A DNA stretch of 64,000 nucleotides, taken from Armatimonadaceae bacterium (GTDB lineage Bacteria > Armatimonadota > Armatimonadia > Armatimonadales > Armatimonadaceae). The notes beneath the pieces are model-generated. The model had not been told where the DNA came from. It made no database searches and saw only the letters and a program-made list of their open reading frames with translations. The translations under genes and the position numbers were made by a program. Shown here piece after piece: positions 1-64,000 of the stretch. How positions within the stretch are numbered: the first letter of the stretch is position 1; every line of letters begins with the position of its first letter. Where the stretch lies: the NCBI GenBank assembly GCA_030447685.1, contig JAUJOK010000009.1, positions 4,543 to 68,542 on the forward strand. Direction: 5' to 3'.

Positions 1-489
1 CTGCGCTGGACGAATGTTCGGGGCGGCGGGCTGAACTGGGACGCCTTCGTGCTTACCAACGATCCGGCCTGGACGCCACAGAACACCACGGAAACGCCCC
101 CGGCGGCCCCCGGAAAGCATCAAATCGTCGTGCAGACGGAATCCCACCTCGACCCGCCGGGGACAATCAGCAAGCGCCCCATTTATGACTTCAACAACTG
201 GAGCGACGACCGGGTGGCCGTTTCCGACTTCAACCTGTTCTGGAACCCCGGCGGCCAGGTGACGATCAAGGGCGGTCCTGCCGCCGATGATTTCGCCCGG
301 TGGCGCACGCTTCTCGGGGGCAAATTCGATAAGAACAGCGTCATCGCCGACCCGCTGTTCGTGGACCCGGCGCGGCGTGACTACCGGTTGAGGCCCGAAT
401 CACCGGCGCTAAAACTCGGCTTCCGCCCTATCGACACCCGTTCCATCGGTCTGAAAAAGGACTTTCCGGCGCGGCTTGCGCGGGAATAG
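1..489 (+). CDS. C-terminal part of a right-handed parallel beta-helix (pectate-lyase-fold) protein; 5' end lies outside the window
   Basis: Open frame from nt 1 (frame 1) to the TAG at 487-489. The tail 'DPLFVDPARRDYRLRPESPALKLGFRPID' is typical of beta-helix glycosidase/lyase C-termini. Confidence 0.5.
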   Translation: MRWTNVRGGGLNWDAFVLTNDPAWTPQNTTETPPAAPGKHQIVVQTESHLDPPGTISKRPIYDFNNWSDDRVAVSDFNLFWNPGGQVTIKGGPAADDFARWRTLLGGKFDKNSVIADPLFVDPARRDYRLRPESPALKLGFRPIDTRSIGLKKDFPARLARE

Positions 490-498
490 GCGCAGGAA

Positions 499-1380
499 TC
501 AGTCCAGGCTGGGAAGCGTCGGGGAGGCGGGCTGGACGGCGCGATGATCCACGCGCTCCCCTTTCGGCATGGCTTTGAACTCGCGCAGGAACGCCAGAAG
601 GTTTGCCGCCGCGCCCTCGACAGTCGCCTGCCCCTTCTCGCTGGTGGCGAGCGACGGTGCGCCGGAGACGCCGGTGGGGGTGGCGCTGCTGGTCCAGCGT
701 ACCACCTTCATCGGCCCCCACCCTTTTGTCAGGTCTACATGGAGGAACTTCGAGCCTTCCTTACCTGCCGCGCCGCCATAATGATCCTGCGCCTTCTCCA
801 TCTGCACGCGCGATGCGTCCAGGTACAGATAGGCCGAGGTTTCCAGTTCGCAGGCGTGCGCCGCGCCGCCGGGGCCGGATTCCCGCACCGCCTCGAAGCT
901 TTCCACCGCCAGGTTTGTCCACATGGTCGAGGCGAACAGGGCATCCGTTTCCAGCGTCGCCCGCCGCGCGATGAACTCGCACAGGTGCTCGTTGGAGCCG
1001 TGCCCATCCACGATAATGACGCGCTCGAAGCCCGCGTGGGCGACGCTTTTGCAGACATCCAGGCAGTATTCGATGAAGTGGTCGTAGTGGACGTGGATGG
1101 TGCCGGGAAAGTCGAGGGCGTGCTCGTTGTAGCCGTAAGGAATGGTCGGCATAATCAGCGTCTCGCGCGGGGCCTGCTTCGCGGCGGCGATGCAGACGCC
1201 CCGCGCCAGGAAGTTGTCGGTGTCCAGCGGCAAATGATGCCCGTGCTGCTCCGTGCTCCCGATGGGGAGCAGAACGACTTTTTTCGCCAGAACCGCCTCG
1301 TTTATCTCCGGCCAGGTCAGTTGATCGTAATAGATTTTGTCAAGAGAGTCCAATTTTTTGTTTCCTTTGCCCTCCCCCAA
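499..1380 (-). CDS. creatininase-family amidohydrolase
   Basis: 293-aa ORF with the creatininase signature 'LLPIGSTEQHGHHLPLDTD' and 'IVDGHGSN'. Confidence 0.85.
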   Translation of the reverse strand: MGEGKGNKKLDSLDKIYYDQLTWPEINEAVLAKKVVLLPIGSTEQHGHHLPLDTDNFLARGVCIAAAKQAPRETLIMPTIPYGYNEHALDFPGTIHVHYDHFIEYCLDVCKSVAHAGFERVIIVDGHGSNEHLCEFIARRATLETDALFASTMWTNLAVESFEAVRESGPGGAAHACELETSAYLYLDASRVQMEKAQDHYGGAAGKEGSKFLHVDLTKGWGPMKVVRWTSSATPTGVSGAPSLATSEKGQATVEGAAANLLAFLREFKAMPKGERVDHRAVQPASPTLPSLD

Positions 1381-1467
1381 GCCCCCTCTCCCGCCGCGAA
1401 GCGGCTTCTGAACGCCCTGCGGGCGCGGGGGAGGGGGAGAAGGAATGATAATGGCCGTGCGCTCCGA

Positions 1468-2598
1468 TTACTTCAGGCGCGACAGGCGCTCGATGCCTGC
1501 CGGGTTCAGTTCGATTCCGAGGCCGGGACCTGTCGGAACCGGCAGCATACCGTCCGCGTCCAGTTCAAACGGCACGGCGACGATGTCTTCGATATAGGGC
1601 GACGGGGTGATATACTCCACCCATCTTGCTACCGGCATCGCGGCGGCCAGGTGCAGATCGGCGGCGAGGCCGAGGGCGGTGTTCCAGCCGTGGGAGACCA
1701 GCAGGACATTATGGTCATAGGCGGCCCAGGCGATACGGCGCGCCTCGGATAGCCCGCCGCACTTGGTGGTGTCCGGCTGGATAATATCCACCGCGCCCTG
1801 CTCGATCCACGGCAGAAACTGCTGGCGGCGCGTGAACACCTCGCCCGTGGTAATCGGCAGCGGCGCGTGTTCACGGAGTTTCTTGAACCCTTCGATGTCG
1901 TCCGGCGGCAGCGCCTCCTCGAACCAGGTCACGTCATAATCTTTGAGCATCCGCGCCGTCTCGATGGCCCATTTATAGCCGTGGGGCCAGAACTGCTCCG
2001 AGCCGCCCGCATCCACCATGATCTCCACATCCGGCCCGACCGTCTCCCGCGCCGTCTTCACCAGAAGCTCGTCGTATGCGCCGCTGACCCGCCCGAAGCC
2101 GTTCCACCCTAATTTCAGCGCCTTGAAGCCGCGCCCCGTCGCCGCGAGGAGTTTGTCTTTGAGGACGGGCGGCTCGTCGAAGAGAAGGGAACCGTAGGGC
2201 TTGATGCGGTCGCGGTAAATGCCGCCCAAAAGCCGCGCCACGGGTTGATTCGTCGCCTTGCCGAGCAGATCCCATAGGGCGATGTCGATGCCGCTGATGG
2301 TGTGCGTCACCGCGCCGCCGCGCCCCTGCCAGAAGGTCATCTGGTGTAGCTTTTCGGAGACACGCTCCGGCTCGATGGCGCACTCGCCGATCAGCAGCGG
2401 GCGCAGCAGACCCAGCGACGCATCCACCAGGGCTTTGCTGGTAAAGCAGCTTCCCCAGCCGGTCAGCCCCGCGTCCGTCCGCACCTCGACCAGCGTATGC
2501 ATATTCTCCTGGGCGTCCGTGCCCTGCGCCCAGCCTGTATCCGGCGTCTCCCCCAGCAGGGGTATGGTTTGTATCTCGGTTATTTTAATCATCGCCAT
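1468..2598 (-). CDS. mandelate racemase/muconate lactonizing enzyme family protein (enolase superfamily dehydratase/cycloisomerase)
   Basis: Long ORF with an MR/MLE-like N-terminal capping domain and barrel ('ALKLGWNG', 'WFEEALPPDDIEGFKKLREHAPLPITTGE'). Start trimmed to the ATG of 'MAMIKITEIQTIPL'. Confidence 0.8.
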   Translation of the reverse strand: MAMIKITEIQTIPLLGETPDTGWAQGTDAQENMHTLVEVRTDAGLTGWGSCFTSKALVDASLGLLRPLLIGECAIEPERVSEKLHQMTFWQGRGGAVTHTISGIDIALWDLLGKATNQPVARLLGGIYRDRIKPYGSLLFDEPPVLKDKLLAATGRGFKALKLGWNGFGRVSGAYDELLVKTARETVGPDVEIMVDAGGSEQFWPHGYKWAIETARMLKDYDVTWFEEALPPDDIEGFKKLREHAPLPITTGEVFTRRQQFLPWIEQGAVDIIQPDTTKCGGLSEARRIAWAAYDHNVLLVSHGWNTALGLAADLHLAAAMPVARWVEYITPSPYIEDIVAVPFELDADGMLPVPTGPGLGIELNPAGIERLSRLK

Positions 2599-2783
2599 TG
2601 ACGGAAAGCTCCAAAGACACCCCATCGAATGAATTCGAGGCTGTCACTGTACCAAGCCTGCCTGCGCAGGCTCCAGAATTGTTACCGGAACCTATCCTTC
2701 TTGAGTCCGCGCAGGCGGACTTTGTACCCTTCAAGCCTCGAATTCATTCGATGGGGTGTCTTCGAGCCGAGCCTTTCTCCGAT

Positions 2784-4733
2784 TCAGAAGACGCATTCCT
2801 CTATCTCATTCAGGTCGAAGTGGCGGAGGACGCCGCGCAGGATGACGCTGTAGATATCCTGCGTGTCGTAATGGCGCGCGCCGACCCAATCGGCGTAGCT
2901 GTTCATGCCGTCCGCGACTTCCACCCGCCGAATGCGCTCTTCCAGCAGGGCCGCGAGACGACCATACAGGCCGTGCCGTCCGTGCGCGTAGATTTCCACG
3001 TCGGACACATCGAGGTTCGGCCACTGCGCCAGCATGTCCAGGGCGCGCAGCACGTCGTAGGTTCGCAGGGCGGCCAGATCGTCATCGAGCCAGAGAAGGT
3101 CGGTGGCGATCTTATGGATGACGCCGTAGAAGGCGGTGGGCGAGGAGGCGGTGATGGAGCGTGGCGAGAGCGCGCCCGCGCCGGAGACATCCAGCACAAC
3201 GACGGCGCGGCCTGCGGCGCAGGTATTTCGCAGCCATTCCCGGTGCGGCTGAAGCCGGTTCGTCCCGCCGTCCCAGATCGCCAGCGTCACCGGCAGGTTC
3301 TGGTCGGCGCGGCGGAAGTCGCGAAAGGCATAGCCATTGCTGAAAAGCCCCTCCTGCGACCACCACAGACACATCTGCACGGCCATGTCTTCCCAGTGTC
3401 CCTTGTAGTAAAAGCGCGGGTTCAGGTCGCAGGGGCGGCGTTCGCGGTACACCTTTTCGCGCAGCCAGGCCACCGCCCGCGCCCGGCGTTCCGCTTCCGG
3501 CACGGCGGAGCGCTCCCGCGCCCGTTCTTCCAGACGCTCCCGGTTGGCCTCGTGGACAAAAGCGGCATCTGTAATCTCGCCGCGCACCTGGCCGGATGCC
3601 ATGCACCATAACTGTTCCGGGACGAACGGGGCGATGCTCCCCTCATCGAAAGCGGCGTCCCGGTTCAGCAGATGGCGGGCGAAGAACGCGGCGGCGGCGC
3701 GGGCCATGTTCGCGTTGAAGGCGTGCGTGCTGTTTTCCTCGATCAGGTCCAGATAATCGTTTCTGCCGTACATCTCCCAAAAGCGTTTGCAGCGGCTTAC
3801 CGTGGCGCGCGTGCCTTCAATGGGAAAGAAATCGCTCGTGACGGCGAGGACGCGCACGGGGCGCGGGGTCATCGCCAGCAGGATGTCTTCATGGTCGAAG
3901 CCGCGCGCGGAAAAGCCGGGCCAGATCTGCTCGGCATCCTGCGCGCCGCCCGCGTGGAGATAGCTGCGGCGGCTCATGATAAAGGTGGCGGGAACGGCGG
4001 CGGCGATGCGCGTATCGGCTATCATCACCAGCGAGGTCTGCGTGCCGCCGCCGGAGTTGCCGGTGACGCCGATGCGCTGCGGGTCTACCTCGGGCCGACT
4101 GCACAAGTAGTCCACGCCGCGCAGGGCGTCCTGCAGAAAATAGCGCGCAATGGAGTCCCCCAGCGGAAGGCACTGCGCCCCGGCATGGTCGTGCTCATTG
4201 GTTCCCCAGGGCACCGTGCTGCCGCCGAGGGCGGGTTCATGATGACCCAGCCGCTCGCCCTGCCCCAGCGGGTCCTGCGCCAGCACGATCAGGCCTGCCT
4301 GCGCCAGATACTGACAGACTATCTGGTATTCCTCGACATGCTTGGCTTCGCGGTGATGCCCGCACAGGAACAGCACCGCGCCGCTCGGCCCCACAAGCCC
4401 GTCCGGCAGGTAAAGGTTCGCGGTGACATAGTTCCGGGGGCGCGATTGGAAAATCACCTTCTCAATACGGAAGCCGTTCCCGGCCACGGTTCCGACCGTC
4501 CGCGCCTCCAGCGGCGTCTCCGACGCAGGCAGTCCCCCCAGCGATTCCGTCAGGTACTGGCGAAGGGCGCGCTGCCGTTCTTCCAGAGCGGCGGGGGTGG
4601 TGATGGCGTCGCGCGCCGCATCACCGGCATCGAACGCCTGCTCGGAGCGGCGGTAGACATGCTGCTTGAGCTGATCGCCGACATCGTAGAACCCGTTCCC
4701 CGGCGAATGGTTCTCCAAATCCTGGAGCGTCAT
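2784..4733 (-). CDS. two-domain alpha/beta hydrolase, acetyl xylan esterase (AXE1/Abhydrolase_7)-like
   Basis: 662-aa ORF. Nucleophile elbow 'GVTGNSGGG' and 'HAFN' near the end of the first alpha/beta-hydrolase half; second half resembles a degenerate alpha/beta-hydrolase-like domain. Start set at the ATG of 'MTLQDLEN', which has purine-rich sequence upstream; the GTG at 4772 is an alternative. Confidence 0.7.
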   Translation of the reverse strand: MTLQDLENHSPGNGFYDVGDQLKQHVYRRSEQAFDAGDAARDAITTPAALEERQRALRQYLTESLGGLPASETPLEARTVGTVAGNGFRIEKVIFQSRPRNYVTANLYLPDGLVGPSGAVLFLCGHHREAKHVEEYQIVCQYLAQAGLIVLAQDPLGQGERLGHHEPALGGSTVPWGTNEHDHAGAQCLPLGDSIARYFLQDALRGVDYLCSRPEVDPQRIGVTGNSGGGTQTSLVMIADTRIAAAVPATFIMSRRSYLHAGGAQDAEQIWPGFSARGFDHEDILLAMTPRPVRVLAVTSDFFPIEGTRATVSRCKRFWEMYGRNDYLDLIEENSTHAFNANMARAAAAFFARHLLNRDAAFDEGSIAPFVPEQLWCMASGQVRGEITDAAFVHEANRERLEERARERSAVPEAERRARAVAWLREKVYRERRPCDLNPRFYYKGHWEDMAVQMCLWWSQEGLFSNGYAFRDFRRADQNLPVTLAIWDGGTNRLQPHREWLRNTCAAGRAVVVLDVSGAGALSPRSITASSPTAFYGVIHKIATDLLWLDDDLAALRTYDVLRALDMLAQWPNLDVSDVEIYAHGRHGLYGRLAALLEERIRRVEVADGMNSYADWVGARHYDTQDIYSVILRGVLRHFDLNEIEECVF

Positions 4734-5113
4734 GGCGAGAATCTTTTCTCTGGCGGAAAGCGTTACTGCCACTGTTAATTCGGCGGACAGAAGGACGTTT
4801 CCTGTGACGGGGTCAGCCGGGCGGTAAATGCGCCAACCTCCCGTTTAGCCGCGAAATAAGGTACCCTCACACGTAATCCCACCTGCGATAGAAAGTGCTT
4901 CCATGATTCCTGCCTCGCGCAGTGCGAACAAACCCGGCTGGCTGGTGGAGGGCACCTACACCGACTCGCCTGATGCTGCGAAGGTCATCTGTACCGGTGA
5001 CCGCACTGGTTACGGCAACGTCTACGAGGTCCAGGTCGGGAAGTGGGAGGGCTTGCCGCCGCTGGAATAATATGCGGAATTCACCTGCCTCAGCCGATAT
5101 ATCAAGAGGATAT

Positions 5114-5893
5114 ATGGCTACGGCAACGATAACCTGGGCGCGGGAAAAACCGGAAACCGCAGAGATATTCAGAACGCAGCGGATGACGCGCATCGGATTT
5201 CTGTTCGGCCTGCTGTTCCCTGTTGTTGGGATGATTATTGAGTGCGCGCGGCTGGGCCAGTTTACGCTGAGCGCCCTGCTGACCCTCCAAAGCCGAATGC
5301 CGCTGCTCTGGCTGCTGGATGCCGCGCCGTTCCTGCTGGGCGCACTCGGCTATTTTGTTCGCGTGCCGCAGCTTCTGGAAAGCGGCCATTTCTTCCCCCG
5401 GCGCAGGCTTATCCTGCGTATCGTTGCGACGGTTTTCGCCGCCGAACTGATGACGCTGCCGCTTTTGCCCCTGCTTTTGTCGGGCGCGGGGGGCGGCGGC
5501 TGGGTGGCCGCCGCAGCGGGCGGCGCGCTGCTGGCCCCGCTCAGCGCGCTGCTCGTCTATCTGTTCGTGGTGCGGCCCCTGTGCCGCAGTTCGCTTCAGG
5601 AAATGGCGCGGACGAACGCCGTTCTGGACGCCTCGGTGGACGCCGTGTTCGTGCTGGACGCCTGGGGTGTCATCCACTCCTTTAATCCCGCCGCGCAGAC
5701 TATTTTCGGCTACACGGCGGCGGAGGTGGCGGGGCAGAATGTGCGACTGCTGCTGCGGCGCGCGCGGTCGAGCGGGGCGCGGGTGGTGGGCGCCGGAGTG
5801 TCGGAGCAGGCGCAGGCGGTGGCGGTTGAGCGGGAAGTGACGGCGCGGCGTAAGGACGGCACATCGTTCCCCGCCCATCTGTCTGTCCGCTAG
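5114..5893 (+). CDS. N-terminal part of a membrane sensor (multi-TM domain plus first PAS domain); ends at an in-frame TAG in mid-PAS and is contiguous in frame with the next CDS
   Basis: RBS 'aagagga' 4-5 nt before ATG 5114. TM segments 'IGFLFGLLFPVVGMII', 'MPLLWLLDAAPFLLGALGYFV', 'LPLLPLLLSGAGGGGWVAAAAGGALLAPLSALLVYLFVV'. PAS text '...RKDGTSFPAHLSVR' stops at TAG 5891-5893. Confidence 0.6.
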   Translation: MATATITWAREKPETAEIFRTQRMTRIGFLFGLLFPVVGMIIECARLGQFTLSALLTLQSRMPLLWLLDAAPFLLGALGYFVRVPQLLESGHFFPRRRLILRIVATVFAAELMTLPLLPLLLSGAGGGGWVAAAAGGALLAPLSALLVYLFVVRPLCRSSLQEMARTNAVLDASVDAVFVLDAWGVIHSFNPAAQTIFGYTAAEVAGQNVRLLLRRARSSGARVVGAGVSEQAQAVAVEREVTARRKDGTSFPAHLSVR

Positions 5894-8047
5894 ATGCGCC
5901 TGGGCGCGCGGTCTCTGTTTATCGCCGTTCTGCGCGATATTACCGAAGGCAAGCGCGCGGAAGAGGCGCTTCGTCTTTTCGAGGAACGGTTCCGCCTGGT
6001 GCTGGAGGGGCTGAAGGATCACGCCGTCTTTCTGCTCAGCCTGGATGGCCGCGTCGTTACCTGGAACGCCGGGGCGGAGCGCATTCAGGGATATGCGGCG
6101 GACGAGATCGTCGGCCAGAACTTTTCCTGTTTTTATCCCGATGACGAAGTGAAGCGCGGTGCGCCCGAGCACGAACTGGCAGCCGCGAGGGACGGCTCCC
6201 CGTACGAGGGCGAGGGCTGGCGCGTGCGTAAGGACGGCTCGCGATTCTGGGCGATAACGACGCTCACCGCGTTGCGTAACGAATCGGGCAAGGTGCGCGG
6301 CTTCGCCCTGGTTATCCGCGATATTACCGAGCGGCAGGAGGCGCAGGAGGCGCTGCGGCAGGCACAGGAAAAGTACCACGGCGTTCTGGAGCAGGCCGTC
6401 ATCGGCTCGTTTGAAACTACGCCGGGCGGGCGCTTTATCCGGGTCAATCCGGCGCTGGCGCGTCTGTGCGGTTATGAGTCGCCCGCCGAGATGAAAAAGC
6501 GGATCACCGACATCGGGCAGCAGTTGTACGTGGAGCCGGAGCGGCGCGCGCAGTTCGTCCACCTGATGCGCGAGCACACCGCTCTGTCCGAATTTGAATC
6601 GCGCGTCTATCGCAAAGACGGCAGCATTATCTGGATCAATGAAACCGCGCGGGCAGTCCGGGACGTTCGCGGCGCACTGCTTCACTACGAAGGCATGGTG
6701 GAAGATGTCACCAAGCGCAAAGCGGTAGAGATACAGCTTCTGCATGACGCCTTTCATGATAAGCTGACGGGCTTGCCGAACCGCGCGCTGTGCCTCGACC
6801 GGGTGGGACAATCCATCGCGCGGGCGCAGCGCAGCCCGGACTATTTGTTCGCGGTGCTTTTGCTCGATTTAGACCGTTTCAAGGTTGTCAACGACAGTCT
6901 GGGGCCGACCGTCGGCGACCGGATGCTGGTTGAGATTGCGCGCCGTTTGGAGCAGTGCCTGCGCCCCTCCGATACCGTTTCGCGCCTGGGCGGGGATGAG
7001 TTCGCGCTGTTGCTGGATGGAATTAAAGATGTCGGTGACACCATTCATGTGGCCGAGCGGGTACAGCAGGAGCTGGCCGCGCCCTTCGTTTTGGGCGGAC
7101 AGGAGGTATTTGCCGGGGCCAGCATCGGGATCGCCCTGAGCGCGACCGGCTATGAGCAGGCCGAGGATGTTCTGCGCGACGCCGATATCGCCATGCACCG
7201 GGCCAAGACACTGGGCAAATCGGGACATGAGATGTTCGACACGGTCATGCACGCCCGCGCCGTGAAGCGGCTGGAGATAGAGACCGATCTGCGGCGGGCT
7301 ATCGAGCGGGAAGAGTTCCGCGTGTTTTACCAGCCTATCGTTTCGCTGGAAACCGGCGAAATTACCGGCTTCGAGGCGCTGGTGCGCTGGCAGCACCCGG
7401 AGCGCGGCCTGGTGTCCCCGGCGGAGTTTATCCCCGTGGTCGAGGAGACGCGCCTGATACTTCCACTCGGGCGGTGGGTGCTGCGCGAATCATGCCGCCA
7501 GTTAAAAGAGTGGCAGACGCGTTTTCCCGAGCATCCGCCGCTGACAGTCGCGGTGAACCTTTCGGGCAGGCAGTTCGAGCAGCCGGATTTGATCGCGCAT
7601 ATACGGCAGATTCTGGAGGAAACGCAGCTTTCCCCAGGCCGCCTGAAACTGGAAATTACCGAAAGCGTGATCATGGAGAACGCCGACTCGGCGTCCGCCC
7701 TGCTTTTGCAGATACGCGAGATGGGTATCGAGCTGGCGATTGACGACTTCGGCACCGGCTATTCGTCGCTCAGCTATCTGCACCGCTTCCCGATCAACGC
7801 GCTGAAGATCGACCGCTCGTTTGTCAGCCGCATCGGGGCGCAGGGCGAGAACGCAGAGATAGTCCGCACTATCATTGCGCTGGCGGACAATCTGTGCCTG
7901 GACGTGGTGGCGGAGGGCGTGGAGACGGCGGAGCAGTTAGCGCATCTGCGCGCGCTCCATTGCCGCCACGGGCAGGGCTACTTTTTCAGCAAACCGATAG
8001 AAGCCGCCGCCGTGGAAAGCCTTCTCGTCCGCCGCCCGACCTGGTAA
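5894..8047 (+). CDS. PAS-PAS-GGDEF-EAL c-di-GMP turnover protein (continuation of the upstream sensor ORF)
   Basis: 717 aa. 'IAVLRDITEGKRAEE' completes a PAS fold; second PAS follows; GGDEF motif 'RLGGDEFALLL'; EAL motif 'FEALVRW' plus 'DDFGTGYSSLSYL'. ATG sits directly after the TAG in the same frame (frame 2). Confidence 0.85.
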   Translation: MRLGARSLFIAVLRDITEGKRAEEALRLFEERFRLVLEGLKDHAVFLLSLDGRVVTWNAGAERIQGYAADEIVGQNFSCFYPDDEVKRGAPEHELAAARDGSPYEGEGWRVRKDGSRFWAITTLTALRNESGKVRGFALVIRDITERQEAQEALRQAQEKYHGVLEQAVIGSFETTPGGRFIRVNPALARLCGYESPAEMKKRITDIGQQLYVEPERRAQFVHLMREHTALSEFESRVYRKDGSIIWINETARAVRDVRGALLHYEGMVEDVTKRKAVEIQLLHDAFHDKLTGLPNRALCLDRVGQSIARAQRSPDYLFAVLLLDLDRFKVVNDSLGPTVGDRMLVEIARRLEQCLRPSDTVSRLGGDEFALLLDGIKDVGDTIHVAERVQQELAAPFVLGGQEVFAGASIGIALSATGYEQAEDVLRDADIAMHRAKTLGKSGHEMFDTVMHARAVKRLEIETDLRRAIEREEFRVFYQPIVSLETGEITGFEALVRWQHPERGLVSPAEFIPVVEETRLILPLGRWVLRESCRQLKEWQTRFPEHPPLTVAVNLSGRQFEQPDLIAHIRQILEETQLSPGRLKLEITESVIMENADSASALLLQIREMGIELAIDDFGTGYSSLSYLHRFPINALKIDRSFVSRIGAQGENAEIVRTIIALADNLCLDVVAEGVETAEQLAHLRALHCRHGQGYFFSKPIEAAAVESLLVRRPTW

Positions 8048-8224
8048 TGCCCCTTTACAATTTACTACATTGAGAAAAAGCACTCGGTGCGATTCGTCTT
8101 TTCGTCTGCGGTAGCAAAATCCAAGATAACTTCGCTTTTGGAGCAAAAGGCGAAGTTGCTTCAGCGAGCAGAACGCAGGTCAAGACAACGGCGCAGGCGG
8201 TATGGGCAGAGTCGCTTTGGCCCG

Positions 8225-8488
8225 TTAGACCCACCTGCTGCTCCTTATAGCCTTAGCCCAAAAAACTGCCGCCGTGATCCACCAGCCCGCTACGATGGTC
8301 TCTATTAGAAATGGCACTTGCTGAGGCACAGTCAGCAGTATACTGAAAAGAATCGCAGCCACGGACGTAGCGATTGCCATCTTAATCGAATCCCGGAAGC
8401 TTCTATAGTACGCCTCTCGCTTCCGTGCGCGCTGTTCCTGAATTATGAAGTCGATAGGCTCAATGGCAACCACGCGTTCTGGAAGCAT
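8225..8488 (-). CDS. small membrane protein, hypothetical (possibly a fragment)
   Basis: 87-aa ORF with one hydrophobic helix 'IATSVAAILFSILLTVPQQVPFLIETIVAGWWITAAVFW'. Open frame extends upstream without an ATG, so it may be a remnant. Confidence 0.25.
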   Translation of the reverse strand: MLPERVVAIEPIDFIIQEQRARKREAYYRSFRDSIKMAIATSVAAILFSILLTVPQQVPFLIETIVAGWWITAAVFWAKAIRSSRWV

Positions 8489-9926
8489 GCGCGCCTGGAA
8501 AGCATAAACGCCCTTCTCGCGCGGGTACTTGTAGTCAACAACGGTGTCCGCGCCCTCTGGGAACCCGAAGCCCAGCGCCGCGCTTCTTTGAGTGCATCTC
8601 CCGGTGAATCCGCCTCAACGTGGACACTGCCGCTAACCTATATTTCATAGATGGGCATGAGTTGTACTACCGTTCCTTCGAATAAGGGAGCACCTAACGA
8701 CTGTTCAACAACGGCACGGATTTGGCTCTTTGGGGAGAAAGGGAAGTCCTACTTGGCCGCCTGTTCTCGGGCGTCAAAGATGGAGTTGCCCTCTTTGTCA
8801 GTCACCTCGATGTTGCCGCCATCCGGTGTCGCCGCCAGCGTAATGGCAAGCTGCTCGCTCCCCGCATGAATAATGTCCAGCCAGCCGCCGTGCAGATCAC
8901 AGCCCATCGTCACCCGCATTTTGCCGTCCAGGCTGTTTACGTGAATGTAACCGCCGTCGTTGTCGGCGCGGAGAGTTCCAGCACTACCTTGCCCTCCGTG
9001 TTGGCAATCCGAGCGGAGCAGTCGCGGTGATGCCATCAGCACCTTCGACGGCCAGGAAGGCGTTGGACAAGCGAGCTATCGTCTCCTCGGCACGCGCAAG
9101 CCGCCGCTCCAGTTCTCCGCACTCGCTCGTCCATCTCTGTAGGTCTTTCCTTCCAGGAGCGGCACTTCGCTTTTCGTATAAAGGCGACGTCATGCCTTGT
9201 GTGACCGAAGTCGGCAATCAACCGCTCGTAGATTCGCGATTGTTCACTTCATTATCGCACACGTTCTCATCAACGCGTTTTGTAACAGATGGTTAATGCC
9301 CGCAGCCGCAGTCGCACGTACAGCGTTTTGACGGCTCGCTACCGGCGGAAGCAGCGTCCACGGCGGACGTGCCTTTGGCGCGGATTTGCAGCCCGCCGTT
9401 GTTCACGTCTATACGCAGGCTGCCGTTTTCCTCCGGCGAGCGCCAGTCGCTGCGAAGCCCCTGCTCATCCACCGTCAGCGAAAACGCCTCCTGCTCCTTT
9501 TCCTGCACCGAAACCGTGGGGACAGCAGCGGCAGCGAGCGCGCGGTTCCGCCTGCCCCGGTACCGGAAGAGTTCGCCGAAACCGCCGCCAGAAAGACCAG
9601 TAAGCAGAACGTCCCCAGTCCCGCCGCGAAAAGCGTCCATTCCCTGCTGCTCAGTCGCATCGCCATTTCCTTTCCTGTCTCCCGAAGTGCATGGATAAGA
9701 CCCCCTCGCGTGCATCCAGGTTGCGCCCGCGCAGGCTGCCTGTTTCTGCTCCTGAAGAAACACCCCGTAGCGAGCCGATAATACGAGAGAGAAGCGTCGA
9801 AATGGGCGCGGATGGCGAAGCAAATCCTGGTAAAACACCCGCCAGTAAAAGTGTGTGGTAATTGCGCGGGGTTATGGCACAACCAAATCAGAGACGGTTC
9901 TAAAGTTACGAAATGAGGAATATCGA

Positions 9927-10190
9927 ATGAATACCCTTCCCGTAGGCGGTCAGTCGCCGGACGATCAGTCGGTTAAGCTGACCAAGCGTGAGATCGAAGT
10001 TCTGACCCTGGTTATCGAGGGCAAGTCGAGCAAAGAGGTGGCGGAGCAGCTGTTCGTCAGCAAGCGTACCGTTGACTTCCACCTGGCCAATATCTACGAC
10101 AAGCTCAACGTCACCAACCGTGTCCAGGCGTTCCGCGAGGCGACGCGCCGTGGCCTTATCCCCTTCCATATTGTCGGCAGCAAGCAGTAG
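9927..10190 (+). CDS. LuxR/GerE-family helix-turn-helix transcriptional regulator (small solo HTH)
   Basis: 'LTKREIEVLTLVIEGKSSKEVAEQLFVSKRTVDFHLANIYDKLNV' is a GerE/LuxR HTH. RBS 'gaggaa' 7 nt before ATG 9927. Ends with TAG. Confidence 0.8.
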   Translation: MNTLPVGGQSPDDQSVKLTKREIEVLTLVIEGKSSKEVAEQLFVSKRTVDFHLANIYDKLNVTNRVQAFREATRRGLIPFHIVGSKQ

Positions 10191-11298
10191 GCTCGGCGCG
10201 CTCGACATTCTTTCCAGACAGGCCGTCGCGCAAAAAGCGGCGGCCTGTTTTTGCATTGTTGCAGATAAAATAGCGGAACGAAGCCCTAAATCGGCTGTCT
10301 TTGTTACTGTCAATCGCCTTGAATGAGGCAGTTTAAGAACATACCTGCCCGGATAAACAAAGGCGGCGGACTGTACGGACGGAGAAGTTCCGATACCTGG
10401 GAGTGTCCCTGCTGACCCACGACGGTTACGTTGTTTCGGGGTCCTTGAAGCGGCCAGAAAGAACCGGCGCTTCGCAGGAACATCACAGCATCAGGAGACC
10501 TGTCCGTATGACCAATCGAAGCTTTCCGGCAATACGCGCCGACGACGCCTTTATCAATCGGCGCAACCTGTCCCTCGGTTTTATTCCTTTGCTGGTGCCA
10601 TTCGCGCTTTGCCTGCTGTCTTTGACGCAGCGCCTGCTGCTCGAACCCGAACCCGGTGCGCACATGTCGCCCGTTCAGGCAAGCCTGACGGCGGGCGAAC
10701 TCTGCGAGCAGATCACTGAGAGCGACGCCCAGGCGGGAAAGGCTACGTTTTCCCACGGGTTTTCGCGCAGTAGACACAAGCACATCGGTCAATGGGACGT
10801 TGTCTGCGACACGCCGCAGGGCCAGTACCTTTTTCCGCATCAACGCCGACAACCATCAGGTTTTCGGCATCAATCTGCTGGAAACGGAGAGATCTCCGTC
10901 TGCGGCGGAAACCCGCCTTTCGCGCACCGAAGCGGAAGTTTACAGCCGTCGCTACCTGAACCTGCTGGGCATCAACCCGGATGAACTGCGGCTGGCAAAT
11001 GTGCTGCATGGGAAAGCCAAATCGCAGTGGCACTTTCGCTATCGCATCGCCGCTGCCCGGCCCAAAAAGCGGCCTGCTGATCGTTTCGGTGGAAGATGGC
11101 ACTGGCAAGCTGATCTCCGCCTGGAGCACCGCCACCCTGTTGTAAAGCCGATCTTTTCTGCCTCCTTTCTGCACTGGCCCGGCGTTACGCCGGGCTGTTT
11201 TTGCAACCAGGCCGACGCTTCGCGTGTCTTATCGTCAATGGAAAATCACGCAGGACACAGAGGACGGCAGGGTTAAAGGGAGAGAAGGAGAGCAAACC

Positions 11299-11995
11299 AT
11301 GGGGACGCTGGCGGATCTGCTGGATTGGTGGAATCTGGTCTTCGTGCTGCCTATCACCCTGAGCGTCCTGCTGCTGCTGGCAAGCGCCGTGGGGGGTCTG
11401 GGCGACGGTGACGCGCATGCCCATGCAGACATGGATGCCCATGCCCAGGTGGATGCAGACGGACACGCGGACCACGACGCGGATGCGGACCACCCGCTTG
11501 CCGATGCGCTGAAGTTTGTCGGCGTGGGCGTTGTGCCGATCTCGCTGCTCCTCCAGGCTTTCCTGCTTCTCTTCGGTGTGCTGGGTCTGGCGGCAAACCG
11601 ATCCTGAACACGGCGGCGTCTCCGGAGAGTCTGATCTGGGGGCATTAGGCATCGCCTTTCTGGGAGCGGTGGGAGGCATGGCCGGTATCGGGGCGCTGGG
11701 ACGGCGGTATCTTCCCCAGGATCTGCCCGCAACCGGCAATAAGGATTTGATTGGCCGCGTGGGGCGTGTGGTCTTCACCGTGACAGCCACAGAGGGCACC
11801 ATCCAGGTGCGCGACGCTTCCGGCGCACTGCATCAGGTACCGGCGCGCGTCCCGGCCGGGCATGAGTCGCTCGAAGCGGGCCAGAGATTATCGTCGCGGA
11901 TTACGTGGCCGATACGGGTGCGTTTATCATTGATGAGAGTCCCTTCTCGCTGTCACCGGAGGAGGTCCGGCGCAGCGCCTGAGGGACTGACGTAG
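11299..11995 (+). pseudogene. NfeD/YqiJ-like inner-membrane protein (OB-fold C-terminal domain), apparent +1 frameshift near 11600
   Basis: RBS 'agggagagaaggag' then ATG 11299. TM1 'WWNLVFVLPITLSVLLLLASAV', a His/Asp-rich loop 'DAHAHADMDAHAQVDADGHADHDADADH', TM2, frame change, then 'LGALGIAFLGAVGGMAGIGALG' and a beta-rich C-terminus 'GRVGRVVFTVTATEGTIQVRDASGALHQVPARV'. Sits immediately upstream of the flotillin gene, the usual NfeD/YqiJ-flotillin pairing. Confidence 0.55.
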
Positions 11996-12065
11996 ATACC
12001 TCGGTTCAGGTCGAGGGTGTGGAGATCGCCAGGCGGGGACACGCCTGGCAGTTAGGGAGGTTACT

Positions 12066-14000
12066 GTGGCTCCATTTATTATGATTGCGTTCGGTCTGGG
12101 GCTTATGGTTTTGCCGTTCTTCCTGCCCCAGTTGAGCGGGAACATTATTGCATCTACGGGGATTCAGGTGTTCGGCATCGCTGTCGCCCTGATCGGGGCG
12201 GCGTTCGCCATCCTGGCGAAGTTCTACCGGCGTGCGTCCGCCAACCAGGCGTTCGTGAAAACGGGCATGGGCGGCACCAAAGTCGTCCTGGATAGAGGCA
12301 CCGTCGTCTGGCCCATGCTCCATCAGATCGTTCCGGTCTCGCTGGAAACGATGAAGCTGGAGGTCGAGCGGCGCGGCCCCGATGCGCTGATTACCAAAGA
12401 CAACCTGCGCGTCGATGTTAAGGGCGAGTTCTATATCAAGGTCAAGGGTCTGGAGGAGGACATCCTGAACGCCGCCCGTAGCCTCGGTGAAAAGTCCGTG
12501 AACTCGCATTCTGTCGGTGCCCTGGTTTTCGAGAAGTTGGTTTCCGCCCTGCGCTCCGTCGCCGCCACCAAAGACCTGGTGGAACTGCATACGCAGCGCG
12601 ACGCCTTCGCCTCCGCCGTCCATAACTTAGTCGTCGCCGATTTGCAGCAGAACGGTCTGACGCTGGAATCGGTAACCGTTTCGCGGCTGGACCAGACCGC
12701 GCAGGAACTGCTTTCGGACACGAATATCTTCGATGCCCAGGGTAAGAAGAAGATCACCGAGATCACACAGGCCGCCCTGATCGAGCGCAACCGCATCGAG
12801 CGCGACGCCCAGCGCGAAATCGCCACCAAAGATGTTGCGACGCGACAGGAGGTGCTCGAATTGGAGCGGGCGCGGGCTGAGGCCGAGGCGACTCAGGCCA
12901 ACGAGGTCGCGAACATTCAGGCGCAGCGCCGCCGCGAAACCGAGGCTTTCTCCATCGAGCAGGACCGGGCCGTGAAAGAGGCCGAGATTCAGCGCGAGCT
13001 TTCCATCCAGGCGGCGGCTATCGAGCGAGACAGGGCGCTTATTGCGCGGCAGCGGGAAAAGCAGGAGGCCGATATTCAGCGTGAGCAGGCCGTCGCCGCC
13101 GCCAATATCGCCAAGTCACAGGCTATCGAGGTGCAGGAGCGGCAAAAAGAGGTGGCGGTCGCCGAGCAGGAGGCGGCGCGCGCCCGCGCCGAGCAGACTG
13201 CCCTGGTTGCCCAGGCCGAGCGCGAGCAGGCAAGTCAGGATGTTATCAAGGTCCAGCAGATTTCGGAAGCCGAGCGCGAGGCGAAAAAGAAGCTGATTGC
13301 TGCCCAGCAGTTAATCGACCAGGACAAGATCAAGCGCCAGACGGAGGCCGAAGTGGCCGCCTTCGCGCAGATTCGGCAGGCCGAGGCGATTCAGGCGGCG
13401 GCGGAAAAAGAAGCGACCGCCAAGCTGCGGCTGGCCCAGGCCGAGGCGCAGGGCCGGGAGATGGCCGCGAAAGGCGACCGCGCCCTGCAAATGGTGGCCG
13501 TGGATGTCGCCCGCGAGCAGGTCAATGTCGAGCAGGCGCGTGTGGAGGTAGAGCGGCAGGCGCTGGAAAACAAGCAGACCTTCTCGGAAGCCGCGCTTGC
13601 GTTCGAACTGGACAAGCTGCGGGTCGAGGCGGGCCGCGACGTTCAGGCGCAGATGGCGAAAAGCATCGGCGAGTTCATGAGCAAGGGCCAGTTCACCATC
13701 TACGGCGACCCGACGACCATGGCGCAGATGATGAACCAGTATTCCAAGGGCATGGGTATCGGCTCCTTCGTCAACGGCCTGACGACGGGCACGCCTGACG
13801 GCACGAAGGCGGTTCTGGGCGAAGTGGCGCAGGAGGTAGCCCATATCGTGGAGCGGTTCACCGGCAAAACGCTCTCCTCCGAGCAGGCCCGCGAATTAGC
13901 CACCCGCTTCGCCGACGGCGTCCGTCAGGACGATGCGGCCACTATTCCGGCTGCCAGTAACGGCCTGCCCCCCACCCCACCGGAAAACGGCGCGAAATAG
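12066..14000 (+). CDS. flotillin-like SPFH/band-7 protein with long C-terminal coiled coil (YqiK-like)
   Basis: 644 aa. N-terminal TM hairpin, SPFH domain ('ITKDNLRVDVKGEFYIKVKG...VTVSRLDQT'), then an extended EA-rich coiled coil. 'gggagg' RBS 5 nt before GTG 12066. Confidence 0.9.
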   Translation: MAPFIMIAFGLGLMVLPFFLPQLSGNIIASTGIQVFGIAVALIGAAFAILAKFYRRASANQAFVKTGMGGTKVVLDRGTVVWPMLHQIVPVSLETMKLEVERRGPDALITKDNLRVDVKGEFYIKVKGLEEDILNAARSLGEKSVNSHSVGALVFEKLVSALRSVAATKDLVELHTQRDAFASAVHNLVVADLQQNGLTLESVTVSRLDQTAQELLSDTNIFDAQGKKKITEITQAALIERNRIERDAQREIATKDVATRQEVLELERARAEAEATQANEVANIQAQRRRETEAFSIEQDRAVKEAEIQRELSIQAAAIERDRALIARQREKQEADIQREQAVAAANIAKSQAIEVQERQKEVAVAEQEAARARAEQTALVAQAEREQASQDVIKVQQISEAEREAKKKLIAAQQLIDQDKIKRQTEAEVAAFAQIRQAEAIQAAAEKEATAKLRLAQAEAQGREMAAKGDRALQMVAVDVAREQVNVEQARVEVERQALENKQTFSEAALAFELDKLRVEAGRDVQAQMAKSIGEFMSKGQFTIYGDPTTMAQMMNQYSKGMGIGSFVNGLTTGTPDGTKAVLGEVAQEVAHIVERFTGKTLSSEQARELATRFADGVRQDDAATIPAASNGLPPTPPENGAK

Positions 14001-14018
14001 GCGTCTCCAAGCAAAAAA

Positions 14019-14050
14019 GCCTGCCCTGGCAGCCAGGGCAGGCTTTTTTG
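14019..14050. terminator. bidirectional Rho-independent terminator between convergent flotillin and flhB-like genes
   Basis: 'caAAAAAA GCCTGCCCTGG cag CCAGGGCAGGC TTTTTTg': perfect 11-bp GC stem with a 3-nt loop, A-tract on the 5' side and T-tract on the 3' side. Confidence 0.8.
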
Positions 14051-14196
14051 CGGGGCGGTCGTCGCCGGCCCGGTAAATGACCCGTCTCCGGGATAAGCGT
14101 CCTTCGGACGCGCCAACGCTTACCTGGTTGGCCTATTGCCCGTCCGGCAGGACGGTTGCCTTTGGAAGACGGGTCGTTTATCGGCCCGGCAGCACG

Positions 14197-14469
14197 CTAC
14201 GGCGTGGCGTCGAGGCGGTAGATGTAGGCCAGCACCTCGGCGACGGCGCGGTAGAGTTCGGGGGGAATGGAGTCGCCGAGGTCGAGATGGGCGAGCGCGG
14301 TAGTTAAAGCTTCGTCCTGGCGGATGGCGACGCCGGTCTCTTCGGCGCGGCGCACAATGATGTCGGCGACGCTGCCCCGGCCCGTGGCGACGACGCGCGG
14401 CGCGGCGTCCTTGTTCTGGTCGTAGCGCAGGGCGACGGCGGTGCCGGTCTTAGGTGGTTGATCAGGCAT
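14197..14469 (-). CDS. FlhB/EscU C-terminal-domain-like small protein (YlqH-like)
   Basis: 90 aa: 'AVALRYDQNKDAAPRVVATGRGSVADIIVRRAEETGVAIRQDEALTTALAHLDLGDSIPPELYRAVAEVLAYIYRL' matches the FlhB C-terminal (post-NPTH) domain family. Confidence 0.75.
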   Translation of the reverse strand: MPDQPPKTGTAVALRYDQNKDAAPRVVATGRGSVADIIVRRAEETGVAIRQDEALTTALAHLDLGDSIPPELYRAVAEVLAYIYRLDATP

Positions 14470-14474
14470 ATCGG

Positions 14475-15719
14475 TTATACGCGCAGATCCAGGGCGCGCA
14501 GCGGGCGCGTGGCGGCGGCGCGCGGCGGCGGGGGCGCGGACGGTTCAGGCAGGGTTTCGGCGGCCTGCGCCTTTGCCGTCGGGTTCACAAAGCCCGCCTG
14601 TTCCAGCGCCTCAGTCAGGTTGCCGACGCTGCGCTCGATACGACGCGTCCCTTCCTCATCGGTGGCGGCAAGGCGGCAGGACAGGCGGCCATCGGCGGAT
14701 AGGTGCAGCCGCGCCGTCACCATGCCCAGCCGTGAGGTCGGAATATGCAGCGTCGCCCCGGCTTTGGGACTTGTGTCCGCGCTGCCTCCGTTTTCTTCCT
14801 CGTTATCTTCTTTTGCCTCGTCCTCGGTAATGCGCGGTTTCAGGTGCATCTCCACGTACTGCGAGCGCGCTCCGGTCGCGGCCACGAAAGCGACTAAAAT
14901 CGAGCCGTCTCCGCCGGGGCGTCCTGCCCGCGCCGCATTGGTCAGCATCTGGCCCTCCAGGTGGCGCGCTGCCGCTTCGGCATCGGCATCCCCGCCCATC
15001 GCGCGGCGCAGCATGTGCGAGCGCAGGTCGGTGCGCGCGCCGTCGATGTCGCCGCGCAGCAGCTTATGTTCCACACTTTCGGTCGCCGCCTGCGCCGCCA
15101 TCTGCAAGTGCGTCGCGATGCCTGCCGTATCGGGCCGCATCGGCACCGTGATCGTCAGCAGCGATGTATCCGTGCGCGCCGTGAGCAGCGTGTCCAGCGC
15201 GCGCAGCACCGCCGGAGACGGCGCAAGCTCCAGCGACTTCGCCAGCGCCACGGTTTCGGGCAGACGAACTACACGCGACGCCACCCCGCGCCGCACGTCG
15301 GACAGATTTTCGGCGGTCAGCGTAATGCCAAAGCGCACCAATGCCTGCGCCGCCTGCATGTTTCGCTCGTCCGGCGTCACCCCCAGGGCGTTCAGCGCGG
15401 CGGCCAGCCCCTGGCGCACGGCGGACGCCTGCCCCAGCGCCGTCGTCGCGCCGGAGGCTTCTGCCACATCCAGACGGCGCAGTACCAGCGACCCCGGCCC
15501 CACCGACAGCACTTGCAGAGAAAGCGTCTGCCCCGGTGTCAGTCGGTTAGCGGGCGTCGTCTCCACGCGCACCGTGCGTCCGGCCACCGCAATCAATGCG
15601 TTGCCCGCGTCCGCGCTGACCACGCGCCCTGTCAGCGTCTGCCCCGCTTCCAGCGGCGGCGCAGCCGCGCCGATATTTTGCAGCCCGGCAACGGGCCTTG
15701 CAGTAAGCACCGGGGACAC
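14475..15719 (-). CDS. FliK-like hook-length-control-family protein (Flg_hook C-terminal domain)
   Basis: 414 aa, Ala/Pro-rich. C-terminus 'ATLHIPTSRLGMVTARLHLSADGRLSCRLAATDEEGTRRIERSVGNLTEALEQAGF' resembles the FliK Flg_hook domain. Directly upstream of the FlhB-C-like gene (6-nt gap). Confidence 0.55.
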   Translation of the reverse strand: MSPVLTARPVAGLQNIGAAAPPLEAGQTLTGRVVSADAGNALIAVAGRTVRVETTPANRLTPGQTLSLQVLSVGPGSLVLRRLDVAEASGATTALGQASAVRQGLAAALNALGVTPDERNMQAAQALVRFGITLTAENLSDVRRGVASRVVRLPETVALAKSLELAPSPAVLRALDTLLTARTDTSLLTITVPMRPDTAGIATHLQMAAQAATESVEHKLLRGDIDGARTDLRSHMLRRAMGGDADAEAAARHLEGQMLTNAARAGRPGGDGSILVAFVAATGARSQYVEMHLKPRITEDEAKEDNEEENGGSADTSPKAGATLHIPTSRLGMVTARLHLSADGRLSCRLAATDEEGTRRIERSVGNLTEALEQAGFVNPTAKAQAAETLPEPSAPPPPRAAATRPLRALDLRV

Positions 15720-15850
15720 GGGAGTTATGCGTGGCGAGTTTATTTCCTTATCCCCTCAGCAAAGTCCCCGGTGGAGGAAGCAGACGGCAGCGCGTCGAAA
15801 TTCCCCACCGACGGGTATTACCATTATAGGCAAAAAGGCGGGCGTTTCCT

Positions 15851-17284
15851 ATGGCAATCGCAAGTAATAAAATCGCATTCGGTACGGACGGCTGGCGCGC
15901 GATCATGGCGCGTGAATTTACCTTTGACAACGTTGCGCTTGTGGCGCAGGCGATTGCGACACATGTGCAGGGAACGGGCAAGGCGCAGAAGGGCGTGGTC
16001 ATCGGCTACGACGCCCGCTTTCTGTCCGATCAGTTCGCCGCGCTGGTGGCCGATGTGCTGTCCGCGAACGGTATTCCGGCCCTGGTGCCCGACCGGGACA
16101 CGCCGACGCCCGTCACGGCCTACACCGTGCGTGCCCGCGACCTTGCCGGGGCGGTGATGCTGACGGCCTCGCACAACCCGCCCGAATACAATGGCATCAA
16201 GTTTATCCCCGACTACTGCCACCCCGCGCTGCCGGACGTGACCGACGCCATCACCGCCACCATTCAAAAACTGCAGGCAGGCGACGGCACGGTACGCACA
16301 GGCGGCGGCAAGCCGGAGATCATCGACCCGAAGCCCGACTACTTCGCGCATGTGCGCCAGTTGATCGATATGGAGGCTATCGGCAAAGCGGGCCTAAAGA
16401 TATGGGTAGACCCCTTGCACGCCACCGGACGCGGTTATTTGAGCGAGATTCTGCGCGAGGCGGGCTGCGAAGTGCATACGATGAACAACGAGCGCAACCC
16501 GCTTTTTGGCGGCTCGCTGCCGGAGCCGAACGAAAAGAACCTGGCGGCGCTTTCGGCGAAGGTGCGCGAGACCGGCGCGAACCTGGGCCTTTCGATGGAC
16601 GGCGACGCCGACCGATTCGGCATGGTGGACGCGACCGGCCAGTACATCACGTCGAACCAGGTGATCGCGCTTGTTTTCTATCACTGGATCAAGACGCGCC
16701 ACAATTCCGGCTCCGTCGTCCGCACAGTGGCGACTTCGGGCCTGATCGACGCCATCGCGGAGAAGTTCGGCTTCAATGTCATCGAGACGCCGGTCGGCTT
16801 CAAGTGGGTCGGCAATGCGCTGAACACAACGGATGCGATTGTCGGCGGCGAGGAGTCCGGCGGCCTGAGTGTGAAGGGCCATATCCCCGAGAAGGACGGT
16901 ATCGTCGCTGACCTGGTGATTACCGAGCAGGTGGCGAAGACGGGCAGGACGCCACTGGAGACGCTGGCCGAGCTGCGCGCGATGGTCGGCGACTTTTTGA
17001 CGACGCGGGTGGACGTGAAGCTGACCGAGGCATCCAAGCAGGCGCTGATGGCCCGCCTGCGCGACGAGACGCCTGGCACGGTAGCGGGTCTGCCCGTCCG
17101 CTCCGTCTCGAAGGTGGACGGCGTGAAGATGGTGCGCGAGGACGCCTCCTGGCTGCTCATCCGTCCGTCGGGAACGGAGCCGCTGGTGCGCTGCTACATC
17201 GAGGCCCGCTCCGAGCAGGCCGTCGCCGACCTGAAGCAGGCCGTCCACGACCTCATCCCCGATGGACAGCCCGCCGACCATTGA
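15851..17284 (+). CDS. phosphoglucomutase/phosphomannomutase family protein
   Basis: 477 aa; active-site loop 'TASHNPPEYNGIKF', 'FGTDGWRA' at the N-terminus, Mg loop 'DGDADRFGMVD'. Confidence 0.9.
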   Translation: MAIASNKIAFGTDGWRAIMAREFTFDNVALVAQAIATHVQGTGKAQKGVVIGYDARFLSDQFAALVADVLSANGIPALVPDRDTPTPVTAYTVRARDLAGAVMLTASHNPPEYNGIKFIPDYCHPALPDVTDAITATIQKLQAGDGTVRTGGGKPEIIDPKPDYFAHVRQLIDMEAIGKAGLKIWVDPLHATGRGYLSEILREAGCEVHTMNNERNPLFGGSLPEPNEKNLAALSAKVRETGANLGLSMDGDADRFGMVDATGQYITSNQVIALVFYHWIKTRHNSGSVVRTVATSGLIDAIAEKFGFNVIETPVGFKWVGNALNTTDAIVGGEESGGLSVKGHIPEKDGIVADLVITEQVAKTGRTPLETLAELRAMVGDFLTTRVDVKLTEASKQALMARLRDETPGTVAGLPVRSVSKVDGVKMVREDASWLLIRPSGTEPLVRCYIEARSEQAVADLKQAVHDLIPDGQPADH

Positions 17285-17294
17285 CACCATACCG

Positions 17295-17525
17295 ATGAAA
17301 CGAATCTTTGTGAGTCCTATCCTGCGTGCGCTCTGGTTCGCTACGTTTTGTACCGCGTGGGCCGTTTATTTTTACTTTCGTGGGCAGTCCGGCAAGGTGT
17401 TAGCTCGGTTCGTTTCCTATTCTGCTGTGGGACTCTTCGCGCTCCTAAGCCTAGTGTGGTGGTGGCTCTTTATTCGCTCGCTTTCTGCTCGAAGCCGCGA
17501 ACATCATAAAGAAAGCCATCTGTGA
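17295..17525 (+). CDS. small two-TM membrane protein, hypothetical
   Basis: 'MKRIFVSPILRALWFATFCTAWAVYFYF' and 'VSYSAVGLFALLSLVWWWLFI'. Overlaps the pgm 3' end in a different frame. Confidence 0.4.
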   Translation: MKRIFVSPILRALWFATFCTAWAVYFYFRGQSGKVLARFVSYSAVGLFALLSLVWWWLFIRSLSARSREHHKESHL

Positions 17526-17869
17526 ATCTCCTTCTCCACATCACTTCGCGACCGGACTGGGAACTTGCCGAACGTGACGGTATCTATCGCGCGGCTTCGC
17601 TCGATACGGAGGGCTTTATCCACTGCTCGACGCCCGCGCAGGTGGTCGGCACGGCGAACCGGTTTTATCGGGGGCAGACAGGGCTGGTTCTGCTGGTGAT
17701 CGATGCCGAAAAGCTCCAGGCCGAGGTGCGCTACGAGGCCGCCGACGGGCAGATGTTCCCCCACCTCTATGGCCCGCTGAACGTGGATGCCGTGACGCGC
17801 GTTCTTCCTTTGGAGCCGGGGACGGATGGCACTTTTGCCTTACCGGAGGCGCTCACGGGTGAATCCTGA
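17522..17869 (+). CDS. DUF952 family protein
   Basis: 115 aa with 'FIHCSTPAQVVGTANRFYRGQTGLVLLVIDAEKLQAEVRYE...FPHLYGPL', typical of DUF952. GTG start overlaps the upstream stop. Confidence 0.7.
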   Translation: MNLLLHITSRPDWELAERDGIYRAASLDTEGFIHCSTPAQVVGTANRFYRGQTGLVLLVIDAEKLQAEVRYEAADGQMFPHLYGPLNVDAVTRVLPLEPGTDGTFALPEALTGES

Positions 17870-18737
17870 TAAGACACCAGACAAAAACCTGGTGGATGCG
17901 CTCTTCGACCTGCCGTTCTTCAAAGACCTGCTCGGCAGACTGCCCAAAAGCGCCGGGCCGGTGCTGGTTCCGCTTGCCAAGCTGCTGATACTGTTCCTCC
18001 TTTTCCTGCTGGTGCGCTTCCTGTTCGGACGCCTCATCAACCGGACTGTCCAGGCAGTAGCGGAGCGTGAGGATATAGCAGGCAATGAGGGACGCGCGGC
18101 GCGCATCCGCACGCTGGGAAGCCTGATTAAAAGCATCATCTCCTACACGCTGGCGTTTCTGTTTATGGTTGCCGCGCTGGGGACACTGGGCTTCAATGTG
18201 GCGGGCGTGCTGGGAACGGCGGGGGTTGCGGGGCTGGCAGTGGGATTCGGGGCGCAGAAGCTGGTCAAGGACGTTATTTCAGGATTCTTTCTGCTGCTGG
18301 AAGATCAGTACGCGGTCGGCGACTATGTGACCATCAACACCATATCCGGCACGGTCGAAGAGTTGGGGATGCGGATCACGCGCCTGCGCGACGAGGATGG
18401 ACGTCTGTATATCCTGGCGAACGGGGATATTAACCAGGTATGCAACCAGTCGCGCGGCCCCATCGGCGGGATGCTGGAGATTGCCGTGGCCGCGTCGGCG
18501 GATACGCAGCAGGCCATAGAGGTACTGACTGCCGCTTTCACCCAGGCCGGGAAAGATACCACGCCGGGCCTAACGGAGCCGCCGCGCGTGGAAGGAATTG
18601 CGGCGGCGGACGCGACAAAGACAGTGCTGCGTATCCGTTTCCGCGCCGATGAGCAGGAACGTCCGGAGCGTGTTGCCCTGCGCCTGCGCGAAACGGCGCG
18701 ACAGGCCCTTCGGGCGGCGCAGATACCGCTGGCTTGA
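17826..18737 (+). CDS. mscS: small-conductance mechanosensitive channel (MscS family)
   Basis: TM helices then the MscS beta-domain 'YAVGDYVTINTISGTVEELGMRITRLRDEDGRLYILANGDI'. An alternative GTG start at 17859 has a better RBS ('ggagg'). Confidence 0.85.
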   Translation: MALLPYRRRSRVNPDKTPDKNLVDALFDLPFFKDLLGRLPKSAGPVLVPLAKLLILFLLFLLVRFLFGRLINRTVQAVAEREDIAGNEGRAARIRTLGSLIKSIISYTLAFLFMVAALGTLGFNVAGVLGTAGVAGLAVGFGAQKLVKDVISGFFLLLEDQYAVGDYVTINTISGTVEELGMRITRLRDEDGRLYILANGDINQVCNQSRGPIGGMLEIAVAASADTQQAIEVLTAAFTQAGKDTTPGLTEPPRVEGIAAADATKTVLRIRFRADEQERPERVALRLRETARQALRAAQIPLA

Positions 18738-18747
18738 GCGCCGATGT

Positions 18748-18776
18748 TTGACAACCCCTCCCGGTAGGGCTATAAT
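18748..18776 (+). promoter_or_regulatory. consensus sigma70-type promoter for hrcA-grpE
   Basis: TTGACA (18748-18753), exactly 17 nt spacer, TATAAT (18771-18776); 95 nt upstream of the hrcA ATG. Confidence 0.6.
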
Positions 18777-18804
18777 TTTGTATAGGCCGTCGTTCCCTGG
18801 CACG

Positions 18805-18836
18805 GGTGAGGCGACCGCGAGCGCCGCTCGCTCACC
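18805..18836 (+). promoter_or_regulatory. GC-rich inverted repeat in the hrcA 5' leader (operator-like; not a canonical CIRCE)
   Basis: 'GGTGAG gcgacc GCGAG cgccg CTCGC TCACC': nested inverted repeat between the promoter and the start codon. Confidence 0.4.
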
Positions 18837-18870
18837 GCGATGCGATTCTGATGAGGCCATTCCCGAACGT

Positions 18871-19935
18871 ATGGAACTCGACGCACGCAAACAACGCATC
18901 CTTCAGGTCATTGTCCAGGACTATGTCGCCACGGCGGAGCCGGTCGGCTCGCAGGTGCTCGTTCAGCGGTATAGCCTGGGTGTCAAGTCCGCGACGATCC
19001 GCAATGAGATGGCGGAGATGAGCGAGCAGGGCTATCTGCGCCAGCCGCACACGTCGGCGGGGCGTATCCCCTCGGATCGCGGCTACCGTTTTTATGTCAA
19101 CCGGCTGATGCCCCTGCCGGTTATCCAGCCCGATGAAGCCGTCCAGGTTCGCCAGGCGGTCGCCTATGCGTCGTCCGAACTGGATATGATACTGCGCAAG
19201 ACCTGCTCGCTGCTGGCATCCATGACCTCGCTGCCCGCCGTGGCGACCCCGCCCGACGCCGACGATACGGAGCTGACTCAGGTGTTCGTCTCCGCCGCCG
19301 GTTCTGATAAGCTGCTGCTGGTGCTCCTCTTTTCGACCGGGCGCACGGAAAACCGTCTGGTGGCTGCATCGGTCACGGCCTCCGACGCGCTGGTGCTGGC
19401 GAACAGCCTGAACGAGCGTTTCGGCGGCAGGTCGCTCTCCGCTTTACGCGCCCCCTCGCCCGAATCCGAAGGATCGCCCCCGGAACTGCGCCGTTTGGAG
19501 CCGCTCTGGGCGCGGCTGGCGGATGAGATCAGAGAGGCAGCGCGGGCGCTGGCGGATGAAGTCCCGATGTATGTGGAAGGGACGCACGCTGTCCTTCAGC
19601 ACCCGGAGTTCCGCGACGTGGAGCGGCTGGGCCAGTTTCTGATGACGCTTCAGGAGCGCGCCGCTCTGGTAGAGATGATGGGGCGTGCGCTGGCGGAGCG
19701 TCAAGACCCCGCCGCGCCGCGAGCCGCGAAGGTCGTTATCGGCGAGGAAAACGCGCAGCCCGCGCTGCATCCCTATTCCGTGGTTTCTTCGCCTTATTTT
19801 GTCGGCGACCGGGAGCGGGGCGCAATCGGCGTGCTGGGGCCGACTCGCATGGACTACGGACGCGCCGCCGCCGCCGTGGAATTCATGGCGCGCACCGTGG
19901 GCGACCTGCTGACTCGATTGAGTCTGAGCGGGTAA
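18871..19935 (+). CDS. hrcA: heat-inducible transcription repressor HrcA
   Basis: 'MELDARKQRILQVIVQDYVATAEPVGSQVLVQRYSLGVKSATIRNEMAEMSEQGYLRQPHTSAGRIPSDRGYRFYV' is the diagnostic HrcA N-terminus. The upstream part of the listed ORF was trimmed. Confidence 0.9.
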   Translation: MELDARKQRILQVIVQDYVATAEPVGSQVLVQRYSLGVKSATIRNEMAEMSEQGYLRQPHTSAGRIPSDRGYRFYVNRLMPLPVIQPDEAVQVRQAVAYASSELDMILRKTCSLLASMTSLPAVATPPDADDTELTQVFVSAAGSDKLLLVLLFSTGRTENRLVAASVTASDALVLANSLNERFGGRSLSALRAPSPESEGSPPELRRLEPLWARLADEIREAARALADEVPMYVEGTHAVLQHPEFRDVERLGQFLMTLQERAALVEMMGRALAERQDPAAPRAAKVVIGEENAQPALHPYSVVSSPYFVGDRERGAIGVLGPTRMDYGRAAAAVEFMARTVGDLLTRLSLSG

Positions 19936-19979
19936 ACTAACACCCCATACGTAAAAAATTCAGGAGCAACAACGTTTCG

Positions 19980-20579
19980 ATGCCGCAAGATTCGATGCAA
20001 ACGGACGACGCCGAGATCGTCGCCGATATTACCGACCAGACACTCGCTGACGATGGGCCGGAGGACATTCCCGGTGCCGTCGATGACACCGTCGCCGTGA
20101 CGGATGATCCCGTCACGCTTCGCGCGCAGCTGGAAGAGATGCGCCACCGCGCCAACACCGAGCATGAGGCGTATCTGCGCGCCCTGGCCGATTTTTCCAA
20201 CTACAAGCGCCGCACCGAGGAGGAAAAGGAGCGTCTGCGCGGCATCGTCAACGAGAATTTGCTGCTGGGCCTTTTGCCGATTGTGGACAACTTCGAGCGG
20301 GCGCTTCAATCCGCCGGTACCACCAAGGATTACGAGAAGCTGGTCACCGGTGTGAACGCTATCCTGCGGCAGATGCAGGAGTTTCTTACCAAAGAGGGCG
20401 TCACCCCAATTGACGCGACCGGGCAGCCCTTCGACCCCAACTACCACAACGCCGTGCTGCGCCACGAAACCACTGAGTACCCGGAAAACACGGTGGTCGA
20501 GGAGCTGCAAAAAGGCTATACGCGCGGCGACCGGGTGCTGCGTCCCTCCATGGTAAAGGTTGCGACCGGAACCGAATAG
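19980..20579 (+). CDS. grpE: nucleotide exchange factor GrpE
   Basis: 199 aa; 'ADFSNYKRRTEEEKERL...LLPIVDNFERAL'. Directly follows hrcA, the standard operon arrangement. Confidence 0.9.
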   Translation: MPQDSMQTDDAEIVADITDQTLADDGPEDIPGAVDDTVAVTDDPVTLRAQLEEMRHRANTEHEAYLRALADFSNYKRRTEEEKERLRGIVNENLLLGLLPIVDNFERALQSAGTTKDYEKLVTGVNAILRQMQEFLTKEGVTPIDATGQPFDPNYHNAVLRHETTEYPENTVVEELQKGYTRGDRVLRPSMVKVATGTE

Positions 20580-20600
20580 CGACGAAAGAATCCTTCGACC

Positions 20601-21530
20601 GTGCAAATCAGCCGCCTGAGCGACCTGCGCCCGCGCACGGTCTGGGACATCGTGGACGACGCCTTCGACCTGTACCGCGAAAACTTCGCCCTGTTCGCCG
20701 GTATTTCGGCAGTGCTGATCGTCCCGTTTCAGGTGCTCCAGATATTCTGGTCGTCGCTCTGGTTTCGCTCCCTGCTGGGTGCGTCCAGCCCCGACCCAAG
20801 TCAGGCGTTCGGCTCGTTATTCGCCTTCTTCGGCGGCATGATGCTGATATTGCCCCTGAACCTGGTCGTCAGCGCCTGGCAATCCGGCGCGGTTGCCATT
20901 GCCGTCCAGGATAGGCTTTCGGGACGCGCATCCAGCGCCGCTTCCGCGTATCGCCGCCTGTTCCAGAACGCGATGCCGCTTCTGGGCGCGTCCCTGCTGG
21001 TGGGCCTGCTCGCCCTGGGGATTAGCCTCATCACCTGCGGAATCGGCGTGCTGATCGTCTCCGTGTATTATGCGTTTATCGGTCAGGCCGTCGCGCTGGA
21101 AAATCGCGGCGCGGCGGCGGCGGGACGCCGTTCGCGCGATATGGTGGCCGGGTACGGGGGCAAGGTCTTCGGGCTTATTATGCTTCTGGGCCTGGTGACG
21201 GCGACATTGACGCTGGGCATCACCGCAATAATGGAACTGGTCACGGAGATGGTTCCTTTTTTTAAGACCGGTGATCTGGCGACGCAGCAGATGCGCGAAC
21301 TGGTGCTGAGCCAGGTGGCGCAGGCGCTGGGAGTCATTCTCCTTGCGCCCCTTGGTCCCATTGCCATCACACTGCAATACTACGACCTGCGCGTCCGCCG
21401 TGAAGGTCTGGACATCGAGGCACAGGCCACACAAATGGGTGTCCCCCTTGCCCCGGACGCCTTCGGCGGCATCCCCAATCCCCGTCCCCACAACGCGACG
21501 GGAAGCGTCGCGGCTGCGCCGCCCCGATGA
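20601..21530 (+). CDS. polytopic membrane protein, hypothetical
   Basis: 309 aa with 5-6 hydrophobic helices; GTG start. Precedes the DUF4129 operon. Confidence 0.55.
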   Translation: MQISRLSDLRPRTVWDIVDDAFDLYRENFALFAGISAVLIVPFQVLQIFWSSLWFRSLLGASSPDPSQAFGSLFAFFGGMMLILPLNLVVSAWQSGAVAIAVQDRLSGRASSAASAYRRLFQNAMPLLGASLLVGLLALGISLITCGIGVLIVSVYYAFIGQAVALENRGAAAAGRRSRDMVAGYGGKVFGLIMLLGLVTATLTLGITAIMELVTEMVPFFKTGDLATQQMRELVLSQVAQALGVILLAPLGPIAITLQYYDLRVRREGLDIEAQATQMGVPLAPDAFGGIPNPRPHNATGSVAAAPPR

Positions 21531-21556
21531 TGCGCTTAGAAGGCCGGTATCTATCG

Positions 21557-22624
21557 ATGAGACGGCGCACCCTGTCACTTCTTCTCCTTTTCGCGCTGGT
21601 CAGTGCGCCCGGCAGCCCTGTTCGCGCGCAAAGTCTGTCGCTGCGGGAATATCGCGCTCTGATCGCTTCCGCCCGCCGGGCCGCCGAGGCGGGCCTGACG
21701 CCGGAGCAGGCGCGAACGCTTCAGGAGCGCCTGCGCCGGGTGCGCACCGTTAAGGAGCCGGATGGCCGGCAGATTGCGGTGGACAACCGGGAACTGACGC
21801 GGACGCTGGCACGCGCTGCTGCTGCCGGACGCGGCGCGGCGCGGCGCAAAGCCGGGGTGGAAGCCGCAGGCCATCTGCGTACTCTGGACCAGGCGTTGAA
21901 CGGGCGCACTGCGCCGCCCGCCGCTTCGGACCCACGACAGCAGGCGCTGCGTATTCTGGCGACCTCGGAGTTCCGTCGGGCCTTTGAAACCGCGCGCCCG
22001 AAAAGCTGGCTGGAAAAGCAGTGGGACCGTATCGGCAAAGCGATTGCCGACTTTTTGGAGCGGCTGTTTGGAGGCCGTCGCGCCCCGGCGGGGGGCGGTG
22101 CGCTGCTGGGCCAGGCCATACTGTTCATTCTCTACTTTCTGGCTGCCGTCGCCGCCGCATTCGCACTGTACGGGCTGTGGACGGTGGTTAAGGACCGGCG
22201 GGCAAAAACGCGGCGAACGGCGGGCACCGGCCTGGACCTGAGCGCCGAGGATGTGCCGGACCCGCTGGGCGCGGCGCGGGAGCGCGCCGCTGCGGGCGAC
22301 TACCGCGCCGCCGTGCGCCTGACCTATATCGCCTGCCTGCGCCGCCTCCATGGGGCGGGCCTGCTGTACCTGGCAAACGACCGAACGAACTGGGAATACC
22401 AGCGCATGCTGCGGGGACGCTCACCGGAAGCGGCTGATACTCTGCTTCCGGTCACGCGCCTGTTCGACCGGGTCTGGTACGGGCACGCCCCGGCGACACG
22501 GGAAGAATACGAGCGCGCCGCCGCCGCGCACGACGCGCTTCCGTCCGCGCCGGAGCAGCGGCCCACGCACCCGGAAAAGACGCCCGCAGGCGCAGGCGCG
22601 GCATCGGAGGGCCGGGCGGAATGA
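21557..22624 (+). CDS. DUF4129 domain protein (first gene of a DUF4129/DUF4350/MoxR-type operon)
   Basis: Signal peptide 'MRRRTLSLLLLFALVSAPGSPVRAQS', a TM helix, and the C-terminal DUF4129 signature 'DRTNWEYQRMLRGRSPEAADTLLPVTRLFDRVWYGHAPATREEYE'. Confidence 0.7.
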   Translation: MRRRTLSLLLLFALVSAPGSPVRAQSLSLREYRALIASARRAAEAGLTPEQARTLQERLRRVRTVKEPDGRQIAVDNRELTRTLARAAAAGRGAARRKAGVEAAGHLRTLDQALNGRTAPPAASDPRQQALRILATSEFRRAFETARPKSWLEKQWDRIGKAIADFLERLFGGRRAPAGGGALLGQAILFILYFLAAVAAAFALYGLWTVVKDRRAKTRRTAGTGLDLSAEDVPDPLGAARERAAAGDYRAAVRLTYIACLRRLHGAGLLYLANDRTNWEYQRMLRGRSPEAADTLLPVTRLFDRVWYGHAPATREEYERAAAAHDALPSAPEQRPTHPEKTPAGAGAASEGRAE

Positions 22625-23884
22625 GACGCCGCATTTCCGCCGACGCGCTTGTTTTGTGCGGCCTGCTTCTGCTGCTCGCACTGGTATCGTTCCGGCTTGC
22701 CGGGGAAGGCTCACTGCCCGAAGATAAAGAGCGTCCGCGCCGTTCCGTCTCTTCCCCGCGTCCCGGCGGCTGGAAGGCGCTGTATCTGCTTCTGCAAAGC
22801 AGCGGCGTCGGAGTCGAAAAGGTGGAGCGCGCGCCGGAAGATTGGCCGGACACTCTGGGCGTGATGGTGGCCGGGCCGGAATACCTGATGCTCGATTCCG
22901 AGATGCCCGGCTCCGGGGGCAGATTCAGATTCAAAGACCCGAACCGATGGACGGAGCAGCAGGTAACGGACGCGCGCTGCGCTGGGTGGCGGAAAAGCAG
23001 CGGACGCTTATTGTCCTGACCAGCCGCTCCAATGCGCTCACCCGGAAGCTGGGTCTGGACACGGGCGCGCAGGGCAAAGCGAACGCAACGCTTTTTTCCG
23101 CTTCAGCCGGTTCCGGCTTTATCCGGCGTGGACGGGCTTCAGGTGCCTGCCGCCGTGCGGTGGAGCAAAACGCCCCCCGGCGCACTGCCCCTGTTCGCGG
23201 ATCAGGCCCCCGCCGTGGTTCTGTTCCGGCACGGAAAGGGTACCGTCGTGGCCGTGTCTGACCCCGGAACCGTGGATAATAGGTATATCACCAAAGCGGA
23301 CAACGCGCGCTTTATTACAGACCTGGTGCGCGCCTACGCAGGCGCAGGGGAACGCATCGGTTTCGATGAGTACCATCAAGGCTTTCAGGAAGCGGATAAT
23401 TTCTGGGACGCCGTGGGCAGGCCGGGCCAGCTTGCGGCCTGGCAGCTTTTCCGGCCTGGCGCTGCTGATCGTCTACTCGGCGGGGCGGCGTTTTTGGCCT
23501 GCCCCGCCCGCTGCCTGCACCGGCGCGGGTGTCGTCGGAGTATGTGAGTTCACTGGCCGATCTGTACCGGCGGGCGGGCGCGGCGGACGCCGCCCTGGAA
23601 GGCGTCTACCTGCCGTTCTGGCGCGACCTGTGCCGGGCGGTGGCGCTGCCTTACGACACGCCGACGGACGAGGTGGTGCGCGGCGTGCCGCGCGAACGCT
23701 GGGCACGGGAGACAAAGAAGACCTGGAGCGCCGCCTGCGCGCCGTGGTCGGTGCGTGCGAAACGAAAATAGACGAAGGCAAGGTGCGCGACAGCGAACTG
23801 CTGTCCCTGGCGCGCGACCTGGAAGCCATAAGAAAGGAACTGGGCCTTGGAGGAGAGGATCGGGAACCTGCCGCCCGTGGCTGA
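22621..23884 (+). pseudogene. DUF4350-family gene, heavily frameshifted (at least 5 frame changes)
   Basis: Protein-like text runs across six frames: 'GGWKALYLLLQSSGVGVEKVERAPEDWPDTLGVMVAGPEYLML' / 'LRWVAEKQRTLIVLTSRSNALTRKLGLD' / 'AVVLFRHGKGTVVAVSDPGTVDNRYITKADNARFITDLVRAYAGAGERIGFDEYHQGF' / 'LALLIVYSAGRRFWPAP' / 'SEYVSSLADLYRRAGAADAALEGVYLPFW' / 'DLERRLRAVVGACETKIDEGKVRDSELLSLARDLEAIRKEL'. Confidence 0.55.
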
Positions 23885-23939
23885 GGAGGCTGCCGTCGTG
23901 GACGACAGCGCGCCACTGAGAGGGACAACAGCCGGGTAG

Positions 23940-24906
<967 letters not shown>

Positions 24907-24924
24907 GCCTCCCCCGCCTGCCCC

Positions 24925-25088
24925 CGGAGTGTGGACACTCCGAGCTATGGGGCGGTCGCGCAGCGACATACGAACGCCCCTGCGGGGCCGCCGCCAACCG
25001 TCCTGCGGACGGGAGGAACGCTCCTCCGTCTCCCGTCCACAGGACGGTTAGCCGAAGGCTCCTGAGCCTGGAGTGTCCACACTCCGGG
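24925..25088. repeat. pair of 16-18 bp palindromes (GGAGTGTGGACACTCC and GGAGTGTCCACACTCC, the latter its reverse complement) flanking nested GC-rich hairpins
   Basis: 24925-24942 'cggagtgtggacactccg' and 25070-25085 'ggagtgtccacactcc'. Between them 'gcccctgcggggc' (24975-24988) and 'ccgtcctgcggacggGAGGAacgcTCCTCCgtctcccgtccacaggacgg' (24998-25047). Confidence 0.5.
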
Positions 25089-25100
25089 TGACGGAGCGCG

Positions 25101-26642
25101 TTGACGCTCCGCCGGGCGCGATGGTACACTGGAACCGTCATGGCGACCACCCCGACGGCTCCTCCTTCCGATTCTTCGCCTCCCACCAGCGCCCGGCGCG
25201 AACGGTTCGGACTCAAGGCGCGCATCAAGCTGCGCCTCGCGCTCGATATACCCCGTGCGGCGCGGCATTCGTTCCTGTGGGACAGCATCGCCGGGATGTG
25301 CGCCGGGGCGTACATGGGAATGACCTTCCCCTTCTTCGTCCGCATCGCGCGCGGCGAACTGAACGCGCCGGAAGCCACCATTGCCGTGATGACCGCCGCC
25401 CCCTTTATCGGCAACCTGCTTTCTCCCCTGTGGGCACGGCAGATGGAGGGAAAGAGCAAGCTCCCGTTCGTGCTCGGCTCATGGATTCCGGCGCGCGCGC
25501 TGCTTTTTCTGATGCCGCTCGCAACCTTCCCGGCGCTGTTTGTGGCTCTGGTATCCGGTCTTCAGTTTATCGGGACGATCTCGTCACCGGCATACACCAC
25601 GCTGATGCGCGACATCTACCCGGATCGCGCGCGGGGGCGGCTGCTGGGATACGTGCGGGTCGGAGCGCAGACCTTCATGTTCCTGGCGACGCTGACGACG
25701 GGCCGCCTGCTCGACTACCAAATTTCGTACCGCTATCTATTCCCGGTCGCGGGCCTGCTGGGGCTGGCGGCAGCTTTTTCGTTTTCTCGTGTCCGACCAC
25801 TTTCCGCCGAGGCCCATGTCACCGAAAGCACGCGCCGCCTGAGCGCGCACGAATTCATGCTGGACACGCTTTCCATCCTGCGGGAAAATGTCGGCTACCG
25901 CTGGTTTGCGCTGTCGGTATTCACCTACGGTTTCGGCAAGCCGGGGTGGTTTAAGAACGCCCTGTCACGTATTGCTGCTGAACGACAACGGCTTCGCTCT
26001 AACCGTCTTGAAACTCGCCGCTCACGCGCAATAGACTCCCCTTCGCTCTTGGTGCAGATGTTTTCGATACTCCGTAACAACATCGGCTATCGGTGGTTCG
26101 CTTCTTCGGTCATGGTATATGGATTCGCGAACCTGGCTATGGTGCCGCTTTACCAGCTCTTTCAGGTCGACGTGTTGAAGATAAGCAACACGCAAATCGC
26201 GAACCTGGCAAACTGTACATCGCTATCCGCTATTGCAGGGTCATTCTTTTGGGGGCGTTATATGGACAGGCACGGATCACCCAAAGCCGTGTTTCTTTCC
26301 ATCAGTATCGTGGCCCTGATTCCCTTTATCTACCTGTCAGCGAAGTCGGTAACATGGCTCTTGATTGCTGCGGCGCTCTCGGGATTTGGCTTCGCTGGTA
26401 TCGAGTTGTCGTATATGACGAGCATCCTCTACTATTCGGAGCCAGGTCGGGAAGCCCAGTATCAGGCTTTACACTCTCTGCTCGTCGGGATTCGGGGACT
26501 CATCGCCCCATTGTTGGCGATTGCGCTGTTAAAGCAGGTTGGCTATGGGCCGATGTTTCTGGCAGGTGCCATCGTTATGTTATTCGGCGCATTTTTGCAG
26601 CTACTGGCTGTCCGCATTGCTCATCGGACGCAGCCTTCCTGA
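25101..26642 (+). CDS. MFS transporter, chimeric: native high-GC 5' two-thirds and a low-GC foreign 3' third with a partially duplicated TM6-like segment
   Basis: 513 aa, 12 or more TM helices. 'LSILRENVGYRWFALSVFTYGFG' (high GC) recurs as 'FSILRNNIGYRWFASSVMVYGFANLA' after a hydrophilic insert 'KPGWFKNALSRIAAERQRLRSNRLETRRSRAIDSPSLLVQM'. GC drops to about 52% from about 25960 to the stop. Confidence 0.8.
   Translation: MTLRRARWYTGTVMATTPTAPPSDSSPPTSARRERFGLKARIKLRLALDIPRAARHSFLWDSIAGMCAGAYMGMTFPFFVRIARGELNAPEATIAVMTAAPFIGNLLSPLWARQMEGKSKLPFVLGSWIPARALLFLMPLATFPALFVALVSGLQFIGTISSPAYTTLMRDIYPDRARGRLLGYVRVGAQTFMFLATLTTGRLLDYQISYRYLFPVAGLLGLAAAFSFSRVRPLSAEAHVTESTRRLSAHEFMLDTLSILRENVGYRWFALSVFTYGFGKPGWFKNALSRIAAERQRLRSNRLETRRSRAIDSPSLLVQMFSILRNNIGYRWFASSVMVYGFANLAMVPLYQLFQVDVLKISNTQIANLANCTSLSAIAGSFFWGRYMDRHGSPKAVFLSISIVALIPFIYLSAKSVTWLLIAAALSGFGFAGIELSYMTSILYYSEPGREAQYQALHSLLVGIRGLIAPLLAIALLKQVGYGPMFLAGAIVMLFGAFLQLLAVRIAHRTQPS
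25992..26001. repeat. 10-bp sequence CTTCGCTCTA at the left MFS junction; identical copy at 45579-45588 (candidate att core or crossover site)
   Basis: 'cggCTTCGCTCTAacc' at 25992-26001 and 'tatCTTCGCTCTActt' at 45579-45588. Each lies at the boundary between native-looking and foreign-looking MFS sequence; spacing 19,587 bp. Confidence 0.35.
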
Positions 26643-26740
26643 CTGAGCCGTACGGTCGTGCCTCCATGCCCCTTCAGTCCCTTACGCGTCCCGCCCTGCA
26701 CACATCCAGCCCGCCTTGGGGGCAAGTTCTCACGGGGCGT

Positions 26741-26756
26741 GCGATTGACAATAGCA
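26741..26756 (+). promoter_or_regulatory. operator-like inverted repeat GCGATTGACAATAGCA upstream of the blaI-like gene (contains a TTGACA -35-like hexamer)
   Basis: One mismatch from the perfect copy TGCTATTGACAATAGCA at 28252-28268. 25 nt upstream of the blaI-like start. Confidence 0.45.
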
Positions 26757-26780
26757 GATACGACTGATATACTTGCGGAT

Positions 26781-27218
26781 ATGCTGTCCCCCCGTGCTAC
26801 ACGCCGTTTCGCACCCGCGAAAACGGGCCTCGTTGCTCCACTCGGAGAGCTGGAACGAGCGGTCATGGCAGTTGTGTGGTCGCATCCTGCCCCGATGAAC
26901 GTAAGTGATGTTCATGCCGCTCTTGCCCACGAACCGCGCGTGGCATATACCACGGTGAAAACCACACTGGAGCGCCTGGCACAGAAAGGCATCCTGGTAC
27001 AGAGCAAGTCGGGGAAAGCTTATCTGTATCACGCGGTAGTGTCCGAAGCGGAACTGGAGCGGCGTATCGTGACGGCGGCGCTGGATCGTCTTGTGGAGCA
27101 GTTCCCGCAGGCGGTCGCGTCGTTCTTTGTTCACCCTGACCCGAATGTTTCGCAGGCGCAGCTCGATCTGTTGCGGGATGCTATCGAGCGGCGGCGGGAG
27201 GGCGAGGATGATGCCTGA
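26781..27218 (+). CDS. BlaI/MecI/CopY-family (Penicillinase_R) winged-helix transcriptional repressor
   Basis: 'LGELERAVMAVVWSHPAPMNVSDVHAALAHEPRVAYTTVKTTLERLAQKGILVQSKSGKAYLYHAVVSEAELERRIV' is the classic BlaI fold text. Overlaps the next gene by 11 nt. Confidence 0.8.
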   Translation: MLSPRATRRFAPAKTGLVAPLGELERAVMAVVWSHPAPMNVSDVHAALAHEPRVAYTTVKTTLERLAQKGILVQSKSGKAYLYHAVVSEAELERRIVTAALDRLVEQFPQAVASFFVHPDPNVSQAQLDLLRDAIERRREGEDDA

Positions 27219-28188
27219 TCTGTGCCCTATCGTCGCTGCCTTCGCCTTCGCCTATAGCGCGGCCCTGCTCGGCGTCGGTGCCGCGTTGTTCACCACCGCT
27301 TGGTTCGGGCGGAGCCGCCGCGCACCGTCCGCGTTAGAAGCGGCGTGGTGCGCCCTGTTGCCGCTGGTCGCCATTGGGGTGCTGGTCACCATTGCCGTTT
27401 ACGAACCCCACGCACTCGTTGGCAGTACCGCTTCTCATGACCTGTGGCACCTGTGGGCCGAGCGCCTGCACCAAATTCCCGCCTCTCATGGCACGCTGCA
27501 CGCAGCGAACGCTGCCTCGCTGTGTGTCCTCGCCATCTGCCTCGGCAGGACCGCTTACGCCCTGTCGCGTGCTCAGGCATTTGGCAGCGGCCTGCGTTTC
27601 CTCAGCAGCGACCCGCTCCCAGACGTGGCTAACCCTGCCGTGTACTGCCTGCCTTCGGACAAGGCCCTGTGTTTCACCGTGGGCGTACTGCGCCCCCGCG
27701 TGTATCTGACGACGGGTTTGAGGGAGCGGCTGTCCCCGCGGGAGCGTGACGCCGTGCTCGCCCACGAAGCGGCCCATGTGCGGAGGCGCGACGGCCTCTT
27801 GAGCGTCGTTCTCGTAACCTTTTACAACCTGTTCCCGCTGCCTGGCGGATGGCGGCTTTACCACGGGTGGGTCGCCTCTACGGAGCGCGCCTGCGACGCC
27901 GAGGCAGCACGCTCCGTGGGAAGCTCCTGCGATGTCGCCGCCGCCCTGGTCACCGTGGCGCGTCTTGCCCACTCACAGACCCTGCCTGGGGCGGCCTCGT
28001 TCGCGGCGTCGCGGCCCGAGGATGTAGCGGCAAGGGTCCAGGCGCTGCTCGAACATTGCCCGCTCGCCCCGCGCGCCCTGGCGCGGCACCGCATCGGCCT
28101 GGCGGTGCTTGCGGCGCTGAGCTTCTCGGGCCTGCTCGCGGCGTATCCTGTCATCCTGCACCTTGCCGAGATGTTTGCCTACCACTGA
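27208..28188 (+). CDS. BlaR1-like M56-family zinc metalloprotease signal transducer, lacking a penicillin-binding sensor domain
   Basis: 326 aa. TM helices, then 'GVLRPRVYLTTGLRERLSPRERDAVLAHEAAHVRRRDGLLSVV' with an HEXXH motif (AHEAAH), then more TM helices. Translationally coupled to the blaI-like gene. Confidence 0.8.
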   Translation: MMPDLCPIVAAFAFAYSAALLGVGAALFTTAWFGRSRRAPSALEAAWCALLPLVAIGVLVTIAVYEPHALVGSTASHDLWHLWAERLHQIPASHGTLHAANAASLCVLAICLGRTAYALSRAQAFGSGLRFLSSDPLPDVANPAVYCLPSDKALCFTVGVLRPRVYLTTGLRERLSPRERDAVLAHEAAHVRRRDGLLSVVLVTFYNLFPLPGGWRLYHGWVASTERACDAEAARSVGSSCDVAAALVTVARLAHSQTLPGAASFAASRPEDVAARVQALLEHCPLAPRALARHRIGLAVLAALSFSGLLAAYPVILHLAEMFAYH

Positions 28189-28251
28189 TCACTACCTTCG
28201 TATCGGAGTATCCATGACCATCATGCCCACCGTTTGTTTAACGCCCGCGAC

Positions 28252-28268
28252 TGCTATTGACAATAGCA
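28252..28268 (+). promoter_or_regulatory. perfect inverted repeat TGCTAT-tgaca-ATAGCA (operator-like, includes TTGACA) upstream of czcC-1
   Basis: 'TGCTATTGACAATAGCA' 26 nt upstream of the OMF start. Shares 15 of 16 nt with the site at 26741-26756. Confidence 0.5.
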
Positions 28269-28293
28269 GACTCGGACACGAGGGGAGGCGTTG

Positions 28294-29583
28294 ATGCTGT
28301 GCCATTGGCCCATCCTCATAGCCTGTCTGTGTACTGCCAGCATCGCCCTGGCACAACCGTCCGCCATTCGAGCGAAGAGTGATATGTTCGCTGCGGACGA
28401 GGCAGTACAGGTTGCGCTGGAGCAAAGCCCCGCTCTGGGCGCAGCACGCCGCCGTGTCGAGGCCGCGACTGCGGCGTTGCGCGGTGCGGGAGCACCGTAC
28501 ACGCCACGGGTGGAACTCGCGCCTGGCGCGGGCTTTACGAATGGGAACGCCCTGCTGTCGCAGCAGTTCGACATTGCGGGACTGCGCACGGCACAAACCC
28601 AACGCGCCGCAGGTGAGCAGAGTGCGGCGCAAGCGCAGGCAGATGCGGTGCGTCTCCAAGTGGTCCTGGAAACACGCACCGCCTACTTCGATCTGGTGCG
28701 GGCCAGGGCGAGCGAGGCGACGGCTCGGGACGCCGTAGGGCTTACCGAGCAGGTGCAGACCATCGTGCGACGGCGTGTCCAGCTCGGGGAAGCGCCTGCG
28801 GTACAGGCGACGCGCGCCGAGATCGAAGTCGCCCGTGCCCAGCAGGAGTTCGTCCGCGCGCAGGCCGATACCCAGGCCCGTGCTGCGATTCTCAATCGGC
28901 TTCTTGGACGGGAGCGACAGCAGCCGATTCAGCCGACGGACAGCCTGACCCTGCCCCCCGCACCACGCCCACTGGAAGAGCAGGTCGCTGAAGCTATGCG
29001 TTTACGCCCCGACCTTCGGGCGGCCCAGGCGCGGCTCGCGGCGTTGCAAGGCGAGGTGGAGGTTGCCCGCGCCCAGGGCAGACCAACCCTGTTCGCGGAG
29101 GTGGCAGCGGATACCTGGAGTCTGGATCGCGCCCCCTTTAGCGGGCGCAACCTGGGTGTACAGGGTCGGCTGAACTTTCCACTTGGTCGCGACCGCGCCC
29201 AGCGTGCCGAGGTGGACCGCACCCGCGCGGTTGCGCTCGCGCAGGAGGCCGAGGTAGAGGTGCTGCGCCGTGCGATTGCTCGCGAAATTGAACAGGCCGC
29301 CGCCGATCTTACCGCCTCACGCCAGATCGCACAGAACTATGAGCAGACGATCCTGCCCCGAACCGCCCAACTGCTGAGCGCCACCCGCGCGGGTTTCGAG
29401 AGCGGTTTGACGACCTTCTTGGAAGTGCTGGAAGCCCAGCGCGTCGCGAGGCAAACCCAGGTCGAGTACCAGACGACCCTGTTTGAGGCCGTGCGTGCCC
29501 GCACCACCCTGGACGCCGCGCTGGGGGCCGCCATTCTCGGCCCGACCCCAATGCCCCCGATCCCCGCAAGACAAATGAGGTAG
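28294..29583 (+). CDS. TolC-family outer membrane efflux protein (CzcC/CusC-like OMF)
   Basis: Signal peptide, two OEP repeats, coiled-coil rich. 'gaggggagg' RBS before TTG/ATG 28291/28294. Confidence 0.85.
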   Translation: MLCHWPILIACLCTASIALAQPSAIRAKSDMFAADEAVQVALEQSPALGAARRRVEAATAALRGAGAPYTPRVELAPGAGFTNGNALLSQQFDIAGLRTAQTQRAAGEQSAAQAQADAVRLQVVLETRTAYFDLVRARASEATARDAVGLTEQVQTIVRRRVQLGEAPAVQATRAEIEVARAQQEFVRAQADTQARAAILNRLLGRERQQPIQPTDSLTLPPAPRPLEEQVAEAMRLRPDLRAAQARLAALQGEVEVARAQGRPTLFAEVAADTWSLDRAPFSGRNLGVQGRLNFPLGRDRAQRAEVDRTRAVALAQEAEVEVLRRAIAREIEQAAADLTASRQIAQNYEQTILPRTAQLLSATRAGFESGLTTFLEVLEAQRVARQTQVEYQTTLFEAVRARTTLDAALGAAILGPTPMPPIPARQMR

Positions 29584-29586
29584 CCC

Positions 29587-31905
29587 ATGAAAGCCAGAAC
29601 CATCACCCACGTTTTCGCACTGCTCGTCGGCGCGCCGCTGCTGCTTCTGTTGCCTGCCCGCGCCCAGGAGGAGGCGGGCCACATGCACGGCCCCGATGGG
29701 CGGCATATCGCCGTCGCCAGCACCTTCGGGGGCCAGGCAGCAGGGCAGCGGAGCATCCTGAGCCACCACGACCTGATGATTACCGATTTGCGCCAGCCTG
29801 GTCCCGACAGGAACGGCAAGGTGGTCGAGGGCTGTGACGTACATTCGGTGATCCACAAGAAGGGTGACCCGAAAGCGGTCATTCACCGCGAGCACAACAC
29901 CTTCGAGCCTGAAAACGGTGTGTACGGCTCGCACATGATGTACCGCGAGCCAGGGGAGTATGTCATTATCGAGAAGGTCACTCTGCCCGATAAGCAGCAG
30001 GTGACTCTGGAGTTCCCGATATGGGTGCCCGCTCCCCAGGGTCAGGCTGAGCACGCCCATCACTCCCCCTGGTGGACAGTACTCGGAGTTGCCGCAATCC
30101 TCCTCGCCATACTGGGTGCATTTCTTTTGGGGAGGCGCAGCGGGCGGCGAACGGTGGCGATGCTGTCTATCGTCGCTCTGGTCACGGGTTCCCTCCCCAT
30201 TGTTCCCACGGCTCATGCGCAGGAAGACGGAGAAGAAGCGGGTCATATGCACGGCCCTGACGGGCGGCACGTCGCCGTTGCCAGTACGTTCGGGGGCGGC
30301 AATGCGCAGGAGCCGCTACGGGCCTACCCCACCGCCGACCGACAGGAGGCCGCCGTCCAGACCCAGGGACACTACCGCTTCCGCCTGTCCATCGAGAACG
30401 AGGAAATGGCCCCGCCTGACCCCGATGTCGTCACCATCTCGTCCGATGCGGCGAAAACCGTCGGGCTGACAACAGTCGCGGCGCGGGCGGCGCGGGGGAC
30501 GAGCGCACTGACGACAACAGGTCAGGTGAAGCCAAACCCGAACCGTGCCGCAACCGTGAACGCGCGTGTCGCGGGGCGCGTGGTGCGCGTAGGGGTGACG
30601 CCAGGAGATGAGGTGAGCGCGGGCCATGTCGTCGCTGTGCTCGACAGCGCCGAAATAGCCCAGGTCCAGGCTGATTTACGCCGAGGCGCGTCTGAGATCG
30701 CCCAGTCGGACGCCGCTGCCGCGCGCGCCCGCTCCCAAATTGCCGAGGCACAGGCCAACCAAGAGCGCGCCCGTGCCGAGGCAAGTCAGGCGCAGGGGCA
30801 GGTGCGGAACGCCGAACGTACTCTGGCACGCCAGCGGGAACTTGCGCGGTCAGGCGCGTTCGCTTCGGGTCCCGTCGAAGCCGCGCGTTCTGCCGTTGCG
30901 ACTGCCGAGGGCGAACTGAACGTTGCGCGCACAGCGCTTGCAACCCTGGAAGCGCAGGCGCGCCGCCTGGAAACAGGCGTCGCCGATGGTGTGGTATCCC
31001 GCCGCGAGGCCGAGACTGCTCAGAGCGCCGCCGCCCAGGGCCGCACCCGCGTCGAAACCGCCCAGCGGCAACTAACGATTGCACGGGCGGCGCTTGCCCG
31101 TGAAGAACAAATCCAGCGCCGCGGGCTGCGCGACGCGCGCGAAGTGCAGCAGGCCCAGGCCGATCTTGCCGCAGCCCAGGCTGCGCTGCGAGCCGCGAAC
31201 GCCGTGGTTCAGAGCGAGGCACGGCGGGTTCAGGCTGCCCGCGGCGGCGCGGCGGAGGCAGAGGCAACGCGCACACGGGCGCGCACCAATCTCGCTTCGG
31301 CGCGCAACCGATTGCGGTTGCTCGGCGCAACGCCCAGCGGCGGCAGTCAGGTGACGGTGGTGACACCACTGGGGGGCGAGGTGGAGGCGCGGCCCGTCAG
31401 CGCAGGCGAAGTGGTGGAGGCGGGGCAGACGCTCGCACGCATCCTGAACACGGACAGCGTGTGGGTCGAGAGCGACGTGTTCGAGAAAGACTTGCCACAA
31501 GTGCGCGTCGGCCAGGCCGTGACTATCGCCGCCGACGCCGTTCCTGGCCGCACCTTCCAGGGGCGCATTTCTTATATTGGTGGCGCGGTGAACCCTGAAA
31601 CTCGCGCCGTGCGTGTCCGCACCGCAGTCACCAACCCTGGCGAGGTGCTCAAGCCCAATATGTTTGTTCGGGTGCTTGTCGGCGCAGGCCGAGGTCGTGC
31701 GATTCTCGTGCCCCAGGAGGCTGTCCAGGAGGACGGGAACGAGCAGGTCGTCTTCATCCAGGAAGGGGAAGGCTACCGCCGCCGCGCTGTTCGGATCGGC
31801 GCGACGCTGGGTGACATGGCAGTGATCGAAGGGGGGCTGAAGGCGGGTGACAAGGTGGTCACGCAAGGCGCGTACCAGTTGCTCGCCTTGGCGAAGAAAG
31901 GATAA
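29587..31905 (+). CDS. RND efflux membrane fusion protein (CzcB/CusB-like) with two tandem N-terminal HMHGPDGRH-motif modules
   Basis: 772 aa. Signal '...LLLLPARAQEEAGHMHGPDGRHIAVASTFGG' then a roughly 130-aa module. A second hydrophobic segment follows, 'WWTVLGVAAILLAILGAFLL...AHAQEDGEEAGHMHGPDGRHVAVASTFGG'. Then canonical HlyD/MFP lipoyl, hairpin coiled-coil and beta-barrel ('VVAVLDSAEIAQ...', 'RVGQAVTIAADAVPGRTFQGRISYIG'). Confidence 0.85.
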   Translation: MKARTITHVFALLVGAPLLLLLPARAQEEAGHMHGPDGRHIAVASTFGGQAAGQRSILSHHDLMITDLRQPGPDRNGKVVEGCDVHSVIHKKGDPKAVIHREHNTFEPENGVYGSHMMYREPGEYVIIEKVTLPDKQQVTLEFPIWVPAPQGQAEHAHHSPWWTVLGVAAILLAILGAFLLGRRSGRRTVAMLSIVALVTGSLPIVPTAHAQEDGEEAGHMHGPDGRHVAVASTFGGGNAQEPLRAYPTADRQEAAVQTQGHYRFRLSIENEEMAPPDPDVVTISSDAAKTVGLTTVAARAARGTSALTTTGQVKPNPNRAATVNARVAGRVVRVGVTPGDEVSAGHVVAVLDSAEIAQVQADLRRGASEIAQSDAAAARARSQIAEAQANQERARAEASQAQGQVRNAERTLARQRELARSGAFASGPVEAARSAVATAEGELNVARTALATLEAQARRLETGVADGVVSRREAETAQSAAAQGRTRVETAQRQLTIARAALAREEQIQRRGLRDAREVQQAQADLAAAQAALRAANAVVQSEARRVQAARGGAAEAEATRTRARTNLASARNRLRLLGATPSGGSQVTVVTPLGGEVEARPVSAGEVVEAGQTLARILNTDSVWVESDVFEKDLPQVRVGQAVTIAADAVPGRTFQGRISYIGGAVNPETRAVRVRTAVTNPGEVLKPNMFVRVLVGAGRGRAILVPQEAVQEDGNEQVVFIQEGEGYRRRAVRIGATLGDMAVIEGGLKAGDKVVTQGAYQLLALAKKG

Positions 31906-31918
31906 GGGACTGCCGTTC

Positions 31919-34900
31919 GTGTTCAACCGCATCATCGAGTTCAGCATCAAAAACCGTGTGCTCGTCTGCGCCGCCGCGCTCATGCTCCTGGTATACGGCG
32001 CGCGGGTCGTCACACAGATGCCCGTGGATGTGCTGCCTGATCTGAACCGCCCCGTGGTCACGGTCATGACCGAGGCGCATGGACTTGCCCCCGAAGAGGT
32101 CGAGCCGCTTGTCACCTTCCCCATCGAGACGGCAATGAACGGCGCGGCGGGGGTGCAGCGGGTTCGTTCGGCTTCCAGCGCGGGGCTTTCCATCGTCTGG
32201 GTGGAGTTCGACTGGGACACCGACATCTTCCGCGCGCGCCAGGTCGTCAACGAAAAGTTGCAGACCGCGCAGGGACGGCTGCCCACGGGCACGTTGCCCT
32301 CACTCGCCCCTGTATCCTCCATCATGGGCGAGGTGCTGCTTGTCTCGCTGTCGAGCAAGGACGGCACCACGCCGCCCATTGAGGTGCGCTCGCTCGCAGA
32401 CTGGGTGGTGCGCCCGCGCCTCCTGGGCGTGCCTGGCGTGTCGCAGGTTGTGCCCATCGGGGGTGGGGCCAAGCAGTTCCAGGTGCTCACCAACCCCGCC
32501 CGCCTCCAGCAATACGGCGTGACGCTCGACCAGTTGACCGAAGCCGCGCGCCAGTCCAACCTGAACACGTCGGGCGGGTTTTTGCAGACGCCGCAGCGCG
32601 AGGCGATCATCCGCATCACGGGCCGCGCCCGCTCCCCCCAGGACATCGCCCGCACCGTTGTCGCTCAGAAAAACGGCGTGCCTGTAACCATTGGGCAGGT
32701 GGCGGAGGTCCGCTTCGGGGCGGGACCGAGGCGCGGTGATGCCAGTGTAAGCGGAGCGCCCGCCGTCATCCTCAGCGTTCAGAAGCAGCCCAACGCAAAT
32801 ACCCTGGAACTGACCCGCGCGCTCGACAAGGCGCTCGGCGACATCCAGGCTGCGCTCCCCCGCGACGTGACGATAAACCGCGACCTGTTCCGCCAGGCCA
32901 CCTTCATTGAGGCCGCCGTGGACAACGTGAAGGAGGCGCTGCGCGACGGCACCATCCTGGTGTTTGTCATCCTGCTCGCCTTTTTGCTGAACCTGAGGGC
33001 TACTTTCATCTCGCTCGTCGCCATACCGCTGTCCTTCGTAATCGCCATGCTGGTTCTGGACCGCTTCGGCATCTCGGTCAATACGATGACGCTCGGTGGG
33101 CTGGCGGTCGCTATCGGGCTGGTGGTGGACGACAGCATCGTGGACGTGGAAAACGTGGTGCGGCGGCTGCGGGAGAACCGCGCGAAGCCTGCTCCACTAC
33201 CGCCACTCCAGGTGGTCTTTGAGGCAAGCGCCGAGGTCCGAAACAGCATTGTGTTCGCCACTGTTATCATTGTGCTGGTCTTCGTGCCGCTCCTGTCACT
33301 GGAGGGCATGGAAGGGCGCGTGTTCCTGCCGCTGGGCCTGGCCTTTATTACCGCACTGACCGCTTCCTTGCTCGTTTCGCTCACGCTAACGCCCGCTCTC
33401 TGCGCCTTTCTGCTCGCCCGCACGGCTAAAAAAACATCCGCCGATCACGCCGAGGACACCTGGCTGGTGCGCCACTTAAAGCGTGGGGACGAGCCGCTGG
33501 TGCGCTGGGCCATTCGCCATCCCACTCCCGTGCTCGCAGGGGCTGCGTTGCTGTCTCTCGCCGCGCTCGCCCTGCTGCCGCGGATGGGACGTGAGTTCCT
33601 GCCCCCGTTCAACGAGGGCAGCCTTTCCATCAGCGCGATCCTGCCTCCTGGTACGGGCCTAACTGAATCGAACCGAATAGGGACCGCTATCGAAAAGCAG
33701 CTCCTGTCCGTGCCTGAAGTTGTCCATACGGGGCGGCGTACGGGGCGCGCTGAGATGGATGAGCACGCCGAGGGCGTCGGCTATTCCGAAATCGACGTGG
33801 GTTTACGTGCGAGCCGACGCTCCCACGGACAGGCGGTCGCCGAGATACGCCGAAAGGTGGAGGCTATCCCTGGCGCGGTGGTCGCTGTCGGACAGCCCAT
33901 CTCGCACCGACTGGACCACCTGTCGTCGGGAGTGCGCGCCGCACTTGCCGTAAAAGTGTATGGCCCCGACCTGGACGCGCTGAGGAGCCGTGCTCAGGAG
34001 GTCCGAAACGTTATGTCCCAGGTGCCTGGCGTCGTGGATTTGCAGGTCGAGCCGCAAATTGAGGTGCCTCAGGTTCGGATCGACATCGACCGAGACCAGG
34101 CCGCGCGCTACGGTCTGACCCCAGGGGAACTCGCCGAAACGCTGGAAACCGCGCTGGGCGGCCATGTGGTCGGGCAGGTCTTGCAGGAACAACGCACCTA
34201 TGACCTTGTGGTCTGGTTTGACGAGGCCGCCCGAGGCGATACGGATGTGATCGGGCGGACACTGGTAAGCACGCCGTCAGGGGCGCGCGTACCGCTCGGG
34301 CAGTTGGCACGGGTTCGCAAGGCGGCGGGGCCGAACACCATCAACCGTGAAAACGTGTCGCGGCGCATCGTGGTCCAGGCCAATGTCCAGGGTCGAGACC
34401 TGAACAGCGTCGTGACTGACCTCCAGCGGCGGATGGGCGCGGTGCAGGCGGCGTGGCCCACGGGCTACTTCGTTGAGTACGGGGGCCAGTTCGAGAGCCA
34501 GCAGAACGCCATGAGCCGCATCCTGCTGCTTGGAGCGTTCACCGTCGTTGCCATCTTCCTTGCGCTTTATGTTGCCCTCCAATCGTGGCGGCTCGCCCTC
34601 CAAGTCATGGTAAACCTGCCGCTTGCTCTCGTTGGCGGTGTCCTTGCCGTTTACCTGACAGGCGGCGTGCTGTCCGTGGCCTCGTTGGTCGGCTTTATCA
34701 CTCTGTTCGGTATCGCCACCCGCAACGGCATCATGATGCTGTCCCACTATGTCCACCTGATGCGCGAGGAGGGGGAAGCCTTTGGGGAACACATGATCGT
34801 GCGCGGTACGCTGGAGCGACTTTCACCCGTCCTTATGACTGCCCTCGCCGCCGCACTCGGTCTGCTGCCGCTGGCGCTTTCAGTGGGTGAGCCTGGCAAG

Positions 34901-35125
34901 GAACTTTTGCAGCCGATTGCCGTGGTTATTTTGGGCGGGCTGCTATCCAGCACGCTGCTCGACCAGTTGGTCACGCCCGCGCTGTTCTTCCGCTTCGGAC
35001 GCGCCGAATGGGAGGGTTCCGCCGAGGGGAGCGGGAACGTTATGCCGCACGCAGGGGACGATCAGGGTACATCTGTTGCCCCGACGGGCGGGGGCGGGAG
35101 AAGCCAGCCTGAACCCGCGCACTGA
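31919..35125 (+). CDS. heavy-metal-efflux RND transporter (CzcA/CusA family)
   Basis: About 1068 aa from the GTG at 31919 ('MFNRIIEFSIKNRVLV...'). 12 TM helices and two large periplasmic loops. RBS 'aaggataaggga'. Confidence 0.9.
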   Translation: MFNRIIEFSIKNRVLVCAAALMLLVYGARVVTQMPVDVLPDLNRPVVTVMTEAHGLAPEEVEPLVTFPIETAMNGAAGVQRVRSASSAGLSIVWVEFDWDTDIFRARQVVNEKLQTAQGRLPTGTLPSLAPVSSIMGEVLLVSLSSKDGTTPPIEVRSLADWVVRPRLLGVPGVSQVVPIGGGAKQFQVLTNPARLQQYGVTLDQLTEAARQSNLNTSGGFLQTPQREAIIRITGRARSPQDIARTVVAQKNGVPVTIGQVAEVRFGAGPRRGDASVSGAPAVILSVQKQPNANTLELTRALDKALGDIQAALPRDVTINRDLFRQATFIEAAVDNVKEALRDGTILVFVILLAFLLNLRATFISLVAIPLSFVIAMLVLDRFGISVNTMTLGGLAVAIGLVVDDSIVDVENVVRRLRENRAKPAPLPPLQVVFEASAEVRNSIVFATVIIVLVFVPLLSLEGMEGRVFLPLGLAFITALTASLLVSLTLTPALCAFLLARTAKKTSADHAEDTWLVRHLKRGDEPLVRWAIRHPTPVLAGAALLSLAALALLPRMGREFLPPFNEGSLSISAILPPGTGLTESNRIGTAIEKQLLSVPEVVHTGRRTGRAEMDEHAEGVGYSEIDVGLRASRRSHGQAVAEIRRKVEAIPGAVVAVGQPISHRLDHLSSGVRAALAVKVYGPDLDALRSRAQEVRNVMSQVPGVVDLQVEPQIEVPQVRIDIDRDQAARYGLTPGELAETLETALGGHVVGQVLQEQRTYDLVVWFDEAARGDTDVIGRTLVSTPSGARVPLGQLARVRKAAGPNTINRENVSRRIVVQANVQGRDLNSVVTDLQRRMGAVQAAWPTGYFVEYGGQFESQQNAMSRILLLGAFTVVAIFLALYVALQSWRLALQVMVNLPLALVGGVLAVYLTGGVLSVASLVGFITLFGIATRNGIMMLSHYVHLMREEGEAFGEHMIVRGTLERLSPVLMTALAAALGLLPLALSVGEPGKELLQPIAVVILGGLLSSTLLDQLVTPALFFRFGRAEWEGSAEGSGNVMPHAGDDQGTSVAPTGGGGRSQPEPAH

Positions 35126-35150
35126 ATTCGTTTTTCCAGGGAGTAAAGAT

Positions 35151-36164
35151 ATGAGTGAAACAGGATGGAGCCGCCGCCGCCTCCTCGGCGCGGCGGTCGT
35201 GACGGCAGGCGCGGCGGGAACCGCCGCTGCTCTGGGGGGCGCGGACCAGGCGCTCGCTGCGACTCAGCAAGACCGTCGAAAGAGAAAGACCCCACCCATG
35301 ACCGCCGAGGAGATGGCGGCAGTGGACACTGCGCTGGGTAAGAAGGGCCGCTACGTGGAAGCAGAGGCCGTCTACACCACGGCGCTGCCGCGTGCTGACC
35401 TGAAGGTGTCGGTCAAGGGTGATCCCGTCCCGACCGCACTGGGATTCGGCGGCTGGGTGTCGCTGAAGAAGACGCTGGACGGCAAGAACACGGTCCTGAT
35501 GAGTGACACCGTGCTGCTCCAGGACGAAGTGAACCCGCTGATCTCGGCGGCGCAGGCGAACGGCCTGGAGGTCAGCGCGATTCATAACCACTTCTTCTAC
35601 GAGGAGCCGCGCATCTTCTACATGCACGTCCACGGCATGGGCGCTGCCGCAGACCTGGCGCGCCGTTATGCCACAGCAATCCAGACGACCAAACTGTTTC
35701 CCGCCAATCAGCCACCCGCAGGCCAAGCGCCCGCGCGCACGGGCAAAGAGATATTCGACCTGCCCACCCTGGACAAGATCGTGGGCAACACGGGCAGCGT
35801 GAACGGGCCTACCTACAAGTACACCATCGGGCGCAGCGACCTTTTCATCACGGCGATGGGTGCGGAAATGACCGCTGCCATCGGACTGAACACCTGGGCT
35901 TCCTTTGCGGGCACGGCAGAAAGTGCCCATATTGCGGGCGATGTCGCGATGCTGGAGCCTGAGGTGAACCCCGTCATCAAGGCCCTGCGCAGGCATAACC
36001 TGGAAGTGGTCGCCGTCCACAATCACATGCTGGGCGAAGACCCGCGTATCTTCTTCCTGCATTACCTGGGGCGCGGCCCCGCTACGACGCTGGCACGAGG
36101 CTTCCGCGCCGCCCTGGATGAACTGGGCAGGCACGGCAGGAGCGGGATGCGGATGGGAAGGTAG
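35151..36164 (+). CDS. Tat-signal secreted DUF1259-family protein (two internal repeats)
   Basis: 'MSETGWSRRRLLGAAVVTAGAAGTAAALG' is a twin-arginine signal. Repeated 'EVSAIHNHFF...' / 'EVVAVHNHML...' halves. RBS 'gggag'. Confidence 0.7.
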   Translation: MSETGWSRRRLLGAAVVTAGAAGTAAALGGADQALAATQQDRRKRKTPPMTAEEMAAVDTALGKKGRYVEAEAVYTTALPRADLKVSVKGDPVPTALGFGGWVSLKKTLDGKNTVLMSDTVLLQDEVNPLISAAQANGLEVSAIHNHFFYEEPRIFYMHVHGMGAAADLARRYATAIQTTKLFPANQPPAGQAPARTGKEIFDLPTLDKIVGNTGSVNGPTYKYTIGRSDLFITAMGAEMTAAIGLNTWASFAGTAESAHIAGDVAMLEPEVNPVIKALRRHNLEVVAVHNHMLGEDPRIFFLHYLGRGPATTLARGFRAALDELGRHGRSGMRMGR

Positions 36165-36169
36165 TTCTC

Positions 36170-36508
36170 GTGGCAGAGGCGCGGCCCTGCTCTCCTGGGT
36201 GGCGACGGCACGTGCCTCTGCTCTTTGCTATCTTCCTGGACATGATGGGCTTTGGCATGGTCATTCCTGACCTGCAAACACGCCTGGAAGCCTTCGGCGC
36301 GCAGGGCTGGGCCATCGGGCTGGTGTTGTCGAGCTACTTTCTGACGCAGATCGTGGTGTCGCCGCTCTGGGGGCGGCTCAGCGATAAGGTGGGCCGCAAG
36401 CCCGTGCTGGTAATCTGCGGCACGCTCTCGGCAACCTCAATGGTGCTGGCGGGCTGTGTGCTGCTGGTGGCGGCACTCTTACCGCTGAGGGGCTATGCTA
36501 CTGCGTAG
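36170..36508 (+). pseudogene. N-terminal fragment (about 3 TM helices) of an MFS transporter, truncated
   Basis: 'LLFAIFLDMMGFGMVIPDLQ...WGRLSDKVGRKPVLVICG' is the MFS TM1 to loop 2-3 signature, but the ORF ends after 112 aa and is followed by about 190 bp of lower-GC non-coding DNA. Confidence 0.5.
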
Positions 36509-36698
36509 GCGGCACCCGTAAGGGTGTCACTGCTTCTATTATAGCTGGCCCTTCCAGGGCCAATACCGCCCAGCGTATATGCCTTACAGTCGGGTGTCAA
36601 AAATAACCAGAATCCGCCGCACCCCCTGAGCCGAAGGTGCCAGAATCGTTTCTGTTCTTGGCCCTGCTACGCGCACCACCAAATGCGGGCGGAGCACG

Positions 36699-37223
36699 CT
36701 AAGCAGATACGTTTTTCGGTGGCTGGGAGATTATCGGTGGCGGGCGCAGTTGGATACCTGCCGCGCGGAGCCACTGGTCTATCATCCAGCGTGGTGGCAG
36801 TGTGTCCCAGCCCGCGACCTCGGCAGCGCATCGGGCAATGTTTCCGAACGGGCGGTGTGACTCGGCATACAGTGCCCCCAGAGTCTCACGTGACAGCGGA
36901 CAGGGATGCGGCTGCGCCACCTGAAGATTTTCTCGCCGCAGGTCCAGCGGGTCGCCATTTTTGTGCAGGACGCGCCGCCGTGCCCCCGCCTGGGTAATGA
37001 GCCGCGACAACTGCACGCGCTTACGTTTCGCGCCCGCTTCCTGCGGGACTGAGGCGACGACCTTCAGGCCACCACCCAGGTTGTAAGTGCGCCACGTATA
37101 CCGCTCCAGCAGCGCGGCGTCCTGGGCGTCGATCACGATGGTGTGCCCGCTGGCGATTCGGGCCGTGATGGGTTGCGCTTCGACAGCGGCGCAGCCCCCG
37201 CCTTCAGTGCTCATGGCCTGCAT
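36699..37223 (-). CDS. HNH endonuclease family protein
   Basis: 'VLHKNGDPLDLRRENLQV' matches the HNH motif (H-x-N-G-D-x-x-D-N-R-x-x-N-L). 174 aa. Overlaps the czcD stop by 20 nt. Confidence 0.55.
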   Translation of the reverse strand: MQAMSTEGGGCAAVEAQPITARIASGHTIVIDAQDAALLERYTWRTYNLGGGLKVVASVPQEAGAKRKRVQLSRLITQAGARRRVLHKNGDPLDLRRENLQVAQPHPCPLSRETLGALYAESHRPFGNIARCAAEVAGWDTLPPRWMIDQWLRAAGIQLRPPPIISQPPKNVSA

Positions 37224-38148
37224 GAGATTCCGCCGTTGCGCCCAGGTTGCAGTCCGCGTCCTCGGGCGCGCATATGCCCCACGTCTCCACCTGGACCGTA
37301 GTGTGGGTCATGTCAAACTCGCGCTCCAGTACCTCCCGTGCGGCTTGAAGCACCTCCTGCTCGCTCTGCACCCCCGCCTCGTCCAGAACCAGATGCGCCG
37401 TCAGGCTGTGTTTGCCGCTCGTGATCGCCCAGACATGAAGATCATGAACGTCCTGCACCCCTGGCAACGCCCGCAGGGACGCGTCAATCTGCTCCAACTC
37501 GATACCCTCAGGCACGCCCTCCAGCAGGATGTTCACGCTCTCCGAGAGCAGCGTCCAGGTGCGGGGCAATACCCACAGGCCAATCAGGACGGCGAAGATC
37601 GGGTCCACCTGCCACCAGCCTGTGAACTGGATCACGAGCGCCCCCGCGATCACGGCCACCGAACCCAGCAGGTCACTCCACACCTCCAGGTAGGCTCCCT
37701 TCATGTTCAGGCTCTGGGAGCTGCCTGCCTGGAGAACGCGCATTGAGAGGAGGTTGACCATAAACCCGAGCGCGGCTACGCCGAGCATCCAACCCGACTG
37801 GATTTCGGGCGGCTCCTGGAACCGCTTCCACGCCTCCCAAAGGATATAGAAGGCGACCAGGAACAGCACCGCCGCGTTCACCGCCGCCGCCAGTATCTCG
37901 AAGCGGTAGTAGCCGAAGGTGCGCTTTTTGTCGGCGGGCCGCTTGCTGAAGCGAATCGCGACCAGCGCGATTCCGAGGGCAGCGACATCGGTGAGCATGT
38001 GGGCGGCGTCGGAAAGCAGCGCCAGGCTCCCCGTCACGAAGCCGCCCACGACTTCGGCTATCAAGTACGTGGCTGTCAGAGTCAGGGCGATCCTCAGCGC
38101 CCGCTCGTTACCTGCGCCCCCGTGAGTGTGGCTATGGCCTGACCCCAT
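37204..38148 (-). CDS. cation diffusion facilitator transporter (CzcD-like)
   Basis: His-rich N-terminus 'MGSGHSHTHGG', six TM helices with 'LLSDAAHMLTDV', C-terminal cytoplasmic domain. RBS 'gaaggagg' 6 nt before the ATG. Confidence 0.85.
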   Translation of the reverse strand: MGSGHSHTHGGAGNERALRIALTLTATYLIAEVVGGFVTGSLALLSDAAHMLTDVAALGIALVAIRFSKRPADKKRTFGYYRFEILAAAVNAAVLFLVAFYILWEAWKRFQEPPEIQSGWMLGVAALGFMVNLLSMRVLQAGSSQSLNMKGAYLEVWSDLLGSVAVIAGALVIQFTGWWQVDPIFAVLIGLWVLPRTWTLLSESVNILLEGVPEGIELEQIDASLRALPGVQDVHDLHVWAITSGKHSLTAHLVLDEAGVQSEQEVLQAAREVLEREFDMTHTTVQVETWGICAPEDADCNLGATAESHAGHEH

Positions 38149-41100
38149 GCGCGGCCTCCTTCCCTTCAAACCAGGCGTACAGCGTGGGAAGCACGATCAG
38201 GGTCAGCAGCGTGCTGGACAGGATGCCCCCGATCACGACGGTCGCCAGCGGGCGTTGTACCTCGGCCCCGACCCCCGAAGACAGGGCCATCGGGACGAAA
38301 CCCAGGCTCGCCACGAGTGCGGTCATTAGCACGGGCCGCAGTCGTGTGTGCGCCCCTTCCCGAACTGCCTCAGGCACGTCCCGCCCCTCCTCGCGCAGCT
38401 TGTTGATGGCCGACACCAGAACCACACCGTTCAACACGGCGACCCCAAAGAGAGCAATGAACCCGACCCCCGCCGAGATGGAGAAGGGAAGCCCCCGCAG
38501 CAGCAGGGCGAGGATGCCCCCCGTGACCGCGAGCGGCACACCCGTAAAGATCATTGCGGCCTGCCTGAGCGACCCGAAGGTCATGAACAACAGCAGGAAG
38601 ATCAGCGCCAGCGCCAGGGGGACGACAATCAGGAGTCGCGTGCGCGCGCTCTGGAGGTTCTCGAACTGCCCGCCCCACTCGATGCGGTAGCCCGTGGGCA
38701 GTTTCACCTGCCCCGCCACCTGCGCCTGGGCGTCGGCGACGAATCCGCCCAGGTCGCGCCCGCGTACATTCGCCTGAACCACGACCCGACGCGCCCCCTG
38801 CTCACGGCTTACCTGCGCGGGCGAGGGACGGATGGCGATCTGGGCTACCTGGGAAAGCGAAACCCGCTCGCCGCCTGGGGCAGCGACGCGCAGCTCCTCC
38901 AGAGCGGTTATGTCGTTGCGCAGGGCCTCGGGCAGCTTCACCACGATGTCGAACCGGCGGTCCCCTTCGATCACCTGGCCCACGGTACGCCCGCCGATGA
39001 ACGCCTCAATTACCTCCTGCACGTCGGCGACGTTGATGCCGAACCGCGCGGCGGCGGCGCGGTCAATGGTGATCTCCAGCGTCGGCAGGCCCGTGGTCTG
39101 CTCCATCGTCACGTCCTCAGCCCCCGCCACCTTTCCGAGCACCGCCTGGACGCGGTTGCCCAGGCTGGATAGGGTTTCCAGGTCTTCACCAAACACCTTC
39201 ACGGCGATGTCCGCCTTCACGCCCGACACCAACTCATCCGTGCGAAGCTGGATCGGCTGCGAAAACGCGTAGCCCTGGCCTGGGACTTCCCTTTCCAGCC
39301 GCTCCTGCATCTGGGAAATGAGCTTTTCTTTGGTCAGGCCCCGCCGCCACTGCCCGCGATCCTTCAAGGTGATAATCATGTCGCCAACGCTCGGGGGCAT
39401 CGGGTCGGTGGCAAGCTCCGCGCTCCCGATGCGCGTGTAGGCGTCTACCACCTCGGGGAAGGACTTGACGACCCGCTCCGCCGCCCCGACCATAGCGACG
39501 GAATACTCGACCGATACGCCGGGGGGGCGGATGGGCTGGATCGCGATGGCTCCTTCGTCCAGGCGCGGGATGAACTCCGAGCCGAGCAGCGGAAACAGCG
39601 CGGCGCAGCCCAGGAAAAAGAGCACGCTTCCCGCCGCGACTATCCCGCGCCGCCGAAGCGCCCATTCCAGGGTCGGACGGTACAGGCGGTCCGCCGCGCG
39701 CAGGATCAGGTTGTCCTTTTCCCGCGTATCGCGGGACAGGCAAAGCGCGCAGAGCGCGGGGATAAGAGTGAGCGTCAGGATCAGCGCGCCCACGAGTGCG
39801 AGCGCGACGGTATAGGCCATCGGTCGGAACATCTTCCCCTCGATGCCCGTGAGGGTCATGATGGGCAGATAGACGATAATGATGATCGCCACGCCGAAGG
39901 TAATGGGCGTGCCGGGGTGTGCCGACCTCGCGCGCCGAGGCGAGGACGTTCTGGATCACCTCGGCGCGCGTCAGGGTGCTCCCCCGATGCTCCCGCGCCT
40001 CCGCCAGGCGACGGACAGCGTTCTCGACCATGACCACCCCGCCATCCACGATCAGGCCGAAGTCAATCGCGCCGAGCGAAAGCAGGTTGGCGGAGATGCC
40101 GAAGTGCTGCATCCCGATCACGGCGAACAGCATGGCGAGCGGAATGGTGCAGGCGACGATCAGCGCGCCGCGCACGTTGCCGAGCAGCAGGAGCAGCACG
40201 GCGACGACCAGGATGCCGCCTTCCAGCAGGTTGCGCTCAACCGTACCGATGGTCTTTTCAACCAGTTCGGTGCGGTCATAGACGGTCGCGAGTCGCACGT
40301 CGGGGGGCAGGGAAGCGCGCACCTGGCGCACCTTCTCGTCCACGGCAAGCGACACGGTGCGGGAGTTCGCGCCTTTGAGCATCATCGCGATGCCCAGGAC
40401 GGTTTCTTTGCCGTTGTGCGTGGCCGCGCCCTGGCGCAGTCCGCCGCCCTCGGTGACGGCGGCGACATCCCGCAGGAAGATCGGGGTGCCGTGTTCGGCG
40501 GCAACAACGATGCTCTCGATATCGCCCTTGTTGCGGACGACCCCGATACCCCGCACCAGCAGGCGCTCTGCTCCCTTGACGATGTAGCCGCCGCCCGCGT
40601 TCGCGTTGTTGCGCTCGACCGCTTCAATGACTTCACGCAGGGTCACACCCCGCGACAGCAGCCGCTGCGGGTCGATCTCTACCTGGTACTGCTTCTCGAA
40701 CCCGCCCTGGCTGTTTACCTCAGCGACTCCTGGCACGGTGCGAAGCTGCGGCTTGACCAGGAAGTCCTGGAGCGTACGCAATTCGGTCGGGCTGCGCTTC
40801 TCGGAGTCCAGGGTGTACTGGTAAATCTCGCCCAGCCCCGTCGAAACAGGGGCCATTTCGGGCGCGCCGACACCTTCGGGCAGGCTTTCCCGCGCTCCCG
40901 CGAGCTTCTCGCCCACGAGCTGGCGCGCGAAGTACAGGTTCACATCGTCGGCGAAGACGACCGTCACCTGGGACAGCCCGTACTGCGAAAGGGAGCGCAC
41001 CTCGGTTACATCGGGCAACCCTCCCAGTGCTACTTCGATGGGAAAGGTAACCAACTTTTCCACTTCGGCAGGCGCGAGGCCAGGAACCGCCGTGTTGATC

Positions 41101-41243
41101 TGGACCTGATTATTGGTCACGTCAGGCAGGGCGTCGATGGGCAGGCGCTGGAAAGCGACCAGCCCCCCGAGCACAAGGAAGACCGTCCCGATCAGGACGA
41201 GAAGGCGCTGCCGCACGCCAAATTCAAGGATGCGTTCGATCAT
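38132..41243 (-). pseudogene. second CzcA/CusA-family RND transporter, split by a 1-nt frameshift at a C-run near 39905
   Basis: N-terminal 'MIERILEFGVRQRLLVLIGT...ASAREVGTP' continues in another frame as 'ITFGVAIIIIVYLPIMTLTGIEGKMFRPM...'. Removing one C from 'acaccccggcacgccc' restores '...EVGTPGTPITFGVAIIII'. Confidence 0.8.
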
Positions 41244-41244
41244 T

Positions 41245-42963
41245 TTAGTGCGCGTGGCCCTCCGAAAGCTCGCCCTTCTGGGCTTCGGACTGGAGGACGA
41301 ACGCCCCCGCGACCACGACACGCTCGCCCGCCTTGAGTCCTTCCCTTATCTCTACCTGCGCCCCGCGCGTTTCGCCGACCTGGACTGTCCGCCGTTCATA
41401 GCCCTCTCCCTCGGCTACGAACACGGCCCGCGCGCCTTCTTCCCCGACGACGGCATTCTGGGGAACCAGGATCACGCTGCGCTTCGGGCCTGCCGCCAGA
41501 TGGACCTGAGCGAACATCTCGGGGCGCAGCCGTCGTCCCTGATTGCTTACCAGGCAGCGGGCGGCCAGCGCCCGCGTCTTCTCATCTACGCGGGTGGCGA
41601 GGGTACGCACCGTCCCTGGAAAGCGGACGTTCGGGTAGGCGGCAACCGTCACCTCGACCCGCTGACCTGCGCGCACACGGGCGACCTCCTTTTCAGGGAT
41701 ACTTGCCTGGACGATCACGCTGTTCAGGTTCTCGAGCAAAAACAGCGTGGTGCTGCGCTCCACGGTTTCGCCGAGCGTGGCGAGTTGCTGGGCGATCACG
41801 CCGCCGAAGGGAGCGAACAGGGTGATCTTGCCGCCGCTGCCCTCGGCGTGGCCCGTGCCCTCCAGGGCGTACAGGTTAGCCCGCGCCGCGATCAGCGCCT
41901 GCCGCGCGCCGTTCAGCGCCGTCAGCGCAGCAGCTTCCTCCTTCTGGGCGCGCCGCACGTCCTGCTGGGCACGGATGACACCCTGGCGCGCCCGCTGGAC
42001 ATCGCCCTCGGCGGCGCGCACCTCGGCCTCGGTCGCCTGCACGGCCTGACGGGACAGCAGGTCACCAGAGAACACGCGCCGCTCGCGGGCCAATGTCTGT
42101 TTGGCGTTCTCCACCCGCGCCCGTGCCCGCTCGGCCCGCGCCTGATCCTGGCGGTGTTCCAACTGGGCCTGCTCCAGCTCGGCGCGGGAAGCAATCCCTT
42201 CTTTGAAGAGCCGCTCCGTGCGCTGCAGCGCGACCAGATGGGTCTGCACCTCGGTCTGCGCGGCAAGCAATTCGAACTGGGCCTCGGACAGCTCGGATTG
42301 CGCCGCCTGGAGCGGGGCTTGTGAAAAGGCCCCTGCCCGCGCCAGCGCGCGCTGATTCCGTACGGCGACCTGCGCACTGCTCTGCCTGGTCTGGGCCTGC
42401 CGCACCTCGGCGCGGGCCTGTGCGACACCCGCCTGGGCCTGGTTGATTTCGGCGCGGGCGGTTTCCAGCCGTGCCTTCGCCTGCTGCACCGCAGACTCGG
42501 CCTGGTGCTCCGCCGCGTGCGCCTGCGCCACCTCGTAGCTGTCCAGGATCACGAGCGGCTGACCCGTGCGAACCGTGTCGCCCAGGTTGACCAGTACGCG
42601 CACCACGCGGCCCGCCACAGGGGGCGTGATCTTGGCGACGCGCTCGGTGCTGGCTTCTACCGTGCCAGGGACGGTCAGGATGTTCTGCACGGGCCGATAG
42701 CGCGCAGGCTCCACGCGGATGCCAGCGGTCTTCGCCCCTGCGGGATCAAGCCGCACATGGCCCTCTTCCCCATGCTCCTCATCGGTGTGCTTCTCTGTTT
42801 CCCCGTGTTCGTCCGCATGTTCGTCATTGCCGTGTTGCGCTTCTGCGCTTTCAGCGGCGACAGGGGTCGTGGAACGGACGCGCGACATCACCGCCGCCGT
42901 ACCCAGCGTCCCGAATAGAAAGGCCCCTGCGACCAGCAGGGGGGTCCGTCGGTTGGTGCTCAT
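41245..42963 (-). CDS. RND efflux membrane fusion protein (CzcB/CusB-like) with a His/Glu-rich N-terminal metal-binding tail
   Basis: 'AESAEAQHGNDEHADEHGETEKHTDEEHGEEGHVRLDPAGAK' then MFP domains; long QAxA coiled-coil hairpin. Confidence 0.85.
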   Translation of the reverse strand: MSTNRRTPLLVAGAFLFGTLGTAAVMSRVRSTTPVAAESAEAQHGNDEHADEHGETEKHTDEEHGEEGHVRLDPAGAKTAGIRVEPARYRPVQNILTVPGTVEASTERVAKITPPVAGRVVRVLVNLGDTVRTGQPLVILDSYEVAQAHAAEHQAESAVQQAKARLETARAEINQAQAGVAQARAEVRQAQTRQSSAQVAVRNQRALARAGAFSQAPLQAAQSELSEAQFELLAAQTEVQTHLVALQRTERLFKEGIASRAELEQAQLEHRQDQARAERARARVENAKQTLARERRVFSGDLLSRQAVQATEAEVRAAEGDVQRARQGVIRAQQDVRRAQKEEAAALTALNGARQALIAARANLYALEGTGHAEGSGGKITLFAPFGGVIAQQLATLGETVERSTTLFLLENLNSVIVQASIPEKEVARVRAGQRVEVTVAAYPNVRFPGTVRTLATRVDEKTRALAARCLVSNQGRRLRPEMFAQVHLAAGPKRSVILVPQNAVVGEEGARAVFVAEGEGYERRTVQVGETRGAQVEIREGLKAGERVVVAGAFVLQSEAQKGELSEGHAH

Positions 42964-44243
42964 TTCGTCCTCCTTGGTGCGGGGATGGAGATAGAGGATA
43001 GCAGGGCCGCAGGAACCGCACCTGTTGCCCGCTCCAGTTCGGCGCGGGACAGCGCCGCGGCAACCTGGGCGTCGATGAACTCGGTCTGCACCTGGCGAAA
43101 GGTGCGCTGGGCTTCCAGCAGGGCGACGATGTTCGTCCTGCCCTCCTCATATCCGATGCGGCTTGCGTCAAGGAGTCGCCGCGCCTGATCCAGAAGGCCC
43201 TGGGGATAGGCAGCGAGCACGGCGTCCGCCGCCCGCGCCTGGAGGAGGGATTGCTGAACCTCCTGACGCACCTGGGCACGGGTCGCTTCCGCGCGCTGCG
43301 ACTGGGCGCGCGCGGCCTCCTCGGCCTGGCGTACCCGTCCACGGCGACCGCCCCAATCCAGAAGCGGCAGCGTGATGGCGACTCCGAACCCGTTGTCCTC
43401 CACGCCGCCGCGCGTCACGCTTCCCGCGCGGTACTGAGGAGCCAGGTCGGGAAGGCCCTCAGCGCGGGCAAGACGCGCCTCCTGCCGCAACGCCTCCGCC
43501 TGCGCCTCGTCCGCCGTGATCTCGGCGCGGTTTTCCAGCGCCTGGCGGAGCAGGGCGTTGGTGTCGGCGGGGAGAGGGACGGAAGGAGGTTCTCCAGCCG
43601 AGACAGCACCGAGCGCGTGGTCGGGGTTTCGCCCCAGCAGCGTGTTCAGCGCACCCGCGCGCACTGCGGCCTCGCTTTCCGCGAGTGTCGCCTGCTGGCG
43701 GGCGCGCGTGACCTCGATACCTGTCTGGGTCTGCTCGATGGCGGGTCGCGCTCCCAGTTCGACCTGACGGCGGGCGATGCGGTCAAGGCTCTCAACGGTT
43801 TGAAGCAGGTCGCGGGTGAGCGCGGCCCGCTCGCGGGCGCGGATCAGCTCATAGTAGGCGGATCGCGTGGCAAAGACCAGGCCGCGCAGTTCGACCACGG
43901 CCTGGGCCTGCGCGCCCCGAAGCCGTGCCGTCGCGCCCCCGCGCCGTGCGGCGCGTGCGCCGTTCACCTCCAGCGGCTGCTGCACGAGCAGCTCCGTGTC
44001 AGACCCACCCTCGGTGAGCGCGGGCACGAAGGCGATCTCAGGGTTGGCGCGCGCTCCCGCCGCGCGGACTCCCTGCTGCGCGGCGGTGACCTCGCGGGCG
44101 GCGGCGGCGAGCCGTGGGTTATTTTGGACGGCAAGGGTGACGGCCTGCTCAACCGAGAGCGGCGGCATCGGCACAGGCAGCGGCGGCTGTGCCCGCGCCA
44201 GGGCGGGCGTCAGCCAGAAACACAGAAATAAAAACGTTCGCAC
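42960..44243 (-). CDS. TolC-family outer membrane efflux protein (CzcC/CusC-like OMF), second copy
   Basis: Signal 'MRTFLFLCFWLTPALARAQ'; OEP repeats. 4-nt overlap with the MFP start. Confidence 0.85.
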   Translation of the reverse strand: MRTFLFLCFWLTPALARAQPPLPVPMPPLSVEQAVTLAVQNNPRLAAAAREVTAAQQGVRAAGARANPEIAFVPALTEGGSDTELLVQQPLEVNGARAARRGGATARLRGAQAQAVVELRGLVFATRSAYYELIRARERAALTRDLLQTVESLDRIARRQVELGARPAIEQTQTGIEVTRARQQATLAESEAAVRAGALNTLLGRNPDHALGAVSAGEPPSVPLPADTNALLRQALENRAEITADEAQAEALRQEARLARAEGLPDLAPQYRAGSVTRGGVEDNGFGVAITLPLLDWGGRRGRVRQAEEAARAQSQRAEATRAQVRQEVQQSLLQARAADAVLAAYPQGLLDQARRLLDASRIGYEEGRTNIVALLEAQRTFRQVQTEFIDAQVAAALSRAELERATGAVPAALLSSISIPAPRRTK

Positions 44244-44343
44244 GAGAACCTCCTGACAATCCAGGGAGCCAGGGGCGGGCGAACAGAAAACGGGTGAAAG
44301 AAAAGGCGCGCCAACGCCCCAGGCTCAGACGACGAGGGGAATG

Positions 44344-44796
44344 TCAGGCGTGCGGGGGCGCGCGAAGGGACGGGGTAACAAGGGCGATGCTCGCGGTCGG
44401 GGGACCACGGCTATCAGCAGCGGGTACGGTCTGCGCGACCGTCTGGGGCGCGGCCCGAAGTACGAAGGGCGCGGGAAGCAGTGCGAGCGGCGGGACGAAA
44501 TGTGCCGCTGCGGGAACCATGCCCGTGGGCTGTTCGGTGGCGGCGGTGATAACCATATCGCAGCCGCAGTCGGCAGCACAGAGCGTTGTGTCGGCCCTAC
44601 TACCCGATAGCGGGCCCCAGCGTGGGTCGCGGCCCGCTGGCGTGGGGGAGGCGCAGCAGCACCCCAGCACGCTGGTGCTGCAAATCTGGCCCTCGCAGAA
44701 CCATGCCGCCGTCGCCGCCTGCGCGGTAAAGAGCGACGACAGCAGCACGGTCAGCGCCAAAATAAACGCGATGGGAACCCGTCTCACAGTTACCAT
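44344..44796 (-). CDS. signal-peptide Cys-rich small protein upstream of czcC-2, hypothetical
   Basis: 'VRRVPIAFILALTVLLSSLFTAQA' signal. Cys cluster 'WFCEGQICSTSVLGCCCASP...LCAADCGCD'. Pro/Ala-rich C-terminal part. High-GC, so a spurious ORF is possible. Confidence 0.3.
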   Translation of the reverse strand: MVTVRRVPIAFILALTVLLSSLFTAQAATAAWFCEGQICSTSVLGCCCASPTPAGRDPRWGPLSGSRADTTLCAADCGCDMVITAATEQPTGMVPAAAHFVPPLALLPAPFVLRAAPQTVAQTVPAADSRGPPTASIALVTPSLRAPPHA

Positions 44797-44879
44797 TATA
44801 CGCCAACAAGCCTCGTTCTCGAGGCTGCTTTCGGAAAGATCATCGAACGGTTGGGACGCGCATCAGGAACCGAGCGCCT

Positions 44880-45530
44880 GAGCGACGGCGCGCTCGACCT
44901 CTTGAGCGGTCGGCGACGCGTATCTCAACCCGCCGAATGGGGGGCGGCCAGATACCCTCCAAGACCGCAATGCCTGGAAGGGACTCGCATTCTATATGCT
45001 CTATGGTGAGGACACGCGCGAGCGTGGTTGGCCGCACACGGGATACCCGCTTACCCTTTCGCGAGGAGGCAACGGTGGACCCCGCCAGAATGCGATCTGT
45101 CAACAAGCTATGAGACGCGACAAATGACATCGAAGTAATCGCGGCCCGCGAGGAGGCGTTGGACGAAGAGATCGCGATCCTCCGCGGGATGATCACTCCT
45201 GCAACCAAGACAACCCTTGTAGCACGCATTGGGGCAGTATACAAATAACGGATACCTCTGGCCGCGAAGCGTGCCGATCTGGAGGCTGAATTGGCCGCAG
45301 TGGGCGACACTCCGCCTGCCTCCACCGAGAGTCCTGAGGTGGTGCGGATGCGCCTGGAGTCGGCCCTGCGTGGTTGGGATGACCTTACCGTCGCTGCACG
45401 GGCCGACAATGCGAAAATGTTGGTCGAGTGGGCGGGAGTCTTGGTCGGGGACGGATTATTCCATACCGAGTGTCTTGTCGTAGTAAAGTGGAAGCGGCGA
45501 GAGAACCCCGACATCCCGGTAGGATGGTAA
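44880..45530 (+). other. non-coding or degenerate stretch with short ORF fragments between the efflux island and the displaced MFS 3' end; possible recombinase or other mobile-gene remnant
   Basis: Fragments such as 'DIEVIAAREEALDEEIAILRGMITPATKTTLVARIGAVYK' and 'RADLEAELAAVGDTPPASTESPEVVRMRLESALRGWDDLTVAARADNAKMLVEWAGVLVGDGLF' in different frames; no intact gene. Confidence 0.25.
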
Positions 45531-45532
45531 GG

Positions 45533-46139
45533 GAATACAATAGATGATCGTGACTGGACCGAGGCGGAGGATAACTATCTTCGCTCTACTTGGCCCGACA
45601 ATCGTTCCTCGTGGTACGACGTAGCTGCTGGACTTCAGGCTGGGCGCACATACTTTACGGTTGCGCAACGTGTCAAGGCGCCGAACACGCAGATAGCCAA
45701 CCTGGCGAGCTTCGCGTCACTGTGGGCGATTGCGGGGTCGTTCTTCTGGGGGCGGTTCGTGGATCGGCGCGGGGCAGGACGCTCCGTGCTGCTTTCCATT
45801 CTGCTGATCACGGTAGTACCACTGGTCTACCTGGTGACACGCCGCGTTGAGGTACTGTTTTTCGCTTCCGCGCTGTCGGGCTTCGGCTTCGCGGGAATCG
45901 AGCTATCGTACATGCAAAGCATCCTGACCTACGCCGGGCCGGGGCGCGCGGCGCAGTACCAATCGCTGCACTCGCTGCTGCTGGGCGTCCGGGGCGTGTT
46001 AGCGCCGCTGGTCGGGGTTCCGCTGATGCACGCGCTGGGCTATCCGCGCGTCTTCATGCTCGCGTTTCTGGTTATGGCCGTGGGTGCCATGATGCAGTGG
46101 GCGGCGACGAAAAGGGAAATACCTCTCCGCCCCCAATAA
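45533..46139 (+). pseudogene. displaced high-GC 3' fragment of the MFS transporter (homologous to the C-terminal third of CDS 25101-26642)
   Basis: 'NTQIANLASFASLWAIAGSFFWGRFVDRRG...LSGFGFAGIELSYMQSILTYAGPGRAAQYQSLHSLLLGVRGVLAPL' aligns with 'NTQIANLANCTSLSAIAGSFFWGRYMDRHG...LSGFGFAGIELSYMTSILYYSEPGREAQYQALHSLLVGIRGLIAPL' of the intact gene. No start codon. Confidence 0.6.
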
Positions 46140-46180
46140 TGGGGGTACCGGAAGTGTCTCCCCCAGGCCCGCCTCTTTCT

Positions 46181-46209
46181 CCCCCTCTCCCCAAGCTGGG
46201 GAGAGGGGG
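46181..46209. terminator. GC-rich hairpin between convergent genes (terminator-like, but no U-tract)
   Basis: 'CCCCCTCTCCCCA agc TGGGGAGAGGGGG': 13-bp perfect stem. A related GGGGAGAGGGG-type imperfect palindrome also sits at 1375-1440. Confidence 0.35.
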
Positions 46210-46234
46210 CCGGGGGGTGAGGGCAGGAGAGAGG

Positions 46235-47851
46235 TTACGCCTTAGCCGCAGGGTCGCGGGCGTCGCGAGTTTCCGGTGCGCCGATGATGGTCTCGACGCC
46301 CAGGAAGTCGTCCAACTGCGCGTCGTCGTGGCGGCGGATGAATTCATAGAACTCTTCGCCGTCCTGCTTCTGCGCGTTAAACGCGTTCAGCAGATTCTCA
46401 ATCGCATACTTCACCTTGTCGGCGGGCACTTTGCGGTGGATAGCCCGCGTGAACGTCCGGTTCTGGCCCAGCGTTCCGCCTAAATGGATGTCGTAGGCTT
46501 CGACCTGCTCGGTCTGACCCGGAATACGCGCCTTGCAGCCCTGAAGCCCGATATCGCCGACATGGTGCTGGGCGCAGGAGTTCGGGCAGCCGTTCATGTT
46601 GATGCGGATGTTGCGGTCGAACTCCACCCGGTTTTCCAGGTGCGTCACGATGTTGGTCATGCGCGCCTTGGTCTCCGTAATCGCCAGGTTGCAGAACTCG
46701 ATGCCCGTGCAGGCGATAGCGCCGCGCCGGACGGAGTGCCCGCCCCACTCGAAGCCCGCCTCTTTGAGCGCCTCCAGCGCCAGGTCCACGTTCTCATCCG
46801 GGACATTGGGCAGAAGCAGGTTCTGCATATGGCTGGTGCGTACCTCGCCGTTGCCATACCGCTCCGCGATGTCGGCCAGGCTGCGAATCTGATCCCCCTG
46901 CACGCGCCCGGTCAGAATGCTCAGCCCGATCCAGTTCAGGCCGCGCTGCTGCTGCCGGTGGACGCCGACATGGTCACGGTAGATATTGCCGGGGGCGTTG
47001 TCCGCCGCGCCGCGAACCGGATCGTAGCCGAGGTACTCGACCAGAACCTCGCGGAACTTTTCCGGCCCCCAGTCGGCCATCAGGAACTTCAGGCGCGCGT
47101 GGGTGCGCTTGGCGCGGTAGCCGTGGTCACGGAAGATAGCGGTAACGGCGCGCGTGGCATCCACCACCTGATCCGGCGTGAACCAGGCATCCAGCCACGG
47201 CGCGAAGTGCGGCTGCGTGGACAGCCCGCCCGCCGCGCGCAGGCCGTAGCCGACTTCGCCCGTCTCCGGGTGGCGCACAGCGACCAGCGAAAAGTCATGG
47301 ATCTCCGGCTGGCAGCACTGCTCCGGACAGGCCGTGACGGAAAGCTTGTACTTGCGCGGCAGGTTGGAAAACTCTTTGTTTCCTTTTAAATGCTCATGAA
47401 TCGCCAGGATCGCCGGGCGCGGGTCGATCAGTTCATCCGGGTGCAGGCCGGATACGGGGCAGGAGACGATGTTGCGGGGAATATCGCCGCACGCGCCCAT
47501 CGTGGTGATACCGACGCGGTTCAAGCGCGCGACGATTTCGGGAATGTCCTGGATAGTCAGCCAGTGCCACTGAAACGTCTGGCGCGTCGTCACATCCGCG
47601 AAGCCCCGCGCATACTGGTCGGTAATATCGGCGATCTCCCGAAGCTGCTCGACATTGGCGAGACCGCCCGGCAGCTTGAGGCGCATCATAAAGTGGCCGA
47701 CTTTGGGCAACTGCTGATACACGCCATACCACTTAAAGCGGTCAAAATCGCCGGGATCGATGCTCTCGAAGCCGGTCTTGGCGTAGCGCTCGATGTCCGC
47801 CCAGACATCCAGACCGTCCTTCTCCTGCTTCAGTACTTCCACCTTATTCAT
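46235..47851 (-). CDS. ferredoxin-dependent nitrite/sulfite reductase (siroheme/4Fe-4S hemoprotein)
   Basis: 539 aa from 'MNKVEVLKQEKDGLDVWADIERYAKTGFESIDPGDFDRFKWYGVYQQ'. Two NIR_SIR_ferr plus NIR_SIR domains; Cys cluster 'CTGIEFCNLA...CPNSCAQH'. RBS 'aggaaag'. Confidence 0.9.
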   Translation of the reverse strand: MNKVEVLKQEKDGLDVWADIERYAKTGFESIDPGDFDRFKWYGVYQQLPKVGHFMMRLKLPGGLANVEQLREIADITDQYARGFADVTTRQTFQWHWLTIQDIPEIVARLNRVGITTMGACGDIPRNIVSCPVSGLHPDELIDPRPAILAIHEHLKGNKEFSNLPRKYKLSVTACPEQCCQPEIHDFSLVAVRHPETGEVGYGLRAAGGLSTQPHFAPWLDAWFTPDQVVDATRAVTAIFRDHGYRAKRTHARLKFLMADWGPEKFREVLVEYLGYDPVRGAADNAPGNIYRDHVGVHRQQQRGLNWIGLSILTGRVQGDQIRSLADIAERYGNGEVRTSHMQNLLLPNVPDENVDLALEALKEAGFEWGGHSVRRGAIACTGIEFCNLAITETKARMTNIVTHLENRVEFDRNIRINMNGCPNSCAQHHVGDIGLQGCKARIPGQTEQVEAYDIHLGGTLGQNRTFTRAIHRKVPADKVKYAIENLLNAFNAQKQDGEEFYEFIRRHDDAQLDDFLGVETIIGAPETRDARDPAAKA

Positions 47852-47891
47852 GGGAAACTTTCCTCTTAAAAGCCGATTGCAATGGTCAAGT

Positions 47892-47920
47892 ATTGTAACA
47901 TGGGGGGCAGGCAGTGTCAA
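47892..47920 (-). promoter_or_regulatory. sigma70-type promoter for the nitrite/sulfite reductase gene
   Basis: On the minus strand, TTGACA, 17 nt, then TACAAT ('cttgcTTGACActgcctgccccccatgtTACAATacttgacc'), about 40 nt upstream of the ATG. Confidence 0.55.
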
Positions 47921-48056
47921 GCAAGAGTGCAGGATTACCCCGGAGCTATCGCCGGTCGGAGAAGTGATGACCAGACCAGGAACGAACTATATCGCATGGC
48001 CTTACCTGGTCTAACCGCGCTGCTTATGAGCAACGTGATATCGAGTCTCTATGGTT

Positions 48057-49667
48057 TCAATTTCCTCCGTAGCTATACTGGCGCGCTTTCTGGTTCGCCC
48101 GCAGGTGATCCGAAAACCCCTTGTTGAAGGTACCACGCTCGGATGTCACCCGCTCCGCCGCCGCCGTTTCCCCAAGCGCCTTGTACACGTCCGCCAGCGC
48201 CTCATAACCCGTCAGGACAATAAAGCCGCCGCTGTTGAACATGCCCAAGTCGTTCACACCCAGTGGCAAAGCCTTGTTGCCCAGGTTGCCCATGATCTTG
48301 TAGCCCATAGCCACCACGGCGCGGGCGGCACGCAATGCCTCGCGCTCGTTTCGCTGCCCCGCCGCCACGCGGGCGTAGCCTGAAGCGGACAGAGAGACCG
48401 TGTGCCAGATTGTTGGATTACTGGTATCGGAGGAGGCCCCCATCAACACGCGGAGGTTCCAGGCACCTTTCAGAAGTGCCGGGACGGGAGCCTGGTAGAG
48501 CGGCGCAACGTAGCGCGGCGCTTTGTTGCCGCGCTCAATACTTGCTACCGCCTCCTGAGCCGTTTTCTCGCTTTCTTTGCTGCTTGCCGCCAGCACGCGC
48601 TTCCCGGTCTCCGCATACGTCGGCGGACGGTAACCGTTTAACCGGCGCAGGCGAACGGCTTCCTGCAACTCTTTGTGAAAGAGGCTATAGGGCGTTTCAT
48701 AGAACAGAAGCCCTGCCAGCCGGTACAGGGGGTAGGCATTGCCGGGGTCACTGAGAGCCGCCTGACGCAGCGCCTCCTTTGCCTGCTCCGGGTCGTCGGT
48801 TCTTTGAAGGTCGTACAGACGGTACCAGAGCGTGGCATTGCGCTTCTGCAAAGACAGAGCCTGACGGTAGGCAGCCAATGCTGCGGGTTTGTCCCTGGCT
48901 CCCCGCGCGTTCGCGCTCTCGCCGATATGCGCATCGCCCAGCGACTGCCAGCAGCGCGCATCGGCAGGGTCTTCTTCCGTGGCCGCGAGAAAAGCCTTTG
49001 TCACCTCTTCCGCTTCCGGCAGACCCTCGATGTCTAATGGCTGGCTGTCATAGCCGATCCAGCCACGACTGCGCAGGAGGCGCACTCCCCAGCCGCGCAC
49101 GTAGTGCGCCTCGGCACGCTCACTCTTTGTCGTGGCAAGCTCAAGCGCCCTGTCCCATTCGGCTATGGCCTGCTTGCCCAGCGAACGAATCTGTGTCATG
49201 GCTTCCGGAAGTGTGAGGGTAAAGGGCTGGTTGTCGTCCCTGGTGCGAAAAGACGGAAGTTGTGGGCGGGGCTTACCATAAAGGGGATCGTTCTCATCCT
49301 TCTGCGCGGCTTCCCACGCCGCCAGACGCTGCGGGTATCCGGCCTGGGCTTCGGAGAACCAGCTAAGGCGGGAAGCGGCATCTGCGAGCGAGGCGGCGCG
49401 GCTGGCATAGGCGCAGCCCAGCGCCAGCCGATACTGCTGACTTTTCGACTCCTGGCGCACCGCCTCTTCCAAATGCGCGGTTGCACGCTCAAAACTACGG
49501 CCTCGCTTCAGGAAATCAATGCCATACGCATACCGCTCCGCTGCAGAGTTGCCAGCGCCCAAGGTCGATGCAGCATTCCTTTCCTGCGCCCCTGCAGGGA
49601 CAGGGAGAATGGCAATCAAGATCGCTGGAAGAACAAAGCCGGTTCTCAATACAGCCGTAACTTTCAT
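48057..49667 (-). CDS. tetratricopeptide-repeat protein with signal peptide
   Basis: 536 aa; signal 'MKVTAVLRTGFVLPAILIAILPVPAGAQE'; multiple TPR-like A/L/Y-rich repeats. Confidence 0.7.
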   Translation of the reverse strand: MKVTAVLRTGFVLPAILIAILPVPAGAQERNAASTLGAGNSAAERYAYGIDFLKRGRSFERATAHLEEAVRQESKSQQYRLALGCAYASRAASLADAASRLSWFSEAQAGYPQRLAAWEAAQKDENDPLYGKPRPQLPSFRTRDDNQPFTLTLPEAMTQIRSLGKQAIAEWDRALELATTKSERAEAHYVRGWGVRLLRSRGWIGYDSQPLDIEGLPEAEEVTKAFLAATEEDPADARCWQSLGDAHIGESANARGARDKPAALAAYRQALSLQKRNATLWYRLYDLQRTDDPEQAKEALRQAALSDPGNAYPLYRLAGLLFYETPYSLFHKELQEAVRLRRLNGYRPPTYAETGKRVLAASSKESEKTAQEAVASIERGNKAPRYVAPLYQAPVPALLKGAWNLRVLMGASSDTSNPTIWHTVSLSASGYARVAAGQRNEREALRAARAVVAMGYKIMGNLGNKALPLGVNDLGMFNSGGFIVLTGYEALADVYKALGETAAAERVTSERGTFNKGFSDHLRANQKARQYSYGGN

Positions 49668-49682
49668 ATCCTTCTCCTTGGA

Positions 49683-49751
49683 GTCAGGTCAACACGCGGG
49701 CGTCGCCCTGACGGCGGATGAACTTCTGCGCGTCAAAATACTCCAGAAGCG
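49683..49751. repeat. direct repeat copy A: duplicate of the selB 3' end (last about 22 codons plus stop); copy B at 50683-50751
   Basis: 'gtcaggtcaacacgcgggcgtcgccctgacggcggatgaacttctgcgcgtcaaaatactccagaagcg' versus 'gtcaggccagcacgcgggcgtcgccctgacgccgggtgaacttctgcgcgtcgaaatactccagaagcg'. About 64 of 69 identical, exactly 1000 bp apart, bracketing the vapBC-like cassette. Confidence 0.75.
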
Positions 49752-49757
49752 CAGTAG

Positions 49758-50216
49758 TCAGGGTGTAATGTTCTTCCACTCCGCTGCCGGTACGAACCAG
49801 GACAGATGGCTGACATTCGTGGTAGCAACAAGGTAGTCCGAAGCAGAAAGTCCCAGGCTTAGCGCCTGCGCCGCCAGGATGACGTCGCCGTCCAGGGCGT
49901 CAGCAGAAGCCATAGGCCGCCCGCCGCGCCGGGCCTGTCCCCACAGACGCGCCGCCTCTTCCAGGTGCGCCGTAGTGAGCGGGAGGAAGCGTCCCGGCTG
50001 TAGACAGAACGCCTTGAGCCGTGCGATTTGGCTGGTTGCCTGGCGCTGCTCCAGCTCTCGCAGAACTTCATAATAGCAGATGGCTGGCACCAAGACCGTG
50101 TGTCCCGCCCTCTCACAATCATTCACCCACCGGTGACACTCGTCGGATAAGGAGAGCGTCTTTCCAGGCCGCTTGGCGACGCTGCTTGTCGGAAAGGAGT
50201 CCAGAACCAGAATCAT
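49758..50216 (-). CDS. vapC: PIN-domain toxin (VapC-like)
   Basis: 'MILVLDSFP...YYEVLRELE...SADALDGDVILAAQA' carries the PIN acidic residues. 4-nt overlap with the upstream antitoxin ORF. Confidence 0.75.
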   Translation of the reverse strand: MILVLDSFPTSSVAKRPGKTLSLSDECHRWVNDCERAGHTVLVPAICYYEVLRELEQRQATSQIARLKAFCLQPGRFLPLTTAHLEEAARLWGQARRGGRPMASADALDGDVILAAQALSLGLSASDYLVATTNVSHLSWFVPAAEWKNITP

Positions 50217-50590
50217 CGGTCAGTCGGTCCGACATCTAACGAGAAGCGGTTTTCACGGAGTCCTTTCTCTACTTCTTCCCAGAGCCGGTCCTCCGCTTCC
50301 CGCTCCGCGTCGGTCATCGCCGTATCCGCCTCTTCCCACTGCCGGAAAAGCGCCTGGGTAGGAGTCTCGCCGGGACGGACAGAAGGGGGTGCGGCAAGGG
50401 GCGTGTTATCCTGCGTTTGCCACCGGGCAAGCAGCGCCTGCACCCGGTCCGCTGACGGCACACTGGCGATGTCGGGCAGGCGTTCGATCACCAGTCTCTG
50501 GGCCAGTTCCGCCGGTTCCAATCCCTCCCGCCGTGCCACGGCGATAAGCTGCGTCTCTTGCTCTGGGGTTAGTTCTATCGTCAGCGTCAT
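50213..50590 (-). CDS. antitoxin partner of VapC (type II TA), small acidic protein
   Basis: 125 aa: 'MTLTIELTPEQETQLIAVARREGLEPAELAQRLVIERL'. Acidic C-terminus. TATAAT at 50628-50633 (minus) upstream. Confidence 0.65.
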   Translation of the reverse strand: MTLTIELTPEQETQLIAVARREGLEPAELAQRLVIERLPDIASVPSADRVQALLARWQTQDNTPLAAPPSVRPGETPTQALFRQWEEADTAMTDAEREAEDRLWEEVEKGLRENRFSLDVGPTDR

Positions 50591-50683
50591 CGGAGCGAGC
50601 CTTCACATTTCTTCTGGAAACAGGTGTATTATAGCCCCACGGGCCGTAGGACACACTATAAGAACGCCCCAGCAGCCAAAATG

Positions 50684-52615
50684 TCAGGCCAGCACGCGGG
50701 CGTCGCCCTGACGCCGGGTGAACTTCTGCGCGTCGAAATACTCCAGAAGCGGCAGGACATACTTGCGCGACGAGCCGGTGGCGTCCCGGACAGTGGCGAC
50801 GGTGATGCCTTCCGGTGTGCTTGCCAGGCGGCGGATAGCCTCCCTGACCTCCGCCATCGCCTCGACGGAAAAAAACATATCCTCGGCGATGCGGATTACC
50901 TGCCCCTGCTCGGCCAGGATATTGAGCAGCGTGCGGACCGGCACATCGCGCGGGTAGCCGCGCTGGAGGTCGTCCAGGTTCGGCGGCTGAAGCCCCCCCC
51001 GGCGCACGGCGGCAAGCACGGTGTCGGCGTGGGGCTGCCAGCCGGGGGGCATGGTCACATCATGCTCGGGCAGGCGCACGCCGGTCGCCCCTTCGACCAC
51101 CAGAACGCCTTCGTTTTCCAGGAACGACAGCAGAGCGGCGAAATCACGCACGGCAGCGGCTTTGGCGAGCGGGGCGCGCAGTCCGGCCTCCGACATGGCT
51201 TTGCGCAGCGGGTTCTGCTTATGAGAGGTGGCAAGCGTGCGGCGGGCCGTTTCACGCAGACGCTCGGCAGCGACATCGGAAAGCCAGCGCCCGTTGGGAA
51301 GCGAGGCTGCTTTGTTTTGCTCCTCCAGCGTGAGCAGAGCCGCGCGCACCGTTTCTTCCTCGATTCCGCTTGCAGCGGCAAGCTCGCCCGTACTGAAATC
51401 GGCGTGGCGGGCGGACAGGGCGGCGTAGACGTTTGCGGTAATGTCGTCGGCGCTGCGGGCGTCGAACAGGGCGAGCGCGGCCTCGTCGCCCCGACGGTAG
51501 CGGCGGGCGGGCGCGGGATCGAGCACGACACCACCGGCGACGGCACGCTGCGGGGAATAGGTACGGACGACGAACCGCTCGCCGCGCGCGGGGGCGGCGG
51601 GCGTTTCGCACAGCAACTGCACCGGCACATCCGCTGCGCCCGGTGCCATTTCATTGCCTTCGAGAAGCAGCAGGCGGGCCAGCACTTCGCCGGTGCCCAG
51701 ATGCAGCCGGACGCGCTCCCGGTGGCGCAGGGCGCGCGGCGCGGATGCCAGCAGCGACAGGTGGGCGTCGAATAGCTGCGTCGCCGCCAGCGTACCCGGC
51801 GGGCACAGAACCGCTCCCCGCTCGATCTGCGTCACCTCGATACCCGGCAGGTTGACGGCGACACGCATCCCGGCTGTCACTCGCTCGACGCGCCGGTTAT
51901 GCGTTTGCAGCGTCCGCGCCCGTGTCGGCAGGTTCTGCGGCTGCACGGCGATAACGTCGCCCGCGTTCAGCGTTCCGGCCACCAGTGTTCCCGTCACGAC
52001 CGTTCCGACGCCGGGCAGGGAGAAGACGCGATCCACCGGCAGGCGAAACGGGGCGGACAGATCGCGCGGCGCGGCCTCGGAGGCGGCCCCGGCAAGCGCG
52101 GCGAGCAGCGCGGCACGGCCCTCCCCGGTTTCGGCGGAGACCGAGATTAAAGGCGCATCACGCAGGGGCGTCGTTTCCAGCGCCTCGCGTGTCAGTTCTA
52201 CGGCGAATTCGCGCAGGTCGGCGTCGGCCAGGTCGGCTTTGGTCAGGGCGACGACGCCGCGCGCCACACCTAACAGCGTCAAAATGTCCAGATGCTCGCG
52301 TGTCTGCGGCATCGGCCCCTCATCGCTTGCGACTACCACGAGCGCGACATCGACGCCGCCCGCGCCCGCCAGCATGTTTTTGACAAAGCGTTCGTGCCCC
52401 GGCACATCCACAATGCCCGCCTCGATAGGCGGCGCGCCCGGCGCGGTGGACGGCAGCGAAAGGAAGGCGAAGCCCAGGTCAATGGTCATGCCACGCGCCT
52501 TTTCCTCGGCCAGACGATCCGTGTCCGTCCCGGTCAGCGCGCGGATCAGGGTCGTCTTGCCGTGGTCTACGTGGCCTGCCGTGCCAATGATGATATGGCG
52601 AACTGCTTCAGGCAT
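50684..52615 (-). CDS. selB: selenocysteine-specific elongation factor SelB
   Basis: 'MPEAVRHIIIGTAGHVDHGKTTLIRALTGTDTDRLAEEKARGMTIDLGF' is the EF-Tu-like GTPase domain. Long C-terminal winged-helix region to 'KFTRRQGDARVLA'. Confidence 0.9.
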   Translation of the reverse strand: MPEAVRHIIIGTAGHVDHGKTTLIRALTGTDTDRLAEEKARGMTIDLGFAFLSLPSTAPGAPPIEAGIVDVPGHERFVKNMLAGAGGVDVALVVVASDEGPMPQTREHLDILTLLGVARGVVALTKADLADADLREFAVELTREALETTPLRDAPLISVSAETGEGRAALLAALAGAASEAAPRDLSAPFRLPVDRVFSLPGVGTVVTGTLVAGTLNAGDVIAVQPQNLPTRARTLQTHNRRVERVTAGMRVAVNLPGIEVTQIERGAVLCPPGTLAATQLFDAHLSLLASAPRALRHRERVRLHLGTGEVLARLLLLEGNEMAPGAADVPVQLLCETPAAPARGERFVVRTYSPQRAVAGGVVLDPAPARRYRRGDEAALALFDARSADDITANVYAALSARHADFSTGELAAASGIEEETVRAALLTLEEQNKAASLPNGRWLSDVAAERLRETARRTLATSHKQNPLRKAMSEAGLRAPLAKAAAVRDFAALLSFLENEGVLVVEGATGVRLPEHDVTMPPGWQPHADTVLAAVRRGGLQPPNLDDLQRGYPRDVPVRTLLNILAEQGQVIRIAEDMFFSVEAMAEVREAIRRLASTPEGITVATVRDATGSSRKYVLPLLEYFDAQKFTRRQGDARVLA

Positions 52616-53385
52616 TAGCGGGACCAGCTCGGATAGGCATCGCGCGTCGGCGACATGGTGATGCGCGCAAGTCCGCTGCCGTCGGGATTCATCGTCAGGA
52701 TTCCCGCGCCTTCGGTGACTACTTGCCGCCCCCGGTTGTCGTTGAAAATACGCGAGCGTGTGAAGGCGATCTTCGTGCCATCGGGCGACCAGACCGGATA
52801 AAAGTAGTGGTGCGTCAGATCGTTGCTGATGTTGCGAACGTTGGCGCCGTCGGCGTTCATCACCGGCGGCCCCAGGACAGTGACGCTTGCCTGAGCGGTG
52901 CGGCCCGATTCGGTTTCGCGCGCCGTGATGGTGACGATACCGGACAGCCGGGCATCCAGCGCTGCCTGCCCGCCGCTGGCGCTGCCGATGGCGGCGATAC
53001 GCGGGTTGGACGATTCCCAGACCCAGTTCTCGTTCGCGGTCAGCACAACGGCCCCACCGGCGTCCTGCGCGCTCGCCGCCAGGTTCAGGCCCTGTCCGCG
53101 CGTCACGGACGGCGAAGGCGGCGTCAGCAGCACGCTCGTAATCGTGGAATCCATCGTCAGCGTCACCGGAACCGACTGCCCGGCGACAATCGCGGCAGCG
53201 AACACGCCGCGCGACTGCGGGACACCGCTGCCGTCACCGGCGGGATGCGCCGTCGCGGTAAATGTCACCGGTCCGGCGGGCAGATCGGTCAGGCTGACCG
53301 TAGACGTAGAGCATCCGGCAAGCGATACGCCCAGCATGGTTACAAGCAGCAGCAACGCGCACAACAGTAGTGACCGCTTTTTCAT
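52615..53385 (-). CDS. lipoprotein with Big_2 (bacterial Ig-like) and TolB/PD40-like beta-propeller repeats
   Basis: Lipobox 'LLLLVTMLGVSLAGCS'. 'ASVTVLGPP' Ig-like region. 'YPVWSPDGTKIAFT' PD40 repeat. Its stop overlaps the selB start (TAATG). Confidence 0.7.
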   Translation of the reverse strand: MKKRSLLLCALLLLVTMLGVSLAGCSTSTVSLTDLPAGPVTFTATAHPAGDGSGVPQSRGVFAAAIVAGQSVPVTLTMDSTITSVLLTPPSPSVTRGQGLNLAASAQDAGGAVVLTANENWVWESSNPRIAAIGSASGGQAALDARLSGIVTITARETESGRTAQASVTVLGPPVMNADGANVRNISNDLTHHYFYPVWSPDGTKIAFTRSRIFNDNRGRQVVTEGAGILTMNPDGSGLARITMSPTRDAYPSWSR

Positions 53386-53549
53386 CTTCAACTCCGTTGT
53401 GGCTCCTTGTGACGCACGCCGGAACCGCAGTTTAATTCTGCACGCACAAGCGAGCATCCTCCCCGGTCGTAGCCTTTACCGATTCCCCCTCCCAACGAAA
53501 AGAGCCTGCCGTTTCCGGCAGGAGCCTTCGTATTCATCCTGGAGGTAGT

Positions 53550-54065
53550 TCACTTGATACCTTGCTTGCTGGCAAAAGCGAGTTGCTTATCGGTCTCATC
53601 ATAAATGATAACGATTGATTCTGCGCCCAAGTCTTCGTGAGCCTGCTCGGCAAGCCTTCGTGCTTCGAGAACTGAGAAGGTGCCGCCTTTGACCGTAATC
53701 AGCATGATATGAGTGTGGTTCGGGTCTTGTCGATTAACTTTGATGCGCGGAGATGATTCTTCAAGGGCCGTCTTTACGGCACCGTACTGTTGGGGGCTTA
53801 CCGCATTTCGCCGACGCGCCTTTTCAGTTTCATTTTCTCGCGCAATTGCGCCCCTGTGCGCGCATTGTGCATAGCCGAACCCAAGTACGAGGAACAGAGC
53901 CAGAACAGGAACCACCACGAACAAAGTTCGGAGCCTGCCCGGACGATCCCGTTTGACTGCCGCCGCAACACCCACAGGCTTTCGTATCGGCGCTCCGCAG
54001 CCGGGACACTTTCCGGCTTCATCGGAAACGTATCTGCCGCATTCAGGGCACTTCGTTAAAGGCAC
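53550..54065 (-). CDS. zinc-ribbon plus single-TM protein, hypothetical
   Basis: 'MPLTKCPECGRYVSDEAGKCPGCGAP' zinc ribbon; TM 'LFVVVPVLALFLVLGFGYA'. RBS 'aggaag' 6 nt before the GTG. Confidence 0.6.
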   Translation of the reverse strand: MPLTKCPECGRYVSDEAGKCPGCGAPIRKPVGVAAAVKRDRPGRLRTLFVVVPVLALFLVLGFGYAQCAHRGAIARENETEKARRRNAVSPQQYGAVKTALEESSPRIKVNRQDPNHTHIMLITVKGGTFSVLEARRLAEQAHEDLGAESIVIIYDETDKQLAFASKQGIK

Positions 54066-54198
54066 TATTTACTTCCTGCCGAATAGTAGGAGGAGATTTC
54101 TTGCCCAATCAGGCGGAATCCTCCGGCCAACAAAAAGAGCCTGGCCTGGAGAGGGAGGCTCTTTGTGTCGCAGTGACCGGGTTTGCCCCGAAGGCAGT

Positions 54199-54771
54199 TC
54201 ACGCACCGCCCGCTCGACTGTTGCTGCGCACGGCTGACGCCTGCAGCGCCCAGTCAATCTCTCTGGCTTTGTCTTTGTTGCTGAGGTGCCGGGCACGAAC
54301 CACCTGCTTGGTTCGCCCATCCCGACGGTCTGTGACTGTTTGGGCGTTCTTGACGCTGCCGTCGGGAGCCAACTCCACCAGAATACTGGTGACGGGTCGG
54401 ACGCTCCGCTTGCCGCTGCCGAACAGATGCGCGGACTTGGCGCTGAGTGAGACGGCCCACGTTCCCTGCACGGGCCACTGCCGTTTCACCCGGTAGACAT
54501 CATTACCGATGTGTTCTAACCGGATGGGGGTGGAGATGCGCTTGCCGCCCACCAGTCCTTCCGCTTTGGCCGAGACCGCTGCGCCGGGGCCATGACAGCC
54601 AACCGCATGGACGATAAAAACGGTGTCGTCCGGTTGTGCCGCATTCGATGACGGCGCAGGAACCTCCACAAGGAGGACGAAGCCTCCGGCTTGCACCGGC
54701 TGTGCAAGCGAGAGGGTCAGGAGGCAGATTGCCAGGCACGACACCCGCGCGCCTGTGGTTTTCGAGAACAT
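54199..54771 (-). CDS. secreted protein, hypothetical
   Basis: Signal peptide 'MFSKTTGARVSCLAICLLTLSLAQPVQA'; beta-rich mature part. Confidence 0.5.
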   Translation of the reverse strand: MFSKTTGARVSCLAICLLTLSLAQPVQAGGFVLLVEVPAPSSNAAQPDDTVFIVHAVGCHGPGAAVSAKAEGLVGGKRISTPIRLEHIGNDVYRVKRQWPVQGTWAVSLSAKSAHLFGSGKRSVRPVTSILVELAPDGSVKNAQTVTDRRDGRTKQVVRARHLSNKDKAREIDWALQASAVRSNSRAGGA

Positions 54772-54960
54772 TTTCCTTCTCCTTTGTCCAAGCACGTTAT
54801 GCGCTTCCGACGAGGCGTAGAGGCAATGCGTTCCGCCTCTCATGCATTAGACGGCGTTACGGCGCAATTTCTTCCCCTGCTCAAAACTTCCAAAAAAGAA
54901 CAGCAGATTCGGCACAGGGATGTCCCTCCCAAACGCGGCGGCACTCATTTCAAGACAGCG

Positions 54961-56087
54961 TTACCTTCTGCCCGTGCCGCCGCCGCCTTTCTCAGGCTGT
55001 GACGCCATCTCCTCCGCGGTGAGTGAGCAGCCGCGCAGAACCGCGCCGGGAGCGCGCCCCAGAAGCACGAAGCCGTCTCCGTCCGAGGCGGCGTGGCCCC
55101 AATCCTCGGTTTGCAGGGCAAGCACGGAGTTGAGGTTGGCAAGATCATAATGGACGAGCAGGCCTGGCTGACCGGGCGCGGCCTCTTCGCCCGTTACCGG
55201 GTCTACCACACGGGTTCTCAGCCATGGCGGGCCGATTTTGCGCTCCACGCGGTGAATTCCCTGAGCCTCATCATGAAGAACGGAATCGTAGAACTGGGAA
55301 GCCATCTCGCTCATGCCGTACTCGCTGAGGCAATGGGTGCGCCGCCCAACGCCCAATCGGGACAGAAACAGAGCGTACAGGTCGTCCCGGCTGACCTCGC
55401 GGGAGCGCCCCTTGAAGCCGCCGGTTTCAATGACGCGGCTGCCGGGCGGCAGCGCGAACCGCTGCTGCTCGTCCATGACATCGAAAAAGTGGACGAAGGC
55501 AAAGGCTGTGCCGAACACAATGACCGGCCCGGTCAGCAGGCGCAGCGTCCGGGAAAGCTCCTCCTGCCAATTGCCTTCCCAGAAAAAGCGGCCCCCATAG
55601 TCCGTTATAAGCTCGCCGAGCATGAAAGAGAGCGAGGAATGCGGCAAGGCGGCGGGCGGCGGCAGGAGCGCCAGAATCGGCAGTGCCGCGCCGTCCGGCA
55701 CGACGAAGCGGCGGAACCCGGCCCGCAGAGACACGCGGTACAGATCAAGTGCGGCGGCATCCATAAAATGTCGGCTGGGCGGGTCGCCGCCGCCGCCGGT
55801 AGTGCCGGACGAATGGAAGACTCGCCCGCCCGCTTCCGGTCGGCAGGCGGTTTCTTCCGCGCAGGTCAGGGCAAAGCGACGGCGGGCGCGGCGGGAATGT
55901 CCTGCCAGGAAGCGAGGTTTTCCGGCGCTGCGCCGCGCCCGTCGCAGAACGTCCGGTACGGCCCGTTACGTCGGTATTGATACGCGAAAACAGCGCGGGC
56001 AAGGCGGTCGAACGCCGCCGGGTCTTCTTCTCCACGGGTGATGAAGGCGGTGACAGCCTCGGTCAGCGGGGTAGGATCGGGTGTCAC
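54961..56087 (-). pseudogene. LuxE-like acyl-protein synthetase / adenylate-forming enzyme, with a 1-nt frameshift at a C-run near 55866
   Basis: '...NLASWQDIPAAPAVALP*' then, in the -1 frame, 'LTCAEETACRPEAGGRVFHSSGTTGGGGDPPSRHFMDAAALDLYRVSLRAGF...'. Adding one C to 'gccctgacc' joins the two parts. 'FHSSGTTG' is the adenylation P-loop. Confidence 0.6.
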
Positions 56088-57319
56088 GAAACGGACTTAA
56101 GAAGGCTGATCTGACCATCGCGCCGGATGAGCAGATAGGCCCCATCCTCCGTGGTGGTGGTTTCGTGGATTCGGGCCGGTGCGCCGGTCTTGGGGTCGGC
56201 GGGAAGACGCAGCTTGGAAACGAAGCCGCCGCGCGCATCGAGCGTATACAGCGTGCTCGCCCCATCGGTGACGGTCAGGCGATCCCCGCCGGCGGAAAAC
56301 GCCACCAATTCCGGCGAGAAATAGAGTACGCCCTTTTCCCAGAGCAGACGCCCCTGAGCGTCGAAGAGCGCCAGCTTGCGCTGCATGGCTGACCCGGTGC
56401 GGTAGGACAGGGTCTTTACGTAGGTCACGGCCACCAGCCGACCATCCTCGGAGGTCAGCGCTTTGGGATGGAAGCCATCCAGGTTCTTTTGCCACAACAG
56501 GCGGCCCGTTTCGGCGTTCCAGACATGAACCCGCGCGTGGGCCTCGCGTGGCCCCTTCGCGGAAACACCGATAGCGGTCTTGCCGTCGGCGGAAAAATCT
56601 ACCGTGTACAGGCGCGCGGGGTCCTGCTCCTCATGGTTCCAGCGCGGCGTGCCGTCCAATGACCAGGCGGAGACACCCGCCTCCTGCCAGGTACCGGCAA
56701 GCGCCAGCGGTTCCTGGGTCGTCAAGGCCAGGGAATCGGGGATACCTTCCGCCCGCCAGCGCGGCAGTTTTTCCGGGTTCCATTTCTTTACATTCACCGG
56801 CAGGGGAAGGATGTAAACCCACCGCTCGCCCGTGCCGACGACCGCGCGATCCCCCTGGTCGGACACGGCAACGTTCCAGATTGCGCCCTGTACCTTCGTC
56901 TCCAGAGGCCGGGGACTGGAGAGAATACGCAGCGTAGATGCCGCCGGATTGAGATGAGAGTACGCCAGCACCGTTCCGGAAGGGGCAGCCGCAACACGAT
57001 TGACACCGGGAAAGGGCGGCGTTTGCCACAACGTGCGCCCCCGCGCATTCAGGCGGCGGACACTGCCTTTAAGATCTACCCAGGTAATGGTGGCTCCGCC
57101 TTCGGCCACATCCATCGCGGCCAGAGCCGGAGCGGGCCGCGTCCAGAGTACCTGCCAGCGCGGCTGGGCGCTGCGGGGAGAAGAGATATCGTCCCCCTGC
57201 GCCGCTACTGTGGCGGGCCGGGGTGAAGTGGCAATAGCGGGAACGGGCGCGGTTGACAGCCGCACCGCCACTCCCAGAACCAGCGCGATTGCGCCCAGAA
57301 GCAGTATCCGCTGAATCAC
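56084..57319 (-). CDS. membrane-anchored beta-propeller (PQQ/WD40-like repeat) protein
   Basis: N-terminal TM 'RILLLGAIALVLGVAV'; repeated 'DG...LW' beta-propeller blades. Confidence 0.7.
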   Translation of the reverse strand: MIQRILLLGAIALVLGVAVRLSTAPVPAIATSPRPATVAAQGDDISSPRSAQPRWQVLWTRPAPALAAMDVAEGGATITWVDLKGSVRRLNARGRTLWQTPPFPGVNRVAAAPSGTVLAYSHLNPAASTLRILSSPRPLETKVQGAIWNVAVSDQGDRAVVGTGERWVYILPLPVNVKKWNPEKLPRWRAEGIPDSLALTTQEPLALAGTWQEAGVSAWSLDGTPRWNHEEQDPARLYTVDFSADGKTAIGVSAKGPREAHARVHVWNAETGRLLWQKNLDGFHPKALTSEDGRLVAVTYVKTLSYRTGSAMQRKLALFDAQGRLLWEKGVLYFSPELVAFSAGGDRLTVTDGASTLYTLDARGGFVSKLRLPADPKTGAPARIHETTTTEDGAYLLIRRDGQISLLKSVS

Positions 57320-57980
57320 TCGTCGCCGTTTTTATCCTCGGCACTACTCGTGCCGATCATCCGCAGAAAATACCGATGTACGCGCGTATCCCCCGTCAGC
57401 TCGGGATGAAACGCCGAAGCGAGCAGGTTTCCCTGCCGCGCCAGCACCACCTTGTCCTCGAAACGAGCCAAAATATCCACCTCCGGCCCGCTTTCCTCGA
57501 TATAAGGCGCTCGGATGAAGACACCCCGTACCGGCTCAGCGTGTTGTCCCGACGCCGGGGCATCGGTGACACAGGGCGCATCGATATTCGCCTCGAACGA
57601 ATCCACCTGCCGCCCGAACGCGTTGCGGGCCACCCCGATGTCCATCAGCCCCAGAGTCGGCTGCCCGCCCTGCTTCTCGCCGCGCGCGATACGGCTCGCC
57701 AGCAGGATCATCCCTGCGCAGGTTCCGAAAATGGGTGTACCCTGCCGCGCCGCCTCGCTAATCGCCGTGTCCAGACCGTAGCGCGCCATCAGCCGCCCAA
57801 TAGTTGTGCTTTCGCCGCCGGGCAGAATGAGGCCGTCCGCCCCGGCCACATCTTCGGCGGTACGCACCGGGAAAGCATCCCCGCCCGCCACCTCAATAGC
57901 CTGAAGATGCGCCGCGTAATCGCCCTGCAAAGCAACCACGCCGATTCGAGGCCGTTTTTCATTTTTCGTAGATACGGCCA
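57316..57980 (-). CDS. pdxT: pyridoxal 5'-phosphate synthase glutaminase subunit PdxT
   Basis: 'RPRIGVVALQGDYAAHLQAIEVAGGDAFPVRTAEDVAGADGLILPGGESTT' is the class I glutamine amidotransferase signature. GTG start with 'aagga' upstream. Confidence 0.85.
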
Positions 57981-57983
57981 CGA

Positions 57984-58541
57984 TTATCGATTTTCCTTCT
58001 GACGCCGACGCTGGCGCTGGCGCTGGCGCTGCCAATCACGCAGCGCTATTTGCGCCGAGGGAAAGGCGATCCGTTCCGGCATAGCGTCTGGCGCAAACCA
58101 GGCCAGTTCCCCCACATCGTCATTGGCCCCGGCGGTGCCCCCTGCAACCCCGCAGGCATAGTAGAAGTTCAGGATGTGCTCGCCGCCGTCTTCGCCGTAG
58201 GTGTCCATGTAGACGCCTACCAGATGCTCCACGGCGACTTCCAGCCCCGTTTCTTCACGCAGTTCCCGGCGCACCCCGTCCTCCGGATGCTCCCCCGGCT
58301 CCAGAAAGCCCCCCGGAACGTCCCACCAGCCATGAAACGGGTGAATCACCCGGCGCGCGAGCAGAACGCGCCCCGCCTCATCTTCGACGATACCCGCCGC
58401 CGTCGGCTTGGAGTTGCCCCACTGGACAAAGCCGCACGCAGAACAAACCCGGCGCTCCGGCCCATTGGGATCGGGAATACGCCGGGCTTCAAGTTCCGCC
58501 CGGCAGTACGGGCAAAAAAGAAACGGGCCGCTGCTGCTCAA
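57984..58541 (-). CDS. NUDIX hydrolase with N-terminal zinc ribbon
   Basis: 'FCPYCRAELE...CSACGF' zinc ribbon. NUDIX box 'GGFLEPGEHPEDGVRRELREETGL'. C-terminal (QR)n tail. Confidence 0.85.
   Translation of the reverse strand: MSSSGPFLFCPYCRAELEARRIPDPNGPERRVCSACGFVQWGNSKPTAAGIVEDEAGRVLLARRVIHPFHGWWDVPGGFLEPGEHPEDGVRRELREETGLEVAVEHLVGVYMDTYGEDGGEHILNFYYACGVAGGTAGANDDVGELAWFAPDAMPERIAFPSAQIALRDWQRQRQRQRRRQKENR
58001..58033. repeat. hexanucleotide tandem repeat (GGCGCT/GACGCT)x5 encoding the (QR)n C-terminal tail of the NUDIX protein
   Basis: 'gacgcc gacgct ggcgct ggcgct ggcgct gcc'. In-frame, so length variation would preserve the frame. Confidence 0.6.
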
Positions 58542-58547
58542 GCGTGC

Positions 58548-59513
58548 TTACCAGCCGCGCGCCGCCAGAAGCTCTTTGTCATCCAGCAGGCGAATATCGA
58601 TTCCCACCATCGGCTCGCCCAGCCCGGTCGAAATCTCGACCAATTTCTGGGGATCGTCGGCGTAGGTGACGGCGTCCACGATGCGTTTGGCGCGCTCTGC
58701 CGGGTCGCCGGACTTGAAGATGCCGGAACCGACGAACACCGCCTCCGCGCCTAACTGAACCATCAGCGCCGCGTCGGCGGGCGTCGCCACGCCGCCTGCC
58801 GAGAAGTTGGGCACGGGCAGTTTGCCGGTGCGGTGGATTTCCAGCACCAGATCATACGGAGCCTGAAGGTTTTTGGCCTCGGTCATCAGCTCGGCTTCGT
58901 CCATGCTCTGGATGCGGCGAATGCCCGCCCGCACCGAGCGCATGTGGCGCACAGCCTCGACGACGTTGCCGGTGCCCGCCTCGCCCTTGGTGCGGATCAT
59001 GGCCGCGCCCTCGCCGATGCGGCGCAGCGCCTCGCCCAGATCGCGGCAGCCGCAGACGAAGGGTACCTTGAAATTGTGCTTGTTGATGTGGAACTGCTCG
59101 TCGGCGGGCGTCAGCACCTCGGACTCGTCAATAAAATCGACGCCCAGCGCCTCTAAAATCTGCGCCTCCACAAAGTGCCCGATGCGCGCCTTCGCCATGA
59201 CCGGGATCGTGACCGCCGCCTTGATCTCCTGGATCATCTGCGGGTCGCTCATGCGCGCCACGCCGCCGTGCTTGCGAATGTCCGCGGGTACACGCTCCAG
59301 CGCCATCACCGCAGATGCGCCCGCCTCCTCGGCGATACGCGCCTGCTCGGCGTTGACCACGTCCATGATCACGCCGCCTTTGAGCATCTCCGCCAGCCCG
59401 ACCTTAACACGCCAGGTCGCCTTTTCGGTGGTGCCCGCGCCGTTATCGCTCGCGACCGCAGTCGCCGCCGCCGCACCGTTTTTCGCTGTTCCGTTCGTTC
59501 CCGTATCCGCCAT
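58548..59513 (-). CDS. pdxS: pyridoxal 5'-phosphate synthase lyase subunit PdxS
   Basis: '[75 protein letters not shown]' is the highly conserved PdxS/SNZ core. Confidence 0.9.
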
Positions 59514-59722
59514 AATCTTTACGCTTTCTCGCCGCCAGTTGCCAAATATTTGCCGATTATTTATCGTTGTCGTCGGTCATTGTACCGCACAAGCGAGGGC
59601 TTTTCAAGGCAGCCGGAACCTTTAACGGGGTGACGGCCATCGGCGCTTCGCCGAGAAAATAAAAGCCCGCCGCGCTGGATAACGCGGCGGGCTGAGATTG
59701 GGCAAAAACCTATAGATTGGTG

Positions 59723-60268
59723 TCAAGCCGCACGGCTGTACAGCCGTCCCCCGTTCTGCGTGAGCACGGCAAGAACCTGATCCCTGCTGACGGCACCGGT
59801 GGCCGTATCCACAGCGATGAAGATGCCGCCCTGCTCGACCGCACTACCGTAATGCTGGGCCTCGTGTTCGTCATAACCGGCTTTGGCGAATAGTCCCGCC
59901 ATTGCCCCGGAGGTGCCGCCCACGATAGCGCCCGCCGCAGCCGCGCCGCCCACTACGCCCAGTTCCGAGGCGAGCCAGCCAGCAGTAATAAAGGGGCCGA
60001 CGCCGGGAATCGCAGCGGCAGCCAGGCCGAACAAGGCACCCGCGCCCGCACCCGCCAAAGCGCCCTTGCCCATGCGCTCGCCCGCGTTGCTCGTGTCCTC
60101 GGCGACGGAGCCGCTGCCTGTTACCGATGTATCGCCCCCGTGCCGGGCGACGACCGAAAGCTGAGCATCGCTCACGCCCAATTGCCGCAGCGCCGTAATA
60201 GCCTGCTCCGCCTGGGGCTGGCTGTCAAAAAGCGCTGTCACGCGGCTGCCCATTGCTGACATTGTCAT
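59723..60268 (-). CDS. general-stress glycine-zipper protein (YflT/DUF1269-like)
   Basis: 181 aa; 'F.SQPQAEQAITALRQLGV' N-terminal domain and Gly/Ala-zipper 'GALAGAGAGALFGLAAAAIPGVGPFITAGWLASELGVVGGAAAAGAIVGG'. Confidence 0.65.
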   Translation of the reverse strand: MTMSAMGSRVTALFDSQPQAEQAITALRQLGVSDAQLSVVARHGGDTSVTGSGSVAEDTSNAGERMGKGALAGAGAGALFGLAAAAIPGVGPFITAGWLASELGVVGGAAAAGAIVGGTSGAMAGLFAKAGYDEHEAQHYGSAVEQGGIFIAVDTATGAVSRDQVLAVLTQNGGRLYSRAA

Positions 60269-60360
60269 GGATTTTCATTCCTCCTGATAGGTTTTGTCGG
60301 TTCTCCGGGACAAGCCACCTTTGCCTGACCGGAGTGTGTTTTGGGTTATCGAGAGTACGA

Positions 60361-60573
60361 TTACTTGGATGTCGTCTTCACGATAGCCAGCGCCAGGAAC
60401 ATCCCGACAACGAGGCCCAGAAAAGCGCCTCCAGCCATTCCGATTCCCCAGCCTGCCGCGCCGCCTGCCGCAAGGCCGACGGTCCCACCAACGGTCGCGC
60501 CCGCCTGCGTCCCCGCAACCGTACCCGTGCTTGCCGCCTGTGCCTCGTCGTGGGCCTTGTCTTCGTCCGCCAT
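60361..60573 (-). CDS. small glycine-zipper membrane protein
   Basis: 70 aa 'GLAAGGAAGWGIGMAGGAFLGLVVGMFLALAIV'. Confidence 0.45.
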   Translation of the reverse strand: MADEDKAHDEAQAASTGTVAGTQAGATVGGTVGLAAGGAAGWGIGMAGGAFLGLVVGMFLALAIVKTTSK

Positions 60574-60669
60574 TCTCTACTCACTTTCCGCCGCCGTATC
60601 TACTGCGGCACCAAAATCAGGGCATTGGATAATGCCTGTTCTTCTTCCGATTGCACCCGAACGGGAAGC

Positions 60670-60924
60670 CTAAGGCCGAGCCACCGGGTCACGATGAACC
60701 ACATTGGTTGCGGGACGCCGAAGTCCCAATAGACCGGCCAGTCCCAACAACCCAAGCCACCCAAGGTCAGGCCCCCGTTCTTCCTGGGTGGTCGTAGTGG
60801 TCGTGCCGGCGGTGCCGCCGCCACCGGTGCCGCCGCCTGCATCCTGAGCCATTGCCGGGCCGAAGCTCGTCAAGCCTATGATAGCTCCCCCTGCCAGAAT
60901 GCGCGAAATCCATCTCCTGCTCAT
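60670..60924 (-). CDS. small signal-peptide Gly/Thr-rich protein with a C-terminal hydrophobic-plus-RR tail (possible sorting signal)
   Basis: 'MSRRWISRILAGGAIIGLTSFGPAMAQDAGGGTGGGGTAGTTTTTTQEERGPDLGWLGLLGLAGLLGLRRP'. Confidence 0.35.
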   Translation of the reverse strand: MSRRWISRILAGGAIIGLTSFGPAMAQDAGGGTGGGGTAGTTTTTTQEERGPDLGWLGLLGLAGLLGLRRPATNVVHRDPVARP

Positions 60925-61743
60925 AACCTGTCTCCTTATCTCCGGTCACAATGTTTTTTCTGCTTGTTAAGACCGGATTAACGAACCGCCTTTTATCAGC
61001 GTGTCCCAACTCGCCAGTCCGATATACCCTACCGAAAGTTTTTGAAAACACCTGCCTATAGCGTCGGATAACTATTAAGCAGAGGCTCTTGTAGGCTAAG
61101 AAAATGTCTTATCCGCAATGTTTCCATATAGATCCGACAGTTAGCTCTCCTCCTTCGTTAGTGGTCGGATGGAAGTCAACTTCGGGAGGCTTCCTCCAAC
61201 AGTTCCAGTTCTCTTGCTGTCGGCATCAATGATCACCAGAGTCGTTTACAAGAGAACGTCTTATACGACACACAATCCTGATGCGGCAGACAAAGGACCA
61301 GCCCAGGCGCTGCACCACACAGTTTTGAGACTGACGCCGGTATCCGTTACTTTATTCCTGAAGACCCACCTTTTTTCGGTTGGCCGCGAACCCCCGAACA
61401 CCATAACTGGTGGTACTATCGAGACGAGGGCATGTTGCACGCGACTGGAAGCACGGGTTCTATGAAGGATCATCACAAGACGTACTCTTTAGACAGATAT
61501 GAAGCGTCCAGTTTTAGTGCTAAACAGAAGTTTTTCTTTTACTGTGAGGAGCAAAAATGCCCGGCCTATCTCACCTGAAATAGTAGCAGGGCCGCATGCG
61601 GGCGAGTTCACTATTCTGCGCGAAGTAAAAAGCGAAAACGGCGCGTGGATTTACCGGCTCAGTAAGACTGGCTCAGGCGTCAACCACGTCGTTCAAAAGA
61701 CGCTGGGCCAGTAGAGAAAATAGATCTGTAAAGGAGCGTTATC

Positions 61744-62688
61744 ATGAATCGTATTACGTCGCCTCCCTTGCTGAAAGGCATAATGACACTACTCACTGCG
61801 GCTTGTGCCCTTGCCACTGTACCGGCAACTGCACAAGAGCAATTGCTTGACTTAGAGATGGAGATTACTAAGAAAACCGTCTCTTTGGGAGAGCCTATCA
61901 TTCTTGACTATAAGATTATCAACTCTTCCTCCTCTGACGAGGCGTACATCCACTTAGGGGAGTTTAGCAAGTGGTGGTTGACGATAAGTCTGGTGGACGA
62001 GGCGGGCCGTGAAGCACCGGCCATCAAGGCCATACCCCCACCGGGGAAACAGGCCCTTCAGGGTCGCGCAGCCTTCATTTCCCCGATGAGCGGCTTTCCA
62101 GGGCATTTCATAGTCAATCAATGGTTTGTTGTTTCACGCCCCGGCAACTACCGCCTTAACGTGCATGCACGATTGAATTATGTGCTGGGATCACACGCCC
62201 GGCGGGTCACTCAGGAGCAACTGGCGAAGGGTTCTGACACCGCACTAACGCGTGATTACTCGTTCCCTATCGTTGTTACGAGAAGAGAACCTGCCCGCCT
62301 GCGCGCCGTGGCCGAATCGCTTCGCGCGGCGCTATCCGAGGCTAAAGGTCATCAAACGCGGCGGCTGGTTGAAGCATTATTCACTATGCCTGCCGCCTAC
62401 GCAGCACCCAGTTGGCAGGAATTAATTAATGATCCGGAACGTCCTATTGATATTCAAAGCTCGGTCACAGGGCGATTGGCGCGTTTCCCCTCGCTGGAAG
62501 CCGCTGACTTCCTTACCTGGATAGCCTGGAGTTCTAAGATACCGGAGCATACCAGACCAGGAGTAAAGAACATCTTGAGGAGGTTCCACGAAAAAGGCAA
62601 CGCCAACCTCAAGCAGCACGTCGAGCAGATTTTCATAAGAATAGAGGGAAAGATGCCCCCGCATACTCCTACGGAGTACGGCTACTGA
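61744..62688 (+). CDS. secreted hypothetical protein on a low-GC (about 50%) patch
   Basis: 314-aa ORF; signal 'MTLLTAACALATVPATAQE'. Long ORF in AT-richer DNA (60.95-62.8 kb), distinct from the roughly 66% GC surroundings. Confidence 0.6.
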   Translation: MNRITSPPLLKGIMTLLTAACALATVPATAQEQLLDLEMEITKKTVSLGEPIILDYKIINSSSSDEAYIHLGEFSKWWLTISLVDEAGREAPAIKAIPPPGKQALQGRAAFISPMSGFPGHFIVNQWFVVSRPGNYRLNVHARLNYVLGSHARRVTQEQLAKGSDTALTRDYSFPIVVTRREPARLRAVAESLRAALSEAKGHQTRRLVEALFTMPAAYAAPSWQELINDPERPIDIQSSVTGRLARFPSLEAADFLTWIAWSSKIPEHTRPGVKNILRRFHEKGNANLKQHVEQIFIRIEGKMPPHTPTEYGY

Positions 62689-62846
62689 GACATAAAAAAC
62701 GGGTGTTCCTCTCTACCGTGGGCAGTTGTACGAAGCGCCGGGAAGTCTCGGCGCTTCGACTTTTTCCGCCTGTCTCTTTAGCCTCCCTATGCCCCGGCAA
62801 CCCAGTGTCAGGCCGTTTCTGATTATGCGGCTTTCCTGTCTCCCGG

Positions 62847-63098
62847 TCACAGAAGGCCGAGCAGATCATCGAATGCGCCGGATTCGATTTCGCGGCTGAC
62901 TTCCGTCCAGAATACGAAGGTCGCGCCGCGCTCGTCGTGGCCGCTGACGCGGTAGGTAGCGATCAACTCCTCCAGGCGGCGCGTGACGGCGGCCAGCGTC
63001 TGCGGGTCGCGGGCATCGGAGCGGCGGGGCGACGCGCCGGGGCGCTGTTTCAGCAGATCATAGGCACGCACGGCGGCGACGGATAAACGCAGGGACAC
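62847..63098 (-). CDS. small hypothetical protein (about 83 aa)
   Basis: 'VSLRLSVAAVRAYDLLKQRPG...ELIATYRVSGHDERGATFVFWTEVSREIESGAFDDLLGLL'; 'ggagg' 7 nt before the GTG. The longer 302-aa version of this ORF is antisense noise. Confidence 0.4.
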   Translation of the reverse strand: MSLRLSVAAVRAYDLLKQRPGASPRRSDARDPQTLAAVTRRLEELIATYRVSGHDERGATFVFWTEVSREIESGAFDDLLGLL

Positions 63099-63125
63099 GG
63101 CAAAACCTCCGGTACAATATACGGC

Positions 63126-63698
63126 ATGAACGATACGCCATTGACAAAAACGCGTGACGATGCCTGGAAACTTTTGACGGAGTGGACGCAGTCGGAGTCG
63201 CTGCGAAAGCACGCGCTGGCCGTGGAGGCGGCGATGCGCGGCGCGGCCCGCCGGGCGAATGCCGATCAGGAACTGTGGGGCCTGACCGGACTGCTGCACG
63301 ATTTCGATTACGAGCGTTACCCCGATCCGCCCGACCACCCGACGAAAGGGGCGGAAGTGCTGCGCGCCCAGGGCTGGCCGGAGGAGATGGTTAACGCCAT
63401 TCTCGGTCACGCCACCTACACCGGCGTTGCCCGCGAAACGCCGCTGGCGAAGGCGCTTTTCGCCGTGGATGAACTGGCCGGCTTCCTGACCGCCGTCGCC
63501 TATGTACGCCCCAGCAAGTCGCTGGCCGAGGTGGAGGTGGCGTCGGTGAAGAAGAAGCTGAAGGACAAGGCGTTCGCTCGCTCGGTTTCCCGCGATGACA
63601 TCACGCAGGGCGCGGCGGAACGGGGCGTCGATCTGGACACGCATATCGCCCACGTTCTGGCCGACCTTCAGGCCGCCGCCCCGACACTGGGACTGTAG
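63126..63698 (+). CDS. HD-domain phosphohydrolase family protein
   Basis: 'HALAVEAAM...LTGLLHDFDYE' HD motif. 'tacaat' 6 nt before the ATG (possibly a leaderless or short-leader transcript). Confidence 0.8.
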   Translation: MNDTPLTKTRDDAWKLLTEWTQSESLRKHALAVEAAMRGAARRANADQELWGLTGLLHDFDYERYPDPPDHPTKGAEVLRAQGWPEEMVNAILGHATYTGVARETPLAKALFAVDELAGFLTAVAYVRPSKSLAEVEVASVKKKLKDKAFARSVSRDDITQGAAERGVDLDTHIAHVLADLQAAAPTLGL

Positions 63699-63781
63699 CC
63701 GCCCTCTCCAGTTTCCCGCGATAACCGCCGATATTTTTACCGGTATCCGGCGCATGTTTCGCGCGAAGGGGAGAGAAGGGT

Positions 63782-64000
63782 TATGCGGCTGCTAAACAAG
63801 CGACTATTCCTGGGTGCGAACGGCGAACGAGCGGATCGCAGCATCGCCATCGCTCTGTTCCTGCTGGTTTTCGGCGTCTACGGCGCGACGCTGTGCCGCA
63901 CCCTCTATACCGGCGACGACGGCGACTTTATCACCGCCATGTCCACGTTCGGCGTCGCCCATCCGACGGGCTATCCGCTCTTCACGCTGCTGGGCCGACT
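63782..64000 (+). CDS. DUF2723/glycosyltransferase-39-like membrane protein, N-terminal part (continues beyond the window)
   Basis: 'LFLLVFGVYGATLCRTLYTGDDGDFITAMSTFGVAHPTGYPLFTLLG' matches the conserved N-terminus of DUF2723-family proteins. RBS 'aaggggagagaagg'. Confidence 0.6.

Follow-up and report, generated by a model that had tools for sequence, protein, structure and literature searches.

A single in-frame TAG splits a predicted membrane-anchored c-di-GMP gene in the window (the whole 64-kb stretch of DNA analysed), and it is probably a young single-base nonsense mutation in a gene that formerly encoded 977 residues, reflecting either decay or a strain polymorphism. The lesion appears young because the rest of the 2.9-kb frame is undamaged, the catalytic motifs are intact and the stop lies in a CTAG context that has been nearly purged from the genome. 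Because the same 64 kb holds several further broken genes, we read the interruption as ordinary gene decay: the sensor gene is one broken gene among several nearby, not a special case or a new mechanism. Of the explanations offered in an earlier note on this DNA, a recent nonsense mutation and an erroneous base call remain the live ones.

The frame that opens at ATG 5114 runs to a TAA at 8045–8047, and the TAG at 5891–5893 is its sole in-frame stop. Translation thus confirms what had been described earlier, namely a frame 2 open from 5114 to 8047 save for this TAG, with an ATG adjoining it. The stop divides the gene into pieces of 259 and 717 codons and is preceded by RKDGTSFPAHLSVR and followed by MRLGARSLFIAVLRDITEGKRAEE, exactly as previously quoted. 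Although the open frame reaches upstream to 4907, ATG 5114 is a sensible start given the Shine-Dalgarno-like sequence at 5104–5110. The features of the locus are as follows.

5104–5110, + strand: Shine-Dalgarno-like AAGAGGA (duplex with the anti-SD, −5.8 kcal/mol)
5114–8047, + strand: whole interrupted gene, a 977-codon frame with one internal TAG (translation, and Pfam on the joined sequence)
5114–5890, + strand: N-terminal piece of 259 codons, the membrane module and PAS1 minus its last beta-strand
5192–5584, + strand: four hydrophobic segments, residues 27–47, 64–82, 99–123 and 130–157 (Kyte-Doolittle scan)
5609–5968, + strand: PAS1, the FixL-like PAS domain containing the stop (Pfam; nearest structures, B. 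japonicum FixL heme-PAS)
5756–5830, + strand: aberrant PAS1 centre, RRARSSGARVVGAGVSEQAQAVAVE, which replaces the FixL heme-pocket helix (alignment to FixL)
5890–5893, no strand: CTAG tetranucleotide made by the stop; the 64-kb window has only one other
5891–5893, + strand: in-frame TAG, codon 260, where the fourth PAS beta-strand ends, aligned to the Glu of FixL HLSIGEMQSGG
5894–5896, + strand: ATG abutting the stop, encoding the Met of a conserved PAS motif and possibly serving for restart
5894–8047, + strand: downstream ORF of 717 codons, with the PAS1 last-strand remnant, PAS2, PAS3, GGDEF and EAL (Pfam)
5987–6331, + strand: PAS2 (Pfam PAS_9 and PAS, residues 292–406)
6368–6718, + strand: PAS3, approximate limits (third Pfam PAS stretch; PAS_8 at residues 159–212 of the 717-aa piece)
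6749–7219, + strand: GGDEF domain (Pfam E 4.7e-43; motif search; alignment to MorA 4rnh)
7286–7996, + strand: EAL domain (Pfam E 1.8e-83; motif search; full-length alignment to MorA, PA0575 and DosP)

Pfam on the joined sequence, with hydropathy for the transmembrane helices, gives a product ordered as four TM helices, PAS1, PAS2, PAS3, GGDEF and EAL. The PAS-PAS-GGDEF-EAL architecture proposed earlier was therefore one PAS domain short. The four hydrophobic segments, found in a hydropathy scan of residues 1–300 of the joined protein, are taken to be a membrane anchor. The residues of this membrane module have no Pfam match, and an exhaustive HMMER search with the 259-aa piece returned no match covering residues 1–150 among 1.84 billion representative proteins. 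Both pieces keep a coding-like composition (GC3 0.74 and 0.77), and both have been called as genes of their own in the public protein collection, each as an exact singleton (P0121, from one NCBI contig, for the 259-aa piece and P0001 for the 717-aa piece). For annotation, these called "genes" are better handled as one interrupted gene.

The output module downstream of the stop carries every expected catalytic signature. With domain membership judged by profile score above the Pfam gathering cut-off, the GGDEF domain (PF00990) scores 147.2 bits (cut-off 23.8; residues 546–702; profile positions 1–159 of 161) and the EAL domain (PF00563) 279.9 bits (cut-off 31.3; residues 725–961; profile positions 3–236 of 236). 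The RxxD I-site and the GGDEF A-site are intact in RPSDTVSRLGGDEF (6962–7003, residues 617–630), RxxD lying five residues upstream, and the EAL signatures are all there: EALVR at residue 754, VNLS at 814, EITE at 847, DDFGTGYSS at 877, KIDR at 898, EGVE at 934 and QGYFF at 954. Either activity, cyclase or phosphodiesterase, may dominate. Because the first ~40 residues of the 717-aa piece include no hydrophobic segment and all of its domains are of cytoplasmic type, its product would be soluble. Natural ~700-aa proteins of the same architecture align from residue ~23–33 of this piece to its end.

The stop falls within a domain that is continuous in relatives, as expected of a pseudogene formed by nonsense mutation. 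In the joined sequence, positions 6–109 of the 109 in PF24820 match residues 175–275 and positions 6–115 of the 115 in PAS_7 match residues 176–284, both across the stop. A full-length profile match to PAS1 needs both ORFs joined, and the 259-aa piece alone stops at profile position 93 of 113. Related PAS domains likewise align through the stop in a single frame in tblastn (44–45% identity, E 1e-33 to 1e-36). This continuity is not chance, and the earlier claim of one continuous PAS domain around the stop is borne out by these whole-length profiles and alignments.

Among solved structures, PAS1 is closest to the heme-PAS domains of B. japonicum FixL (E about 1e-19; E 1e-19 to 1e-16 over seven distinct FixL chains). 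PAS1 resembles BjFixL (PDB 1DRM, 1DP6, 2CMN, 8JS5) in its N-terminal half and in the strand region RRKDGT-FP-HLS-x-E-M...F-x-x-x-RD-T, which is common to both, but lacks the heme-ligating His200 and the surrounding helix. His200 pairs with a Gly of PAS1 when the domain is aligned to FixL structures, and the segment of residues 215–239 contains no His. This central stretch is rich in Ala, Gly, Arg and Val, is one to two residues shorter than that of FixL, and has a local GC content of 0.77–0.80 (5756–5830). A hidden double frameshift in the PAS1 centre (residues 215–239) was also considered and rejected, tblastn with four family PAS domains finding no similarity in an alternative frame. Because His200 and its helix are absent, PAS1 cannot be classed as a FixL-type heme sensor. 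Given this aberrant centre, the sensor may already have lacked function when the TAG appeared, and the "change in signalling" would therefore be smaller than it looks.

Homologous PAS domains point to Glu as the residue lost at codon 260. The alignment to FixL places the TAG between the last two PAS beta-strands, opposite the Glu of HLSIGEM, which is Glu240 when counted from His200. Among 746 aligned homologous PAS domains, all have a sense residue at the stop position or a gap (4 cases); Glu occupies it in 441/746 (59%) and in 17/20 of the closest domains (85%). When only residues one step from TAG are counted, Glu makes up 88% at the aligned position. The earlier guess of TGG to TAG is thus not supported, since Trp, like Tyr, occurs in 0/746. 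Because Glu dominates and Trp is absent, the original change was likely a G to T substitution that turned GAG (Glu) into TAG.

TAG is an ordinary terminator in this DNA. It ends 10/40 crude genes in the window, including GrpE and TolC-like genes whose products finish where such proteins should, and the GerE/LuxR-type ORF at 9855–10190 terminates in TAG at 10188–10190. This LuxR gene had been cited earlier as an example of normal TAG use, and both that observation and the resulting view that genome-wide amber recoding is unlikely are upheld. No further in-domain TAG was found in the window. Five other in-frame stops that were considered as signs of recoding (1468 TAA, 20577 TAG, 29581 TAG, 42322 TGA and 58548 TAA) proved to lie at adjacent genes or in non-coding frames. 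The 64-kb window contains no tRNA genes and no Rfam element, the Pfam matches of the roughly 55 window ORFs scanned include no Pyl-related family, and the RNA fold around the stop (5854–5943) is no more stable than shuffled sequence (z = −0.17). The tetranucleotide context, by contrast with the codon itself, is rare: CTAG is observed 2 times in 64 kb versus about 48 expected (observed/expected 0.04). The four NTAG words number 102 for A, 2 for C, 115 for G and 36 for T, C thus preceding 2/255 TAG, and the nine other + strand TAG terminators checked are all preceded by A or G.

Broken genes, which went unmentioned earlier, occur elsewhere in the window alongside intact ones. An RND pump is frameshifted by a 10-nt imperfect duplication at 39914–39923 whose copies differ at a synonymous third-codon position, a MoxR ATPase has both a frameshift from a G-run one base short (GGGG in place of the required GGGGG) and a TAA at 24205–24207, and two MFS remnants are present. 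Intact over their full Pfam profiles are a 1092-aa RND pump, a 643-aa SelB, a 561-aa sulfite/nitrite reductase and a 477-aa phosphoglucomutase. No orthologue of the interrupted gene was found by a word-indexed search of 5.8 billion proteins, by the HMMER search with the 259-aa piece or by protein-seeded scans of GTDB genomes and JGI metagenomes, and the exact DNA pattern with NNN at the stop is absent from GTDB species representatives and JGI metagenomes. The best non-self matches, from unrelated phyla, share 40–52% identity along most of the protein's length (reaching 61% in a partial match), and the best match in the JGI metagenome scan has 28%. The lineage is Armatimonadota, and even PdxS has no more than 87% identity.

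It is unlikely, though by no means negligible, that the real gene has a sense codon (probably GAG) and that the TAG arose as a base error in this assembly or as a minority strain allele taken up into the consensus of a MAG. The base is uncorroborated, since the sequence is known from a single NCBI contig, both pieces are singletons and the exact stretch is in neither GTDB species representatives nor JGI metagenomes. The remainder of the gene is intact, and a stop that makes a CTAG word almost missing from the genome is equally compatible with an error and with a very recent mutation. The homopolymer-length lesion of MoxR and the RND-pump near-duplicate are patterns typical of long-read errors or collapsed strain variants; they could be assembly or strain-mixture artefacts themselves, in which case the error rate assumed for the contig goes up. 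However, most long genes in the window are whole over full Pfam profiles, which argues that the contig is not generally noisy, and MoxR with its two lesions and the two MFS remnants look like real lineage decay. Substitution errors are also much rarer than indels in finished consensus sequence. The pseudogene load or consensus quality of this contig nevertheless merits a check before a biological reading of any of its broken genes.

A TAG maintained as a leaky stop, as a gene fission with PAS1 strand complementation, or through decoding by a suppressor or pyrrolysine-type tRNA is highly improbable. The stop is followed by A, and UAG-A is a comparatively leaky or suppressible context in E. coli genetics. 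An ATG abuts the stop, GC3 is coding-like in both pieces, and there are published cases of in-frame stops under purifying selection (PMC7918605). Against these points, TAG regularly terminates genes in this window, which has no tRNA gene, stimulatory RNA structure or Rfam element; 0/746 aligned PAS domains are split or stopped at this position, all having a sense residue or, in 4, a gap; and the ATG is an ordinary motif Met lacking a Shine-Dalgarno sequence. An old, C-preceded TAG would moreover have been exposed to the process that removed about 96% of CTAG sites, and this context argues for a young change or an error over an old, maintained split. Barely conceivable is a functional arrangement in which UAG termination with AUG restart and some readthrough sets the ratio of soluble to tethered enzyme, or in which a two-piece sensor forms by donation of the last strand to PAS1. 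A dead pseudogene, in which polarity and decay leave neither the 259- nor the 717-residue piece functional, is a sub-case of the nonsense mutation that differs in outcome, and one that we regard as possible but doubtful. No sigma-70-like promoter was found in 4700–8400, where terminator-like hairpins are not above expectation (7 versus 3.9 ± 2.1 in shuffled sequence). ATG 5894, whose best anti-SD duplex is at +1.5 kcal/mol, lacks a Shine-Dalgarno sequence and encodes the Met in the conserved motif (S/G)-E-M; for both reasons it is a plain motif residue, not a designed start. Bacterial reinitiation is reported to depend strongly on the Shine-Dalgarno sequence in reconstituted and reporter systems (PMC5972666), so restart here could be inefficient. 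Several other window genes are decaying, and the heme-pocket region of PAS1 is already degenerate. Yet all catalytic motifs are intact and 717 codons remain open at 64% GC, where an estimate from base composition puts one stop at roughly every 38 codons of a random frame. At least one abutting gene pair, with an ATGA overlap at 21527, is also almost without a Shine-Dalgarno sequence; start codons were crudely called throughout, which leaves this survey of coupled window genes weakly informative. Comparable Shigella DGC pseudogenes, too, still yield active protein (PMC11327459).

Under the favoured reading of a young nonsense mutation, the ancestral gene would have encoded one 977-residue membrane-anchored protein of 4 TM-PAS-PAS-PAS-GGDEF-EAL architecture. 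The 259-residue product, deprived of the last, central strand of the PAS1 sheet, would be expected to misfold, judging from the established PAS fold. The likeliest route to any surviving activity would be for ribosomes to terminate at UAG and reinitiate at the adjoining AUG, giving a soluble 717-residue PAS-PAS-GGDEF-EAL protein that is no longer coupled to the membrane module and is probably made in smaller amounts; trace readthrough to the full-length protein may provide a second. Should the TAG be genuine, one c-di-GMP enzyme of this Armatimonadota strain no longer exists in its membrane-tethered form, and the strain may make a deregulated soluble protein instead, as with the Shigella DGC pseudogenes. 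Such a loss could shift biofilm or motility behaviour, and its significance beyond annotation is small.

The output module closely resembles known GGDEF-EAL tandems. About 420 residues align with MorA (P. aeruginosa, 4RNH), PA0575 (5M3C) and DosP (E. coli) at E 1e-117 to 1e-82, the alignment to MorA 4rnh being full-length at E 1e-117, and, as in these proteins, every A-site, I-site and EAL signature residue is present. The sensor parts differ, MorA and PA0575 having other membrane and PAS arrangements and DosP a heme-PAS. In-frame stops occur widely among bacterial genes, and most do not persist for long (Belinky et al. 2021, PMC7918605). Those cases were established by orthologous comparisons, whereas no orthologue was found here; like them, the present gene carries a single in-frame TAG in an otherwise intact frame and is best read as recent. 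Nonsense mutations before the GGDEF domain with Met codons nearby are known from Shigella flexneri dgcE, dgcQ and dgcN, which still give several protein species and c-di-GMP (PMC11327459). The mutations there were proven by intact E. coli orthologues and expression by immunoblot and LC-MS/MS; N-terminally truncated DGC products are still made and raise c-di-GMP, and a Met lies close to the stop in dgcM (stop 177, Met 180) and dgcQ (stop 56, Met 59) (PMC11327459). Unlike the Shigella DGCs, the gene described here is known from sequence alone, has a Met that directly abuts the stop and also carries an EAL and three PAS domains. Like dgcE, dgcQ, dgcN and dgcM, it combines a nonsense codon upstream of an intact GGDEF and RxxD with a Met within a few codons.

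The frame from ATG 5114 to TAA 8045–8047 (+) is interrupted only by TAG 5891–5893 (codon 260), as direct reading of the window confirmed, and the peptide text on both sides of the TAG matches that quoted in the earlier note exactly. ATG 5894–5896 abuts the stop, leaving open reading frames of 259 and 717 codons. The upstream start is preceded by AAGAGGA at 5104–5110 (anti-Shine-Dalgarno pairing −5.8 kcal/mol), while ATG 5894 is without a comparable Shine-Dalgarno sequence (+1.5 kcal/mol). With the stop position bridged, Pfam places three PAS domains in the joined 977-residue protein, not the two previously counted, and a hydrophobicity scan adds four hydrophobic segments:

Within residues 27–157: four hydrophobic segments
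Residues ~166–285: PAS1, which holds the TAG
Residues ~292–406: PAS2
Residues ~419–535: PAS3
Residues 546–702: GGDEF
Residues 725–961: EAL

The PAS profile match of the 259-residue piece alone stops at position 93 of 113, and on the joined sequence both PF24820 (positions 6–109 of 109) and PAS_7 (positions 6–115 of 115) cross the TAG over their whole length. Searches by tblastn with four related PAS domains also run through the TAG in one frame (44–45% identity, E 1e-33 to 1e-36); alternative frames gave no match. This upholds the reading of the flanking text as a single PAS domain. One gene and one domain are interrupted by one codon, well past chance expectation.

The residue lost at codon 260 can be estimated from a large FixL-like subfamily to which PAS1 belongs, with the pattern RRKDG(S/T)-FP-x-x-L-(S/A)-V-(S/G)-E-(M/V)-x-x-G-x-x-x-x-F-T-G-I-V-R-D-I-T-E-R-K, in which ATG 5894 is an ordinary Met codon. 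Among 746 local alignments crossing the TAG, drawn from 208 proteins, the opposing residue is Glu in 441, Pro in 90, Ala in 65, Lys in 23, Gln in 17, Ser in 14, and Leu in 6. Trp and Tyr occur in none, so the earlier suggestion of TGG to TAG is not supported. Glu stands opposite the TAG in 17/20 alignments with at least 42% identity and makes up 88% of the residues one substitution away from TAG. Since the interrupted gene also prefers GAG (53 codons) to GAA (28), the event was likely GAG to TAG, a G-to-T transversion. In B. japonicum FixL structures HLSIGEMQSGG aligns opposite HLSVR*MRLGA (asterisk, the TAG); we take the TAG position to be FixL Glu240 (counted from His200), at the end of the fourth strand, before the loop and last strand.

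PAS1 is itself unusual. Among solved structures it is closest to the heme-PAS domains of B. japonicum FixL (E ~1e-19), but in place of the heme-pocket helix found in its relatives (...PEPDRSRHDSYISRYRTTSDPHIIGIG... in FixL) PAS1 has RRARSSGARVVGAGVSEQAQAVAVE, an Ala/Gly/Arg/Val-rich segment (5756–5830, GC 0.77–0.80) that is 1–2 residues shorter than in relatives. The heme-ligating His200 of FixL aligns with Gly, so that PAS1, although FixL-like in sequence, lacks what defines a FixL-type heme sensor and would not be expected to bind heme. A frameshift was rejected as the cause: because the other frames encode nothing family-like, the odd centre of PAS1 is put down to divergence. PAS1 may already have been degenerate or differently liganded before the TAG arose.

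The remainder of the 2.9-kb frame is undamaged. The GGDEF A-site and RxxD I-site are present (RPSDTVSRLGGDEF), the set of EAL signature residues is complete, and the tandem aligns over ~420 residues to MorA (4rnh, E 1e-117), PA0575 (5m3c), and DosP; judged by profiles and signature residues, the output module is a regular GGDEF and EAL family member. The four-helix membrane module (residues 1–157; 5114–5600) has no Pfam match, and exhaustive HMMER search of 1.84 billion representative proteins with the 259-residue piece returned no match covering residues 1–150, which makes it an orphan module, either sensor or anchor. Among ~15 billion proteins of one collection each of the two pieces occurs as an exact singleton, both on the same NCBI contig of 125,114 bp, and the best non-self matches of the joined protein reach 40–52% identity in scattered phyla. 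Neither GTDB species representatives nor JGI metagenomes contain the exact DNA, whichever codon is allowed at the TAG position, and protein-seeded scans there gave partial matches of 49–61% at best and one further match of 28%. PdxS of the window places the genome in Armatimonadota; its best non-self match is only 87% identical, and this accounts for the lack of orthologues.

Two features border the interrupted gene. A small ORF (4903–5070, +, 55 codons, MIPASRSANKPGWLVEGTYTDSPDAAKVICTGDRTGYGNVYEVQVGKWEGLPPLE) without a Pfam match ends 44 nt upstream of its start, and right downstream lie ~1.8 kb of lower GC (8048–9854, 0.57), in which no ORF is convincing and neither Pfam, for those ORFs that were tried, nor Rfam gave a match. 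A second low-GC stretch (60269–62846, 0.55 at 60–62 kb), in which ORFs 60253–60732 and 61744–62688 have no Pfam match, may be foreign or non-coding DNA.

Nothing suggests recoding. TAG ends the GrpE, TolC-like, and LuxR-type genes and 10/40 genes of a crude set from the window, in which no tRNA genes or Rfam elements were found; the earlier view of TAG as a normal stop, with amber recoding unlikely, therefore stands. RNA structure around the TAG is no better than in shuffled sequence (z = −0.17). A scan for long open stretches parted by one stop found five further same-frame junctions, which on translation proved to be adjacent genes or non-coding frames and are no evidence of recoding (among them, in gene order, GrpE and a membrane protein, TolC-like and HlyD-like proteins, enolase-family and creatininase genes, and PdxS and a Nudix gene). 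Separately, the window holds an intact SelB, the selenocysteine-specific elongation factor (50684–52615, −, 643 aa). Some UGA codons of the organism are therefore probably read as selenocysteine, which is irrelevant to TAG 5891–5893.

The lesion lies in a rare sequence context. The TAG creates CTAG at 5890–5893, one of only 2 such sites in the 64-kb window against ~48 expected (observed/expected 0.04); the other, 17451–17454, is intergenic. No other tetranucleotide of the window is nearly as depleted (next AGCT, 0.56), C precedes 2/255 TAG trinucleotides, and nine other + strand TAG terminators checked all follow A or G. Enterobacteria are well known for a marked scarcity of CTAG (PMC5337935). 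Depletion here could reflect restriction-modification avoidance, Vsr-like repair bias, or DNA structure.

Searching the remaining ORFs for partial Pfam profile matches revealed further broken genes:

38132–41321 (−): split RND efflux pump (AcrB/CzcA-family), break exactly at profile position 432/433
~23966–24906 (+): MoxR-type AAA ATPase with two lesions
36170–36508 (+): MFS transporter fragment, MFS_1 positions 1–80 of 347
45531–46139 (+): MFS transporter fragment, MFS_1 positions 56–171 of 347

The RND pump junction reads GAGGTC-GGCACACCCC-GGCACGCCCATT, and its frameshift is a 10-nt imperfect tandem duplication (GGCACACCCC then GGCACGCCCA, junction 39914–39923); removal of 39914–39923 restores a 1059-residue ORF with gap-free alignment to the intact paralogue at 31847–35125. 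The copies differ at a synonymous third-codon position, which could point to slippage some time ago or to an artefact of strain variation or assembly. The MoxR gene, which looks like a decaying pseudogene, has lost one base in a G-run (24082–24085) at the Walker A motif (between ...ALFEG and VPGTAKT...) and carries an in-frame TAA at 24205–24207 (...GTNV*EMSTG...), at a position that is aromatic in relatives. Neither MFS fragment continues in any frame nearby, and both look like deletion remnants.

About five of ~55 genes in the window are thus damaged, reflecting either real gene decay in the lineage, as two lesions in one gene and the MFS remnants suggest, or consensus problems, as suggested by the homopolymer indel in MoxR and the near-duplicate with a strain-like difference in the RND pump; TAG 5891 is unexceptional either way. 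These same two lesions would, if artefacts, raise the error rate assumed for the contig, but most long genes are intact, so the contig is not noisy overall. We regard a sequencing or consensus artefact at the TAG as rather unlikely. Because CTAG is nearly absent, a C-preceded TAG fits a fresh mutation, or equally an error, and not a long-kept element, and a maintained or programmed stop is highly improbable. A genuine, young nonsense mutation is the probable explanation.

If the mutation is genuine and young, a dead gene and a soluble enzyme at reduced level are roughly equally plausible outcomes. The N-terminal product would stop after the fourth PAS strand. In the PAS fold the last strand is central in a five-stranded sheet; PAS1 without it should not fold, which would probably leave the 259-residue membrane fragment unstable. 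The downstream ORF retains PAS2, PAS3, GGDEF, and EAL intact, and its translation would hinge on restart at the abutting AUG. Restart is favoured by natural soluble PAS-PAS-GGDEF-EAL proteins of ~690–740 residues, which align to the 717-residue piece from residue ~23–33 to the end, and by DGC pseudogenes of Shigella flexneri in which a nonsense codon precedes GGDEF and a Met lies nearby, and which still give several protein species and c-di-GMP (PMC11327459). Against it stand the Shine-Dalgarno dependence reported for bacterial reinitiation (PMC5972666), with no such sequence at ATG 5894, and the lack of promoter-like sites inside the interrupted gene.

The locus should be annotated as one interrupted gene instead of two, and the contig flagged for pseudogene load or consensus quality. 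Nonsense-interrupted c-di-GMP genes are known from strains of Shigella and E. coli, and TAG 5891 resembles the short-lived in-frame stops surveyed by Belinky et al. (PMC7918605). It is a fresh instance, from a poorly sampled phylum, of a known phenomenon and does not support a new mechanism.

Follow-up and report, generated by a model that had tools for sequence, protein, structure and literature searches.

The stretch of DNA analysed here (the window, 64,000 nt) carries on its plus strand an MFS transporter gene that is open over 500 codons from 25140 to 26642, or over 513 codons from an alternative TTG start at 25101. NCBI protein P0001 is exactly the 500-aa product starting at 25140, in agreement with the description of this gene as intact in a preliminary account of the locus. 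The gene is a chimera. Its native 5´ part (25140..25939) encodes the N-terminal six-helix bundle, the central loop and the start of TM7, and is followed by a foreign C-terminal half (25940..26642) that supplies a central loop, TM7-12 and the stop codon and forms the left end of an insert. The GC content drops from 0.62-0.68 to 0.50-0.55 across ~25940-26640 (0.64 for the native N-terminal part, 0.52-0.56 for the foreign half and 0.525 for 26063-26642), a profile that bears out the low GC previously reported for the last third of the gene. The proposal that this third is foreign also held up, given that the ortholog P0008 shares 88.5% amino acid identity with the left native part and 87% with a native fragment displaced to the right, but only 58% with the low-GC segment. 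The best relative of the foreign half found anywhere is 64-67% identical.

The displaced native 3´ end lies at 45684..46139 on the plus strand, where 151 codons without a start codon close with a TAA stop at 46137-46139 and match P0008 residues 228-373 at 87% amino acid identity. The fragment had been given as a high-GC, start-less sequence at 45533-46139; it is real, but the MFS homology begins at 45684, and 45531-45683, while in frame with the MFS fragment, is part of a recombinase pseudogene. Its GC3 is 0.79, versus 0.63 in the foreign half, and its dN/dS is 0.129; for the native 5´ part compared with the ortholog L001, dN/dS is 0.082. We ruled out a remnant of a paralog, given the 87% identity to P0008 and the ortholog alignments that restart at this point.

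Uninterrupted MFS orthologs were found in three other genomes, probably Armatimonadota (L001, L002 and L003). For all three, the blastn match to the window ends at 25939 and restarts, co-linear across the breakpoints, at 45684, so the inserted block spans 25940-45683. At 19,744 bp, the insert is slightly larger than the ~19.6 kb originally estimated. The same 55-bp gap separates the two matches in each ortholog, placing the insertion point between positions 876 and 932 of the native gene. Joining the left and right native parts therefore rebuilds the ortholog as expected for an empty site, except that 55 bp of the target are absent. An MFS gene that relatives carry in one piece is thus interrupted here by a foreign block, as the preliminary description had proposed.

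Between the two MFS pieces lies a set of predicted efflux and regulatory genes. On the plus strand, a BlaI-type repressor (26658..27218, likely start 26781; Pfam Penicillinase_R, E = 1.3e-26) is followed by a BlaR1/M56-type membrane metalloprotease sensor (27208..28188; Pfam Peptidase_M56 and M48) and a first tripartite RND efflux set (28291..35125; Pfam OEP, HlyD_D23 and ACR_tran, E = 1e-277), comprising an outer-membrane factor (28291-29583), a membrane-fusion protein (29587-31905) and an RND pump (31847-35125, with its real start near 31910). The BlaI-BlaR1-OEP-MFP-RND cassette also occurs, in the same order, in L007 and L008. Farther along the same strand are a DUF1259 protein with a twin-arginine-like leader (35151..36164; Pfam DUF1529/DUF1259, E = 9e-79) and a truncated N-terminal fragment of an unrelated MFS_1 transporter (36170..36508; Pfam MFS_1 positions 1-80 of 347), which does not significantly resemble the family of the interrupted gene. 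The minus strand encodes an ORF with a weak HNH-like motif (36699..37223; Pfam HNH_3, E = 0.0035, below the cut-off; PHROG HNH, E = 0.027), a CDF cation efflux protein of the CzcD type (37204..38169; Pfam Cation_efflux and ZT_dimer) and a second tripartite RND set (38132..44243; Pfam OEP, HlyD_D23 and ACR_tran) made up of an RND pump (38132-41321), a membrane-fusion protein (41245-42963) and an outer-membrane factor (42960-44243; Pfam OEP). The second pump is frameshifted, its ORF being split into 39234-41321 and 38132-39892, and the frameshift sits at a 10-bp imperfect tandem duplication (39905-39923). A MoxR-like gene nearby also has a frameshift or stop. Upstream of the second efflux operon, ORF translation gave a small Cys-rich membrane-anchored ORF (44344..44796, minus strand) with a promoter-like site at 44822-44795; family-profile searches returned no family match for it. 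Most of the metal-resistance cargo listed previously is thus recovered by Pfam, as BlaI, BlaR1/M56, two OEP-MFP-RND sets, the CDF protein, DUF1259 and the MFS_1 fragment, while the call of an HNH endonuclease is weak. A heavy-metal substrate for the predicted RND pumps is suggested by the CDF neighbour and the His-rich N-terminus of the membrane-fusion protein.

At the right end of the insert (44924..45683, plus strand), tblastn with protein P0130 identified a large-serine-recombinase-like remnant that is decayed and doubly truncated. P0130 residues 556-745 match 45087-45653 (38% identity, E = 1e-29) and residues 444-473 match 44924-45013 in a different frame; the remnant contains three in-frame stops (45111, 45246 and 45528) and a frameshift. 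What survives corresponds to the zinc-ribbon/coiled-coil part plus a C-terminal extension that is Myb/SANT-like and possibly chromo-like too; ~440 N-terminal residues are absent, and the catalytic domain is missing from the window. The remnant adjoins the right junction and reads towards it, and its 3´ end is cut by the junction itself. Since the right junction lies inside a recombinase pseudogene, at least this junction is secondary, and the element end with its attachment site appears to have been lost in a later deletion. The search for a recombinase at 44.8-45.6 kb that had been suggested was therefore productive: the ORF debris noted beside the right junction is degenerate, as described, but can be identified as a recombinase-like pseudogene, and its stops, frameshift and truncations agree with the view of the element as old or immobilised.

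The class of this recombinase was assigned through its relatives, as direct scans of the remnant yielded neither a Pfam nor a PHROG match. Intact relatives are 883-978 aa long and have a YxRxS motif and a weak Resolvase match. For P0130, the Pfam Resolvase match falls below the cut-off (E = 0.006), a YERQS / YIIRKS motif can be read by eye, and residues 482-694 match phrog_95 (E = 5e-9), which we take as the serine-integrase family given that the Bxb1 serine integrase, used as a control, matches it at 1.7e-136. In profile comparisons, neither gamma-delta resolvase (hhalign) nor Bxb1 integrase gave a significant match. We refer to the relatives as serine-recombinase-like on the basis of the one PHROG match together with sub-threshold signals. 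The family, with its C-terminal extension, is very rare and has no curated family model. In L005, a convergent host-like gene lies 17 bp from the stop codon of the recombinase relative, a spacing compatible with a recombinase gene located at the very edge of an element. Contigs that carry relatives have 55-58% GC, and within the locus the recombinase remnant and the foreign MFS half have GC3 values of 0.62-0.64, compared with 0.72-0.84 in the cargo genes and 0.79 in the displaced host fragment. Given the matching GC3 and the low GC of the relatives' contigs, the two end pieces look like parts of one backbone.

The left fusion keeps the reading frame, but its register is shifted by 62 codons: native position 876 continues into approximately foreign position 690, and, because of this offset, ~25 residues of a recognisable motif are duplicated in the chimera (LSILRENVGYRWFALSVFTYGFG / FSILRNNIGYRWFASSVMVYGFANLA). 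The duplication had been noted before as a TM6-like segment; the motif is present twice, but an AF2 model places it in a loop helix and the start of TM7. The model predicts a canonical MFS fold (pLDDT 84.8, pTM 0.81) with low confidence at residues 263-327 only and helices consistent with 6+6 plus an inserted loop, and the chimera matches Pfam MFS_1 (E = 4.8e-28). It has stayed open over 500 codons although neighbouring genes bear stops or frameshifts. The left junction shows no clean exchange at homologous positions and no clean att-type exchange. A possible but doubtful explanation starts from a whole MFS gene of this family, brought in close to the left end of the island either to compensate for the disrupted target or as plain cargo. 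Later deletions would have taken attL plus ~690 nt from the start of the foreign gene on one side, and attR plus the 3´ part of the recombinase gene on the other, leaving a chance in-frame, out-of-register fusion. A 62-codon offset is naturally explained by deletion, the foreign homology seems to reach the junction as if a longer gene had been cut (SR[VI] and TRR serve as anchors at which the foreign and native loops can be aligned), and on the right a deletion demonstrably ended within a gene. The scenario would, however, call for a pair of independent deletions, one of which kept the reading frame, and relatives of the BlaI-BlaR1-RND cassette have no such MFS gene upstream. The presence of a same-family MFS gene in the same orientation beside the insertion point also goes unexplained unless it was a repair copy, in which case this account merges with the one we favour below.

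The 10-mer CTTCGCTCTA that had been proposed to mark both junctions does occur at 25992 and 45579, but both copies lie within the insert, 53 and ~100 bp from the breakpoints. Among random pairs of 301 and 331 bp windows from the same sequence, 22.9% have a direct match of at least 10 bp, a frequency that puts the repeat within chance, and we rejected it as an att core. Neither att-like direct repeats at the breakpoints nor terminal inverted repeats were found in the window. Protein, genome, viral and metagenome searches found neither the island nor its junction nor the foreign half a second time, a search with the junction 24-mer gave no second instance, and the recombinase was next to an MFS gene in no other genome searched. 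A metagenomic contig (L009) has a related MFS gene that breaks off in the central loop and continues as a pdxJ fragment, GC changing there from 0.51 to 0.65; this contig may be an assembly chimera.

The 55 bp missing from the target, the lack of an att signature, the location of both insert ends inside genes and the central-loop break in L009, if real, would all suit integration independent of a recombinase. A linear or circular fragment, one end of which lay within an MFS homolog and the other within a recombinase gene that had already died, would have been joined by illegitimate or microhomology-mediated recombination, aided by weak homology or by selection for a working transporter, with deletion of the 55 bp. 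We consider this unlikely. Native and foreign halves are ~67% identical at the DNA level with dS saturated, which is too low for a homology anchor, and a homologous crossover would neither keep the native 3´ end nor make the duplication. The match of family, orientation and frame would moreover be left to chance or selection.

A contig in which reads from the MFS genes of two organisms were misjoined could also bring native and foreign sequence together. The source may be a metagenome-assembled genome, and the frameshifts and stops in the MoxR-like gene and the second RND pump would fit such an artefact. Yet the native and foreign copies have no long identical stretch in common that could mislead an assembler, both native halves lie in the same orientation on one contig around a coherent 19.7 kb block, and neither the in-frame junction nor the recombinase remnant is expected from a misjoin. 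We regard an artefact as highly improbable.

The reading we favour, at a probability of roughly 55%, is that the locus is what is left, now fixed and immobilised, of a ~20 kb serine-recombinase island that brought along a substitute for one half of the gene it entered. The circular island would have had its recombinase gene reading towards the attachment site, the foreign back half of an Armatimonadota-type MFS gene across that site, and the high-GC metal-efflux cargo between two lower-GC backbone pieces. It would have integrated into the host ortholog of the MFS gene near the start of TM7, with the island-borne half (central loop, TM7-12 and stop) joined in frame to the host front half. By virtue of this join, an ORF for all 12 helices, lengthened by a loop of ~60 residues, would have persisted in the host, while the host's own back half, without a start codon, was displaced 19.7 kb downstream. 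A later deletion would then have removed the recombinase 3´ end, the right attachment site (attR) and 55 bp of the target; afterwards, stops and frameshifts would have built up in the rest of the recombinase gene and in one RND pump, decay that would leave the island immobile. We infer insertion by this recombinase, a role of the MFS half as a target-repair module rather than chance cargo, and the order of events. That a fragment from the same narrow MFS family lies at the island end, in matching orientation and frame, by chance and without a functional link is very unlikely. Several points speak against this reading: the inexact left junction, the lack of att-like direct or terminal inverted repeats, the family assignment made through relatives, and the single instance found in the searches. 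Large serine recombinases are also not known to depend on long target homology or to bring it with them. We think it decidedly improbable that a rare serine-recombinase family inserts at the domain boundary of a transporter family and swaps in another C-terminal six-helix bundle. If it did, the host transporter would be re-specified as metal-efflux cargo arrives, and the L009 break in the same central loop would hint at a recurrent hotspot.

The cargo resembles CzcCBA/CzcD islands with BlaI/BlaR1-like regulators in its OEP-MFP-RND modules, its CDF and BlaI-BlaR1 genes, and a gene order as in L007 and L008; it differs in that one of the two pumps is frameshifted. Its metal role is predicted. 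Integrative elements that insert in a protein-coding gene and bring a substitute gene end include phage 21 and e14 in icd and SGI1 at the trmE 3´ end. The trmE site of SGI1 is stated in PMC8409611, and a further example is given by islands specific for dusA, which occupy its 5´ end (PMC4482086). As for the icd, trmE and dusA elements, the host gene here is interrupted, an element-borne homolog is fused in frame so that a full-length ORF is kept, the displaced native end lies at the far junction, a recombinase-like gene, here a decayed remnant, is found at one end and the cargo is adaptive. Those elements use tyrosine integrases, share a core at both junctions and exchange in register, whereas this locus has a serine-type-like remnant, no shared core and a fusion 62 codons out of register, with a whole six-helix half (234 codons) substituted and 55 bp of target and one att site lost.

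Large-serine-recombinase elements within genes include SCCmec in rlmH/orfX, Bxb1 in groEL1, A118 in comK, and SPbeta and skin in sporulation genes. Elements of this type disrupt the target gene or insert within its last few codons, and we know of none that carries a long target replacement. The locus resembles them in a probable zinc-ribbon/coiled-coil recombinase region, a recombinase-like gene at the element end and integration inside an ORF, and the recombinase homolog P0130 matches phrog_95, the PHROG family of the Bxb1 integrase; in contrast to the recombinases of those elements, it belongs to a very rare family with an extra Myb/SANT-like C-terminal extension. Against this background, the locus is a single decayed example of a well-known kind of mobile island, and its mechanism is not new.

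Alignment of the DNA against three contigs with uninterrupted orthologs of the MFS gene (L001, from ENA; L002, from GCA_030446525.1; and L003) revealed the empty site that the preliminary description had proposed looking for. Each contig matches the window to position 25939 and again from 45684, with 55 bp of its own, unmatched sequence between the two blocks, and is co-linear across the breakpoints. In P0008, the closest ortholog protein (encoded on L001), the missing 55 bp code for the 19 residues NLMVIPLYALYQVDVLGIT. Since all three orthologs break at 25939 and resume at 45684, the insert spans 25940-45683 and replaces 55 bp. The block is a true insertion into the MFS gene, as had been claimed for an island of roughly 19.6 kb; the measured size is 19,744 bp. 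Both native parts are close to P0008, with 88.5% amino acid identity for the N-terminal part and 87% for the displaced fragment at 45684-46139, which closes with TAA at 46137-46139. A start-less, high-GC MFS fragment had been reported from 45533; the fragment is real, but similarity to MFS proteins starts only at 45684 (NTQIANLAS...), and 45531-45683 is in frame with it yet is not MFS sequence. Relative to L001, dN/dS was 0.082 for the N-terminal part and 0.129 for the displaced fragment (dS about 0.8-0.9), and this low value indicates that the fragment was under selection for most of that time and that, measured against this scale, the insertion is a recent one. The flanking genes are ordinary chromosomal genes (MoxR-like ATPase, sulfite reductase, SelB). 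An inversion or exchange between paralogs was rejected, as both native parts lie on the same strand with the insert between them, and so was a Campbell-type homologous crossover, which would neither yield an out-of-register duplication nor retain the native 3´ end.

The chimeric gene left by the insertion is intact, as first described: the ORF at 25101-26642 is open throughout, with an ATG at 25140, and its exact 500-aa product is found at NCBI (P0001) on a 125 kb contig. We consider it highly improbable that the arrangement was created by assembly. The low GC content reported for the last third of the gene was measured as a fall from 0.62-0.68 to 0.50-0.55 over about 25940-26640, with recovery directly after the stop codon, and GC3 is 0.63 for this part vs 0.79 for the high-GC fragment at 45684-46139. 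The low-GC half shows 58% amino acid identity to P0008, and a search for closer relatives among 5.8 billion proteins gave a best identity of 64-67%; between the foreign and the native C-terminal halves, dN is 0.41 and dS is saturated. Judged by sequence, this segment represents the C-terminal half of an MFS protein of the same family but a different lineage. A 41-residue "linker" at the fusion has SR[IV] and TRR anchors in common with the native loop, is of similar length and appears to be the foreign central loop, so that native nt about 876 would be joined to roughly foreign nt 690. The motif reported as duplicated at the switch point is present, but corresponds to the loop helix and the start of TM7 rather than to TM6. 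In an AF2 model (pLDDT 84.8, pTM 0.81), the chimera is predicted to form a normal six-plus-six helix MFS protein, with low confidence limited to residues 263-327, a stretch that takes in the junction and linker as well as the second of the duplicated segments. The left fusion is in frame, yet 62 codons out of register. A deletion that fused the native gene to a full-length MFS paralog within the cargo is a possible but doubtful explanation of such a junction.

Near the right junction, where "ORF debris" and no intact integrase had been noted and a recombinase search had been advised, we detected the remnant of a recombinase-like gene with three stops and a frame change. A HMMER search of 1.84 billion cluster representatives with the 93 residues encoded by 45249-45527 matched three representatives only: the window's own fragment and two intact recombinase-like proteins, P0130 (978 aa) and P0131 (883 aa). 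By tblastn, P0130 residues 556-745 match 45087-45653 (38% identity, E=1e-29), interrupted by three in-frame stops (TGA 45111, TAA 45246, TAA 45528); residues 444-473 align with 44924-45013, which is read in another frame. The same protein includes the Myb/SANT-like stretch that directly precedes the junction; at this point the sequence of the relatives is VGWRGSGPDERPWIPEEDDWLRKTW... The remnant lacks about 440 N-terminal residues and, at the C-terminus, at least about 100 relative to P0131 and about 230 relative to P0130. Since the right junction falls within this pseudogene, it is a deletion endpoint, and the true right end and attachment site have been lost. The most economical reading is that one deletion removed both the right end and the 55 bp of target.

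The family of the remnant is likely, though not firmly, serine-recombinase-like. P0130 matches phrog_95 "integrase" (E=5e-9; the annotated Bxb1 serine integrase, as control, matches at 1.7e-136), gives a sub-threshold Resolvase match and contains a YxRxS motif, read by eye. The assignment is not firm because profile comparisons of the recombinase alignment with gamma-delta resolvase and with Bxb1 integrase were not significant; the aligned motifs nevertheless fell at the expected positions. No match was obtained with Pfam on six-frame pieces of 44.2-45.7 kb, with PHROGs on the composite remnant or with NCBIfam on P0130 and P0131, and a solved-structure search returned coiled-coil and chromodomain matches only, none significant. 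Proteins of this extremely rare family are extended at the C-terminus; the extension shows a Myb/SANT-like W..EED..L...W pattern, preceded by an L[IV]KWK..VGWRG stretch with non-significant chromodomain matches (E about 0.5-1). Searches for closer or intact relatives in viral, metagenome, plasmid and phage contigs found none (plasmids and phages by tblastn with P0130), and the genome-contig search found one locus, in a Capsulimonadales MAG, where the start of the contig cuts it off. No MFS genes adjoin the recombinase relatives, and the left-junction 24-mer was absent from the metagenomes scanned.

Between the two ends, Pfam supported most of the metal-resistance cargo initially listed (BlaI, BlaR1/M56, two OEP-MFP-RND sets, CDF and DUF1259), together with an unrelated MFS_1 N-terminal fragment, while the HNH match was sub-threshold. 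The possibility that the MFS_1 fragment is the front part lacking from the foreign MFS was rejected, its family being unrelated. The BlaI-BlaR1-RND cassette also occurs elsewhere, there without an MFS neighbour, and a search for closer relatives of BlaR1 gave at most 54% identity. In the 772-aa membrane-fusion protein a His-rich N-terminal module, EEAGHMHGPDGRH[IV]AVASTFGG, occurs twice (29668-29733 and 30232-30297, + strand; 83% identical at the nt level), in both cases with hydrophobic sequence behind it, and may represent a metal-binding domain that was doubled. In the second RND pump, the frame shifts at 39905-39923 (- strand), where 10 bp are imperfectly repeated in tandem (coding strand: GGCACACCCC GGCACGCCC); this has the look of a genuine mutation, not of a sequencing error in a homopolymer. 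A small ORF (44344-44796, - strand) with a promoter-like site at 44822-44795 is situated upstream of the second efflux operon; its product has a hydrophobic anchor at the N-terminus and a stretch rich in Cys (CCC, CxxC-like), and it matched no family.

The cargo is host-like in composition, with GC3 of 0.72-0.84 and tetranucleotide distances to the flanks mostly at z<2. GC3 of both end pieces lies below that of the cargo, at 0.63 (MFS half) and 0.62 (recombinase remnant), and contigs with recombinase relatives are 55-58% GC. The shared lower GC3 suggests that the end pieces derive from a single backbone and would have met at the attachment site of a circular form, with the cargo acquired in between.

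The 10-mer reported at both junctions was rejected as an att core: it sits inside the insert, and 22.9% of random same-size window pairs likewise share one. A search for terminal direct or inverted repeats at the insert ends found none. Any mechanism can be given only as a proposed one, because the left junction is out of register and no att signature was found. Recombinase-independent, illegitimate integration would be one such mechanism, and we regard it as unlikely. That the island's MFS half matches its target in family, orientation and frame strongly favours a functional connection between the two. The best-supported model (confidence about 0.55) is a serine-recombinase island, now immobilised, that brought with it a substitute for half of the gene it targets. 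Such an island would bring a whole structural half of the MFS protein, preserving the reading frame, and would become permanently fixed once its recombinase end eroded.

We also noted several features of the surroundings. Just upstream of the MFS start lies a 36-nt inverted repeat (24923-24958 and 25053-25088; 81% complementary, arms 94 nt apart), each arm containing palindrome-like GGAGTGTGGACACTCC, which may be a paired operator or REP-like element. The MoxR-like AAA ATPase gene directly upstream (23940-24906, + strand) appears disrupted, with its N-terminal and Walker-A parts in different frames and an in-frame TAA at 24205-24207 (GTNV*EMSTG), reflecting either a host pseudogene or assembly errors. 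Stop-codon reassignment was rejected as an explanation of the in-frame TAA codons, since these align with Arg in the recombinase relatives but, presumably, with an aromatic residue in MoxR. In L002 (2623-3864), the MFS ortholog P0066 reads frameshifted directly after NTQIANL, exactly at the point from which the native gene continues in the window, and the remainder of the called protein is out of frame. On a metagenomic contig (L009 1-4497; ENA ERZ27286124 k141_548640), protein P0121 joins a pdxJ N-terminal fragment to a related MFS C-terminal half inside the same central loop, with a GC switch from 0.51 (left 1.9 kb) to 0.65; the right part shares 96.6% identity with L003 and has the same genes downstream of it. 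This may be a second break at the MFS domain boundary or an assembly chimera. Downstream, GC dips again to 0.545-0.55 at 47600-48200, between sulfite-reductase-like and TPR protein genes, and 50684-52615 (- strand) encodes SelB, the selenocysteine-specific elongation factor, so the organism probably uses selenocysteine.

The locus provides an empty-site-controlled case of a resistance island inside a transporter gene with the reading frame intact, illustrates permanent fixation through erosion of the recombinase end, and points to a very rare, uncurated serine-recombinase-like clade in Armatimonadota/Capsulimonadales. As a single decayed instance it opens no new question, and its worth lies mainly in annotation and in the lead to this clade. 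Phage 21 and e14 in icd are integrative elements whose insertion leaves the target gene preserved. The dusA islands (PMC4482086) and SGI1 at trmE (PMC8409611) are further examples. The island belongs with this known class of gene-preserving integrative elements; unlike in those systems, the junctions here are eroded, the recombinase is likely serine-type and the replacement is large, covering an entire six-helix half.

Follow-up and report, generated by a model that had tools for sequence, protein, structure and literature searches.

Background

In BlaR1, the reference for membrane proteases of the M56 type, the catalytic motifs are H201EXXH and E242XXXD, the protein is cut at S283|F284, upstream of R294, and the signal is carried by the loop EL1 and helix alpha-3 (PMC9834060). 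Only about 6% of M56 proteins have a penicillin-binding domain, and approximately 96% of M56 genes have a blaI-like gene nearby (PMC13492132). According to two 2026 papers (one of them PMC13492132), the signals of many BlaR proteins that lack the penicillin-binding domain are unknown. A metal signal was described in the cyanobacterium Synechocystis, where the BlaI/BlaR pair formed by PetR and PetP, whose protease is sensor-less, responds to copper: degradation of PetR by PetP requires copper, and the TM2-TM3 loop of PetP has been put forward as the sensor (bioRxiv 10.1101/2020.07.31.226407). The initial annotation of the DNA considered here had given CopY as the known metal-responsive member of the repressor family, a statement that the existence of PetR/PetP contradicts.

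Heavy-metal RND (HME-RND) pumps are usually described as controlled by two-component systems, such as CusRS and CzcRS, or by the ECF system CnrYXH. Literature searches found no relevant report linking BlaI/M56 pairs to czc, cus or RND genes. In this work we describe a repressor-protease module that adjoins an HME-RND operon in the window (the whole 64-kb stretch of DNA that was analysed), and compare it with relatives from other loci.

The repressor and its coupled protease

The gene at 26781..27218 (+ strand) had been read as a repressor of the Penicillinase_R family, and this reading holds: its 145-residue product, a BlaI/MecI/CopY-family protein, matches Pfam PF03965 (E 6e-27; 94.7 bits, with a cut-off of 22.6) along residues 21-136, its closest solved structure is that of M. 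tuberculosis Rv1846c (2g9w), and its stop codon overlaps the start of the protease gene (ATGATGCCTGA). The alignment of relatives favours the ATG at 27211 as the protease start, which yields an 8-nt overlap, as in six other loci. The repressor is 60-68% identical to those of the eight other loci that share this gene order, and all nine contain an invariant FPxAVASFF sequence. Within it, the codons for AVASFF (residues 111-116; 27111..27128, + strand) specify a Phe-containing block situated between the DNA-binding and dimerisation halves, at the position where MecI is cleaved, with N101|F102 of MecI aligned with F115|F116. This block is the putative scissile region of the repressor.

The following gene (27211..28188, + strand) encodes a membrane metalloprotease of 325 residues (326 if translated from the ATG at 27208). 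As previously annotated, the region 27208-28188 specifies a Peptidase_M56 protein (PF05569, 39.1 bits; cut-off 31) with the HEAAH motif and no sensor domain, the polypeptide ending eight residues past its last transmembrane helix, TM4. The absence of the sensor domain had been presented as a distinctive trait, which is not tenable considering how few M56 proteins possess one. Consistently low is the score against the BlaR1/MecR1 model NF000326 (17.8 bits; cut-off 400). The best fold match in the PDB for the AF2 model of the protease (pLDDT 91) is S. aureus BlaR1, a moderate one (E 1e-3, TM-score about 0.45). The helices of this model, the hydropathy profile and the positive-inside bias agree on a four-helix scaffold with an extracytoplasmic TM2-TM3 loop and a cytoplasmic protease domain. 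The catalytic motifs, H186-E-A-A-H190 and E226-R-A-C-D230 (27763..27897, + strand), are invariant in the family alignment (A1, in which invariance refers to columns over 26 sequences). In addition, the segment G-A-A-S-F265 (27991..28005, + strand), with an invariant Phe, a beta-bridge at residues 263-264 in the model and an invariant R276 after it, may by analogy represent an autocleavage loop like that of BlaR1, where S283|F284 is followed by R294.

A histidine cluster on the predicted periplasmic face

The TM2-TM3 loop (residues 66-100; 27403..27507, + strand) is the equivalent of EL1 in BlaR1. It contains the invariant residues H77, W80, H81, H94 and H98, the histidines forming two HxxxH pairs, and is covered in part by helices 74-89 and 91-132 of the AF2 model. 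With six His, one Arg, three acidic residues and no Met, its charge, together with its hydropathy, is consistent with the location of the histidines in the periplasm. Two more invariant histidines, H318 and H326, the latter being the last residue of the protein, belong to the C-terminal stretch H318-L-A-E321...H326 (28159..28185, + strand), at the predicted periplasmic end of TM4. Thus, six invariant histidines would be displayed on the same face, four from the loop and two from the C-terminus. About 46 clusters share the length of approximately 320 residues, the HEXXH...EXXXD signature, the BlaR1-like Ser-Phe loop and the six histidines. A sister family (A2), which aligns with a probability of 100%, presents a loop rich in His and Cys, DHCxxHxxxHxHLCxxH, and, at the C-terminus, the motif HHxxE, whose invariant residues align with H318 and E321. 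On the basis of these sequence patterns, the outer-face histidine cluster probably senses metal. A cluster of histidines could alternatively serve in pH sensing or play a structural role.

Two matched operators

The palindrome TGCTATTGACAATAGCA lies 5' of the pump operon, at 28252-28268, and is the core of a longer, perfect 19-bp repeat, CTGCTATTGACAATAGCAG, at 28251-28269. A near-copy with a single mismatch, TGCGATTGACAATAGCA, occupies positions 26740-26756. Both elements had been noticed before and are real, although the near-copy starts one base earlier than the 26741 first assigned. They are the only two occurrences with three or fewer mismatches in the 64-kb window, where 0.03 matches were expected from shuffled sequences and no shuffle out of 100 gave as many as observed. 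They define two predicted operators, to which no strand is assigned. O1 (26739..26757; GTGCGA-TTGACAA-TAGCAG) is separated by 24 nt from the repressor ATG at 26781, and O2 (28251..28269; CTGCTA-TTGACAA-TAGCAG) lies 24-25 nt 5' of the ATG of the outer-membrane-factor gene at 28294, so the distances of 25 and 26 nt initially given were off by no more than one or two bases.

O1 overlaps the -35 box of a predicted promoter, P1 (26745..26773, + strand), composed of TTGACA (26745-26750), a 17-nt spacer with a TG, and the -10 box TATACT (26768-26773). P1 is the sole promoter-like site detected by the promoter scan in 26400-28500, with an 11/12 match. The repressor ATG is placed only 7 nt 3' of the -10 box, so the repressor mRNA is predicted to be leaderless; the -10 box and a gap of 6-10 nt to the ATG are kept in nine loci. 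Inspection by eye and the promoter scan of 26400-28500 revealed neither a -10 box nor a recognisable -35/-10 pair at O2, and the TTGACA of O2 is not kept in the relatives (nine close loci). Therefore, the suggestion that repressor binding occludes a promoter through the TTGACA present at both sites stands for O1 but not for O2. No terminator was found between the M56 and the outer-membrane-factor (OEP) genes.

The initial proposal of a palindrome shared with the pump operon was reinforced by the comparison of loci. The consensus CTRCKA-N7-TMGYAG occurs at both the O1 and the O2 positions in all nine close loci, with two mismatches in O1 of one of them (L165). A counterpart of O1 is always present upstream of the repressor gene, with a TTGAC(R) spacer in every case, and O2 follows the M56 gene and precedes the pump genes in 9/9 loci, with a spacer that varies. 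Matches with at most one mismatch are confined to O1 and O2 in the nine loci, the exceptions being the O1 of L165 and an intragenic site at position 8290 of the window. This third site (one mismatch) falls inside a small minus-strand ORF, lacks the TTGAC spacer and was treated as a chance match. When two mismatches were allowed to the degenerate pattern, 24 sites appeared in the window against 18 expected, which is not above chance, and hence no wider regulon can be claimed. No operator was observed at the second HME-RND operon of the window. The two-site layout is also kept in distant relatives from other phyla, in which the arms differ (ACCGA/TCGGT, TACTA/TAGTA or CTCCGA/TCGGAG). Four arm classes are thus distributed across distant lineages, with TTGAC(R) as the O1 spacer throughout, and the arms of O1 and O2 agree within each locus, an agreement that argues for both sites being true operators.

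The pump operon and its surroundings

The genes downstream of O2 encode an outer-membrane factor (OEP/TolC-like; 28294..29583, + strand; PF02321, E 2e-33), a membrane-fusion (adaptor) protein of 772 residues (29587..31905, + strand; TIGR01730 and the CzcB/NccB model) and an HME-RND inner-membrane pump of the ACR_tran type (31919..35125, + strand, with a probable GTG start at 31919 in an ORF that opens at 31847). The adaptor has a His-rich N-terminal extension of 290 residues, kept in seven loci, in which the sequence GHMHGPDGRH appears twice. The operon had been labelled czcCBA, and this can be maintained only in part. The pump scores 848.8 bits against the CusA/CzcA model TIGR00914 (cut-off 701.45), which makes it an HME-RND protein, and is similar to ZneA (1e-153) and CusA (5e-144). 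However, its TM4 motif is AIG-VDD-VEN (AIGLVVDDSIVDVEN), and does not have the CzcA-type form, which we take to be DFG-DGA-VEN; the second pump of the window has DFGLIVDGGVVMVEN. Likewise, the positions of what we take to be the CusA methionine triad (M573/M623/M672) are occupied by Ser, by Tyr or Gly, and by His, so the triad is absent. His or carboxylate residues are found at the ZneA site positions. Judged from these motifs, the pump would be neither CzcA-type nor CusA-type.

Regarding the genomic context, no two-component or ECF regulator genes flank the pump operon. The second HME-RND operon of the window is accompanied by a CDF gene, and the neighbours in other loci include ZIP, CNNM, CDF, CusF/SCO1 and DtxR-type genes. 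The DUF1259 gene that follows the pump shows no conservation in relatives and was left out of the module. In locus L002 the neighbouring genes include PSCyt, PSD1 and DUF1501.

Conservation across loci

The order repressor, M56 protease of about 320 residues, OEP, adaptor and HME-RND pump was found in nine independent loci (the window locus plus eight others) with 41-51% identity between the proteases; the OEP gene lies downstream of the M56 gene in 8/9 of them. Of the 166 M56 loci fetched, nearly all of those linked to an RND pump encode proteases with His (or His/Cys) loops. These patterns suggest that a switch based on repressor proteolysis may span Armatimonadota, Myxococcota-like, gamma-proteobacterial and other lineages. 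The original idea of an autoregulated BlaI/BlaR circuit sharing an operator with an RND operon received, therefore, strong comparative support from synteny, from the presence of both operators in 9/9 loci and from their matched arms, while four of its sub-claims had to be corrected.

A proposed switch and the alternatives to it

All these observations could be integrated in a model that we regard as the probable one, albeit with considerable reserve: a regulated-proteolysis switch of the BlaI/BlaR type, triggered by metal and controlling a heavy-metal RND operon, whose nearest known design is PetR/PetP. What is seen in the sequences is the set of features described above, how they are conserved and how the operators covary; that the repressor binds DNA and is cut, what the signal is and how the operon is organised are inferred from them. 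In the off state, a repressor dimer would sit on both operators, recognising CTRCKA-N7-TMGYAG. Bound to O1, it would silence the leaderless repressor-protease transcript as well as the pump genes, which would be reached by read-through, and O2 would constitute a second block, either as a roadblock or as the operator of a promoter not yet recognised. The sensor would be composed of the EL1-equivalent loop, with its four histidines in two HxxxH pairs, and of H318, E321 and H326 at the periplasmic end of TM4. Upon binding of a periplasmic divalent transition metal to this cluster, TM3 would move and activate the cytoplasmic gluzincin site, and the protease would then cut the repressor at AVAS-F-F, so that O1 and O2 are freed and both the module's own operon and the pump are derepressed.

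The same proteolytic switch might respond to a signal other than metal, such as the pH of the periplasm, stress on the envelope or membrane, or an organic molecule that the pump takes as substrate. Histidines do titrate near neutral pH, the signals of the sensor-less CenIR and PvmSR systems are not obviously metals, and the pump lacks both the CzcA motif and the CusA triad. However, this pump exceeds the cut-off of a curated heavy-metal RND model, conserved His motifs occur in the adaptor, metal-homeostasis genes adjoin, and the invariant Cys in the loop of the sister family suits metal binding better than pH sensing, all of which makes a non-metal signal unlikely in our view. It could also be argued that the control exerted through O1 and O2 is real but that the M56 protein is a quality-control protease of the HtpX/Ste24 type, acting on other substrates, with the repressor being released independently. 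Indeed, the protease also matches the Peptidase_M48 and HtpX models, and Ste24 and HtpX are among its fold matches. Nevertheless, the repressor and protease genes overlap by 8 nt also in the other loci with called genes, M56 genes are overwhelmingly found near blaI-like genes, as mentioned above, and the invariant Phe block at the MecI cut position in the repressor has a similar A-S-F loop as its counterpart in the protease. We consequently hold this possibility to be quite improbable.

Even slightly less credit is given to the view that the repressor itself is a cytoplasmic metal sensor, as CopY, an established direct copper sensor (PMC11672702), with the protease merely clearing or maturing it and taking no part in signalling. 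CopY/TcrY (TIGR02698) is the best NCBIfam match of the repressor, but its 57.6 bits fall below the equivalog cut-off of 121.95. The C-terminal CxCxxxxCxC (or CxC) typical of CopY is absent, the repressor of the window has no cysteine, and none is conserved among the nine repressors. Moreover, the invariant periplasmic histidines of the protease would be left unexplained. Finally, that the palindromes arose by chance or have no regulatory role, or that the M56 gene is the remnant of a full BlaR1, hardly deserves consideration: the motif is short, but its frequency in shuffled sequences, its positions in nine loci and the covariation of its arms contradict the former, and the truncated pseudogene that the initial annotation had contemplated is ruled out by about 46 clusters of the same length with invariant C-terminal residues, including the final one.

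The metal-triggered switch proposed above would have several implications. Since HME-RND pumps usually depend on two-component systems or ECF sigma factors, a switch based on repressor proteolysis would add a regulatory class. A wider and more tentative generalisation, to which we lean slightly less than to its contrary, is that there exists a cross-phylum class of periplasmic metal sensors: sensor-less BlaR proteases with a His (or His/Cys) site made of EL1 and the C-terminus of TM4, which cleave a BlaI-type repressor sitting on a pair of matched operators and have an HME-RND pump as output. If this is true, two-component systems and ECF anti-sigma factors would be joined by a third general route through which periplasmic metal is sensed, and a concrete signal would be available for one large group of "orphan" BlaR proteins, if not more. 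The family offers mutable candidate ligands (H77, H81, H94, H98, H318 and H326) and a defined output (two operators and one pump), which make the question of the BlaR signal directly testable. It could also clarify copper sensing by PetP, and whether BlaR-type proteases originally received their signal through EL1.

Comparison with known systems

The control of HME-RND operons by CusRS, CzcRS and CnrYXH resembles the proposed switch in that periplasmic metal sensing turns the operon on. The means differ: phosphotransfer in CusRS and CzcRS, release of a sigma factor in CnrYXH, and, as proposed here, proteolysis of a repressor.

CopY/TcrY of Firmicutes are repressors of this family too and govern the export of metal. 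However, the C-terminal CxC of CopY is itself the binding site for Cu(I) or Zn(II), and CopY has no partner protease (PMC11672702), whereas the present repressors have no conserved Cys and are coupled to a protease. In addition, the CopY operator is TACANNTGTA, unlike CTRCKA-N7-TMGYAG.

The likeness to BlaI/BlaR1 and MecI/MecR1 from Staphylococcus aureus and Bacillus licheniformis comprises the winged-helix repressor with a Phe-containing cut site (putative here), the gluzincin HEXXH...EXXXD protease in a four-helix scaffold and, in the case of BlaR1, the Ser|Phe autocleavage loop followed by Arg, for which the protease described here has a candidate. In contrast, BlaR1 and MecR1 possess a C-terminal transpeptidase sensor domain that the present protease lacks, the output of BlaI and MecI is a beta-lactamase or PBP2a rather than a metal pump, and their operators are of a TACA/TGTA type not found here. 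Furthermore, the genes of those systems are divergent, while here they are co-directional, with two separated operators. Rv1846c/Rv1845c of M. tuberculosis, CenIR of C. difficile and PvmSR of P. aeruginosa share with this module an M56 protease without a transpeptidase domain, but they have no link to a metal pump, and a conserved group of His residues in the loop and at the C-terminus has not been reported for them; here both occur.

The closest parallel is PetR/PetP of Synechocystis sp. PCC 6803. In both systems the repressor is of the BlaI family, the protease is a four-helix M48/M56 protein devoid of a penicillin-binding domain, and the protease start overlaps the repressor stop. The metal-triggered, protease-dependent loss of the repressor and the TM2-TM3 loop as the proposed metal site are likewise common to PetR/PetP and the switch put forward here. 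The loop of PetP, according to its published description, has 14 residues and two conserved Met, compared with about 35 residues, four invariant His and no Met in the present family. The PetR core site, GACA-N3-TGTC, differs from CTRCKA-N7-TMGYAG, and the petRP mRNA is unchanged by copper, whereas here O1 lies on the module's own promoter. Lastly, PetR targets petE and petJ, which are not metal homeostasis genes, while in the loci described here it is the genes for an HME-RND pump that adjoin the module.

Gene Content and Conservation of the Module

The initial annotation had described a Penicillinase_R-type repressor followed by an M56 protease and efflux genes, and profile models bore out these assignments. 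The repressor (26781-27218) matched Penicillinase_R (Pfam E 6e-27), the product of 27208-28188 matched Peptidase_M56 (39.1 bits, cut-off 31), and the three genes downstream matched the Pfam models of an outer-membrane factor, a membrane-fusion (adaptor) protein and an AcrB-type transporter, the last scoring 848.8 bits vs a cut-off of 701 with the curated CusA/CzcA heavy-metal model TIGR00914. The protease indeed has no sensor domain, as it stops eight residues past its last hydrophobic helix.

Eight close loci were available for comparison with that of the window: L001 (an ENA contig), L002 (an Armatimonadota MAG), L004 (a Chthonomonadales MAG) and the contigs L083, L163, L164, L165 and L166. 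At the sequence level, the order repressor, protease, outer-membrane factor, adaptor and RND pump, all on one strand, was found in the nine loci to the extent of each contig, with the exception that L164 is devoid of the outer-membrane factor. The repressor stop and protease start overlap by 8 nt in all loci with called genes. In a species-level genome collection, full-length family members occurred in only two genomes, both of Armatimonadota, the probable phylum of the window as well.

The possibility that the M56 protein might be a truncated pseudogene of a full BlaR1 was rejected. A word-indexed search yielded about 28 full-length relatives (310-368 aa, 39-48% identity), and when 1.84 billion representatives were searched with a profile, three tiers emerged: a tight family of ~46 clusters (E < 1e-43), then, after a drop, a sister family of equal length (136 proteins in total at E up to 1e-30), and finally a background of M56 proteins at large (10,341 for E up to 1e-10). 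In A1, a 26-sequence alignment, the invariant residues are H77, W80, H81, H94, H98, H186, E187, H190, E226, R227, C229, D230, F265, R276, H318 and H326. Since the latter is the very last residue, truncation is incompatible with the alignment, by which the protease is a complete protein.

Two Matched Candidate Operators

The palindrome reported at 28252-28268 (TGCTATTGACAATAGCA) proved to be even longer, with perfect symmetry over 19 bp (CTGCTATTGACAATAGCAG, 28251-28269). The second copy was also present (TGCGATTGACAATAGCA), although its start had been given one base too late and the element actually spans 26740-26756. No other occurrence exists in the window when up to three mismatches are allowed (0.03 matches expected; the observed count was attained in 0/100 dinucleotide-preserving shuffles). 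The consensus CTRCKA-N7-TMGYAG is fitted in 9/9 loci both by O1, the copy at the repressor promoter (26739-26757), and by O2, the copy preceding the pump genes (28251-28269), so that the putative operator is shared by the two positions throughout. With one mismatch at most, matches in the nine loci fall only at O1 and O2 (O1 of L165 has two mismatches), the sole extra one being intragenic. This match, at 8290-8308 of the window (CTACGATGGTCTCTATTAG, one mismatch), falls within a short ORF of the minus strand, where GC3 is lower; it lacks the TTGAC spacer and probably reflects chance.

The 7-nt spacer of O1 is TTGAC(R)N in every one of the nine loci, with a TATACT-like -10 box 17-18 nt past it and the ATG 6-10 nt further. 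In the window, the corresponding promoter, P1 (26745-26773), is the sole promoter-like site in 26400-28500, matching 11/12 positions and carrying a TG extension. In this arrangement, O1 and the -35 box overlap, and a leaderless repressor mRNA is predicted for all nine loci. The start codon likewise lies 6-10 nt past the -10 box in distant lineages with other operator arms (L006, L007, L101); the spacing, seen at 26768-26783 of the window and at the equivalent sites of L001-L166, L006, L007 and L101, makes a leaderless regulator mRNA seem a conserved feature of the class. The spacer of O2, in turn, is variable (CTGTCAA, CCGTTGG, CTAGCAA and others) and is followed by no -10 box in any of the nine loci, so the TTGACA in O2 of the window is not a conserved promoter element. 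Occlusion of a -35 hexamer, initially proposed for both copies, would thus apply to O1 but not to O2. No terminator-like site was found between the protease and pump genes of the window, and we infer a single transcript from P1, with O2 acting as a second, internal operator.

A further comparison was provided by the next-best M56 loci (from a Gloeobacterales, a delta-proteobacterial, a Polyangiaceae and a Chromatiales MAG, and from several metagenome contigs), in which a BlaI-like gene, an adaptor and HME-like RND genes adjoin (32-56% identity to the pump of the window). These loci share the two-site layout, but with different arms: ACCGA-N7-TCGGT (both sites in L006, L007, L009 and L030; O2 in L019, L084, L085, L095 and L105), TACTA-N7-TAGTA (L101, L141) and CTCCGA-N7-TCGGAG (L020). 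The arms of O1 and O2 agree inside each locus and differ from lineage to lineage, while the O1 spacer stays TTGAC(R). This covariation is the strongest available computational evidence that the sites are operators of the adjacent repressor, which would bind them both. Four acidobacterial loci with only remotely related M56 genes (L012, L014, L023, L047) carry exact CTRCKA-N7-TMGYAG matches at similar offsets ~3.5-4.3 kb downstream of the M56 gene start, which may serve the BlaI-like repressors of these loci as operators.

A Candidate Metal Sensor and the Likely Signal

Hydropathy and charge bias predict an N-out protease with a cytoplasmic loop at 33-45 (three Arg), a periplasmic loop at 66-100 (six His, one Arg and three acidic residues), a cytoplasmic protease domain, TM4 at 295-320 and a short periplasmic tail. 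In the AF2 model (pLDDT 91, pTM 0.88), two HxxxH pairs sit on consecutive helices, one (H77, H81) on helix 74-89 and the other (H94, H98) where helix 91-132 begins. The best fold match in the PDB was S. aureus BlaR1 (E 1e-3, TM ~0.45), followed by Ste24 and HtpX. In BlaR1, the signal passes through EL1, the loop between TM2 and TM3, and helix alpha-3 then relays movement to the protease (PMC9834060); the histidine cluster falls in the equivalent loop. The sister family (alignment A2) shows a DHCxxHxxxHxHLCxxH loop and an invariant C-terminal HHxxE, with which H318/E321 align in a profile-profile comparison (probability 100%, E 4e-49). Among 166 fetched loci, those with such loops were RND-linked wherever enough downstream DNA was present, while 141/145 without loop motifs were unlinked to an RND pump. 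The His-cluster loop is the probable periplasmic metal sensor of the protease.

Regarding catalysis, H186EAAH and E226RACD are the counterparts of BlaR1 H201EXXH and E242XXXD. BlaR1 is autocleaved at S283|F284, with R294; the protease presents a similar G-A-A-S-F265 loop, with R276, and a beta-bridge at residues 263-264 in its model. The repressor, closest to M. tuberculosis Rv1846c (2g9w, E 6e-14), aligns F115|F116 with the MecI cleavage site N101|F102. The nine repressors share an invariant FPxAVASFF and have no conserved cysteine. A-S-F in the repressor and in the protease loop may represent the same recognition element and, by analogy, the protease would cleave the repressor.

The pump lies at a similar distance from ZneA and from CusA, and its TM4 motif is AIGLVVDDSIVDVEN. 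At the positions of what we take, from the literature, to be the CusA methionine triad, it carries Ser, Tyr or Gly, and His; at those presumed to be ZneA D602, E610, D654 and D658, it has His, Glu, His and Asp. The adaptor bears a 290-aa N-terminal extension (29587-30460), conserved in seven loci and without a Pfam match, in which a signal peptide is followed by a predicted beta-sandwich and a transmembrane hairpin, with one GHMHGPDGRH before the sandwich and another after the hairpin, and with further SHHDL, HREHN and EPENGVYGSHM motifs; the region contains a DNA repeat (29668-29733/30232-30297). The beta-sandwich gave weak fold matches (E ~7e-3) enriched in the periplasmic metal-binding proteins PmoD, FtrA/P19, CrdA and CopC. 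Taken together, these features of the pump and adaptor favor a divalent transition metal over Cu(I) or Ag(I) as the presumptive signal.

Genomic Surroundings

A second HME-RND operon (37204-44243, minus strand) encodes an outer-membrane factor (42960-44243), an adaptor with His-rich ends (41245-42963), a CDF protein (37204-38169) and an RND pump with the CzcA-type DFG-DGG-VEN motif. The RND gene consists of two overlapping ORFs (39234-41321 and 38132-39892), a split that implies a frameshift near 39890, due either to a pseudogene or to an assembly error. No CTRCKA-N7-TMGYAG was found at this operon. MFS transporter gene pieces lie on both sides of the metal-resistance region (25101-26642, 36170-36508 and 45672-46139). 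The first contains an internal duplication junction (SILRENVGYRWF... / SILRNNIGYRWF...), and its C-terminal half shares 55% identity with 45672-46112; the second is a 112-aa N-terminal fragment. The bracketing pieces suggest that recombination brought in or rearranged the ~19-kb block with both pump operons. Directly downstream of the first pump, 35148-36164 encodes a DUF1259 protein whose Tat-like signal reads SRRRLLG; the gene was not found at the other eight loci. Elsewhere (4922-8047), a PAS-domain ORF stops at TAG 5891-5893 and is followed at once, in the same frame, by the ATG of a PAS-GGDEF-EAL ORF; this is either a pair of adjoining genes or a single gene broken by an amber codon.

Comparison with Known Systems

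Of M56 proteins, only ~6% possess a transpeptidase domain and ~96% are encoded close to a BlaI-like gene (PMC13492132). In a 2024 review on metal sensing by bacteria (PMC11672702), this repressor family is represented solely by CopY-type, CxC-bearing members, and no report tying BlaI/M56 to czc, cus or HME-RND genes was found in the full-text literature, of which coverage was incomplete. CopY, lacking a BlaR1-like protease, had initially been named as the known metal-responsive member. However, Synechocystis PetR/PetP is already a BlaI/BlaR pair that responds to copper, and its four-helix protease is sensor-less; two Met in the 14-residue TM2-TM3 loop of that protease were proposed as ligands (bioRxiv 10.1101/2020.07.31.226407). 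According to a review, copper homeostasis genes are not among the PetRP targets, whereas the module described here adjoins an HME-RND pump. The best interpretation is a proteolytic switch of the PetRP kind, rewired to such a pump, in which the His-cluster loop would probably sense periplasmic metal, the repressor would act through the two matched sites, and the regulator transcript would be leaderless.
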